62,644 nt of DNA, filler included, from Choristocarpus tenellus KU-1152 (GCA_964200185.2; 11 parts of 11 records of this genome joined end to end with filler, not necessarily neighbours in it); one strand, 5' to 3'; positions 1 to 62,644 are shown, counted from the first letter of the whole stretch. A program made the numbers and translations. Notes: generated by a model from the sequence alone, not told the origin.

Positions 1-134
1 ACACCTTGTACAGTTTCGTGATGTATTTTTCCGGGAGCGGGGGGATACTCCGCCCCCCCCCCCCCCCCACCCCGTAAACTATCCTACGTAGACAACCCCA
101 GTCCCAATCCCCAGTCTGTGTACACGAAACATAC

Positions 135-2365
135 CTCCAGCTGCAGAGGTCCTTCCCATTGATCCCCCTTTGCTCTGGATCCTGCCCCTGCCTCGCCTGA
201 CACTGGTGAGGCTCCTTGGCGTGCCTCTCTTAAGAAAAGTTGCACTTTTGCTAGCATCTTCTCTGCAGTTTCAGAATCCTGGAGGAAAAAGTAAAACAAC
301 AGAAAAGTAGAAGGCAGGGGGGGGGTGAGTGGAAACGGCAATAAAGATATTTTTCGTTGTCAGATTTGATCTATAAATATTGACACTAGCTTGGACCTTT
401 CACTAAGAAATGAGTTGAAAAGCCGAGTTTTGCTCTCTTTTGTGGATCCCGGGGGGGGGAGTCGCCATTCTAAGACACACTGAAGTCAACAACGCCTGTC
501 CAAGGAATGACACACACAGAATGGATGAGACATGGCTCGTTTTGTCCAATAAGAATACCTTTTTGGTGTCAAAATTGCACTCAAGGGTTAGGGTTAGAAA
601 AAGGGAAGAGAGGATCATACGAAAAGGCATTCGAGGACAACCGTACTAAGAGAGGTACAGTATTTTTTAAAAAGGTACTGTAGAGCAAAATAATATCTAG
701 GTCGTGACAGTAGAGCACGGGGGAATAGTTCACTTCAAGCGAAAAAAGCAAGAGGAGGTCCACCACAACAGTCATTCACAGTTCAAGAGAGTTTATGCAG
801 ATAACGAGAAGAGCATCAATTAAAAAAAACCAGCAAAAATAGAGCATTAGTAGAGTGAGTTCATGACTACCATAAAAAAAACAACAACAAAGGAGACGAG
901 AAAAAAAAATGTCTTTGAAATATTCAAGGCTCTGAGATGATGCCTTGCGAAAGGTGGCAGAAGATTTTTTTTTTTTTAATAACCTCGACAAGGTACGTCT
1001 TGATCTTTTTTTTTCTCCCTTTCTTTCTTTCTCCGGTAGAGCATCTCAGAAGACTATCTCCCAGCATACTGAGCGGCAGATCCTTCTCGGAAAGAAGAGC
1101 TTTCTACTGAGGTAGAGAAACCCAGTCGTAGATTTTACTCTATAAGTTATAAAATACATCTCGCGATTAAAACAAAATAAAAATAAATATATATATTTAC
1201 GGCCGGTTTGGTCAAAGAATCGGATTTTTTAAAAGTGCTCATTTGCGTTAAAAAAAAAATCTTCACCGGATTTCTCCACTCCAATTAAAAAATAGTATCT
1301 AAAAAAAAAAAACTCGACCGGATGGATATCTCGACTCCGATTTCAAAATCAAAAGATGGGCCATGTTTTGCTATTCTGGGGCGTGGGCCGCCGAGGTATG
1401 CTTGCAAGGCATAGATACCCGCCAACAGCAACATGCAGACAAACACAAAACACAATTGCAAGGCTCAGCCCATGCTACACTACAGGTGCCCAAGGAGATT
1501 AAAAAAACAACAGTTTCAAAACCCCCATGCGGTAACCCCACGCATTGAACATCAAAACTGTCAAAGTTTCCATTTAGGTCGCAATCTGATACTGGAAAGC
1601 CTTGAAGAGAGGCCACACGGTGTTGTCTGTGAATTGTACCTTCTCTGTTCATCTTGCCTCACGCTGGACTCTACCCTGCATGGTGTTTGAAAAATGTTTC
1701 TTGACATTCAGACAGGGTTCGCGACACATTCCCTATATTGCCACAATGACACCTACAATGCTCTAGTCTCGTGTCCAACCAACCAACCAACCAACCAACC
1801 AACCCGACCCCCGGCGTTGTGCAAGCACACTCAAAACACCTGCACACAAACAATCCCAACCCCTCATAAGCCGTTAGGTGCAACAATACCTTGCTCTAGC
1901 CCTAACCCTAACCTGGAAAGTATAGAAAGCGTACGTGTTGCCCTGATTATCCTCCAGCACCAAAGTCGCCACATCCCTCGCCCCTGTGTGCACAGAATAA
2001 TGAGTTCCGCTCCTTGAACTCCCTCTCACCCTATGCTCGCCCTCCTCTTCTTCTTTGACCCCGCCACCAACGAACCTGTCCTGTAGGCTTTCTACCTCCC
2101 CCTCAAGCTGAGCGCCGTCCCCTGGTCTGTCTGTTGCCAATCGACCTTCCCCTTCCCCTTCCCCTGACTTACTACCGCTGCTTGCTTCAAGCTTGCAAAA
2201 GAAGAAGCACCTTCTTTTTTTTTTGGTCCCTGAGCAATGCTCTTTGCAGTGAGAGGATGAACGGGTATGCCTGGTCACCTCCTTTTGCAGGTGAGCATCA
2301 GCAATTTCGAAACTGTAGGACTTCTATATATATATATATATTGGTAATATGACAAGACAAAGCAC

Positions 2366-2399
<34 letters not shown>

Positions 2400-3871
2400 C
2401 AAGGGGAGGCATGATGGGAGGAGGCAAGTATACCCCCTCCACAGGAAGAGCGGGAGGGACACGTGAGGAGGAAGAGTAAGGATGGCGTCAACAGCAGGAA
2501 GGTGGAGGTGAAATAGGTGTGTGAGGGGGGGGACGCAACCCAAAACATCCAAAACTCGTATCTCTCAGGGTGTTTGAAGCGGTGGGCTGCAGGCCAGAAA
2601 CTCAGGTACTCTATTGATGTAATGTTTTTATTCAGTCAAGGTGAGAATTATATAGTATGACATTGCGGCTTTGCCCTGCATTGGACAGGAAATATGACGG
2701 TCTGGTCTCTGTGGAAGCAAGTATGTGCACAACCCTGGATCTGAACAATGAGAGTCACTTGGTAAAGGTGGTCCACTTGGGGAGGATTTGTACAAAGTGT
2801 TCCGCTCGATGTCTCGGAAATCAAGATACAACAGGTGGAAAGTGTTAGCCATTGAGGGTCTACTGAAATACGATGCTGGCGTAGCTCAGCCCTACTGTAT
2901 ATTGTACTTGGGAGGTGTCGGACAGAGAACATCCTCTAGCAAGGGGTTCACTTCTCTCTAGAAGAGCTAATATCGCAGAAAAAAAGAACACTCTGCTGAA
3001 AAAACACAACCATGGGAACCTCCAGAACATATGTTGTGTGTGCTGGTCTGGTCGTACTGACAAAACCTGCTGCTACAGAAAAAATGCCCCTGACAAATAA
3101 TGGAAATAAAAGTAGTCTACAAGCCCACCTCATCGAAGAAGGTCAAGTCGAGCGCAGTACGGGTGGGTCTAACAATTAGGGAGCAATCGATATCTTCCAC
3201 ATGCACGCCTTGTGAAACTTCCACTTCGTTGTCAGGCAAAATAGCGTGTCGAGTGCAATAAAGCGAAGCCTGGTAGGGTAGATAAAGCGATGGGTGATTC
3301 GTGGGTTGATGTAGATTACAAAGGAATTTTTTATCACTCCTGCTAGGAAGTTTGGGTTAGAAGATGACCGCTTGCCCAAAAATACACTGGCAAGCGAGAA
3401 GGTTGACAATCGAAACCATTAACAAGGAGTCCAGTCTCGACAAACCTTGGGATGCCTGGCATCGAGAAGCCAGAAAATAAGAGCCAGCAGAAACGAAAGC
3501 CCCACGCCACGTAGGACCTTGACCTGGCGGGTTCTTATCACAACCTAATTGACATAGCAATGAAATTATTTAGAGTATCAGTGGAAGGACCATTGGTAGG
3601 TGGGATTACTCCAGGATCTCCTAAACACAATAAGGTTGGGGGATCTTTGCCAATCTGGAGTCTGATGACCCGAAACCAACAACAGCACATTGTTCCATAG
3701 TCTCTCGAAAGGCAGCATCGCCATTTTCTATCCACATTGACCACATGGGACAAGGGAACAAAGTAAAGGGGGAGCTAAAACCAGGTTCAAAACAGGTACC
3801 TTCTTGAGATAACATGTATTGGTCTCTCATTGGTTGCCTACCTTGGAATGAGTCTTTTCAATGACCTCCAT
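135..3871 (-). CDS. Spliced gene of unknown function with an N-terminal hydrophobic (TM/signal-anchor) segment; 3' end runs off the contig
   Basis: Phase-0 compatible GT-AG exons read manually: 3871-3842 (MEVIEKTHSK), 3523-3446 (VKVLRGVGLSFLLALIFWLLDARHPK), 3269-3129 (ASLYCTRHAILPDNEVEV...LDLTFFDE), 2191-2030 (acidic/Gly-rich), 278-135 (DSETAEKMLAKVQ...WEGPLQLE). A further exon near 2430-2560 is possible. No family recognised. Confidence 0.6.
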
Positions 3872-4146
3872 GTCCAAGCCTGGGACGTCGCACAAAACCT
3901 TTCGCCACTCTAGCTCTCAAAAATTCTCATCTGCAGGTTGATTTCCCAAAATTCCACAACACATACTTCAACTCTTTCGTTGAGAAAGAAAGGTGGAGGT
4001 TGGGATTCACAAATATTTTCATGGAACGTGGAAGAAACCCTCAAGTAAGGCCTACGTAATATTTAGGTACTCCCAAATTGAGACATACCAACCCTACATC
4101 AGTTTGCTTGCCTACGAGGTGCCCTACCCTTGTTTCCCTGGAAAGG
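3872..4146. promoter_or_regulatory. Putative bidirectional promoter / 5' UTR region
   Basis: Only 275 bp separate the divergent start codons at 3871(-) and 4147(+). Confidence 0.45.
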
Positions 4147-6592
4147 ATGGGAAAGAAGAAGGGTGGAGGTGGTAAACAGGGTGTCGGTAAGCAGGAGGCC
4201 AAAGAACTCAAGAAAAAAAAGCAGGAGGAAAAGGCCAATAAGGCTGCCAAGAAGCGAAGTGGCAAGGTGTGTTTCTGTGTTGCACCAATCCTCTGCCGGG
4301 GTTTTGAGTGCACAGCATGCAATCAATAATCCCTATACGCGCGCACGATAATCTCTGGTATAGTGCCCCAATAAAAAGGAAAATGAGGAAGAAACGAAGA
4401 GGAAATTGGGTTCGTATGAACTCGAAGACCATGCATAGGATGCAATGCATCAAGAGGTATGGTGATTTCGAAACCTGTGAACAAGCTAGGCTTCACGTGC
4501 GAAAGGTAGACAAGGGAAAAGATTCATCTGTTGGCCTTTGAAGTACAGCTTGGGGAGGAACTTGATTGAAGACTGCATAGAGTAGAATGAGACGGCCCCG
4601 ATCTTCGATGGTATGACTATGTAGCGAGGTACGTGAAGCAAGTTTTTAGAGCTAACGTGCATCAAATTCGAGTACAGAGCATCGATCTGCCGTCTCCTCA
4701 CTGCCTGAATGAGGAGAATCATAGTACCCGGAAACCTCCATACGCATGACGAGAAAAGCAGCAACTGCTATATAACCTTACACTTGCCAAGCTTTTGAGA
4801 GATGGTGCGGAACAGCACATCCTCGCAAAGCAACAATTTCTAATTGTTTGCCCTTCTGCCCACGAAGCATGTTATTGACTCTCCTGTGTCGACTGTACCC
4901 CCAAAATAACCATCATCCCCCGATGAAGAGACGGTAATCCGCCCTCTTACTCAACGAGTCTCCTGTACTTCAAGTATTTCCTGAATCCTTTCCCTCGCCA
5001 TCTTCACCCCAAATCCGATTCCCTCGCGATAAGTACCTGCACCCACCCGATCTTTTAGCTGGTATTACCACCTCCAACCACTTTAACCGTTTGCTGAACC
5101 TACAGGATGCTCGTGAGGCTGGGGAGGATGACATCGAGTCTATCCTTGCAGAGATACTCAAGAAAGAAGAGTCAAAGACAGCGGTAAGCTTGCCTTCCCT
5201 GGTGCTTTCCAGGGTGTCTCCACTGCCGTAAGAAATAATGTGAGGTTGGGGATTCTTTGCTTGAAATTGCAATTGGGACCATCTGCTTTGTCGAAATGGA
5301 CTTGTGACCGAGATGGGGATGGTTGGTCTTCGACACTTCAATCAACAGTGTAAATTCACATTGCTGTTCTCTAGAGGGTGTAATTTGAGCCTCAAATAAG
5401 TGATGGATCTCAAAACCGTACAACTGTCACTTTGAGCTTTGGGTACACGCAACCTTGCTAATTGGTTGGCGAAGTATCTCCACTAGTCTTAGTCCTGTGT
5501 AAGAGTCATCGAGGTCACATTATGACAGATGTGCTGAGTCCATTATGCCTTCAACTACCCCCTCTGCTCTTGATTCCTTTTGTGTAGAACTGTTGATTCC
5601 TTTTCATCCCTCACATGCTGGACCTATGAATCACTTCTTGCCAACATTGCGGAAAGGTCCAATTTTTTGGGGACTTGCCTGTGGTACTCGTTTTTTTTCT
5701 TGTAACATAATCTTGCGAACGTAACCTTCAAGAGTTACATTTAAAAAAAATCACCATTGCCCTTCATTCTAATGTATGTCGTGTCTTCTACTTCTCTTTG
5801 TAACCGCTGTGCATTGTTTCTCTGCTTGGTCTGGACTCCCTCCATCCCCACTACGTCTCTAAAATCCTCTCTTTTCTATCACCCATTGACCATGTATGTA
5901 CCCAGATTGATGCTCCGATGTTGCCGACTATACCTACACAGAGGTATACGTGGTTGTGCGTTGTAAGCATCACCAGCAGTGGCCAACATCTATTTTTCGT
6001 ACACGAAGAAAAGGCCCTTCCCTTGATTATAGTGGTTGTCCTGCTCGCAGTCTCATCTGCAGTGGCACCTATGTTGTTGATGGCTTCTTCTGTACACATA
6101 GGTACAAATAAACAAATGAAACATGAAAATAGAGTGCACTACACAGGGGGTTAAAGGTCAGCGTCCACTTGAAAACACCCCAAGAGTGTGTAACTCTCAG
6201 TATGACTCACGACTCACCTTGTATCTCTTGTCCTCCGCCTCCATCCCTTTTTGGAACACCCAACAATTTTCCCTGTGACCTCATAAATGTAATGCCCTGT
6301 TGTGCTGCCCTCGGCATTACTAGCCACATCGAGTCTCTACTCAATCAGCACCTCCAATCTATTCCTTCAGCGCATAACAGATCGTTGAAAATCAGTGTGT
6401 CACACCTCCCTCTGCGATGATCTTGTGCGACCATGTTCCTGTGTGATTGAAGGTGACAGTTACATCTTGTGAGTCTCCCCCTTGTCCTCGAGCAAATTTT
6501 ACCGTGACCTCTCTACCAAGTGGAGATATCATGCTATTTGGAGGGGAATACTTCGATGGCCAGGACACCACCTGCTACAACGAACTCTATAG
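4147..6592 (+). CDS. KLHDC4: Kelch domain-containing protein 4-like, 5' exons
   Basis: Exons 4147-4266 (MGKKKGGGG...KKRSGK), 5106-5183 (DAREAGEDDIESILAEILKKEESKTA) and 6453-6592 (VTVTSCESPPCPRANFTVTSLPSGDIMLFGGEYFDGQDTTCYNELY). These match the Lys-rich N-terminus, EDI..IL helix and P.PR.N...LFGGEYF.G...YNELY motif of KLHDC4/Kel3. All junctions are GT-AG and in phase. Confidence 0.9.
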
Positions 6593-7062
6593 GTGACAAT
6601 CCTTTCTTCAACAGTTGCATTTACAGTTATATTCAAGCACGTGTATACAAGGGGAATGCTCACAAGGGTAGCACTGGGCTCCGTAACGGGTGTAGTGTTT
6701 GGCCTCCATGATGTCAAACATGTCTGTGAATTGTCATCTCCAGAGTGAAACAGGCGTGCTGAGTCTGATTAATCAGTGTCCCCCTCTAGCTTGGGAGCTG
6801 TTGGCATGAAGAGTCAAACTCTTGAGGTGAAGAGGAGCGCAGAAGCAGGCCATGGTAGTTTTAAGGTTGAGAAGTTTTAACCCCACAAAAGGGATGGAAG
6901 TCGCCTCAGGGACGATGAAACTGCCACAAAAAATTAAATATTTCACCTGCAAAAATGATACCGACATGTAAGAATGATACAATACATGTGTGAGTGCCCC
7001 CCCCCCCCCCCCCCACCCCCCCCCCCCCCCACCCACCCCCCAGCCCCACCCCCTGCCACCCC

Positions 7063-7162
7063 NNNNNNNNNNNNNNNNNNNNNNNNNNNNNNNNNNNNNN
7101 NNNNNNTTAATTAATTAANNNNNNNNNNNNNNNNNNNNNNNNNNNNNNNNNNNNNNNNNNNN
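7063..7162. other. Artificial contig spacer (also at 13136, 24892, 29115, 33982, 39237, 46343, 49366, 53783, 59248)
   Basis: Identical N44-TTAATTAATTAA-N44 six-frame-stop linker, ten times. Confidence 0.99.
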
Positions 7163-7200
7163 CCCCCTAACCCTAACCTGACCTAAACACCACCCTCCAC

Positions 7201-10163
7201 CTGGTCATGAAGGTTAGCCATCAGCTCTCGGGCTATGCCTCCCCTGCGCCACTCTGGCAGTACTGCCAAGGAAGTCACATGCCCCATGGAGGTTATTGTC
7301 CCACCCCCACCAGCACTGCCACCTGCTATACTTGACCTTGAGCTAGGAGCAGTTTTCTCCATGCTCCCCAGGACATACCCCACTACCTTGGACTCTCCTG
7401 TGGGCTGGGAATTTTTGTATGATTGAGTCAGTGTTCAAGTGGAGGAATAAGACATTCATCTTGGGTTAGGGATAGGGTAAGGGTAAGGGTTAGGGTTGGA
7501 GTTGTGAGTGAACACAATAGGATATCATACCCTTACTCTTTAGTTTCCCAGTAGTATATTTTTGAAACCTGTTTATCTTTTGTTCTACAAAATCCTTGAA
7601 AAAATCCTTGAAAAAATTAGAAAAATTTAGCACAAGACTTTTGTCAAATTAGGCACAGGCCTAACCCAAACCTGACTCAGCCAGGCAGTGGAGGCAACGA
7701 CAATACTGGTGGAATCCTAACAGTACTCTCCCCTTGTACCCAAACAAGAACAAGAGACGTAACTGTCAGATCTATGACCCCATCAGAAAATAATTCATCC
7801 ACACATCAACTTGTGCTGTACAAGCAGCTCCCAGCAATAAATATACTCTTTTCAAACATCCCTACCTCTTTATCTTCACCCTAAACCTAAATATAACCCA
7901 AAGCTAAACCTAACCCTAAGTAGACCCTCAAGCAGCCCCAGAGTCGAAGCCAGGGAGCTGCCCAACCTTTTTAAACAATTCTTAAACATTTTCTTAAACA
8001 TTTTCTTAAACATTTTCTTAAACATTTTCTTAAACATTTTCTTAAACATTTTCAGGGGGCAGAGCATTCACATGCGCACCAGTTGACACCTCAAGTATTT
8101 TCGTCCTACATTCATGTAGCATGGTGATGCCATCTTATTATTATCATATTATTATTATTTATTATTATTTCTACCACAAAGTACTGCGTACTATTAAAAA
8201 CTCTGTGCAGGACTAACACTATTATGAACACTATTATTATTATTATTATTATTAATATTATTATTATTGACAGTAGTAGTACTTCGAAACCATACACTCC
8301 CTAGATGCTGCCATACACTCCAAGGGGTAGCTATGTTATTCAACTCTATAGAAACGCATAGAGCCCTCACCAGCAGTGATACCACCAGAGCACAATGACA
8401 ACAATGACAACTAAATAACTCTGTCCTAAAAATGTATGCAACATCTCAACACACCTCTCAAAAAAAAAAACTTCAACGTTGAGGCCCTTGTGGGCAGAAA
8501 TTCCTCTCCAACATAGATGTCCATGCGTACAACACCATTTGAAATTAACCTCCAATCATAAAGGATAAAAGATCCTCCAAAAAAGCTTTGCGGCTGTCTC
8601 CACATAGTTCCTCAACATACCATGAGTTGCTCAACATACCATGAGTTGCTCAACATACCATGGGCGCGCTCATAGTTGCCACAAGCAAGAAAGCTCACCC
8701 TTAACCAACCCCCTTTACACCTCAACAAAGACCGCCTGCATGTGCACAATCTGTCATACTCTTCCTCTTCACCTGCACTATCTGGAGGACTTTCTTTTTT
8801 TTTGTTCCTCGGAGGGCATGGTCCCATCCATAAACATCATTGGTGAGGAGTCTCACCAGCGCACTCAAAACAAGCAGTACACCTTTCAAAAACGTACCAT
8901 CGTCTCATGGCACTGCCTGATGGGTGTGGACATGCCTTTCAAAAACGTACCATCATCTCATAGCACTGCCTGATGGGTGTGGACATGCCTTTCAAAAACG
9001 TACCAACATCTCATAGCACTGCCTGATGGGTGTGGACATGCCTTTCGCAAATGTACCATCATCTCATAGCACTGCCTGATGGGTGTGGACATGACTTGAG
9101 GCCAATCCAATGCAACAATTTTCATTTTTTTTAAGTCTCAAACGCTGCAAATCGTACAAAAAATACCCCCACAGGGCATAAATCGTGTTTATAGTTTTAT
9201 GGTAATAATATTATCATTTGACTACCATTAAGGCTTCACTGTTGAGAAGTACTTCACATGCGACCCCCATAGCATACATACCAAATAATAAAAATATTGG
9301 AGTTGTTGCCTCTAAGTTAAGGCAGGAGGTTCATACCATCTCTACTGCCACTACTGTTTTGAACACTGCCAGAAAGTTATTACATCCCTTCATGACATAC
9401 ATGGTTGCATTATTAGGTATGGTTGCATTAGGAATTGATAGGTACATACTTCCTTCTCATCAGGGCATCGAAGTAATGGGAAAATCAGATCAAAGAACAA
9501 CAGAAGACATCGCCCCGGGAAGGCGTTATCCCTCAAAATGAAAAACACATCATTTTCAAACAAACAAACAAACAAACAAACAAAAAAATTGAAGTCAGTG
9601 TCAAAACAAAAAACGATTCTCTCAAAATAAAAAACTAAAATGGACTGCCCCCGAGTTATCCTCGTCCTGTCACAAGCGCCAACACACACAAACACACACA
9701 AACACACAAATTATTTACATAAAAGAACGTATAAGATACAAATAATAAGATACAAATAATAATAATAGCAACAAAAGAAATAGCGTTGTGAACCAAAAAA
9801 TCATTTTTTTGGTCAAAGATAAACCGGCTCGAGAAATTTCGATTCGTTCTTATTTATTATTATTATTCAACTATCAGGGCATGAGGAGGCGTGCGTAACG
9901 CACGTGCAGATCACCGAGCCGCACAGGGAGCCTGGAGGGGAAAAAACTCCAAGGCCTCCACAGGTCTCGTCAGGCAGATCCGAATCCATGAACAGAGAAG
10001 TATATAGAGAGCTGTGGTTTTAATAGTGATACCCTTGACTTTATCACAAATGCGCAATATGTGACCTCTGACATATTCAGCAATATCGGGGCACTACTCT
10101 TCTCTTTGTGATTATTTTTTCTCTTTCACTTGAAAAAAAAATCCCAGAACTTTTTCAGCTCAG

Positions 10164-10194
<31 letters not shown>

Positions 10195-12007
10195 AAAATT
10201 TTTTTTATTCCCATTTTTTCAATCGTACTGAGAAGGCAATGGCGCCGTCGCAGTTCTCAACGATAAAAAAAAATGAACAAATAAAATAAAAATAAAACAA
10301 AAATATTAATAAAAATAATAAAAATAATAAGAATAAAAATAAAAATAACATTCTCACATCGTCGATCGTGTGTTCAGCTACCAAAGCCAGCTGCGGCCAA
10401 TTAGCCAAGTGATTCTCGTAGAACTTTTCGTGTATTCACCGCCATCGAAGGTGAAAGGGAGTCAGTCAGTCCCATCCGTCACCGCAACAAGCGTAACAGC
10501 AAGCATAACAGCAGAGTGTCCAGCATCCACAGCAGATGAATTATATTTTCCCAGTCAACAATGACGAGAGGCCATGGGGAAGACATCCAACAACATCAAG
10601 TTAAGAGGTCACGGGGGGGGGGGGGGGGCAATTTCTTTTTTTTTTTTTCCTGAAAAATGCTGCTTCTTNNNNNNNNNNAAAAAAAAGCAGAAGAAAAGAA
10701 ACACACAAACAAAAAAAAAAAAAGGGGGGGGGGGGGGGGGAGGGGGGGGGGGGCTTTATGTTTTTATTTTTTTTAAACATATTGTGGTCTTTACAATATG
10801 TATATATATATATAGATACATTTATGCATGGTATATTTTAGGATGACCATTTTGTCGACATTTCATCGCAGGGCATAGTAGGGGCAGTCCTCACCGTAGG
10901 TATCCTCCTCACCTGTTCAGTTTGGTAGATGAATTGCGTTGACACGACCTATGTACGCATTGATTGCTCGTGTGATTTGGGTAGATTGAAGGGTTTGGGT
11001 AGGTTTTTGCTCATAGAAGTAACCATATTGACTGGGGCTAGGATGTGTAATGCCTCCCACAAAATGGTAAAACCATTGGAGTGCTTAAGGAATCAACACT
11101 GCCCAAGAGCAACCTCAAATCAGCGTTGTGGGTTGAAACATGCGTATAGTACAGGAAGTAAGGCATACAAGGCACTCACCGCCATTGCCCCTCCACAAGG
11201 AAATTTCCACCAGAGAGCGCAGCAAGTGTACAAGTGAAAATTTTAAAAACGATCGCATCTGGCCGCTCAACTCTTTTTTTGTCAACTAGTTTTCATTCAG
11301 TTTAACTGAATTGAATAACTTCAGTAACTGCAATTCGCATCATTTTGCGACCAACGATTCAGTAAGCCCTAACACAACTAAGGCGTGTGTTGCATGTATC
11401 TCACACAAATGTCGAGAAACAAAAAGGTAGAGTGTGACGCAGGAAGACTGGGTCAGGATTGCTGACCCAGTTTGCTTTTCATAATCATTTCCATCCCGCA
11501 CACTATTCCTGTGGGATACACCAAATGCACACCATGTACAACAAGCGTACGTAATAGAGTACGTTACACAGTACGTTACACAGTACCTACAAAACATGCA
11601 CTTCCTGATAACCTACAAAATAAGTTCTGTTGCTCCCAGTACCGAGCAGAAGGAAATACCATGGGTGTTGCCCTGCGCAAATAACGACAGTCAGAAAGTC
11701 AGGAAGTTATTATTATTATTATAACGAAGCCATTGCTCTAACACTCGAGCTCTCTATCAGACAAAATTCATCCTCATACTACAGGAAAGAGTCAATCCAG
11801 CGCTGGAAAAAATCCATCCAACCTGCGCTGACCACATAATATAGTCACCTGGTGGGTGTAGTTCTCGGGAAGAGTTTTGAGGTTTAGTTTTGTGATTGCA
11901 CCGATGTCTCCCCGTCGAGCAAGGCGCACATATATATTTTGCTGCTCAGTCGTTGCGTGAGCGCGGAGAGCATAGAGGCACAGTAGGCGCGTGTGTTCCC
12001 GAATCAT
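7201..12007 (-). CDS. NAA10/ARD1-like GNAT N-acetyltransferase (partial)
   Basis: Exons 12007-11849 (...VRLARRGDIGAITKLNLKTLPENYTHQ), 10423-10358 (FYENHLANWPQLALVAEHTIDD) and 7404-7201 (PTGESKVVGYVLGSME...GHVTSLAVLPEWRRGGIARELM). These carry the NLxxLPENY, WPQL, VGYVL and GHxTSLAV..RR.G motifs of the NatA catalytic subunit family. Confidence 0.85.
7981..8052. repeat. 12-bp tandem repeat (CTTAAACATTTT)x6
   Basis: Exact tandem units visible in an intron. Confidence 0.95.
8884..9093. repeat. ~53-bp minisatellite, 4 units
   Basis: Near-identical units AAAACGTACCATCATCTCATAGCACTGCCTGATGGGTGTGGACATGCCTTTC. Confidence 0.95.
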
Positions 12008-13331
12008 CTGGGAAGGGGGGATAGAATGGTTGCAATTACATCGACCGTCCGTTCACCTGACAGTAAGTCATTGCCGTTGTTGCATATCAAATATCGCGGA
12101 ACTAATGACAAGACTATCAACAGGGATAGGGACTTTGACATGGGCATTTGCTACTTAACGAAACTAGGTTTGTAGATGGGAAATTTGGCACCTTTTAAAG
12201 ACCCAAGCTGTGTTTCCTCAACGACAAGGGTGTTTGGGGCTGACAATATTAGGTTGCCGACAGATGACACCTCGTGCCTCAATGGTCACATATTTGGGAT
12301 GTATCATCGAAGCTCATGTTGACATCTTCTGACATCGAGGTTGAAGTACGTACCTCACTTGACCCTATGAAAATGACTTGCTAGGAACCCCTGCATAGGA
12401 TTATCAGACCACTCAATCTTATGAATCCTAGTCGACGACAATCTGCGCCATCAACGTGAAGAGCGTTGGGTGTGACCAGTTGCGAGATAACACAAAAGTG
12501 TCAATACCTTAGAGGAACATGTCGTCGTCGATACAGAAGATTCAAGAATATGAGAGAGTGACACTTAACCGCCTATGATCACTATGACATAAGCATGAAT
12601 GGATCAGAATATACGAAGGGGAATAGACATCTCCTACGCAGAGATACAGTCTATGCTATACTTGTCGTGCAACAGGTGTATCATGCTATCATTCATGAAA
12701 ACTTTAGCGGAAGGTGAAGCGAGGAGTTGTGAAAGCCTAAACCAACGCCTACTTCGTACCATGGAACCTGGAGATGAGGCAGGCTAACTCTTTCCAAGTC
12801 AGGACCAGTACATTGGCCAAGAAGATAAGGTCATTTAGGAAAGTAGTGTCTCCATATATATACACTGCCTTCAACCTCGCGCATATCATCGTCTCCTTAC
12901 ACACGTCGCGCGTTGCTCGCAAAGAACAACAATCAAGATGTTGTAAATTCACAACTTTTACTTACTTGATCGTCTGTTGACAAGGTTTTGCATTATCCTT
13001 GATGTGGAAAGCATGTTTGTCTGTTGTTATACCGTATTGCTCGTATGTCATATACCGTTATGCCGTGGTACCGAGTGAGGTTCCGAGTCAAGAGTCCATG
13101 ATTTCACTGACGGACTTTTTCCTTTAGAATGAAACNNNNNNNNNNNNNNNNNNNNNNNNNNNNNNNNNNNNNNNNNNNNTTAATTAATTAANNNNNNNNN
13201 NNNNNNNNNNNNNNNNNNNNNNNNNNNNNNNNNNNTCCACTGTGTGCATAAGGGTGATTGCATGGACAGTGCGAAGCCTGCCTGGGACCTTCTTCTCCGC
13301 GGTGATGTTTACCCGCTCCAGGGTCTCCACC

Positions 13332-13453
13332 TGTTACTTTAATCACACGAAAACAAATCGTTGATAGGTACTCCCCTCATTCAACCCTTGTGTTGTATAG
13401 TACTGGTCTCTAAACAGATAAGACCCTATAGACTACCTAGCTTATAATGCACA
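13332..13453 (-). repeat. 122-bp Copia LTR, inverted copy
   Basis: Its reverse complement (TGTGCATTATAAGCTAGGTAGTCTATAG...AAAGTAACA) aligns end-to-end with the LTR at 16247-16368. TG...CA termini, same length. Confidence 0.85.
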
Positions 13454-16246
13454 ACAAGAGCAACATGGGCCGTTGAACTGTAGTGCGCCCTCCATAGATT
13501 TGCTCCAATTCGAGCCAGGCAGCCCTCCCATCGGGGCTGCTGTTATTCTCATGGGAGCTGACCACCATCGCTGCAGCCCTCTTTGTGGCCTGCCCAGCAG
13601 GAACCACAAGGCCTCGCGATGCCCTCCGTAAATTTGCTCCAATTCGAGCCAGGCAGCCCTCCCAGGGGGGCTGCAGCGATGGTGGTCAGCTCTCATGATA
13701 ATAACAGCAGCCCTGATGGGAGGGCTACCTGGCTCGAATTGGAGCAAATTTATGGAGGGCGCGCTACAGTTCGACGGTCCATGCAGCTCATTGCTCTTGA
13801 AATGAAGCTGCGAGATATGTGCTGCTCGTCAGTGGAGGACACTGCAGATTTCATCCTTCGTCTCGATCATATCTGGACAAGAGTACGAGCAGCTAGAGGC
13901 AGCCAAGATCGTGCCAAGAAAGGAGCTCTGATCATAGGCATCAGGGACAGCATGCCGCAGGTACTTGCGCAGATGTGTCCGTGTGGAGGACGAGATCCCC
14001 ATGCAGCTCAACAAAGGACTCACGGAGGACGAGATGCCCGTGCAGCTCATCACAAGACCCGATATAAGCTACAGGAAGCTGAAACGGGCAATAGTATAAT
14101 CATCGGCATGGGATATAGTACAATCAATAACGAGCAAGAACTGGAATTCTAGGAGGAGGAGCAGTCGTCACAGCACTTGTCCCTGAAGGGGGGCTAAGGA
14201 GGGATCGCATATGGTATCGACTACAATTCCTCCCCGAACCGAATCTCGAGAGGTGGAAGACATCAGTTCAAGACTGGAAAGGTTGGAAGGCTTCATCAGG
14301 AGCTCTTATTTCGGTGACAGAACATTACCCCTTGTGACTGTCTTCCCTTGTGTTTATTGTCATTCCGATTTATTTATTTTTTAGTTTGTCCCCCATCTGT
14401 TGTGTATTTTGGTGCATACTCACAGTAGTCAAGTGACAGCTGTGATGTTGTATGCAGACTGACTTTAGGTAGAAGAGCTATTAAAGTCAGGGAGAGGTTT
14501 TTTCCTCATTTTTGTGTGTATGGTATTTCAGTGATAAGTCAATTGTTTAGTACTTCTCTTTTCCAAGGATTCACTTTAGGCGTGACACTAGGGATATTTC
14601 ATGGATCGCGGGAGACGCATTTTGGTATGGCTAAGGACCCACAGTAGGAAACACCCCAGGATGTGTTCGTAGATATTGTGATAAGATAGGTAGGAAGTGA
14701 CAGTTCCACCATACTACTGTGTTCCAGTGACCTGTAGAAGATGCTGGATGTATTGCTAAGGACCCTGCCATTTCATGGATTGTGGGAGACGCAATGTGAC
14801 ATCGCTAAGGACTTGAAGGAGAAAGTACCCCATAATATTTCCAATGGAGACTTCAACAGGACAGACGTTTAGAATTGATGACTGAATTTTTGTACCTTCA
14901 CAGACCCAATGTCAGCATTGATATTAGGGTATATTTATTGCATTTTTTTTAGAGAGTTAGCAGAAGTTTGTTTCTTTCTCCAATTTTGAGAGAAGTAGAA
15001 TCTCAGGGTGTATAGAGTCTGCGCAGCGAGGAAGAGTGTTCATAGATAGTGCTGCTGATACACGTAGGCACCACCGATAGATTAGAAAATAAGATGGAGC
15101 AATAATGGTTGAAAGGAACATTCATAGAGAGAGAGGTTTTGACATGGGGAAGAAATCCTGTCAAGACCTAAGTCTTAATTTAAGACAAAGTCAACAGCTG
15201 AGGGGACCATTGAACAGTTCAAGGCCAGGTTGGTGGCACAGGACTTCACTCAACAAGAGGATGTACAAGACATTCAATTATGATAGGCTTCAATTCAAGC
15301 CTGGGGGCATGAGTGCTACGTCAACAAGAGAAACAATGGACAATAGGGGCTTGGTCAGGTATGGAGACTCAGACTGGAGGCAATGACACTACATCAAGGC
15401 GGGGCACGACAGGGCGTCACTATATGTCACTATATGTCACTATACTGGCACATGTGGATCCCAAAGGAAGACAAGCTGGTGACCTCAGCACAGGTGACTT
15501 TCCAGCTTAAAGCCAAACTGCTGGAGCTAGTGGGAGAGCCAGAGCTGGACATACTGGGGGAGTCGGAGCCCGATGAAGACACAGACATGGATACAAGAGA
15601 CGAAAAAGAGGCTTTCACGACAGGGAGTGAGGCAGACATGACTGGGGGTGAGAGCCAAAATATTGGGCGTGGGTCTCAAGATGCAAAGCATCCAGCATCC
15701 CCCCAGAGTCAAGAAATTCCCAGGATGGGACAACGCCAGCGCATGGATAGGGCTGTGCAGATAGCAGCCAAGCGCCTGGTCCCACACTCTGGACAATGGA
15801 GATCTGTCAGGCTGGAGCAGCGCCGGCAGGTAGCCTATACATCTCTGTGTAACCAGGAAGAGGATGAAGAAATGGAAACGAACCACTTCGTATCAACCCT
15901 TATACAGCACGACGACAACGATGCATGCTGCTTTATGGGTCTCATGGGGGAAGTGGGAACAGATACAGACGAACCAACTACAACCAAGGCGGCCTTGAAT
16001 GGGCCAGATGCAGATCAGTGGCAGGAGGCCATGGAGAAGGAAATGACAGGGTTATGGAAGAAGGGGACTTCTGGCATTAAGTATATTTCAACACACAAGC
16101 AATTGGCAGACGTGTTATCCAATTCTTCACGGAGACATGTTAACCAAGTCTTCACGGAAGAGTTTTATTTATGATTTTGTACATTCTGTGCTTTCACGTT
16201 GAGAGTGAGCTTTAGTCAGCAATTTTGCTGCACGCTCATGGGGGAG

Positions 16247-16368
16247 TGTGTAACATAGGCTAGGTAGTCTATACGGTCTTATGTGTTTAGTGACCAGTAC
16301 TATACAACACAAGTGTTGAATGAGTGGAGTAAGTATTAGCAGCTTGTTTCCGTGTGTTTAAAGTAACA
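16247..16368 (+). repeat. 122-bp Copia 3' LTR
   Basis: Begins with TG immediately after the polypurine tract and ends with CA. Confidence 0.85.
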
Positions 16369-17073
16369 GGTTCGAGTCTCCATAGATTTATTTCTTACTT
16401 CTATTTAATGTAAGTGGCTGACGTAGTGCGACTCACACAGACACGTTCTGACGTGTCTACTAATGTGCACAACAGGCAATAAGAGAAAGATAGAGCACTG
16501 AGGGCAATAGATAACGAGGCAGAGCCCCCCCCCACCACGAGGGATGTGCTTACTCCGCTAATAAATGCATCCATACAACATAATGAAAAGACTATTGGAA
16601 TAGCTCTCTTTTGCATACCTTCCGTGACTCATTTGAGTACAGGGAAATGAGTATAGCCTAAAAATCGGGTTTGTGCCAATTTTGAGGATAAACCGGAGAT
16701 ACCCGCCAACCAGATATGGGTGGATAATGTTACTTTTACAGGTTTTCCTATTATATTCAATTGCCTTATCATCGTTTTTTCCCCCCCTCACACATCCACA
16801 AAATTTTAGAGGGCAAAAAAAAACATACGCTGGAGTAGTAAGGATTTTAACGCGCAATACAACTACGAGATGTCTACAAAACCTGTGCACGCCTTCCCCA
16901 CAGCCTTCCTTGCAGTGCACGGATACTTCTCCTTAAAGTGTATCTATCACTGCTAAACACCTGCAGTATGTCCTCTCAAGACTTACACAAGTCTATCTCT
17001 TTTGCATGATACATCCTTGCAACACGTATAGGACCTCCCCTGAGCAGTTGCTCTGGTGTCTGTACCTACTTGA

Positions 17074-17333
17074 GAGTTAGATTATCTTAGAGGGTACAAG
17101 TTTTGCCCCATTTGTCCATTTGGGTTTTGGATTCCCACGGGTTTTTATGACATTTTTCTACTTGGAAATGTTATTTCGGAGTAGGTAAAACGTGTATGTT
17201 ATGAAAAAGTGGTCCGGAACAAGGGATATTGACGCTTCCTAACAAACACGATAGCCAAAATTACATCCAAATTGCAACATTGGATTTTGGTCCCCAAACG
17301 GACACAGCTCTACCCTCTAAAATACTTTGACTG
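17074..17333 (+). mobile_element. MITE family A copy 1
   Basis: TIR ...TATCTTAGAGGGTA / TACCCTCTAAAATACTTTGAC with conserved interior (CCTAACAAACACGATAGCCAAAATTACATC). Confidence 0.85.
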
Positions 17334-18049
17334 AAACAATTAAATTATTGCATTCTCAGACTTTCCAATGGAGAACATCAAAGAATTGTGCACCTGAGCA
17401 AAAATAATAAGAAAATGAGGACAAGCGCACGTTCTCGTTCACGATTTTCGATATTTCTGCATTTTGATGTTCTTGGTCGAAGTTTGCGAAAATGGAACTA
17501 AACCACTGTGGCTTAATGACAGTACAGTCCATCAAGAATATGCTTTTTTTTCGAGTCCAAAAGAAAATTCTGTAACAATCTGGTGATGAAAGAGACCATG
17601 TTTGTGTTCTGAAGAATAGAAGATTGGTAAGGGTATAAATGAACTAGAATATGGAAGAGTTCAGGAATAGGAAATATTATAGCAAGTAATATTTGATTAG
17701 TGATCCACAGAATAGGATTGATTTGGTGGCAAGGATCCCCTCTTGTTCTTGAAGGCTCACTTCTCCTTTTTGCTTCCTCACTTCATGTACAACCTGTCCC
17801 ACCCAACAATAATTAATCAAGTCATTTATATTCAGAAGTCTTTGTAGTATCAGCTTATTTTAATACATTTCACAGGAACAAAAAGAGATGATTCAAAGAT
17901 ATGCCTCCGCTTCTATCAGAAGTAGTCCCCTTCACTCTTTCAACGCCCATGACAATACTCCATGCTATAGTAGTCATGTGTCCTTGAGTTCTTCAGCATC
18001 CTGGAGGTCAGTGTGCTCTTCTCGCCAATCTATCAAACTTCGGTCATAC

Positions 18050-18700
18050 TTCGATGCAGAAAGCTGTTTTCGCAGATGCATCTACTTGACCAGATAACAT
18101 TTCTGTTCTTTTCTTAGAAGTCTTTGAAATTCGTTCACCTTCTAATTCCCCCCGACCTGGCTTCTCCACACACCTCATTGAGGATCTTCTCATATGCATG
18201 AAGCAAGTCCTCATTTTGGAGGAAGATCTGCCGTTCTGCAGCTGTGTTAATGGTATTGTAAATAAACTCATGCTCCGAAATCACATGTTTGACTTGAGTC
18301 GTCACACAATTGATTCTCTTGGAAGGAGTCATCTTTGAAGGAGTCAGAAATACCCCTGCACCGTCTTCTTTCACTTTCACTGGTACCATCGCCCTCACAT
18401 ACTAGATTCACATTATCAGAAGACGCGACCTTGGACTATATGGATATCTGGTTCGCGCGAAGTGCTCCGTGTAGATGACTGAAGTCTTGTATCGAAGGGG
18501 TGACCTAGTGCACTGGAGCACCAGTGGAATTCAATGCAATGCATCTTGTGACATTCTCTGTGAAGAGGCCAATTGAACACTGTGAAACACAGCACTATTA
18601 GGTGCTGTCGTCTAGGATAGAGATGCATGCTCTGACTAGAGGCTTGCGGGTGTGTTAAGTCCGAATGTATCCCATCAAGTTGTGTGTCGAAGTGCACTTT
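18050..18700 (-). pseudogene. Degraded coding fragment, possibly the C-terminus of a MULE/SWIM-type transposase
   Basis: Frameshifted ORFs. LYPRRQHLIVLCF resembles the SWIM PCxH tail only weakly. Confidence 0.2.
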
Positions 18701-19785
18701 TATAGCAAAGTGAATTCAAAGTCAGAAGAGGGGGCAACGCTTTCCAATAAAAATAAAATGAGTTACCAGATATTGATCTATGAGAAAGAGGTAACAGAGA
18801 CTCAAGTCTAATTCTTACTCAACTCATATGAGTCAAGGACTGACTGAGTCTCTAAAATGAAGAACTTCTACCAAATGTGTCAGACTTTAAACCATGCAAC
18901 GTTCAATGGTAAGTCATAATCAAGTACCGCACAGGGCATCATGCTTGCAATGTGGAAACTTAGTAAATATAGTCAAATAGTAAATAAATTGAAAAAAAGT
19001 ATCTTTGCATTTACGATAGCTGTTTCTCTTTTTGAGGTTGTTTTGACATTTGAACAGTTTTTCATTGGTTTTTCCCCTGACACATCTGCAAAATGTCAGA
19101 GGGCACAATAATATAATATCTACAAATCGTGGAAGAAGCCTATGCACTGTAACAATGTAGAGTGCAACGGTACATTGTCATCACGCACCATTCACATCAG
19201 AATAATGTGATATCAGAGGGCATAATAATATAATTTCGAGTGGACAGGCGGAACTGTCGACAGTAGTTGATGGTAGTTGATGGTACTAAACTGTGTGTAG
19301 GAATGGTGGAAGAAGTAGCCTATGTTTCATCATGGAACAACACTCAAGATTCTGTATCAATATCCACTTCCTAATTCTCATCAGTAGCACCACATTGTTC
19401 TTTCTCAGTAAGAGAGTAATGCCATCAAAAATTGGTAGGATCAGTAAGTTTCATTGAGCACTATTTACAAAATGTTGGTGTCTGGACTATGTGGAGAGTA
19501 GAGGATCACACCAAGTGTCTACTTCGATCTGCAGTAAGGATCAACTTCATATAGACTACCTGACGACACCATGCTTTCACCCTTGTCCCATGAGTGCAGG
19601 AGGATATTGTGTGTCAAAGAACCCCCTAAAAGAGCTAGGTAATAAGTAATATCAATAACAATCGTATAACTGTAAAATGTAAACTGTACATGTGGACTGC
19701 TCTCGAGTACTCTAGGGCATCAAATCAACCACGAAGAACACAATATGTCTTAGCCACTCACAACAGCATTTGCAAACAAAAAACT

Positions 19786-22700
19786 TCATGCAAATGGTTC
19801 TGCCTCATTCAAGTCATTCCATCCCTTGTATGAAGAGGGAAGCCGTGTTGCTGGGTCTACTCCTGGTTGTTCCTGTAGCAAAGTGACCAGTTGTGTCATC
19901 ACTACCTCGCTGGAAGTTGTTACAGGTAAGCCCAGGAGGTCTCGCACAGCACGCAAAAGTGTCTGTACCTCACTCAAAAACCTATGTACCTGCCATGGGC
20001 ACAATATATAATGTACAGAGAGAGCAAAGGAAAGTAGGATAGTCAACACATGCACTTGTGTCCCCATGTTATGTGGAGGTACAATATTTGAACTGCAGTA
20101 CATACTCCAATTGAACGTACTAATGTAGTGTACAATCTAGAATTCTGGATGCAACCCCTTCAAAAGAGCTTACTACTACATAGTACATCTCACTACATGT
20201 GTTTAATACATTCAATTCAAAAACACACAGGTCTGTGGTTATGGGCCCTCCAATCTGTGCCTCACACTGCCAGAAGTATTGCAAATAGATAAGTAGAGTT
20301 ATTAATGTGTGTATGTTTGTTAAGGTTACACTTACCAAACCAAGTACTTTATGAAAAATGTACCATGGGGAGAGGGATGGGTACACAGTAAAATGTATGT
20401 CTTTAGCTCATTACTACAAGTTCTGAAAACATAAGAATGATGTATCACAGGCAACTGTATACAGATGGTGGGGGGTAAAGCACTTCATAGTACACCATAG
20501 TTGCCTCAATACTTGACTTCTTCAAATACTTTCAATGATGTCAAAATAATCTCAAGGACACCATAAGCACAGGGTAGCTGTGGTGCATGACTCAGGCCTT
20601 ACATATCCCTACTGCCATTCAAGATCATAAGGCATCAACCATTGGAATTGATGCTCCAAGCTACATAAGAAAGCACCAAAGCAAGTATCACCTGCACCAC
20701 ACTCTGCTGACATTGGCTCAATACTGACATAGTGGATGTACACAATTAACTCAATAATGTGGTACCATTCTAGTCACACACACACCTCATTAATCTTGGG
20801 GATGCAGCCCACCACAGATTTGACATCAAACATGTGCTGAACATGATGAACCACTCTATTTATCAGCAGGTCGGGGTCATCCTGAGAAAGATGGGGACAA
20901 CACAAGACGGATGAGAAGTCAAAACTGTAAATTTTATGTATTGTACTTGATAGTAATTGCTACCATTCCACCTCACATCTTCAATATCGGTAAGAGTCAC
21001 TACAACAGAGGTGACTGCCTCCAGGCAATGCATTACAATCCCTCAAATATCAAGCAGTTGTGCCTGTGCTCCCAATTCACGTGTTCTACGTGGTGTAGAA
21101 GGCGAGTGTGCTGCTATTGTTACCATAAAATAATATCAATTCCTAAGACTAATAGAGAGTGCTCTGAAGTGGGAGTCAAGTCATATCATTGTGACCAACA
21201 CCTGAAGTAAGTGCATACCTTCAGGTGAATGATTTCAGGAGAAGAGGAGAAAGTGGGGGTGTTTAACACGTACAGTATGAGCTTCCTCAGGTACAACCTC
21301 CTCAAGTGCTATGTTTGTATTTTGTACTACAAAATACAAGTAGGTGTATAAGATCAACATAGGAAGGCAATGAGGTCTCCTGATTGGTGTACTGGCGTAA
21401 CACGGTATATATATATATAGTACTTATCATGATGGACAACCACAAATCGTGATGGGACGACAGCTCTTTCATGTAGTACAGTTGGTCAGTCTTTCCAACC
21501 TGTCATCACCTAACCTAGCAACCCTGACCGACCCGTCTACAAACAAAGTGTCATGAAAATCTTTCAATGGAGACTCCTAATTCTCCCCCAAACAACTGTG
21601 TCACACTCAGAACAATCATTGTCAATTCACCTTTATGCTCTGGTCCGCCTGGTGTACAAGGTGCTTGTCTCTCAGCACCCTTTGCTCTAGCTCCACCAAC
21701 TCCTTAAGTGCATTGAGAGCATCCCTGTCTTTGACAAAGTGAGGTGCCGTACCCACTTCATCCTTCCCCATGAGAAGGGAACCACCAGGAGGGTTGAGGT
21801 TGGGGTTGCCCATCATCTTAACTAGTATTTGAGATGATAGTGAACACAATCAATACTAAGAACAGAAACACAGGTGAAGGGTTTGTACTTCATAGTATTT
21901 GTCTCCCTTAGCAAATCCACTGACCTTACTTACCTCACTACAGTGTGGTACAGAGTAACCAGGTCGGGCCTCCAGCGTTCTCACCACAGATGTATGGAAA
22001 TTCTGTAGGAAGCATGGCATAAACACAATCATCAGCATGGTATGAACATGCAAAAAAAGATGAGAGGGTGTGCATATTGTACACCATGCCATGTGCATCT
22101 ATTAATGTGTGATAGTACGCCAATACTTGAATGTGAATTAAAACTATCAGCACAATAGCATTATGGAAGTATAGTATATTCAAGGTGACACAACAGGTGT
22201 TCCCTCCAATACTTCCAAGCACGCCTGCAAATGGACTCACACCACTTGGTGTAGTGAACCACATGTGGAAGGCAGAGACTAGCATCAGCACTGTTTAAAG
22301 CTGTGCAGTACAGAAGCCATGAAGAACACCAATTCATCTCTGACCTTGTAATTCACACAAACACATGTTCAGATGTGAAGCATGGCAGAACACATGTTGT
22401 ATCAGTATCTTGTATCACTAACAATACCCAATCTGTGACCTACGAGTACCTTTAGTAGTACAGGCTCTTGAGCACACTCCAGCCACTGCTTTAGTAGAGG
22501 CATCACATCCTCCATTGCCTTGCCCATTCCATTGAGGTCCTCCAAGGAAGGCTCAACACCACCATACTTTACTCTTTGAATCTGTGGTGAGTGCTTGAAG
22601 ACAAAGGTGCAAACCCTATGAAAGAGTAAATACCCCCAGAGTGAGAAATGCAGTGCATACATTAACAATAATATATATAGTAATAGTCCACACAACACAG

Positions 22701-24402
22701 TAAGGCAACAATGCAATATAGTACTGAAGAAGCTTGGTCACAGGGAGGGCTTGGTTACATATTTTTTCTACATGAAGTATGTATGTTCCTCCAGTGGAAT
22801 AATTAGGATACTTTGTACAATGGTACTTGTAGGGCAAGGGTAATACACTACCTATAATTTTCCCTCATAAAGTTGAAGGGAGTGACTTGTAAGTCTCTTC
22901 ACCACTCCTGAAATGTTGAGAAGGGCAACACATAGACCTAGCAAGGAAAGGATGCTTTTCTGTACACTTTGCTATACATGTTGATGTTGCTATACATGTT
23001 GCTCTCTGTAATATATCCTCATAAATGCCTGTTGTGCATTTCAGTCAAATAACATTTTCTTTAATGTAGAACACACTTCTGTTGGGCACTTCCTTGTAAA
23101 GGTAGGTAACAAATTATGTCACTATCAGAGTACATAACCCTAACCCTAACTCTGAACCGAACACAAGTGGCATCAAACATATTGTGTCTATTGTGTCCCT
23201 CATCCTGCCTCGAGAAAATAGACTATATTGACTATATAGATAACACCAAGAACAGGCGAGGTGTACACCTAAGAACAAACTACATGGGAACAACCACCAA
23301 GCTATCCCAACCAACAACCAACAACCAACTTCTGATGCCACAGGAATGGAGATATGATGCCTAAGAGACAATATCACTGAAACAAAATGAGATGGTCACA
23401 ACATCAAGGAACCAGAATTGACATCACACTGTATCACCAAGGCACAAGTTTCACTATAGGACTGTTTGGCTGATGGCCCACAGATCAAGGCAAGTAGCGC
23501 CACAGAGTCTGACTTCTTTCAAGTGTGAAACAACCAGGCTTCTGTGCAGAGGATTGGTGTTGTATGTAAATAAATTTCAGAGTTGGTAGCAGCTGTCCAG
23601 TATGCACAAGACAGTAACCCTTTTGAAGGGAGGGTGTGCACACATGCTTGTTGGTGGCCTTTGAAGGGAAGGAATGCAAAAGCCTTCAACAGGTCGTGCA
23701 TAATGTTCAACTGAGCGCCGACAAGTCACCTGTCAACTCTGGACTCTACATGTATAGATCCTCATCCATTCCTGCATGGTCAGAAGCATGTTATGCCCTG
23801 GCCTGACTCAAGTCCCAGTTGTGACATGCTACAAATAAGATGTGTGCTGTGGGTGTACAGCTAACCTGTACCCACAACTTGGTTTGGTGGTGCATCTCTA
23901 TCTTCATCCCACCCTGAACTGGAGTCAGGTCAATGCACAATATCCCTTGGTCAATCCAGCAATAAATGGGGATCTACACGAGGAGCTGCCAGAGGGGGTA
24001 GTCCACTTTAATCAGTGCAGATAGCACACTATCCTCTGACCTGATCAACACATTTAGATAAATAGCACCAGGGCACTGATTCTACACAAGACTTGAGCCT
24101 CAAGTGGGTAGCTAAGTATCTCAAAATCATTACACGCACCCACCTATCTCTCAATCAAGACCCCCTTCTCATGTAAGGACTCAAGTGCATGGACGATAAG
24201 TAAGGCTCCCATAATTGCACCCCCTTTCATGACAAAACACCAAGACACCATGCATGATCACACCAAACACCAACTTAACCTACCTGTTGACAAACCGTTC
24301 CAGCCTTGGTAGTACCTTAACCACCTTCACCAGCTTCACCACAGAAGGTCCAAGGAGAGATGCATCTGACAAAGACAGGCTGCGACACGCCTCTTGCAGA
24401 AT
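19786..24402 (-). CDS. CEP70: Centrosomal protein CEP70-like, 3' six exons
   Basis: In-phase GT-AG exons 24402-24284, 22615-22450, 22002-21934, 21816-21631, 20881-20786, 19989-19786 (stop). The C-terminus DPDLLINRVVHHVQHMFDVKSVVGCIPKINEVHRFLSEVQTLLRAVRDLLGL matches the conserved CEP70 motif V.HFQ.LFDV.S..GV.P.MNEV...L.E.......L..LL.L. Confidence 0.8.
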
Positions 24403-24991
24403 CTATCACCATGAATCAAAATAAATCAAAATACACCAATACAATAAATAGCACATTGGAGGACTGAGGACTGAGGACTGAGGACATAGGAGTCATGGAC
24501 ATAAATGGGCATGGCCTCCACAAGACAAGTGATAGCAAGCCATACAATACACACAGCACAGATCACAAACAAGCAACACATGGGTTTGATGAAATTGTGA
24601 CAGTGGCTACTGTGATGGGAAAATAAAACAAAATTGACAAAAATGCTAGGTGCTGGGGTTCTAGGTACAAGCACACATTAATAACTAGAATAGGGCATCC
24701 CTAACAATTACACTGCAGCAGTGCATTACTCTAAAAATTGCTATGAACACTAATGAAGAAAAGGGATGCCACCAACAACAGGATTGTCCACCACTTACCA
24801 GAATACTGCAGTGACTTTGTGGTACCTACATGCTTGATGTACCAAACAGGTACAGATACCAACTGAAAGGGTCAAAGTATCTTGGGGGGGGNNNNNNNNN
24901 NNNNNNNNNNNNNNNNNNNNNNNNNNNNNNNNNNNTTAATTAATTAANNNNNNNNNNNNNNNNNNNNNNNNNNNNNNNNNNNNNNNNNNNN

Positions 24992-27900
24992 CGCCTAGGG
25001 GGTGTAACTGTGCCATCCACGGGTGGGGCACAATGAGTGCGATGGTGCCCTGAGGATGTATCTTCACGTGCAAGCACTTAAGCACCTGGCGCAAGTGTGT
25101 GTTGGTTGCCTCTTCGTCGTTGAGGAGTCTTGGCTTGGCGGCAATGGATACTATGGCGCATTGCGGAAGGTGAACTCTTTCAAGGCTGTCTAAGGGTACC
25201 GTAGGGTCGAGAGGGCGAAGGTCGTGTAGTGCAGTGTTCTCACTCCTGCTTGGACATCATGACACACGACACAGTAGACAGACAGCACGACAAGAAGGAC
25301 TGTATTGTAAGCTATGATGCAGGCAATCTTATCATTAAGTGAGGTCCTGCCTGACAATACTTCCACGGCATCCCCAAAATGTCAAGCCGTATCCTCCACA
25401 ACGCCAGACCCATCAGATACATCTCGTGTAAGGAGGGTAGGCGTCAAAACACTAAGTTCCATGGCCCATGGAAACCTCCAAAAAAACGACACATTTAAGG
25501 CACAAAGGACAAGCAATCCACATGAGTGCCAAAGTATCTTAGAGGGTAGAGCTGTGTCCATTTGGGACCAAAATCCGATGTTGTGATTTCGATGTAATTT
25601 TGGCTATCGTGTTTGTTAAGAAGTGTCAATATCCTTGTTCCGGACATAACTTTTCTTAACGTATACATTGTACCTACTTCGAAATATTTTGTAGTACTAA
25701 AATGTCATAAAAAATTTGAGATAAGCCAAGCCCCAAATGGACAAACACGGCAAACCTTGTACCCTCTAAGATACTTTCACTCATGATGTACAAGCAACCA
25801 AGACCTACGTGCAAACCAACGCGAAAACAAACATGCAGAGACGACTTGTATGTCCGTATAATGTGCAACCATGCCGAGACCTACATGCACTTCTCCATGT
25901 CGGCCGTTTCGCTGCGTGAGGGGGGACGTAAAAGGCTTTGCCTCGTGGGTGACCCGCCCGTGCTCCTTGCGTGAGCCTTACCCTTGCCCTTACCCTTACC
26001 CTTACCCTTGCCCCTACCCCATCCCCAGCCCCTGCCCCTGCCCCTGCCCCTACCCTGACCCGCCGCTTCGTTCCCCACCGATCCAGACCCTTCACTGTCC
26101 TCCTGTGCCATGGGGCAATTGATATATAATCGATCCTTGTGCCTCTCGTCGCCTACAATCTCCACATAGGCACATTCGCCCATATGCGTGATGGAGCACT
26201 TTAGGCATGAATACCTGTCGCGCGTGTCATTGAACCAGAGACAGGAAGGTATTTTTCCATATCATTAATTGGGCGCAACAACGCAACGCGAGGATCCACG
26301 GTTACGAAGGACCACGAAATTGGCGGCGCAAAACAGCACGAAGTAGTACAGGTGAGATACAACAGTCGGTGATGTACATACATTAACACACAATCGGACT
26401 GTGGCAAATAAAGATACTTGGGGGTAGCGACCGCAGCGCCACACACATAGGGACCCCGCAACATACCACCAGTTCAATGGCATGCGCCGCTGAAAAGATA
26501 CAACGCATCTATCCGTTCGAGGGATTGGATGGAATCAATCTTACACCATTAATTACCCTCCATCCTCATGTGCACCGTTACAACTACATTACTCATCGCG
26601 ACGTAGGTGGAGGATTGCATTCAGTACAGCAAACGCCCGCGTTCCACCCTCCATGGCCGTTTTGTTCTTCTTCCGCACCAGGAACACTGCCAACAGAACC
26701 CATCTCGCCCGTATCCTCCATATCTGGCAGTCCGTTCCCTCCCTCGTCTTCGTCCCCTCCTTTGTGTTCGTCCCCTCCCTCGTCTCTATCCCCTCCTCGG
26801 TGTTCGCGCCCTCCCTCGTCTTCTTTCTCACGGCCATCTGATGCCGATCCGTTCTTGCTCTCAACTTCTGCGCCGCCACCATCACAGCCCCGCCTGCTGT
26901 GAACCTGGTGGAGGTTGGCCTGGTTGAGTACATCCTGGTATTTCCCATCCCAGGTGGTGAGGTAAGCGCGTAGAGTCGAGTCCTTCTGGAAAATCTGGTG
27001 GTGGATACGGTGGATGACGTTGTTGAGGAGAGGAGGGGACGATGGTGAGTCAAAAATGGGAGAGTGTAATGGAAATACGATAGCATGTCAATCGAACAGA
27101 GCAAATGATACGGTTGACGTGGTGAACGTGTTCAATGGAGGCGGCTTGCGGGGTGAAATAGTTTGAAAGAAGTACATGTCGAGAACGCCAGTCTGTATGT
27201 TGGTTTTTCAGTGACGCGTGTTGGAGGCAGAAACGAGGTGGAGATTGACCAAAAGCGTTGTCTACAGTTGAAGGAAAGGATTGGCTATTCCCGCTATTAG
27301 CAACGAAAGACTAGAACTGACGAAACAGAAACGTTTGTTGAAGGGAATGCAACTCTGTCGCTCATGATTATGACGAAGACCCACCACCAATCCTACGAAG
27401 CATCAACTATTTTTTTTTGTACAAGCCATTTCAGCTGTAATTACGAACACAGGAGGTACTCTCACGGCTCTGATCCGTTGCAGAGGTTTCATTCCGACTA
27501 CTGTGGAGATGTTTGCCCTCAGTTGGCGGACGGGCCATGCCTGTTGATCGCCAGATGAAACCTTCTGCAGAAGTTGGACCACCTCCAAGTTGGGCCACCT
27601 CCCCTCTTCCTCTCCTCGTAGTGGGGCTTGACCCAGAGGTCGTGCATACTGCACTTCTCGTATGTGAGCCAGTCCATTTCCCTGGCAGCCCATGCATCAT
27701 TCACGTAACGTTCGGAATTCAGAGCGGTTTTGCAACCGTCAATAAGTGCGGTGCAGAAATAGACGCTGACAGTATATTTTACAATTGAGGGGCACATGGC
27801 GACGTATGGGTGCACAGGAGATACGGAAAAGGCAAAAAATGATCACCGCTGCAACTGCACCATTTATCAACCTTTGGAGCTCTGGTGTCCACTTCTCCTT

Positions 27901-28200
27901 GGGCACAATCTGCCTGGTGCGCGAGACAACAATCTCAGAGATGTGCGCGTCCGATTCGATGTCCTTGTGGTCCCTCGCCGTAGGAACCTTCCCATAGACT
28001 TGCTGACTCGCACAAGGCCACGCTCACTTAAAGGACGCACCCCATCTCCGTGCATGTGATGTTGCCGAGTTTCATCTTGTACGTGCCGAGGTAGTGATGC
28101 TCTAGGAGCGAGGACATGCCCTTCAGATTGCTGTCCCACATTCTCGATCCGTGTGCAGCGCCATCGGAGGGCGGGTGGGTTGTTGTTGAGGGAATGCTGG
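24992..28200 (-). pseudogene. Degenerate multi-exon gene of unknown family
   Basis: Exon-like open blocks near 24992-25245, 25300-25475, 25870-26200 (GR/GK repeat), 26595-27040 (acidic repeats), 27465-27720 and 27870-28140. In-frame TGA/TAG and apparent frameshifts are present. Confidence 0.45.
25526..25782 (-). mobile_element. MITE family A copy 2, 4-bp TSD ATGA
   Basis: Full TIRs; ATGA on both flanks. Confidence 0.92.
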
Positions 28201-28544
28201 ACATGGCGAAGATTGAGAGGATGTGATGGGGATGGATAAGTAAGAGGTCCGGGTGGTATGTACGGAAGGGAATGAATTCAAATGAGGACCGAGGGATGGG
28301 AGGTGCTGCTTCATTTCATCTGATCTGTTGGTCCTCAAAACTCAGATTTCACAACTTTTATGAGAATTGTGTTACAAAAAGTACGAATATCAAACAGCAT
28401 ATGAGTTCATATTGAAATGGAACAGAGAGTAGCTGTTTTTTTGTGACCATTTCGTTTCGTTCGTTTCAAACGTACTGCATCAATGAAGGATGTGGTTTGT
28501 ATCTGTATTTGTTGATGTAAAGATTAGAATATCATTCTAATATC

Positions 28545-29090
28545 GTAAAAACCCTAACGCACGTGTTTTGGGTGTTCAACGGTAAACGTGATCCGGCCGG
28601 ATCTTTAATACAATAGATCCGTTTTTATGCTGTCTCTAGTGTTTTTAAGAATAATACTAAAGACGCCAAGAAGCGGATTTAGTATTTAATTAAATTGTGG
28701 GTACCGGTTGGAAGTGTCCTTTTCGTTTCTGAAAATTGGAAACGTGTGAGACCCATAAAGTGCGTTCTTGGTATTTTCAAAACTTGTAAGAACGGTGATT
28801 ACTGGATTTACTATTTCTAAAAATCCTAATGCACGTGTTTAGGGTGTTCACGAGAAAAACTGATCCGGTCGGATCAGTTTTACTCAAAGAACCACTTTCT
28901 GTCGCCTTTACAATTTACGGGAATCCAAATGTCCAATTTGGTAAGATTTTATACTTCAAATATGTAGAGGGTGCAAGTTGTTTTTTGACGTTTTGGTTAC
29001 TGAACATTGGAAACATATAAGATCAATGAAGTATGTGCTTTGTATTTTAAACAATTTGTAAGTACGGATATAATCGGATTTACAACTTCC
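28545..29090. repeat. Two diverged ~270-bp direct repeats containing palindromes
   Basis: AAAACCCTAACGCACGTGTTTTGGGTGTTC...GATCCGGCCGGATC...TTGGAAAC...TTGTAAG.ACGG occurs twice (from ~28547 and ~28819). Confidence 0.8.
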
Positions 29091-29489
29091 GACCCAAAGT
29101 ATCTGGGAGGGGGGNNNNNNNNNNNNNNNNNNNNNNNNNNNNNNNNNNNNNNNNNNNNTTAATTAATTAANNNNNNNNNNNNNNNNNNNNNNNNNNNNNN
29201 NNNNNNNNNNNNNNTCCTCAATAGTACGCTCCATCCTCAATTATTAAAATCCACTGTTCAACGATGGAGACGATGATGGGGTGGATGAGACTAAGGTTCA
29301 GCCAATGCCAGAGGGAACTTCGATTGCTCAGCATTGAAAATGGTGACAACAACTACACCCTTCCCCCCACTGCTCAAGATTAGGTGGTAATCGTCAAGAT
29401 ACTTCTGTAAGAGCTGCTGTTTTTCATATGTCCAATTTTTTATGACTTGTCTGTCTGTTTCCATAGAGACTACTCTTGTGATGCGTGCG

Positions 29490-30990
29490 AGTGATGATCC
29501 TATTTGAGTGTTAGCGGATGAGATCCCCCCAGAACCCAAGACTGTAAGAGCAGCACGTAGCTCTCCCGAATGTGATTTATGGGATCGGGCTAGAGCAGAA
29601 GATATGTCTGATTTCTTGCTGAATAATGTTTGGGTGGAGGCCGTATTACCCCCTGGACGCAGGGCAATAGACACTAAATGGTTTCACAAGCGTAAGACAA
29701 ACAAATTTGGTGAGGTAGTGAGATACAAGGCACGTTTGGTAGCAAAACGTTTTTGACAGATTGAGGGTTTAGATTACCAAGATACCTTTGCTCCAACACT
29801 GTCGCCTGCGTCTTTGGAAATTGTTTTAGCATTAGCTGCAGACAAGGATTGGGAACTGAAGCATTGGGATGTGAAGTAAGCTTTTATCCAGGCAGACATT
29901 AATGAATATATTCTTGTGCATTTTTGTGATGGATGTGGTATATGACCAGGAAGGATTTACGTTTAGTGAAAGCCCTTTATGGCACCAAACAGGCTAGCAG
30001 GGAGTTTAACAATCTGTGTGGTTTTGAGCAATGCAGAGTAGATTCCTGCGTGTTACGCTATGTAGGAGATGGCGTTGTTTGTGCTGTGATAGCCCCCCAC
30101 GTTGACGATCTTTTGGTAGCTGGTATTAATGATGTTTTTTATTTGGGTTCGCTCCAAGACTAAGGAGCAGTTTTCTATTGAAGATTTCATTGACCTTGAG
30201 TATTATATGGGTTGTGAGATTTCGCGTGACAGAATTGCACAGACTGTCACCATCAGTCAGAATAGGTACATTAAGAGTATTTGTCAAATATTTGGTATGG
30301 ATGGGGCAAAGAAGAGGGCGGTACCCCATCATCTCTCAAGGACGTTTTGGACAAGAGTGAGGATCATCCAAGTGTTGATGAAATATACCATACAGAGAGG
30401 CAGTTCGTAGTCTGATGTGGGCATCTGTTATGACCAGGCTGGACATTGCAAATGCAGTTCGTAAGGTTGCCAAGTATAGTAGTAACCCCAAAGTCACACA
30501 TTGGTGTGCAGATTAGTGTATTTTAGCATATTTGAATACGTGTCCCAGTGTCGGATTGAGTTTTGTTGGTTTTGATACTGAGTGTGAGTTGAGTGCATAT
30601 GCTGATGCTAGTTATGGTGGAGACTGGAATGATCGTAGATCAGTGGCTGAAGGAGCAATAATGTTTGCAGGAGGAGCAATATCTTGGATGTCAAAGGTAC
30701 AAAGAGTTGTAGCTCTGTCTTCCACGGAGAGTGAGTATATAGCCCTTAGCAGTGTGGCAAAGGAATTGATTTCCTTGGGAAGAGTTTTTGAATTTATTCA
30801 GTCACAGTTTCCCAGGCGTTGCATCGACATGTTTGAGGATAACGATGGTGCATGTAAACTAGTACTAAATGCCAAAAGCTCTACTAGAACAAAACACATT
30901 GATGTCTGACACCATTTGCTGAGGGGCTTAGCTAGAAAATGGGGGATTCGTGTTGTTTTTGTTGGTACTACGAATCAGAGGCTGATATAT
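29490..30990 (+). mobile_element. Ty1/Copia pol remnant (RT + RNase H)
   Basis: EPKTVRAARSSPECDLW, KWFHKRKTNKFGEVVRYKARLVAK, WDVK*AF, KALYGTKQASREF, HVDDLL, YADASYGGD..DRRS, ALSSTESEYIAL, RTKHIDV*HH. Stops and frameshifts present. Confidence 0.95.
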
Positions 30991-31449
30991 TCCAACGAGA
31001 AAGGCATGGAGTACACCAAATTGGATAGGGTGTACAAGACATTTAAGTCTCACAGGAGGCCTGCACCTTCAGAATACCTCATTTGACTTGGTATGGATTG
31101 CCTGGTTGATAGGCCTGGGCCCCATGAGTGAGCCTTAGTCAGCAGCTGACAACATCGCATATATCGGAAATAATGGAAAGAGAATGGAGAGATAACAACG
31201 CCCATGTTCTGGGGGTGAAGATGGCCTCTTCTGGCGTCAAAATCACCCTAAAATGCGCGGTTCATGTGCGCCGCGTGGCACCCCTAAGCGAACCGTGCGC
31301 GCGGACTACTCGATTTAAGTATGGTTCTGTATTTATGATTACTGTAAGTTGACCAACCGACACCCATCAAATAGGTTAATCATGCTGATGCGATTACCAC
31401 AAACGAATTTTCATGAAAAAAATTGTTGTTGATCAAAAGCTATGGCACG

Positions 31450-32380
31450 ACAAAGTTGATGCAGGATGCGACTCCCAAGACTGTACCAGCCAACGCCTGA
31501 AAATATAATGTTTCGGAAGGTCCTTGAAGAATTCTCGGTCAAAATTCTACACAACGAGCATCAACCGTTTCAGGGGATGCAGGACCGTACCGACTAGAAT
31601 GCAAAGTGATTGCAACTTGCCATGAAGAGAACAGAAGTGACAAAGCTTCTTCTCCAGAACTTGTGATCGTCAGACCAGTCGGGATTTGCAAAGTAGAAAA
31701 TCTAAAACGATTCCCTTCTATCTTGGTTGTGGGTACAAGACATCGCTACTCTGTTCAACAGGTCTTACGTGATCGACGCTGTTTCCCTGGACTTGAAACT
31801 TCAACAGATCCTGAAGCCGTTCAGGAGGCACAGTGTTTGTTCTCGCACACTCGTCCACATTGTGCACACAACGAATGCTGGAACAGCATCTCCGAACTGA
31901 GCCTGTGAAATGGCCACATCACAAGTAGTGGAACTAGGAGGCGGGACAGGATCGTTCTGAAAAGGACCCAACGAGTGTTATGGTCGCCCGAGCTGACACA
32001 GTGCTCAAAGGTTGACGACAGGGTTCCTGTACGAACATGACGATCTGTGGGGGAAGAAGGAGAGGAACCTCGTCTACGATCGGCAATTGTTACATTGTTA
32101 GATGACGAGGACGAGTGATTGGACGAATCGGAATCATGGTTTGTTGAGGATCCCATGTCCTACTGACTCGTGCTCGGGAACCTGATCTTCTGCGTTTCTT
32201 GATCCTCCAGTTGTTGAGTCAGACGCTCTTGCTCACGACGGTTTCGCCTCAATCTTGCGTTCGGTATCTTCAGTCAGCCGTCAAATAAAATTACCCGTCG
32301 CCCTATCTCTGAACTCACCGGTGTCACCAATATGAATCGTGTGATTCTGTGGCGGTAACAACACAAGTAGCCCTATCTCT
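31450..32380 (-). mobile_element. Probable 5' end of an LTR retrotransposon (PBS plus degraded gag-like ORF)
   Basis: On the minus strand ...TTCA-TAT-TGGTGACACCGGTGAGTTC (32329-32311) looks like a tRNA 3'-end primer binding site. It is followed by a Ser-rich, frameshifted ORF. Confidence 0.45.
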
Positions 32381-32399
32381 AGACAGGTCATGCATTTTA

Positions 32400-32675
32400 A
32401 GGTGGAGTCACTAGGGAGATGGGCGAGGAGGGGTTTGTAAGATTCCTGGGATGATTCCCTAGCTCCTTACCCTGGGGTGGAGGAATAGGTTTGAGACACA
32501 GGAAGGCTGTAGTACAACATAGATATTTAGTAGTAAAATAGAAAATAGATAAATGTTATTCGCTTTTGTGACAACTGTTACTTCCTTAGGGATTTTTCAG
32601 ACATGTGGATAGTTTTCATTAGTTTTTCCCCTGGCACGTCTGGAAAATGTCAGAGGGCACAGTAATGTAATACAA
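32400..32675 (+). repeat. Repeat family C (SINE/LINE 3'-end-like)
   Basis: Ends ...CCCCTGGCACGTCTGGAAAATGTCAGAGGGCACAGTAATGTAAT. Related copies lie at ~16700-16830(+), ~18925-19120(+) and 33458-33730(-). Confidence 0.7.
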
Positions 32676-33457
32676 TACAGTAGTAGTAGTATGGTGGTAG
32701 ATACGGTGGTATAGTACAATTTGATATTGTTGAACAGAGGAAAAGATTGATGTACATTTTTTTTAGTGTTGATGGTGTAATGCTACAGGCGCCCCTCAGA
32801 ACTCACCTCCACAGGACATGCAACTCAAATCCACCGACCTTAAAACGACGCTACGAGGGGGGTCCACAGATGATAACCACGTATGGTGTCAGCTTGATGC
32901 TTAGCTCAGTCAATGTCTTGCTTTTCGCTTTATCAAAAGAGGTAACATCGAAAAGGAACTGAGGGTGTGGTAGTCCACATCAGCCTTTTATTAACATCAT
33001 TCACCATTTTTCTACAGCCAAAGAGTTAAATGAAGTCTGCAAACTGCTAAGTAGATACTTCAATCATAAATCTTTATTCTGCAACCTTCAGGAATTGACA
33101 TCTATTCTGTAAGATTATGTTTGTATTTCAAATCTTACGCTGCATCTTCTATCAATTCAAAGTTCCTCCTACATGAATGCTTACGTATGTATACTGTTCG
33201 CACATTTTGGCACGCAGAAAGAAATGCTCGCGCTATTTATCTGTAACAGTAAAATGTACCAAGTCACGCTTCATTTGTTCGTAACCTCGAAAAGGGAAAT
33301 TTTTCGTCATACTTACGGGAATATTCTTTTGGACATGGGGACTGCAACTGTACTCCCCTGGCAAACAGTGTGCCAGTAGAAGAAGGGAAACAAGTGAAAA
33401 GAACAAACAGTACAGAAAAAAGAACCCAAAACTGGGGAGTTGAACACCTTGTAGATG

Positions 33458-33730
33458 CATTTATTATTATGCCCTCTGACATTTTGTAGATGTGTCAGGG
33501 AAAAAAACAATGAAAGCTATTCACATGTGCAAAACAATCCCTAAAAAAGCAGTTGTCATAAATGTGAAAGACGTTAATCTATTTACTATTGTTCTACCAT
33601 CTCTATGCTGCACCACTGCCTTCCTGTACCTTCAACCTAGCTTAGTCCTGTATGTAGGGGTAAGGACCTAGGGAAATATCCCAATAATCTAACAAGACCC
33701 TCCTTGTCCATCTCCCTGGTGTCTCCAGCT
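33458..33730 (-). repeat. Repeat family C, inverted copy
   Basis: Reverse complement of 32400-32675, with a (TAA)n-like tail. Confidence 0.7.
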
Positions 33731-34084
33731 TGTGTCACAGGCGATATTTCTTGATGGCGATTTCATACACCATTATGACATTGAAGTTCTAGATTTTATA
33801 TATTTGTACTTCTTGATTATTTATTTATTATTTGGTCATTATGGTCTCCGATTGTGATAAGACATGATTGATCAGTTCCTTTCTTATACGATGATAATGA
33901 TGATAATCCAAGTGAGAGATCCAGCATACTTGACGACTCGTGCATCAGGAGTCCTATACGTACATCAGTATCATCAATAAGNNNNNNNNNNNNNNNNNNN
34001 NNNNNNNNNNNNNNNNNNNNNNNNNTTAATTAATTAANNNNNNNNNNNNNNNNNNNNNNNNNNNNNNNNNNNNNNNNNNNNGGT

Positions 34085-34140
<56 letters not shown>

Positions 34141-34452
34141 GCCCAGGTTGTCCATTTAGGGCTTGATGGGGTGTTGTAGAACATCCTAGTTTGATGCCTG
34201 CTTACGGGTGATTTCATTTAGATCTGGGCAAGGCAGGAGGATAGAGAAGGAAAGACCGTTCAGACAAAGGAACTTGCCGTTACATCTGACTCATTCACTC
34301 AAATGACTTGAAAGTCACTACAAGGTTACAAGCCCCTGAATGGATGCTTGACCCCTCCCACTAGGATACTATGAACTTTATCACAGTGGTATGCAGTCAC
34401 ATCAAACCCCAAACTCATCATATTCCTTCACCTTCCGCGCCTGGTACTAAAG

Positions 34453-37400
34453 GTAGGACACCCCTTATGGTAGCCTGTGCAGCTGGCAATGCCGACATTG
34501 TCCGCTTGCTTGCTACAGAAGCCACACCACCAGCCAATCTTGGTGCCCGAGCTGTAGAGGGCTGGACCCCCCTCATGATCGCGTGTGGAGCTGGTGCACT
34601 AGAGGTGGTGAAGATACTTATTGCAGCTGGGGCTGGGCTGGCGGATACTGACACAACATTTGGATCTACACCTCTCATGTGGGCATGTGGAGGAGGGCAT
34701 CACAAAGTTGTCAGGTGAGCATCCTGGTGTTCACCAAGGAATGTGTGGGTATAAATGGGGGGGGCGGGACTGTAGGGTCACCTCATGAGAGATTGCACAG
34801 ACATTGTCACCAGTATATAAGATCACTATATATATATATATATATATATCATCAGTATTCAATTGCTTCTGTGTGCTGACTGCACGATACCTCCGAGAGG
34901 GTGCAGACCACAATAAGCAACAGCCCTGAAACATCAATGACATGCTTTATCAACAGCTCAAAGCTTGGCAGGTCATCAACATACAATTGTGGAATGAGTT
35001 CTCCTTGTGACATCATAATTGATCCTCTAGTTAAAGAAGTCACACACCCTCCTGCCCATCGCCATTGCCATATACTGTTGTACCATATGCCTGCAGGGTC
35101 GAAGTGTTGAAAAAAATGGAGATCAATTCAAGTTCATGCTTTCGATTTCACAAGGTTTTGCTATAGGAGAAGAAATGGATTGTTTCCTTGTGCTTGTGGG
35201 CAAGGAAGACAAAGCTCCTGTGTGGTATCCTTTGATGAGAACAAAGCAGTGATTCGAAGTATTTTTGTTGTATATATCCTTGACAAAGCTCTAAAACAAG
35301 ATTCGTGCGTGTTAACTTTCAATGCCCCACCAACACACTGTCACTACACACTGGTGTTGGAAGGTAGCAATACAAGGACCCCTTGCACAGCTCATTCTAT
35401 TTTGCGCCATAACTGATACCAAAGAACAATGCTAACCTTGGATGTTACAATTGTGCAAGGTGGAGGTGCTGGCCATTCAATATAATTAGTAGTGAGTGAA
35501 AGTATGTTAGGGTTAGGGTATGTTTTTTGCCCTGTTTGTCCGTTTAGGGCTTGGCTTCCCACGTTTTCTTAAATGACATTTTACCTACTCTGAAATGTTT
35601 TGGAGTAGGTGAAATGTACACGTTATGAAAAGGCGCGTCTGGTACAAGAATATTGACACTTGCTAACAAACACGATAGCCAAAATTACATCAAAATCGCG
35701 ACAATGGTTTTGGACCCCCAAACGGACGCGATTGTACCCTCTAAGATACTTTGACTCAGTCATTGTTGTTTGAAAGGGTGGTGGTATATCCTTTGCCTAA
35801 TAGAAAGGGAAGGTGTCGAGAGAAAGCACTTTTGGGAAAGGTTTTGCTGGTGAATCAATTTCATCCTCTGGCTGTAGCATGCCAATGCACTTCCCCCTGT
35901 CGAGTATACCAAGATTATGTAAACCTTGATCATCAGGTACAATGACCCGTAGCATCCTAGAGTGTGTGTCAAGTGTGAGTGAACGTATCTTAGGGTTAGG
36001 GTGCGAGTATTGCCCTGTTTGTCCATTTGGGGCATGCCTTCCCATGGGTTTTTTAAAGACATTTTTCTACTCTAAACTGTTTTGGAGCAGGTAAAATGTA
36101 TTCGTTATGAAAAGGTGTGTCCGAACAAGGACATTGACACTTCCTAACAAATACGATAGCCAAAATTACATCAAAATCGCAACATTGGATTTTGGCCCCA
36201 ATGAACGCAACTCTGCCCTCTAAGATACTTTGGGTCTGTCCATTCAGGGCCTGTGTGAGCCTGTAGTGATTTTCGTTTCGTCTGAGTGTACGTATCTTAT
36301 TAAGAGAGGGTGCGAGTTTCGCCCTGTTTGTCCATTTGGGGCTTGGCTTCCCATGTCTTTTCTAATGACATTTTCCTACTCCAAAATATTTCGGAGCAGG
36401 CAGAATATATACGTTATGAAATATTGTGTCCAGAATATGGATATTGACAACTTCCTAGCAAACATGATAGCCAAAATTACACCAAAATTACACCAAAATT
36501 ACACCAAAATCGCAAAATTGGATTCTAGCCCCCAAATGGATGCGGCTCTACCCTCTAAGATACTTTGACTCTAATTATTTTCTTATTTAGTCCCTAGCAA
36601 GTACAGGCACTCTCTATATCTCATTCAGTACTAGAAAGAGATTGATTCTCTCCCTTGGCTCAACCCCAACAAAAAAAAATCTTCACGTCATGAGCACAAC
36701 CAGCCCACCGTCAGGACATGCTTGACTCAACGCATGCCAAGATTTAAAGGAGTAGGGGGGGGGGGATTCATGGCAAAGGTTACTATTCTTTCAGCGTCAA
36801 GAAAATGGGCTCTTTCTATTGGTGCACAATGTTTTCATTCTCAATCTTTTTCATTTCTATTTTATATAAGAGACGGGCGTTTATTCTACCAATTGTATAA
36901 TTTGTACAAAAGTATTTAATAGGGTTAGGGAGTTTTGCCCTGTTTGTCCATTTGGGGCTTGGCTTCCCACAGGGTTTTTTAAAATGAAATTTTACCTAAT
37001 CTGAAATATTTCGGAGTATGTAAAATGTGTATGTTATGAAAGAGCATGTCCGGGACAAGGATATCTGACACTTCCCAACAAACACGTTAGCCAAAATCAA
37101 ATAAAAATTACATCAAAATACATCAAAAAACGCAACATTGGATTTTGACCCTCAAACGGACGCAGCTTTACCCTCTAAGATACTTTGAGTGAAAGTACCT
37201 TAGGGGGTACGAGTTTTTCCCTGTTTGTCCATTTGGGGCTTGGCTTCCCAAGGGTTTTTTATGACATTTTACCTGCTCCAAAATGTTTCGGAATAGGTTA
37301 AAGGTATACCTTATTAAAGGTGTGTCCGAAACATAGATATTGACATCTCCAGACAAACACGATAGCAAAAATTACATCAAAATTGCAACATTGGATTTTG

Positions 37401-38765
37401 ACCCCCAAATGGACGCAGCTCTACCCTCTGAAATACTTTGACTCTTTGGCTCAGTAATGGGCTTGGCTTGACCCTTTTTTTTTTCCCCCTTCCTGCCTTT
37501 TTTTTTTACATTTTTTTGGACTCCCACCGGTCCATTCGCAGACACATTGTTAAAGCATGTCCTCCTCATCTGCTGTGGAAAAAAAATAAGCAGAGATGGT
37601 GCCCCCTCATGATTGCCTGTGATGAAGGAAACTTTGAAAATGTGCGCATTCTGGTGAGGAAACCCCCCGGGTCGAAACCCTAACCCTAATTGAGACGAGA
37701 AAGAGAGAAGGGGAGTCGAATAGAGTACTCAGGACTGTTTTAATATATATATATATATATATTTGAGGGTCAGGGGGATTGGAGGACGAATATTGGAGTG
37801 GTGAAAGGGGAGGTGGCAAGCATGAGAGGCCTTACACAAGCAAACAAAAAATCCCTTTTGGGGGGGAGGATCGGAGTATTGTATTTCGAATCCCATTGGC
37901 GAGCACTAGACACACCTTCCTAAGATAAGCTAGAGACTATGAAAGAAGTGTACAAGAGGAAGGACTCTGCAGTGGATCCCTTCTCAAGCATTCTGTGAAC
38001 GTAGGGCACAAGTCAGCTACCACAGCTGTCTGCTGCACTATCGACTGGTGCAACAACTGCTCTTGCACAGGGAGACACACAGTTGTCCATCCCTACAGAA
38101 CCACAGGAGGAGATTGTTCCCGGCACACGTTTTCGTCTGCTAAAGGCTTGGTGTGTGAAAATTTAAATCCTTGATCGCTGTGGTAGAGGGTGATCTAGCT
38201 TGCAAGCTGAGGCATCCTTTGATTGGAGGGCAAAGTCGCTCAGTATCCTCTTTGGTTTATGGTTTCTACTTCTATTTTTTTCATCTCACCAGACTTCCTC
38301 TCCTATTTTGCCCTGATATTAAGGATATTGATAGTAAAATAGTGGAAGGGTTAAGGTTGACGATCTATCTACCTAGGACATGGGTCGACACTGGCAATGC
38401 ATAGGCTACCAGTGTTTCTATCTCATCATTCCTCTAAGTATAGTATAACAGTACCCCTGACAACAAAATCAACTTTTTACCATCAAGAAACGCGTATTCA
38501 TCAACCTCCTGGAAAACGAATCAGAGATGATATATATATATATATATAAGTTATACCGATCTCCCACTCAAACTTGTTGCTATCTCTACCCCTATTTACA
38601 GGTTGAGGAAGGTGCAGACCTCGGGGCATTCAATGCTGAAGGTCAAACTGCCCTAGATTTGTCTTCACGATCCAGTAACCACACCGTGGAGCTTCTCCTA
38701 CAGGGGAAGGGTGCTCGGAGGGGTCAAGACTTCTGGACCGCTGTGAAGTCTGGTGACACAATGGG
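34453..38765 (+). CDS. Ankyrin-repeat protein (partial, exons incomplete)
   Basis: Exon 34453-34714 (GRTPLMVACAAGNADIVRLL...GWTPLMIACGAGALEVVKILI...GSTPLMWAC), ~37594-37653 (WCPLMIACDEGNFENVRIL) and from 38602 (VEEGADLGAFNAEGQTALDL). Confidence 0.85.
35494..37452 (+). mobile_element. Cluster of five same-orientation family A MITEs (35494-35757, 35977-36236, 36284-36571, 36904-37452 with nested 37187-37444)
   Basis: Each copy has the family A interior and TIRs. TSDs AGT, TGT and TTT are visible. Confidence 0.92.
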
Positions 38766-39414
38766 GGTACCACCAACGCTGTCTGTAGAGAGGGGTGGGA
38801 GAGTCAAGATCGTCCAATGTTGTTTTCGTGACAAGGACCACCAGTGGGAATTGTCAGTAGAAGTACAAGGCGCAGATCACAGGAAATGGTAGTTTACCTA
38901 AGAAAGAAAGAGATGTTTTTTTGTAGTACTGGTTGTTGCAACCCTAGCCATCATCCCCTTCTTATCCTGCCTGACACCGATATATTGGGCTCTGATGGAC
39001 TTTTTTTGTGTCCCCTCAAAAGGTAGGTCGTGTTTGAGTGAACTCTGTGGAGGTGGGCGTATCATTGTCTGTTTGCATAAGGAGATGCTTTGAAGTAGTG
39101 CACATAGTAAATGTTGCTATATTGGTGTACACAAAGTAGTAGGTATTTATGTAGCAAAACTATGTATGTAGTACAGTAGATTAGTGATGGATCGGGACAT
39201 TGGAATGTGACCCAAAGTATCTTGGGGGGGGGAGGGNNNNNNNNNNNNNNNNNNNNNNNNNNNNNNNNNNNNNNNNNNNNTTAATTAATTAANNNNNNNN
39301 NNNNNNNNNNNNNNNNNNNNNNNNNNNNNNNNNNNNCCCATCCCCACCCTTCCCCCTCCTCCTCCCACTTTTTAAACATCTATGCCAACACCATGGGTTT
39401 CAAGTCCAACCCAG

Positions 39415-41666
39415 GGAGAACGGAAACAACTGGGTGGTTGAACGTTATGTGGAGAATCCCATGCTCATCGAGGGGTTCAAGTTTGACCTGCGCCTGTATG
39501 TCGCAGTGACCAGCTTCCAACCCTTGAGGTGATACTTCGAAATATCGTTGATTTCCTTCCCAACACGATGGCGTAAAAGCTATGGCACGAAATCGGGTTT
39601 GTTGTTCAGTGTACATGTCCTGATGGTAACAAATGTTAATGGCATTGGTTACGGCTTTTAGGGTAGTACCAAATCTCAGCCCTGCCTCATTGGAGTGCTG
39701 AGTCGTTTATTGCACTTGTGTGTCAGCAATGAAGGTACTTTGGTATCTACTTTTGGAGGGTGGAAAAGGTAGTATTATGTTGCTGCTACACTGGTAGATA
39801 TTCTCGTTACAACTATCCCTACAGAGTTTATTTTCACTTAATTGCAGGAGGGGTGAATGACTTATTAGGATGAAGCCGATCCCGATTGATCACCATTTTC
39901 ACAGTACAGAATCTATCCCAAACAAACTACTATAATAAAATTCTCGAACTAGTGCTTAGCTCGTATCTTGAGGTTAATTTTTTCATGCCTACCGTGGTGA
40001 AGAGTCCAAAATACGGTTCAGGCAAGGGTGCTGGTGTATTCAACACCCAGCAAGTCAACATCTGACAAAATAGAACCTCAAGGTCACTGTTCAAAGCTTT
40101 CAAACCATCACATTGCCACCAGTGGTTTAAATTGGGCCTTTTGAGGTTTTGGCCCACCAAACAAATCCGGCAAACCCCTGATTCCACCAAGTAGGAAATG
40201 CCAGCATGGTATGTTGTTACTTACCAGTAAAATAATAAGTAATAAGATATGTACTGCAAACTATCTCTTTCACAGTCATACCACACTGCTAACTAAACCT
40301 CAATCTTAAAAGCAATGGTTGCTGCAAATGTGAGTACTTTTGTATTAAGGCTGATTCAATACACTTGAGTTCAACCAAATCCCGTCAATAAATACTTCAA
40401 TCTGGAGTTCCGGTTGGCCCGAGTTTTCAAAAGGTTTGCGGGAAGGGTTTTGCCAATTGACCCTTCAAAAATCAATTGTAGGAGACAAAATGAAGTAAAA
40501 CGATATTATATGAGTCGAAAGATCTGTCGTTTATTTTGAAGATCAACTTACTGCCTTCTTTGTATTTTATCGCCTCTATGGGGATGGGGAGCATAAGTCG
40601 GGAGACGACGTGACTGACCCACCTCAGACAAACCGTGAACGCCACGACTTCTTGTGTGGGCACCTTCGATTCTGGAAGTTTCAGGAGTCGCCCATTCACA
40701 CTGTCACATGCAATCCAAAATTCCTGCCATCAACCTGGATAGTGCAGTAAAGTTCCCTGAGTCCCAGTCAGTTGCCGAGTAAGGTTTCATGCAAGGAAAA
40801 GACACTACTCCTCTTGCAATTGTTCTCTGGCTCAGAAATCGCGGGTGTCCACCACCACCCATGAGCACTTGAGTATTGCACGTTGTACAAGGTGATGAAG
40901 AAGGTAGAGAGGTTGGATCTTCTTGTCCTCATCAGTCTTACACTGCGTGGTAGTTCCTGTAGTTTGCTAACGCAACACACAACTGCTTTACTTCCCTTGG
41001 CAACTGCTTTTTTCGCTCGTTGGATACCCTAACCCTTGCTTTTTCTTGTGGAAAAAATCTAAATAAAGATCGATGGATTCTCCCTCTTACCCCACCCTTC
41101 GCCATCTCTGTTTGGTCTTTTTCTACCTCAACAGGGTGTACCTTCACAAGGAGGGCTTGTGCCGTCTTGCCACTGAACCGTACAGCCGGGACCCTCAAAC
41201 GTTTTCAAACCGATTCGTCCACCTCACTAACTACAGCATCAATAAGCATAACAAACGTTTAGCAAAGTCCAGGGCAGGGCTTGCCAGTGAGGAAGAGCAT
41301 ACCGAAAAAATGAATGAGAGCTCGATGAGCCATTGTGAGTGTAGCGAAGCAGTTGCAGTAGACAGTAGTCCGAAAGACACACACAGCAACAGGGGAGACA
41401 AAGAGCAAAGGTTCAGTGCGATGGAAGATTCACAAGAGTCATGTTTGGCATCTAGTCGCAGCAGTGAAGTGAAGGAGGTCGAAAAAGTGGTCAGGGGAGG
41501 GGGGGAAGATGACCAAAGGAGACTAGTAGTGGGTCCAGAATCACGCTCAAAGTGGAGCCTTCACACTCTCCACCAGAGGTTCGTAGCCATGGGGGTAGAC
41601 ACCACTGCGCTATGGAAGGATATCCACAGCGTGATCATCAAGACCCTAATCAGTATTGAGGCACAG
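39415..41666 (+). CDS. Tubulin polyglutamylase, TTLL4/TTLL5-like (partial)
   Basis: Exon 39415-39528 ([32 protein letters not shown]) splices in phase to 41135-41666 ([16 protein letters not shown]...[10 protein letters not shown]...KWSL...[17 protein letters not shown]). These are canonical TTL-family ATP-grasp motifs. Confidence 0.92.
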
Positions 41667-41840
41667 GTGAATCAAAGTCAGATTAAAAAAAAAACGAGTG
41701 GTACAATCAAAAGAAACAAAAAAAAGTAGCAGCATGGAGGAGGTGTGCAGGACGATTGTATCAAATTAACTGTGTCATATACTGGTTCTCTGTTGGTGGA
41801 AGTGCTTTTTTCTACTATTATACTATTTCCTACCAATATA

Positions 41841-41911
41841 GAAAGCGTGTTTGTCCGTTGTTATACTATGCATACGGCAATAACGGTATAACGACAGACA
41901 AACATGCTTTC
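41841..41911. repeat. Small foldback element (~26-bp inverted arms)
   Basis: GAAAGCGTGTTTGTCCGTTGTTATAC...GTATAACGACAGACAAACATGCTTTC. One arm is also present at ~13003-13035. Confidence 0.7.
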
Positions 41912-43577
41912 CACACCACTCACCTTTGGTTATAAAGACCGTTTTTGTTGTCAAAATGACTGAATACGTAGAATTATGAACTGGAGCTGATTACAATCAG
42001 TTACATCTGATTGACACAATTAACTGATAACCGAGTCTTTTTGGATCAACCAATCGGTTATTCCATTCGCGTTCTGTACGAGCATACACTCCTCCGAAAG
42101 TCACTCGTGTTTTTATCTCTCGTACACATTTACAATGTTACCGCACAAACAATTTCAACTCCAGGGGGATCCCTCACAATTCGGGGGAGGCCCATTTTCT
42201 CACAGCTATGATGCTCGCCGACTGTGTACTGTGTGCTATGACTCAGATTATTAGATATGATTAACCCGCGAGAGCTGAATCGATTGTGATAACAAATCTT
42301 CTCTGTTCACAACTCTATGAGTACCTTGCCATCACTGGAGGGGTGGTGAGCTTGTCTTGGCATAATCAGTCCTTTGTTGTGTGTGCTTTTGTTGCAGTGA
42401 CTTAACGTGATCACATTCCTGCTCCTTTGAAGCATGTTGGGGTTAGGGTTTCTAACCCTCCAGCAAAACATGTTGAAAGGAAATCGAAACTGCTCTAGTT
42501 TGGAAATTGCTTCATATCCGTTGCAGCATTGAGAATTGAATGAAGCTGTGGATCTGAAATGTGGTGTTCATTGAAACCTAAATATTCTGGAATGCTTTTG
42601 AGAGGATGATTAAAAGGGAAGGAATACGCTAGCCTGGCCATTGCCCGTGCCTTAAATCAAGTGTGTGAACTCCAGGTCCAGAACGCATTAGGAGTTACAT
42701 CTCTGTGTGTATGTAGGGTGAAGCATAGATTAAGCTGACACTAATCGATTTTGCGCTGATAGCATATGTTCTGCAGCTAGGATCAAACTCTCTCCTAAAT
42801 CATAGCGGAATGTGATCAGGTTTTGTACTCTGGGGCAATCATGGGAGAGTACATTCTGATTATTTGCTCCTTGTTGTTCTGTGAATTGTTTGACAGTGAC
42901 AATAATTTTTCAATCAAACTTAAGAGATCTTTTCAGGGATATTGGATTGAATGTGCCTAACATGTGTTACTCTCCTAGGGATGCCCGCCCCGATCTGCAG
43001 AGTAATTGTAGACTAACTACTGTAGGTTTTGTCACCTTGGCAGTTTTTTGCAAACACTATAGATTCTGCTGAGTGTGTAATTTGAACTCCATTGTTTTTT
43101 TGAAATATGAGATGGCCTTTTCATTTACCCTCTGAACTCTGCAAGGAAATATTCACCTTGGGGACAAGGTGTATCTACTACTGTTGACAAGGGATAGGGT
43201 TAAGGCTACAGTTACCTTTTCCTTCTGGAATACATGATAGGAGATGCGTTAGACATGGATATATATCATGGGCAGCTAGTTCAAAAGGAAGACCACCTTA
43301 CTCGATCAACACTTACGGCATGTTATGTCATGCTTCTTTGCCAAAACAACAGGTATCATCGGCAGTGGATATGCTTGTCCTGCAAAGAGGGACCTGTTTT
43401 GAGGTGTGTATCCAAGCGCGTGACTGTGCTTGTGTGGGTCCTGGAAGAAATTTATGGTTACTTCTAGACTCTAAGCGGTGGATAGTTCCAGCATTGGTCA
43501 AACATATCCACCCTTGCAAATGACCTGCTGACAAGCCAGATGACTTGGGCAACAACGAACATGCAAAAAAGGAAATA

Positions 43578-43833
43578 GAGCCAAAGTATCTTAGAGGGTA
43601 GAACCACGTCTATTTGGGGTCAAAATCCAATGTTGCGATTTTGATGGAATTTTGGTTATTGTGTTTGTTGGAAGTGTCAATATCTATGTTCCGGACACAA
43701 CTTTCATAACATACACACGTTACTTACTCCTAAACATTTTGTAATAGGACAATGTAATAAAATAACCCAATGAAATCCAAGCCCCAAATGGATAAACAGG
43801 GCAAAACTCGTACCCTCTAAGATACTTTCACTC
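43578..43833 (-). mobile_element. MITE family A, 4-bp TSD AATA
   Basis: GAG...CTC termini; AATA on both flanks. Confidence 0.93.
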
Positions 43834-46442
43834 AATAGTCACATCCCACCCAACCCAGGTTCTGCAAATTTTAAGCTCTGAAAGGTGAGTAAAAAAAGGT
43901 TGGCGCACATTGGTGAGCAATTCGCGAAGTCTGTCACCCTGCTGCTAGGGACGTCGAAATTCCGAGAGTCGCCCTATTATCGCAAATATCGGAAATAGAC
44001 ACGAAAACGGCGCTCCACAACATCTTGGTTAGAATTTCCGATTCGACTTCACAGCGAAATGAAATGAGGAGGCTATGGGGTATTGTTAGAACACGATTTC
44101 AACACTGTCTCAAACAAAATCAACAGCGAGGGCGTAAGGTTAGAGAACTTGCCTGAGAGTGATACCATCTAAGAGGGGGTTGTTGTTGAGTTTGAAGGAT
44201 GCCTATGACTTACCTCGAGGTGTATGTGTTTTGAGCACTGCAGAGGGTCGCGGCTAGTCTTCTTCTACTTCCATATCCTTCTAAGGATGGCTAGTTGCAG
44301 TTCAGGCATGGACATGATGAATATTGCACAATGTTAAACGGGAAATCCAAAGGGCAAAGATCAACCTCCTCTAAAATGTTTCATTCTGAACTCGTCTAAG
44401 AATCTTATGTAGAGTATCTTCCTTGGCACAGTGTCTATATAATAGGGTATGCAAAGCTCACACGAATAGCACACACTATTAACTAGGTAGTATGTATACA
44501 ATTCATTCAAAGGTTCTCTCCTGTCTAAAAATCTTCAGGATACTGTCATGTGACCATCTTATGTAGATTTATCACCGCAATCTCCACTGACTGACAATCT
44601 CAGGCAGTAGGCACCTTCAAACCACCATACAGACAGCAAAATGCGCTTCAGCATCTTGTGTCTTCTACTCACTACAGTTTGTTTAAAACGATGTCCTCAA
44701 CGATTTCTTTTGCAATTCCTTCAAGTATAGTGGATAGTTTCCAATACACTCTAGAGTATTTAGTAAAAACTCTTCTCTCAAGATTTTCGACACTGACATT
44801 CATTCGTTCCCGCCTACCCCCATGCAAACCTTGCGTCTTTGGGCTGCACTGCCTCCTGCACCTCTCTTCTTTGCCATCTGTGGAGTATGTTGTGAACCCA
44901 TCCCCATACCCGTCCTATTTTCTTCTAAAAAGTGATAGGGACTCGGCTTTGTATTGTTCGTTCACGCTTTTGCACATGAATCTCAACATTAAACCTCTAT
45001 GGGCAATACGAGTCTATTTATACCCTTTTGAGTGCTTGGGGCTTTTCAAAACTTCAACATTACACCTCATTCCCACGCTAGAAATCCAGCTAACCCCCCC
45101 CTGAAGGTGCTGTGACCGTAGAAGAGCACACAGACGTTGGTCCAAATAACTGCAAAAAACGCCCTTCATATTGCTAAAAGCATAGATACCAGAAGGCAGT
45201 CAGGACCCAGATATCCAACAACACCCCCATCTAGGATAGGTTAGCTCTAACCCTAACCCTATCCCAAGGCTATAGAATAAACTTCTTTCACTCAACCGCA
45301 AATAGATGCACACCTTAATTCTCACATTCTTAGTGTACCAAGAAAATTCTCAGCGACAGTAGTACTCTTGTACTAACTTCAACATTGACACGGTGATGGG
45401 AGACTTGATTTGTGATTGAGGACTGTTTCACCCCCCCCCCCCCTTGCAACAGAAGCAGCAGACACAACCCTTCCCCCACGTACTTTGACAAGGCCCACAT
45501 TTTTTGTTTTTGGAATATCTCCCACACTGTTAGATGTTTGGGTTTGATGTCTTGGTGGATGACAAGCAGATGCCGCACCTAATGGAGGTGAACTTTGCTC
45601 CCTCCCTGAACATCGACACCAATCTAGACTTTCAGGTTAAGTCGAAGGTATGGTGCACACTGTGTACAATCTGAATAGGATTTGCATGTGGTGGTGTTGG
45701 GCGTTTCTCAAATACTTCGGAGTAATAAGCATTGGGTATATCTGCACATTTAAAGTGAATTATTTCTGCAGCTTAGAATATATCTTCAACATACGTACTG
45801 AGTCAAAGTAAACGAGAGGGTTGCCTTTTAAGGATGCTGATGAATATGCTAATTTCGAATTTTTGTTGAAATATATACAGGGACTTCACTGGATTCTGTT
45901 GAATTTTTCCAAGCAATAGAGAAATCAACAATCTCAAGTTTATCTTAGCACTTTTATCCATAGGCATAAGGGTGAATTGCAAAAGATGAAAAATATGGCT
46001 TAAAATGCAAAACGACTGGAAGCTGGGTACCGCTCGTTTACTTTGGCTCACTATGTACTCTTATCAGGTAGTGTGGCAACTGAACCTTAGTGCTACCTGG
46101 GGTCATATGTCATCTACAACGTCTAAACTATGCTCGACTTCCATGTCACGGGCGTTAGATAGGGGACTGTGTAGTGTTGTCACCTTGTCCAAGATCCTTG
46201 TCTTTTTCATTGAAGAGCACCAATTCAAGAGTATTCCTGAGCAATACATATATTGTTTAATCCTGGTGCTAGGTATTTATTGCCTTTTCCCACTCTGTTA
46301 GTGGGTCAAAGTATCTTGGGGGGGGGGGGTGGTTTGTGAGGGNNNNNNNNNNNNNNNNNNNNNNNNNNNNNNNNNNNNNNNNNNNNTTAATTAATTAANN
46401 NNNNNNNNNNNNNNNNNNNNNNNNNNNNNNNNNNNNNNNNNN

Positions 46443-46940
46443 GAATGAGGCATGCAATATTCCTCAGAGGCATCCTGGGGGAGCTGGGCATACCCCAAGG
46501 GGTCACGACTTGGTATGGGGACAATCGAGGTGCCATCCAAGCAGCAATAGCTGAAGGCTTCAACGGAAGAACAAGGCATGTCGACATCAAGCTGAAATGC
46601 ACCAGGGAGTATGTCAATAAAGGAGTTTTTAAAATAAAGTATATACCCACAACACTACAACTTGCAGACATCTTGACCAAAAGATAACGTAAGAAGCAGG
46701 TAGAACGCTTCGTAGACACTGTGATGACTAGATGAATGACGTACGTTAGAGTCTAGGCAATCAGTGTTCTTTTACTGCGTTGACGGGATAAATGTGATGT
46801 GTGTGAGAGTTGAACCAATCTGTCTTCTCGTACTTCCACTCTCATGGGGGAGTGTGCAGAATAAGACGTTTTAGGTTTGAGGTTTGAGAGTTCCAGCAAC
46901 CTTCATTGCCTGCACTCTCATGGGGGAGTGCAAAATAGGA
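46443..46940 (+). mobile_element. Copia RNase H C-terminus plus PPT/LTR start
   Basis: YGDNRGAIQ...RTRHVDIK...IKYIPTTLQLADILTK followed by CTCATGGGGGAG-TG. Same PPT as the element at 16238. Confidence 0.9.
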
Positions 46941-47269
46941 CAATAATGAGGTGTACCTTATTTTGTGTATGAGAGATTATTCATATGTATATGTGATGTA
47001 ACTAATGAGATAGTACATCCGGATTATGAATGGGATTATGTGTGGGTTTTTATTCTGCATTCAACTACTTTGACATAACCGTTGACTAAGGTAGGAAGCA
47101 CAAAATAATAATAAAACAAGCAATGAGAAGGTACCCCACAAAGGTCACTCTTCTAATTTCAACCATGTAATCACGTTCAGCAATGGGGAACCGTGTGAGG
47201 CTTCACACCTCCTTACCTCCTTGTCTTGGCTGCTGATAAATATAGCATTTTCTCCCAACGTAAATTTCA

Positions 47270-48097
47270 CAATGACAGTGTACCTTGATAGAACGAGAGT
47301 TTGGTCAATTAAGGCAGAACACATCCCAGGAAAGGAGAATGTGTTGGCAGATGAAATATCTAGGTGGGATAAGGACAAGATTCAAACAAAAATCGCATTA
47401 CTCTTTCAACCCTCTTGTCCTCATGTTAGTTGGTAGGAGCAATCCCCGTGAGTCATGAAAGGATGGCACTGTGTTCGAGGTCGAATTCTGTACACAGACG
47501 GACCTAAGAATCTGGCTTGATCCAAGTAGTTGGGAGGTGGGGGTGGGGAAGTCCCGTGTAGAATTTATGCGCCTTTGTTCTGGGAGTAAGGGTGATAACG
47601 TTGTTGGAATAAGGAGTAAGATGTTTGCAAATCCAATACTTCCACAAACACTTCTTGGATTTCTCATTGCCTACAAACCTTTTTCTTTCTTTCATCTGCA
47701 TCAAAAGGTATAGGAAGAAGTCATGCAAAGCTTGGGACTCAGCCTAGTGTTAGAACACTAATGGAATGTGTGGAGAATCTGGGACAGCGTGTGAAGTGAT
47801 TGCGCTCAGAAGGGGAATCAACAAGGTTGGGGTTAGGTTTCACTTTCTCCTTACATAGAGCACCAGGGTTGTGGGCTTGTGATGGAGGAGGGGGGTACAT
47901 TGGGATTTTTCGGGAAGGAGAGGAGATGTATGTAGTGTGTGGAAAACGGGTCTTGAGGTTGGACTGGAAAAATAGAGCAATTGGCAAACAAGGTAGGGGT
48001 AATATTCTCGGGGTCGAAAGGGGTTTCAAGATGGGAAGGGTGCGTTGAAAAGCTTAGTGCATCAAAGAGTCGTCGCCCAAAGGCGCTGGTTGAGTTA
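47270..48097 (+). mobile_element. DIRS/Ngaro-type tyrosine-recombinase retrotransposon remnant
   Basis: RNase H tail WSIKAEHIPGKENVLADEISRW, followed by degraded YR motifs LGLGFTFSLHRAPGLW (cf. F..LLRxxEL) and ANKVGVIFSGSKG (cf. RxSKxDQ). Confidence 0.65.
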
Positions 48098-48282
48098 GAT
48101 CCAAAGCAACTGGGGGGGGGGGGGGGGGGGGGTCTACACCAGGGTGTCCATTCGGGCCATAACCAGGAAAGGTTTACTTACATTATCCATCCCGACATAT
48201 GCAACCAAATCACCCAAAAATCGCCACATTAACAATTTGCCCCAAATGGTCAGCCACCACACACCCCCAGATACTTTAAGCC
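48098..48282 (+). mobile_element. MITE family B, 3-bp TSD TTA
   Basis: TIR G....AAAG...TGGGG / CCCCAGATACTTTAAGCC; TTA on both flanks. Homologous to 60321-60501 and 53883-54329. Confidence 0.8.
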
Positions 48283-48379
48283 TTATGTCGTGAGCATACA
48301 CTAAATATTATTATCCGCTGGGCCTTTGTCTTAGCCATCAATAATCTCTGACATAAGACCAAGACCAACTCATCATACC

Positions 48380-48555
48380 GAGCCAAAGTATCTTAGAGGG
48401 TAGAGTCGTGTCCATTTGGGGTCAAAATCCAAGGTTGCGATTTTGATGTAATTTGGCTATCGTGTTTGTTAAGAAGTGCNNNNNNNNNACATGGGAAGCC
48501 AAGCCCCAAATGGACAAACAGGGCAAAACTCGTACCCTCTAAGATACTTTCACTC
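48380..48555 (-). mobile_element. MITE family A (with assembly gap), 4-bp TSD TACC
   Basis: Both TIRs present; TACC on both flanks. Confidence 0.9.
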
Positions 48556-48559
48556 TACC

Positions 48560-49305
48560 ATCACTATGTGTACGTTACTACTGTCTTGTACTGAACTAGA
48601 GATAAACGTACATGAAACTACGTTATATACTTACATCAGCACACACAATGTAAGGATAACACTAGGTTATTGGACATCCTCCCCTTGCTGAAAACAAGTA
48701 TTGACTCTTGGACAATCACACCAAAAGAACAAACAAAAAATACACACATGTTATCACTCTACATGTTCATCAAAAACTTTGCATGTTGTCTAAAACTCTG
48801 ACAGTCAAATTCTTGGTCGACACATCTGCCCTCTGGTTGCTGTACCAACAAAAATGACAAGAATATCTCCTTTTCTAGCTAAGTCCCTCAAAAATGGTGT
48901 CGGACTTCAATGTGCTTTGTTCTAGTAGAGCTTGTGGCTTTTCGTACTAGTTTGCATGCACCATGGTTGTCCTCAAACATATCAACCCAACATCTATGGA
49001 ACTGTGGCTGGAAAAACTCAAAAACACTTTGCAAGAAAAGCAATTTCTGTGCCACACTGCTAAGGGCTATATACTCACTCTCCGTAGAGGACAGAACTAC
49101 CATCTTTTGTACCTTTGACATCCAAGATATTGCTCCTCCTGTAACCTTATTGTTTATCCAGTCACTGATCTACGATCATTGCAATCTCCACAGCATAAGC
49201 ACAAACAGCATCAGCATAATATGCGCTCAACTCACACTCAGTATCAAAACCACCAAAACTCAATCCAACACTGGGACACGATTTTAAATATGCTAGAATG
49301 CACTT
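48560..49305 (-). mobile_element. Copia RNase H, PPT and 3' LTR start (same family as 29490-30990)
   Basis: SKVQKMVVLSSTESEYIALSSVA...STRTKHIEVRHHF; PPT AAGGGGAGGA (48686-48677) followed by TG at 48676. Confidence 0.9.
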
Positions 49306-49524
49306 AAGGCTCAAAGTATCTGGGAGGGGGTGGCGGCTGTCCATTTTGGGTCAATTTTTTCATGTNNNNNNNNNNNNNNNNNNNNNNNNNNNNNNNNNNN
49401 NNNNNNNNNTTAATTAATTAANNNNNNNNNNNNNNNNNNNNNNNNNNNNNNNNNNNNNNNNNNNNCCCCACCCCCCCCTCCCCCCCTTCGGCACAACAAA
49501 AAAAAAAGTTATTTTCCCGAAACG

Positions 49525-49557
<33 letters not shown>

Positions 49558-50279
49558 AGATACTTTAACCCAGCATAGTCATGGACTTTTGAGGAGGTGG
49601 TCAGGAGAGCTGATCTGCCAGTGGCTCATTATGCATAATGCAATTTGATCTTAAGGTCAAACCAGAGAGATTGGTTGCAATCACTTTTGTTGGCGAATTA
49701 TATTCGTCATGAACCGATGGTGTAGGTGTTGTGTAAGTGGGGGTGAAGTTGATGCGTGTTTATAATAGTATGTATTCTTTGGACGATTGTGACCATGTTT
49801 GTGTACACTTATAAAAAATAAGTTGTCCAAGTAATGGAGGGATGAAGTCGCAATATAGACATTGGAGTCAATACCTCGTAGGAAGTAGTGTTCACCTATC
49901 AGATTGTATCAACTACGATATTATTGAAGGCTTCTCTCTTTTGACCCGCTCTACCAGTTACGGTTGTACTTGACGGATTGCTGGCATTGAAATGTCCAAC
50001 AGGGCCTCCTACCTGGCACTCTGATTTTGTCCTGTGGAAGGATATCATTTATCAGAGTGCACACGCCGCCACAGTTGGTAGTCACTAAGTGTGTTTTACG
50101 TAGGATTGTAATACATCATAACTGTTCATTTGAATATTAGTAGGGTGGTGATAAAGTATTGTACATACGTGAAAGTACTAAAACCTGTGTAACCATCGAA
50201 TATGGGTTATGATCGGTGCGATGTCATCTGTGGCACTTGCTCACGAACTTCAGATTACACCCGCAGAAGTAGAAGCGGC

Positions 50280-53173
50280 ATGTATTGGCATGCAGCTACG
50301 ATATATTGGCTATTGCTAGCAGGAAGTGCCCTCGGGGAAGAAGAGGCGCAACACGGATTCGGGGGAGAACGACACCGGAAAGGTCTCGGATTCCGATGGC
50401 GCATGCTGGATAACATGGGGGCCCCTTACAGCGAGAAGGAAACTATAAGTCCAGAAGCTCACAGCATCATGCACACTCAAATGTTGCAGGTCAACGAGCA
50501 GGGCTATGTGTGCTCACTTGTACACATTTCTACAGATATTGTTTGCAACCCTGGAGATCTCCACCTCCCTCAGAGATACCCCAAGAATCTTGATGACCTG
50601 CGACAAACGTTGCAACGAATAAATATGATGAGCTGGATCCAGGGATTTCTTTGCGAGGATGGAGTTGGTAGATGTATGGAGGAAGCTACAGATGTCCTTG
50701 CGGGCCAGATTGGAGATTTGATTGCTACTTCCATCTTCCGCAACCCCGAGGGTGACGACCTGACGGAGACCTACGCACTATCTCCCCAAGAGGTGAGAGC
50801 ATGTCAGTAGGTAGGGTCAGGGAGTGTTGAAGCTGATTCTCACCGCTCTATAGCAAGATGCATTAGAAACACAATGAATTGCACCCAATTGATAGTATTT
50901 CCCACCCTGCACTTGTTGTCCACGCCCCTCTGTATCTTCACATGCATTCGATGCAGGTTCTGTGGCCACGTGTACTTTCAATGTGCCTTCTGTGGAGGTC
51001 GATCTTTCCGGGATGCTACTCTCGTACTCTCTCATCATTGACAGACCAAAATATCAAACGTTTGCATGACCTTCTTCCCTTCTTAGCCCAAATTGACGGA
51101 GTCAACCTAGACCACCACAGTCTCCTTACCCGCCTGGTAACACCTACCAGACCAGACCCTGGCATATCCATAGTTCATCCAGTGGAAGGCTCGGTTCTCC
51201 ATGGCCCGTCAACTGGTTTGGTTGTAGAGATTACCACTGAAAATGCTCTGGGGACTCTTCTAGAACATGAGTGGCTCGAAGTGCACGCAGTCATTGACGG
51301 AAGTGTTGAACCAACAGCCAAGGTAATAATGGTGACTCTCGATCCTGACATACCAGTTGTCACATTAGCTGCAGTTATTCATCCCTCTGAATATCCATCT
51401 GTTTGTGCCGATGGCCGAATCCCTGACCTCACCGCTCGAGATCTGACTCCACGGTCTCGCGAGATTACGCAACATCACCTCATGTGCTCTACGATGGGGA
51501 TTCCTGTACACACAATTCGTGCAGACATGATGCACTGTCAGTCTCTAGTCAATGCAAATCACACTGGGGAGGGTATCACATTGCCTGCAGCAGCAAAGAG
51601 GGGGTTATCAGCATCATCACACAATCACTTTGCTAGTGGACAAGAGAGAAGGGGGGGGGACGCTTCAAGGACTTGCATGAGAGTGGCTCATACCAAGACA
51701 ATATCCTTCCTTCATGTGCACAACGGGGCTAGCGGCTTGGCCTCCCACGGTCTCCCCTCCAACACCGATCAACCAATTGAAAGGGAAGGAAGACAGGAAG
51801 ACATACCTGAGAGACAAGTGAACACAACCCCAGTGAATGTCTTCTCCCTTGAGTTTTTTGTGCGGGGTATTGAGAAGATTCGCGAGAAAATGATGCTCAC
51901 GACCTATCTTTCAAACGGAGAGATATGGACAAGGGCAGCACGCCTCTGCCATAACTCGTTTGGTTGGAGGGCTGGGGTAAACGTGGCATCAGGGTGTTGC
52001 ATGGCGCTGGTGGAGCAAGTGATATCTGCGTGGAAAAAAAGTGTGTACTTTTTTGAGGCAAACAAGCTGAATTTGCATGTACAGGCAGTACTTGGAGCTG
52101 GCATTGACATAGAAGGAAATACTGGAAGCAATCCAGAAAAGGTAGTGCCATCTTCCGTAGAAGAGGAACAAATGGCATTACAGGCTTCTAACCATTTTCC
52201 CACTAAATCCTCTCACCATGGATGGTATACTCACAAAAATTTGCCAACAATGACACACACCTAAACAGCATATATGTATATAGACTTGGAAAGGGACATG
52301 TTTGAGAAGGAGGACTTGATTCATCCAGTGGGGCCATCTCACATTAAGCTAATGGAATGGCTTTCCCCCTTCAACGATGCAAGGCAATGCAGAACCCTCC
52401 TTCTCACAGAACAATCCCTCTCCCCTCTATTATTCAGTTTTGCAACATTTTTTTTCACAGATCTCTTCATCTGTGAAAAGTTAATAACCGTTGACCTCAA
52501 TATAGGGCAGAATAATTTGGGCCCTTATATGGGTAATCCATGGGTGGAATGGGCCACTCTATAATTCAGGTTACCCTGACAACACTAAGTTGGGTAGACT
52601 TGGTCAGCCTTGATTCAGGTGGCCCACAGCTGGCACTGAACCAAGGAAATGTCCAGAAAAATATAATTTTTTCCAATAGCTGAGGGGTTTGAAGGAGGGA
52701 AGGGGGGGAGGTACACTAGTGGAAGGCTCCAGAGCACAAAGAAATTGCAAATTTCCGTGCTCAATGGAAGGGCAAAAGGTTTAGAGTGCTTGGAAATCCG
52801 CTCAAAATTGCACACATCGATTTTTGTTCTGTCTACCTGACGGAGAACAAAATACACCAAGCAATAGGTTCTGAGTGAAAGTATCTTAGAGGGTACGAGT
52901 TTTGCCCTGTTTGCCCATTAGGGGCTTGACTTCCCTTAGGGTTTTTTTTACACTTTCCCACTCCGAAATATTTTGGAGCATATAAGATATTTACACTGTG
53001 AAAAGGTGTGTCCGGAACAAGAATATTGACACCTCCTAACAAACACGATAGCCAAAATTACATCAAAATCGCAACATTGGATTTTGGCCCCCAAATGGAC
53101 GCGGCTCTACCCTCTAAGATACTTTGACTCTTCTGTTGCTATATGTTTTGTCTTGTGAATCAATCTTTCTTGT

Positions 53174-53216
<43 letters not shown>

Positions 53217-53520
53217 CCTCTCCTGAATCAAATACGACAAAGTTGTTCTCATCCAGCGGTGAAAACAGAGGATTTGTCCCCTTACATCTGAAATGAGTCA
53301 CTCATACATAATGGGTCTCCACACACAGGTGGTGGACATGTCTCATGCTGCGAGGGAGGTACTGGGAGGAGAGGATACTTACGGCGTGGTGTGTGAGATA
53401 GGATTCAACTCTGGGCACTCGACTCTAAACTGGTTGCTAAGCACTGGCCCCAATGTGAAGGTGATTGCCTTTGACCTGGGGTATCACCCCTATGTCCCTC
53501 TCGCCCGGGACTACCTGCAG
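50280..53520 (+). CDS. Signal-peptide-bearing protein with a C-terminal class I SAM-dependent methyltransferase domain (Methyltransf_24-like), partial
   Basis: In-phase exons 50280-50792 (MYWHAATIYWLLLAGSALGEE, signal-like), 50957-52141 and 53329-53520 (VVCEIGFNSGHSTLNWLLS...KVIAFDLG). The last exon carries the EIGFNxGHS SAM-binding motif I and the motif II acidic residue. Confidence 0.8.
52873..53130 (+). mobile_element. MITE family A, 4-bp TSD TTCT (best consensus-like copy)
   Basis: GAGTGAAAGTATCTTAGAGGGTA...TACCCTCTAAGATACTTTGACTC; TTCT on both flanks. Confidence 0.95.
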
Positions 53521-53701
53521 GTGAGGCTCTTGATTTCCACTACTCCGGGTCATGTACAATGCTACCGTACTTGACCAACTCCCTGATCGCAATGAACTGC
53601 ACCATCCCATGGGTTGTATAGAGGTCCCAAGCAGAGACTGCTTGCACTTGACGGAGGGTTTGTTGGAGGGCTGTGAAATGGGCACTGCCCAAAATTGAGA
53701 A

Positions 53702-53753
<52 letters not shown>

Positions 53754-53882
53754 GAAAGTAAATAGGCAAGCCAGATCATCTCNNNNNNNNNNNNNNNNNN
53801 NNNNNNNNNNNNNNNNNNNNNNNNNNTTAATTAATTAANNNNNNNNNNNNNNNNNNNNNNNNNNNNNNNNNNNNNNNNNNNN

Positions 53883-54329
53883 GGGGGGTCTACACGGGGG
53901 CGTCTACACCAGGGTGTCCATTCGGGCCCTGACCAGGCCAAGTGAACTTACTCTATCCATCCGACACATGCAACCAGACCACCCAAAAATCATCACATGG
54001 AAAAAACGGCCCCAAATGGACAAGAGTGAAAGTATCTTAGAGGGTACGAGTTTTGCCCTTTTTGTCCATTTGGGGATTGGCTTCCCATGGGTTCTTTTTT
54101 TTATGATATTTTCCTACTCCAATATGTTTAGGAGTAGGTATAGTGTGTGTGTTATGAAAAAGATATGTGCGGAACATAGATATTGACACTTAACCCTAAC
54201 CCTAACAAACACGATAGCAAAAATTGCATCAATATCGCAACATGGATTGTGGCTCCCAAATGGACGCGGCTCTACCCTCTAAGATACTTTGGCTCACAAC
54301 CGCCACCCCCCCCCCAGACACTTTGAGTT
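53883..54329 (+). mobile_element. Family B MITE interrupted by a family A MITE (54024-54295, TSD ACAA)
   Basis: The B sequence resumes exactly after the A copy, with ACAA duplicated. Confidence 0.88.
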
Positions 54330-54608
54330 TTTTATTGTGGGCCAATGTATCCTATCGTCCAACAAAACAGCCAGATGTCCACATCAGTGACTGACAGGCT
54401 GCTGGTTTACGTGTCGTACACTTTCAATGTGATTTATTGCCTATGTAGATGTGTCTATAACATTTCTGTGTGCGTGTATTTTTAAGTGTATGTATGTGAA
54501 GGTGTGGGTGCTTGTCCCTCTCTCACTAGGAAGGTGTAATGGCGCAGCCTACATTGATATGACTGAGGTTCAAGATCCCTGGTTGGTTCAGCGGTTTCTA
54601 AAGATCAC

Positions 54609-57600
54609 CTCCAGCCTGTGAAGTTGATCTTCTTGGGCATTCTCCAGCTCACCCAACCGTGCCCGATGAGAAGTAGCTTCGCTGGAGAGCTTGGCATTGG
54701 CCTGGCTAAGCTCCACAATACGCTAGGGGTCGTGGTTAGCAGAGGGCATGTGGACACGGATTTTTCGTGTGAGGGATTTCTGTAAATCAACTGGATATCT
54801 GGTATGCCCAAAGTGGTATGTCTTAGCAAGGCTTGTGACACCAATTCCCTCTTGACATCATGCCTTTTAATTTCGTACACATAAGATATATACATATATA
54901 TATATATTTTTCTCAGAACACGCTAAAGTCATCATCAAAAGTGATTTCTATCAGGAGTGAGGTTTTATATATATTGAAATACCTGGAGGATTGAAAATAA
55001 GGAGGTGCTTTTACCAGTTGAATGTCCCCCTCACTGAAGTGGCCAGTTGGATATAGTTGGATACAGTTGTCTACTCACGCAACACACACTATCAACCTCA
55101 GACCTACCCATGCCCCTAACCAAGACCTTCCCCAGCTGTATATTTAGATCTGACCTCTGACTTTCCCCAGCACCAGTTTTCCATTGTACGAAAATACTTC
55201 ATATCCATGATCTCAATAACAAAGAGGGATCCCACAGATGAAGAAAATGTTCAGGGGAACTTTGCGAGAGGAAAAACTGTTCCAAAGCAACGAGAAAACC
55301 ATGCAACCCTTAAATCTCAAAATCTTACATCATGTGGGGTTCAAAGAGCTGGGTATGATAGAAGCAATGAGAAACGGAGAGGATTCCTCCCTGTGTACTC
55401 ATGTATGGTGTGTAAGAGACAGGGTCTTGGAATAGTGGCATTACCTGTGCCGTCTCCTTGTCCCTTGCCTTGGTGGAATCTGCATTCCGCTCCAGAATAC
55501 GCTGCTGATCGCTGAGTTCTGACCTGGCACAACAAAAAAAATGGACACACACACACACACACACAAATACACACATCACATCCATGTAGGTCTGTGGTTT
55601 AGGTACAAAATTGGGAGCACTACCAAACAGATGGAGCAGTTTGGTAGAAACGCACCTAAAATATCTTAGCCTAGCCTAGCCCTTCATTCTGTTCCCCAAA
55701 TGCTCTAATACCTGAGGAATAGCTTTCATCTATTCAGTTCAAAGATCTATGTTTATGAAATTTAAGTGCCATCAACTATAATATGCTACATTGCACTGAT
55801 ATTTGCAATGTTGTGGCTGCCTAGGACATGGCATGGAAAGCAAGTGGCGGGGAGGCACAGTGTACTGACTCTCAGGAAGAAAGGACTGGCTCACGCCCCT
55901 TTCCGAATAGTGAATACCTTAGAGCATTTATCTTTTCATCCTGCATTTCTGTTGTGTGTTTTGCATCGTCCATCATCTCCATCGCCTTCATTTGATGCAC
56001 AAGAAGTTCGGAGGATAAGATGGCCCAATGCATACACAAGTTTGGGGAGGAGATACGATTGAGGTACTGATGAGGTCATCATGGCACACCCTCCTTTGGA
56101 TTTATTTACTGGGTAGAATATCGTGGATGCATTGTTGTGTGTGGATGGGGGTCGATCAAGCAAAGGGGGTCCCAAATAACTGGAGACATTCAGAAGCTCC
56201 TATCAGCAATCATTTTTTTTTATTTTTTAGTCAAAGTATCTTAGAGGGTAGAGCCCCGTCTGTTTGGGGACCAAAATCCAATGTTGCAATTTTGATATAA
56301 TTTTGGCAATCATGTTTGTTAGGAGATGTCAATATCCTTGTTCCAGACATATAAATGATACCTACTCCAAAACGTATACATTGTATAAGTCCGGGAATTA
56401 TAACAAATGTCTCTCTTATCATCAGAAGAACACATGCCTTTTCAGCATATTTTTCCGACATGTCACTCTTATCATTTCCTTCAATCTCCCATTCCCCCCC
56501 ATTTCCTATTATCTCTTTTCTCATTGCCCACGGAAAAGGCCAGGTTAACAAGCATTCCACGTACTAGTTCCCCAGAGAACAGTACGAATGCATACAAATA
56601 TATATAAACCATAGGGCACAACACTGCTGTAGTTGTTACATGTTCACTATTTCCTCATCAGCGCCTGTCATCACCAATCCCGACCTTTCTTGTAGATCTT
56701 CCCATCTCCTTGCCTATAGAGGTCCATAATTCCAACACCACCTTAGATAAATCGCCCAGAACAGTGTGATGCCCCCTCTGTGCCTTCACTCTAACAACAA
56801 AGTAACACAACACACACCTTACCTTCTTTTCTCGACCCAGAGCTGCATCCCGCTCAGCTCCTGCCTCCCTGGCCTTCCTCTCTGAGTCTCCTCTCAGATC
56901 TGCCTCCCTTCCAGCAGTCGCCTTTGCCTCCTTCAGAGAACGTTTTCGAACAGGAGTGAACCAAAGTAAAGGGTTAGGGTATCCAGAGGGGTATTTTGAG
57001 GATGCCAGCAAATCTGTGCAAAATTTCAGCTTCTTTTTTTAATGGATAAAGTATATGTTCCGAATCTTGTCAAAGATCTTTTCAAACAACATAGAAAACT
57101 CAACCCTCTCGAGTCAAACTTAGCACTAAATCCATAGAAATAGGGGTGAAATGCAAAAGATTGAAAACCTGGCTCAAAAAATGCGAGACGCCCAAAATGT
57201 GGGTACCTCTCGTTTACCCTGGTTCAGTCACACAAGTGTTGTTGTGATGTGTTAGGAAATAGAACATGGAGAGAGCAGGAAATCACTCATTCCTCTGGAG
57301 GGCACAGGGGAAGAACATTGCCGTGTGCCCCTACTGATAGGTATATTAAGGACCGAAGTCAGGATAGGTACAAGGATGTGCATGATATCGCTTTGGATTT
57401 CTTAGTTTGGGTTAGTTAGGAGATAACAGTGTATTACCTCCTTATCACTACTCATGTTTTCATTATTGCATAGTTAGTTATCTAACCCTAACCCTAACTC
57501 TAAGTATGTGATGGTGTATATTCATACTATTGCTGCAATAGACCTATTAGGAGCATTGGGTACCAAGAGGAGGGGAGAGTCTTCTTTCAGCTGAGTCTGG

Positions 57601-59133
57601 TATATACCCAAATATGTTTCCATGAAATGTCTTACGGACCCTGAACTTCTGTAATTTCAGACGGGCAAATGTGATTAATGTTTTTAATTTAGAATGAAAG
57701 TATCTTAGTGGGTAAGAGTTTTTCCCTGTTTGTCCATTTGGGGCTTGACTTCCTACGGGTTTTTTGATAACAATTTCCTACTCCAAAATGTTTTGAAGTA
57801 GGTAAAATGTGTATGTTAGTAAAAGGTGTGTCTGGAGCAAGGATAGTTGAAACTTCCTAACAAACACGATAGCCAAAATTACATCGAAATTGGAACATTG
57901 GATCTTTGCCCCCAAATGGAAGTGGCTCTACCCTAACCCTAAGATACATTCGACTCTTATTTTTCTTCCAAGCAAAGCTTTAGGAGGTTATGTACCTAGT
58001 TCTTTGGGATATGAATGAGTAGCTCCTCGAAGCAAAATTTGAGGATGAGCAGAAATATAGAAATTGGAAATTGCTTCAATAAAAAAAAACATATTGGTCG
58101 CAATGGGGATGGTCATGTACCATTTTAATTTTTCTTTGAGTGGAAAGTTCTTAAAAGCAATTGAGGAAGGTTTCAGTGGGACAACAAGAATCATACAGTC
58201 ATGTTATAATTCAAAAGTCAATCACTCCTCCATCCTCGAAGTCATTGTGCTGTGGAGTGGGAGTATAGGACCTTCATTCCATCAAACCTTTATTTGCTTA
58301 ACCCTCTCCTGGACATCAATAACCAGGTCATGCTTCTCCCCCTCCAGGAGAGACAGCTAAGGACAGCAACAGATGGAGGGGGGAGATATGGTCAAAGGAC
58401 AGAGGTGAGGTGCATTGGATATGTACAGTCATGTAGCTGGCAAAACCGCAGATGGAAGAAGGGGGTGTATAGGTGGGGGAGCTCGGCAAGTGAGTTGAAT
58501 GAGGATAGGATCATTTAGGCTAGAGTAGCTACTATTCAAAATTTATTCAAAGCATCTTAAAAATGGATGCCAATGCTGATAAGGGGCCTCTCTAGAACTG
58601 GTTTCTGATTTGCACATTTATGTACCTACATCCTCCCAAGTCAATCCGATGACAGAACCCCCCCCCCACAGGATCTCTTCTTCTACATCCACAGAGTCCT
58701 TGTTGGGGGTACCTGAATTTGGGTAGTGAAAATGGGGTTCTAGGTACCACACCAATAAGCCCCATAACAAAACAAAATGCCCAAAATCCACCCCCTTTTG
58801 AATACCTTGGCTCCTGCGACCTTGACATCTACAATCAGCAATCAACTATTACTTGTATTCATCTCTCGCTGGCCCCAAAATGCAAAATCCCAATCCTAGT
58901 GTGCTCAATATTGTTGCTCCCCCCCCCCTAGCACAGCACAGTTGCTTGTATTGTAACAGTGTCACTTCCTTCTCTCATTACCAAAACTACCTCCCTCCAT
59001 TTACAAGACCGATTGAGTTTCTGTACAGGAGGGATTACGTATCACCTCTCCTCTGAGTCGCTCCACCTCCCTCCGGTTTGTATCTGCTTCGGAAGAGGCC
59101 CGCTTTAGTGCTTCAGATTTAACAACAGCTTCC
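54609..59133 (-). CDS. Long coiled-coil protein (partial)
   Basis: In-phase GT-AG exons 59133-59046, 58356-58288, 56930-56823, 55985-55918, 55523-55445 and 54722-54609. They encode E/R/K/A-rich heptads (e.g. RIVELSQANAKLSSEATSHRARLGELE). Confidence 0.75.
56228..56385 (-). mobile_element. MITE family A, truncated
   Basis: One TIR and about half of the interior. Confidence 0.8.
57692..57956 (+). mobile_element. MITE family A, 3-bp TSD TTA, telomeric insert in the right TIR
   Basis: Right TIR reads CTACCCTAACCCTAAGATAC instead of CTACCCTCTAAGATAC. Confidence 0.88.
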
Positions 59134-59476
59134 CTTTAAAAAAATCCCAAGAACAGCGTTGAGCTACTTAGTGGGATTATTTGCTCAAAATCAGTGGCAT
59201 GAACCGAAGCATTTGACGTTTGACATGGGCTCAAAGTATATGGGGGGNNNNNNNNNNNNNNNNNNNNNNNNNNNNNNNNNNNNNNNNNNNNTTAATTAAT
59301 TAANNNNNNNNNNNNNNNNNNNNNNNNNNNNNNNNNNNNNNNNNNNNCAAAATCACGTCATGAAAAAATTGACCCCAAATGGACAGCCGCCACCCCCTCC
59401 CAGATACTTTGAGCCACTGTTTTATTCGAAGTTTCCATTCCATCCATTCCCCTCCTCCCCATTTTACCACGACTTG

Positions 59477-59800
59477 TGACCGACCAGTGCGACCCCTGCG
59501 CCACTGATTTCCAGCCACCCCCCCTTGTGATGACCAACCAATGCAAACCTCTTTCACCATTGATTTCCAGACACACACCCCTTGCGATGACCATTTAATG
59601 CGAAACCTTTTCACCATTGATTTCCAGTCACCCCCCCCCAATGCGATGACCAACCACTGCGGACTTCTTCTAACTTTGATTTCCAGCCACTGCCCTCAGA
59701 TGATCAATCAATGTGAACCCCCTTCACCATTGATTTCCAGTCACCCCCCACATCCAATGACCAACCAGTGAGACACCTTCGCCACTGATTTCCAGTCCCT
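59477..59800. repeat. ~56-bp minisatellite, 6 diverged units
   Basis: Recurring TGATTTCCAG...GATGACCAACCA core. Confidence 0.9.
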
Positions 59801-60069
59801 ACCCCACCCTTCAACCTCACTCAACCCCACACCACTCAACACTACTCAACACCACTCCACAATCATCCAAGAATACCCCTTCATCATCCATTTCATACCG
59901 TGCCATTGAACTAGAAGACATCTGCCCAGCCCGAACTTGACCTCCCCTCCCCTTCAGGGTTGATCTATATTCTAGTTCATCCCTGTACCTCTTACCCTGG
60001 TTATATCCAATCCTTCCTACTCTTTGCCAAGCCCTTCGAAACCCACACGGGGTCTCCCTGGTTGGCCTT

Positions 60070-61800
60070 TAAATATATACCATGAATGCACCCGATTTCC
60101 ACCTTCCCTCCCTCTGTATTAGTATCTCTCATGCCCCCATTGTTGCCACTCTCGTAGCTCCCCCTATCCTCCACGAGTACAAGGCATACTCCTCTGATCT
60201 CAACCTAAGCTCCCCCAATATTCTCTTCCAGACACCCGTTACTTCGTCCTTCATTATTACCCCCCACCTCTCCCCATCCTTATACCTCATAAGTTGGGTG
60301 TCCGCAGGGAGTTCTGGGAAGACTTAAAGTATCTGGGGAGGGGGTGTCGGCTGTCCATTTGGGGGCCATTTTTCCATGTCGCAATTTTGGGGTGATTTGG
60401 TTACATACGTCGGATTGATAAGGTAAGTGCATTTTTCCTGGCCATGGCCCAAAATGGACGCCTAGGTGTAGACCCTTTTCCCCCCCCAGATATTTTGAGC
60501 CGAAGCATTCCAGAATTTCTACCACCTCGAAACCCCCCATATATTTCCCCTACTCACACACTTTGACCCTGAGCAAATCATGAAGTGCTGCGTGGGAAAT
60601 TTGAAGTTAAGAAATTGTTTGTGGAATACTGGATTGCCGAAATCTCAGTCGTTGATTGTACCTACTTGGTTCCCCTTACTCTTGCAACAACCTTACAATA
60701 ACTCCATTCTAGCCTTCAAAACATCCGACTCTCAACTTCTACGGTCCCACCCCCTACTTAATCCTCTCTATTTACGGAACTCAGACCACTGCTCCCAAGC
60801 TGTCTTATAACACTTATGAGTAAATGGCGCAACCGAGCCTCTGGCCTACAGGACTGAAAGGCACTCAACTCCATCATCTTCCATTCCCTACCTAGGGCCT
60901 GTTTCTGACATTCAATGCATGGACAGGCATGTCGGACGTTAGATTGAGTGTTTCCTTATCCCATCTTGATATTCCATCTACCAGATAATTCTTCTTCCCA
61001 TTACCGTGTTCTGCTGCAGGTGACTGTTCCCCTCCTACCTCTAACTTCCCCCTTATCCTCATCGATCCTCCCGCCCTCCCATCTCTTGCCCCCCCACACT
61101 TACAAACCCATGGACTGCAAACTTATCCTTCTTCACGCACTTAGGGTCCTCATAACTCCACCACTTACCCGTCTCCGCGTTAAAACTTCCTACTTCTGTA
61201 AAGCGCAGAGTTGAGCACCCTATCATCTCTTGTGATCTAAATACGTATCCCATAACTGAAAACTCAAGTTTTCTCCTCTTTCGGCTAACCCTTGTCCTGT
61301 TACCCATCCCCACCCGTACAAGTCTTCCTTAAAATTCCTTACCTCTCTCCTGACCTCTCTGTTTCCTTCCCTCACCCCTGCTCCTCTGTTCTCCCTGACC
61401 ACCCCCATGGGCTAACATACTTGGCTCCGCTTTCCTTTACCCTGAAAAACTAACCTCTGGTCTATGCCTATCCCCTCTGACCCCCCCTTTTCCCGCTAGT
61501 CTACCCAATGAGCCCCCCCCCGATGTAATCCCAACGGGCATGCCAGTCACCAAATTAAAGCCCCAAGACAGACTCGCGGAACCTATAACCCACCTTACTT
61601 TCCTTTTATATAGATTTTTGAATAAAATTAAAGCGCCCAAACCTACTTGACTCCGGTGAACTATCCTTGGGCTATGGTACATTGCGCCCTCATAAACTCC
61701 CTTGAAGTCGTTGTTGGATTCTATCTCTTGCGGTCATCCCTACACAAACTCAGAGTACCCCAAATCTTGGCTACCCACACACTCCTTGTATTTCTGACAT
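60070..61800 (-). mobile_element. DIRS/Ngaro-type element remnant with a tyrosine recombinase pseudogene
   Basis: N-terminal GSVAPFTHKCYKTAWEQWSEFRK (~60840-60770) and catalytic C-terminus EEYALYSWRIGGATRVATMGA*EILIQREGRWKSGAFMVYI (60193-60073), matching HSxRIGGAT...GRWKS.AF..Y. The upstream extent is approximate. Confidence 0.85.
60321..60501 (-). mobile_element. MITE family B, 3-bp TSD GAA, inserted in the YR gene
   Basis: TIRs GACTTAAAGTATCTGGGG / CCCCAGATATTTTGAGCC; GAA on both flanks. Confidence 0.85.
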
Positions 61801-62644
61801 TGGACTCCCCTCTTACATTTGTTTTTACTGGCTGGTTTGAGATGGAATCTGTAGTACTGAATGCTTTGATAGGTTCCGACTGGTTTTGATTTGGAGTTTC
61901 ATAAGTCTATCCTTCCCCCCCCCTCCCTCCCCCTCGCTCTGTACGTTATTGAACTTCTCTTACCCTGTACGGCTGTTGTAGATCACCCCCATCCAGTAAT
62001 GTCTCTGTATCTTAAGTAGTGCATTCTAGGGTGCCGATCGAAAGTGAAACAGCAGGGCAAGAGTCCTATTCAACCTGTAGAACATCTCTCTTGAAGCCCT
62101 GAATACTCGAAAGTCGTCATCTCTATTGGTTTTGGTTCGAGGGGAAAAATGATGGCAAAACTGACCCAACACCTTTTCAACCTTGTCATTAATATCTTCC
62201 AGAGCTCCAAGATTTCTGCGGTGTCGCGAATGACTTTCACATCTCTTCCTTGTCCCTCATAGTTATCGGCAAGTTGAACTGGTTCTTTCACGATATTCCC
62301 AACAGTCGAAACAATTGGCACAACACAGCCTTCCACTACCACAGCCACCACCCTGACACCTTCCTGTACAGCGTCTCTTCTGTGAGTTGTCGGATTTTGA
62401 TGTCTGCGAGATCTAGAGTTTGTCAAATATTCTAGCACATACTAAAACCGTACAACACTATTATTGTAAGTAGTATTATAAAGTACCACCTAGTACTACT
62501 ATACTACTAGATATAGTTTTAGTACTAGAAGGAAGGGAAGTACTATCGTAAAAAGAGGTTGTAGATTATTTCAGTACTATTGTGAAACAGGTGGAAACAG
62601 CTGACAGGTTCTTCGTAATGAAGGGGAGCGGGAAGACCCACAGG

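Follow-up and report, generated by a model that had tools for sequence, protein, structure and literature searches.

Perfect TTAGGG tracts of 11–17 nt occur 17 times in the window, i.e. the whole 62,644-nucleotide stretch of Choristocarpus tenellus DNA analysed here (61,745 read bases), which is about 1 per 4,000 bases or ~275 per Mb within this window. They exceed chance, postdate the consensus state of the MITEs, sit on telomere-like seeds, and have several independent origins. The reading to which we give slightly better than even credence is that telomerase acted non-processively at breaks, which were then rejoined through microhomology; that the polymerase was telomerase is an inference. 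The first-pass annotation had proposed a pervasive, seed-dependent, telomere-templated, and recurrent micro-insertion; this stands, with more tracts than were first seen.

In the window there is no perfect tract of 10 nt and none longer than 17 nt. Nine hexamer classes of the same composition, used as controls, give 0–2 perfect tracts each, and the plant-type TTTAGGG gives none. The number expected from Markov models is 0.03–0.3 (orders 1–4) or 1.5 (order 5) vs. the 17 seen, an 11-mer has 10 matches vs. 0 in 100 shuffles, and the excess of the motif begins only at 11 nt (~2 units). Seven tracts are on the + strand and 10 on the − strand, which led to the rejection of a subtelomeric variant array. 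Six are located in MITEs, three in introns of one gene, and the other eight in unannotated DNA, leaving 11 of the 17, in both orientations, outside recognised MITEs or repeats. A paralogous empty (before) state exists for 6 tracts and is absent from the window for 11. Seed, register, and length were tabulated, as had been suggested for locating the boundaries of the telomerase RNA template; the seeds are present, but the starts and ends of the 17 tracts cover all six registers and no boundary is visible. Neither a telomerase gene nor a telomerase RNA nor a telomere of this alga was encountered; Rfam gave no match, and the telomerase RNA survey searched names no brown-algal one.

The unannotated tracts comprise those at 584..597 (+), 1900..1913 (−), and 37676..37689 (−), each of 14 nt, a 14-nt tract adjoining an assembly gap (7165..7178, −), a perfect 12-nt tract (7486–7497) at the end of a degenerate hexamer array (7463..7497, +), an 11-nt tract (7909..7919, −) terminating the degenerate stretch 7878–7919, a 16-nt tract (23135..23150, −), and the longest one, of 17 nt, followed by a 5-nt opposite run (57482..57498, −). 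The gene with three intronic tracts codes for a tubulin-tyrosine-ligase-like (TTLL) protein (39425..45650, +; exon matches near 39425–39538, 41103–41678, 43344–43406, and 45534–45650). The gene places the lineage: the best named protein matches are brown algal, from Ectocarpus, whose telomere repeat, TTAGGG, is the motif of the tracts. The first intronic tract (41026..41036, −, 11 nt) lies in single-copy DNA; the second (42440..42459, +) is a head-to-head pair of a G-run (42440–42450) and an 8-nt C-run; the third (45232..45261, −) is also a head-to-head pair, in which a 15-nt tract (45247–45261) stands opposite a degenerate run. The 15-nt tract resembles a one-unit duplication, for which slippage is possible. 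CTAAC as an intron branch point was rejected, both orientations occurring in introns of one gene, at distances of ~100, 290, and >800 nt to the exon match that follows. Contigs of run X1, which may be the source sample, span all three tracts with no letter different and no gap, and X2 spans 41026. Over 39345–45760 the contigs showed no polymorphism and no empty allele at the three tracts, both runs apparently being of one genotype, as the 8 listed X2 pieces differ by a total of 1 letter.

The before states come mainly from one family, MITE-A, with GAG…CTC termini, a 23-bp TIR, and four telomere-like seeds of at least 5 nt in its consensus. The count of 13 copies given by the first-pass annotation holds, 12 having both ends and one being partial (56229..56392, −, right end only). 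Among 11 copies examined the TSD is of 4 bp in 4, of 3 bp in 5, and absent in 2. Bao and colleagues are said to have described in 2009 Sola2 termini as 5′-GAG with a TIR and a 4-bp TSD. MITE-A resembles such non-autonomous Sola2-type DNA transposons in its ends, TIR, and 4-bp TSD copies, but differs in the copies with a 3-bp TSD or none; its membership in the Sola2 superfamily is a lead. No partner transposase was found among 13 ORFs scanned of the 68 listed in the window, and the ORF at 50870–52261 gave no homologue and no Pfam match. MITE-A is a very high-copy family, as judged from the 13 copies in 62 kb and from the contigs matching copy 52873 at 80% (37,886 in X1 and 26,069 in X2, with 1 read in X3), summed depth giving no copy number. 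The GGTT insert described below is absent from the contig pile on this copy, all five indel rows of which are in its low-depth middle and none at the ends, with some differences possibly uncounted, making the pile uninformative. Scanned for further MITE copies, metagenomes gave only one chance 25-nt match, in GC-rich DNA, and viral contigs and prokaryote genomes none.

Tract-free copies representing the before state are found at 17072..17333 (+) and 25525..25782 (−), and a tract is also absent from 43578..43833 (−, 4-bp TSD) and from the read part of 48380..48555 (−, 9-N gap, 4-bp TSD). At the fourth seed, copy 52873..53130 (+, 4-bp TSD) carries TTAGGGTT, a run of 8 nt that is not significant (P 0.09). 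The in-register inserts reported earlier in four copies are confirmed by alignment. At site A, in the left TIR, GGTT was added between TTAG and AGGGT in 35494..35757 (+, 3-bp TSD; insert 35511–35514, tract 35506–35519) and in 35977..36236 (+, 3-bp TSD; insert 35994–35997, tract 35990–36002). Copy 57692..57956 (+, 3-bp TSD) has the same change on the other strand of its right TIR (AACC at 57935–57938, tract 57930–57942), its own left TIR being without an insert. In 54024..54295 (+, 4-bp TSD) the internal seed CCTAAC (G-strand on −) received the in-register 9-nt insert AACCCTAAC (54192–54200, tract 54191–54206); it is a 1.5-fold copy of its own seed, and slippage is possible there. The change near 36919 had been called similar: a tract is indeed present (36920–36930) in copy 36902..37186 (+), whose left end is damaged and whose right TIR is split by the nested, insert-free copy 37187..37444 (+), but it is a messier replacement with an ambiguous junction, either AGGGT extended by TAGGG with ACG lost or a decayed site-A insert.

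A second family, B, provides one more case. The left-TIR tract (56970–56980) of copy 56954..57229 (+) arose by replacement of CGAG by GGGTT, rejoined at AGGGT, and the before state is given by three arms, i.e. the right arm of this copy and both arms of the tract-free copy 45797..46052 (+).

All five MITE-A tracts lie on consensus seeds of at least 5 nt, three of the four seeds being used. The seed at the insert is 4–6 nt long in 4 of 6 cases, ~5 nt in the ambiguous 36902, and 1 nt in family B. Transposase cuts at the TIRs had been suggested as a trigger; because all MITE-A tracts are on seeds, with inserts 13–22 nt inside the ends or internal, the sites are explained by seeds and not by end cuts, and 11 of the 17 tracts are outside MITEs. 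The MITEs record the process passively and do not drive it. The TIR site may nonetheless be prone to breaks, because a neighbour, 36284..36571 (+), has at this very position a non-telomeric 6-nt fold-back insert (36300–36305; palindrome TCTTA-T-TAAGA), in addition to a 22-nt tandem duplication. This insert is an end-joining scar, as are the small deletions of copy 36902 and of the family B case. Comparable frequency of non-telomeric insertions had been named as an argument against the process; they do constitute 8 of the 13 insertions of at least 2 nt in the 11 fully read MITE-A copies (5 of 13 being telomeric). Tracts of at least 11 nt number 5 in these copies, compared with 0.0013 on average when matched decay was simulated 1500 times. 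Such a tract results from 8 of 200,000 random insertions into the consensus and from 1 of its 5,681 single tandem duplications. Runs of 7–10 nt are not in excess in the MITEs (1 seen, 0.72 expected).

In the favoured telomerase reading, a double-strand break would occur near a telomere-like seed and the G-strand 3′ end would be extended by non-processive telomerase by one or two repeats, of which 4–9 nt would be kept. The new tail would anneal to matching bases downstream (e.g. AGGGT), with the flap trimmed and the ends ligated. The tract length of 11–17 nt would then be the sum of seed, addition, and microhomology (4+4+5 at site A, 6+9+1 in 54024, and 1+5+5 in family B), and extension of both ends would give a G-run facing a C-run, the arrangement seen at 42440 and 45247. 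What weighs against telomerase is that neither its gene nor its RNA was encountered and that in mammalian cells an I-SceI screen of ~350,000 junctions yielded no telomeric insert.

It is also conceivable, if unlikely, that the tracts are telomere-templated but telomerase-free, a repair polymerase (of the polymerase-theta type or another reverse transcriptase) having briefly copied telomeric DNA or TERRA at the break, with the seed on either side. TERRA-templated insertion has been proposed (PMC7215372), and the fold-back insert of 36284 shows synthesis-dependent end joining to be active at the same site. The mixed seed polarity and the 17 tracts without a template boundary speak for such copying and against telomerase: relative to the G-strand insert, the long seed is on the 5′ side in 54024 and probably also in 36902, while the longest match is on the 3′ side at site A (5 vs. 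4 nt) and in family B (5 vs. 1 nt), and a C-strand-primed copy explains the polarity of family B as well. In contrast, runs of the opposite strand are found only beyond the 3′ end of the G-run, where they reach 8, 6, 5, and 4 nt in four of the 17 tracts (P ~0.004, post hoc) vs. 3 nt at most ahead of it, the order expected from G-strand extension; moreover, lengths end at 17 nt, whereas copying from a long telomeric template could be expected to leave some longer tracts too.

Local slippage and fold-back might instead make tracts from seeds, which selection or a telomere-repeat-binding protein would keep, in the manner of telo boxes, which are functional in plants and used as regulatory sites; to this we assign a low probability. 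Seed duplication fits 54024 and 45247, tandem duplications of 11–22 nt occur in MITE copies, and decayed tracts are few in the window (18 loci at 13 nt with at most one mismatch). However, no such duplication of other hexamers is seen, and family B is a replacement. Site A is not obtainable by one duplication, requiring a deletion and a duplication; the window holds no AG-deletion intermediate, and a 7-nt local template was not found within 60 nt. The tracts are in old MITE copies and in mid-intron, in both orientations, not at promoters or at branch-point distance.

Still less probable is a rare process, with one or a few ancestral events spread by transposition or MITE gene conversion. It would suit the three identical site-A products and the location of the three left-TIR carriers within 1.5 kb (P 0.045), and a single origin of the carriers is compatible with 52% of bootstrap trees. 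Nevertheless, it leaves 54024, family B, and the 11 non-MITE tracts unexplained; shared changes are not in excess, the site-A trio having, after masking, no more of them than 110 of 165 trios; and the four clean tracts are perfect, with P 0.002 (whole-copy divergence) or 0.054 (local rate) if they were as old as their copies. The tree of copies, proposed earlier as a check of independence, is open at 9 of 9 inner branches for the copies of the window, and the carriers form no clade in it. Since, in addition, target duplications differ among carriers, the inserts represent 4–6 independent events; given the clustering of carriers and two TIR-proximal changes shared by 35977 and its neighbour 36284, gene conversion among adjacent copies may bring this number down to 4. 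A sister pair 35494/36902 was rejected, its 10 shared changes falling to 2 after masking of homopolymers, CpG, and TIRs. An assembly or sequencing artefact is hardly credible: the assembly is a draft with ten linker-filled gaps, one adjoining tract 7165, but the three intronic tracts covered by the contig comparison are free of differences.

The novelty of the mechanism had been overstated, since it is published for mammals and proposed for telo boxes. In mammals, short interstitial telomeric sequences (ITS) arise at double-strand breaks (Nergadze et al. 2007, PMC2246262; Santagostino et al. 2020, PMC7215372). There, the repeats went in as a single step, some three quarters of the loci had in-register bases at the break, junctions show small deletions, and a repeat consensus gives the before state for 16 primate loci (PMC2246262). 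The window tracts share with them in-register seeds, empty ancestral states, and end-joining scars. Mammalian catalogues (229 human and 142 horse loci) have a threshold of at least 4 units, which the longest perfect tract here, of 17 nt, does not reach; with inserts of 4–9 nt and tracts of 11–17 nt at ~275 per Mb, the thresholds differ and densities are not directly comparable. For plant telo boxes, Gaspin et al. (2010, PMC3022908) proposed that non-processive telomerase adds one unit to a free 3′ end, followed by error-prone repair. The excess of very short telomere motifs and the proposed telomerase-based origin are common to both, and the 8-mer density is 155 per Mb in Arabidopsis vs. 18–21 per 61.7 kb per rotation here. 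However, telo boxes have 1.1–1.3 units, are concentrated in 5′ UTRs, and are functional, whereas the window tracts have ~2 units, lie, as far as annotated, in introns and dead MITEs, and in six cases possess before states. At Cas9 breaks in human cells, telomerase adds repeats mostly at repeat microhomology, and a new telomere is the outcome (bioRxiv 10.1101/2022.10.31.514589); in the present case the two sides of the break are joined again and few bases remain. No report of such tracts in brown algae was found in the open-access literature searched; Figure S3 of bioRxiv 2024.05.11.593484, on the telomere-motif distribution in Ectocarpus, may bear on novelty. What is new in comparison with known ITS and telo boxes is how tiny and how dense the tracts are and the lineage in which they occur, the mechanism itself being known or proposed. 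Break patching is likely far more frequent here than in mammals.

It has long been asked whether telomerase adds repeats at breaks within chromosomes, and the evidence consists of a few hundred mammalian loci and the telo-box model. A genome with patches every few kilobases, inside a very high-copy MITE with a consensus before state, would turn this into a counting problem of seed side, register, and length, and genome editing in Ectocarpus makes a TERT test feasible in the lineage. We advance only tentatively, as a rather doubtful extension, that telomerase is a routine end-joining patch polymerase in this alga, with single-pass additions among the main sources of insertions of several bases (5 of 13 in the MITE copies). 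Were the density of the window to hold over a genome of ~300 Mb, two-repeat scars would number on the order of 100,000, and MITE copies in their tens of thousands would provide a before/after record for reading the brown-algal telomerase RNA template. Confirmation would make telomerase an important insertion mutagen of a multicellular lineage, from which telo-box-like sites and hexamer microsatellites are likely to stem.

The 259-bp element MITE-A, with 23-bp TIRs and GAG...CTC ends, is present in the window in the 13 copies counted by the first-pass annotation, of which 12 retain both ends and one is incomplete (copies are named by their start coordinates). They are 83-95% identical to their own consensus, their tree is star-shaped with nine of nine inner branches open, and target duplications measure 4 bp in 4 and 3 bp in 5 of the 11 copies examined, the remaining 2 having none. 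Sola2 is a tentative superfamily candidate for MITE-A. One copy matched 37,886 contigs of X1, a sequencing run compared with the window, so the element is very abundant. Nesting in right TIRs and head-to-tail dimers are seen at 36902-37452, and such joints are repeated in dozens of X1 contigs.

The telomeric inserts first read by eye are found where expected: GGTT at 35511-35514 (copy 35494) and 35994-35997 (copy 35977), AACC at 57935-57938 (copy 57692), all three at site A, the TIR point TTAG/AGGG, and a 9-nt insert at 54192-54200 (copy 54024). Copy 36902, thought to have undergone a change similar to that of site A, does hold an 11-nt tract, but its junction differs and is ambiguous. Target duplications are of 3 bp in all three site-A carriers versus 4 bp in four other copies, the numbers being small. 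In the 11 fully read copies there are 13 insertions of at least 2 nt, five telomeric and eight not, the latter comprising three duplications of 11-22 nt, two insertions in homopolymers, and three others. Equal frequency of non-telomeric insertions had been named as an argument against templating; by raw count they are more frequent (8 versus 5), yet the chance expectation for a telomeric product is very low: only 8 of 200,000 random insertions and one of 5,681 tandem duplications produced a tract. Simulated MITE-A decay gave a mean of 0.0013 tracts per 11 copies, compared with five observed. A sixth case is provided by a second MITE family (copies 56954 and 45797), in which three of the arms carry AAACGAGAGG, exactly or with one letter changed, and the fourth has a tract at 56970-56980.

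The window, a eukaryotic draft sequence of ~43% GC with ten linker-filled gaps, contains 17 perfect TTAGGG tracts of at least 11 nt (lengths 11-17; 7 on the + strand, 10 on the -), while the Markov-model expectation is 0.03-1.5. None in the window is of exactly 10 nt, and runs of 7-9 nt are not in excess; each of the nine remaining hexamer classes with identical composition yields 0-2 tracts, and TTTAGGG none. The latter is the telomere repeat of xanthophytes, and TTAGGG that of the other ochrophytes studied, in the available text of PMC3622300, and of Ectocarpus in that of bioRxiv 2024.05.11.593484. The density is ~275 per Mb for the window as a whole, or 205 per Mb when MITE-A is left out. 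MITE-A accounts for five of the tracts, where its length would predict 0.9 (P 0.0015), and the second family for one; the other 11 lie elsewhere. Those 11 have no paralogue within the window, and therefore their origin by insertion is only inferred. Degenerate hexamer arrays (TAAGGG, CCCTTA, CCCCTG) at 7463-7497 and 25976-26055 may be telomeric patches later expanded and decayed into microsatellites.

Other features surround these. Ankyrin-repeat host-gene exons (34365-34718, with a Pfam match, and 38461-38892) lie on both sides of the five-copy MITE cluster, and two long open frames of 205 and 465 aa occupy 50193-52264; a search gave no homologue of the 465-aa frame, and neither frame has a Pfam match. 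A third MITE-like family with the shared AAAGTATCT end motif but a G-rich interior (24870-24891, 29090-29114, 34085-34160, 39210-39236, 46300-46342, 48112-48290, 49305-49365, 53883-54022, 59348-59415, and 60319-60487) adjoins most assembly gaps and is probably their cause. Decayed Copia-like reverse transcriptase/RNase H remnants, recognized by eye from translation (30515-30981, 48830-49304, and 15347-16174; two copies 83% alike), gave no Pfam match in a scan of 13 of the 68 ORFs listed for the window. An imperfect palindrome of 330 bp, itself containing repeats, is located at 13329-13789, with a related arm at 16247-16371, and another dispersed family in inverted orientation (32399-32666, 33463-33731, and 18970-19125) is free of telomeric tracts.

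Telomere-like seeds of at least 5 nt number exactly four in the MITE-A consensus. Three of these seeds underlie all five MITE-A tracts; at the fourth there is an 8-nt run, which is not significant. Two seeds lie within TIRs, 13-22 nt from the element ends. Since cut-and-paste transposases cleave at the termini of an element, the transposase cuts once suggested as a trigger do not explain the insert sites. In copy 36284 a fold-back insert lies a single base away from site A, and MITE-A copies enter one another's TIRs (37187 is inserted in that of 36902); for these reasons site A may be a break hotspot.

The tracts display seeds, recurrence, a bounded length, and end-joining scars, and we lean towards telomerase as their source. 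A DNA break would be followed by extension of the G-strand by non-processive telomerase; the extended strand would anneal to a downstream match, and trimming and then ligation would follow. Opposite-strand runs of 8, 6, 5, and 4 nt occur after the G-run 3' end, and of at most 3 nt before the G-run (P ~0.004, post hoc), the order to be expected when G-strand is added to both 3' ends of a break. Telomerase is opposed by the 5' seed of only 1 nt in the second family, the spread of tract end registers, two cases compatible with slippage, and the lack of any telomerase component in the window, where Rfam gave no match, or of any brown alga in the telomerase RNA survey consulted; in the accessible part of PMC7215372, ~350,000 I-SceI junctions in mammalian cells held no telomeric insert. 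Copying of telomeric DNA or RNA in the absence of telomerase is an unlikely source; TERRA has been proposed as an alternative for interstitial telomeric sequences (ITS) in that part of PMC7215372. Slippage combined with selection is still harder to credit; the two compatible cases speak for it, while the failure to find any one-step local route to the site-A insert speaks against it and for telomerase.

Spread of a few events is improbable. In its favour, the carriers of left-TIR inserts lie near one another (P 0.045; P 0.01 with 36284 included), 35977 and 36284 have two end-proximal changes in common, and the tree allows one origin of the left-TIR carriers. The one-clade-per-site pattern proposed as the refutation of recurrence is nevertheless not seen in shared changes (CpG, homopolymers, and TIRs masked; 124 columns kept): of 165 trios, 110 have at least as many as the site-A trio and 70 at least as many as the left-TIR trio. 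The carriers are unlike in their flanks and target duplications, and a 1-nt indel common to 35494 and the empty copy 37187 is absent from 35977. We count four to six independent events. The clean MITE-A tracts are undecayed (P 0.002 to 0.054) and, as a weak indication, younger than the transposition burst. An artefact is scarcely conceivable; three tracts lie in single-copy intron DNA of the tubulin-tyrosine-ligase-like host gene (39425-45650), all spanned by X1 contigs without difference, and the feature is real. Among the named matches of an exon of this gene, three Ectocarpus proteins rank best, with 31-43% identity and E-values of 1e-25 to 1e-26, whereas the overall top match is an unnamed EukProt entry; the host is thus probably a brown alga or near to one.

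In the available text of PMC2246262, 75-80% of mammalian short ITS loci have in-register bases, and the repeat consensus serves as the empty state; the tracts in the window's MITEs are alike in both respects. The window's tracts fall below the length threshold of the mammalian catalogue, whose ITS have at least four units and number 229 in human and 142 in horse (in the part of PMC7215372 available). They also fit the origin model proposed for plant telo boxes, whose 8-mers reach 155 per Mb in Arabidopsis (PMC3022908, as far as its text is accessible), so short telomere motifs in genome-wide excess have precedent. No account of such tracts in brown algae was found in the open-access literature. 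Within the scope of the whole claim, one 62-kb window of one genotype, what is new is the micro-scale of the inserts, their density, their share among insertions, and the lineage.
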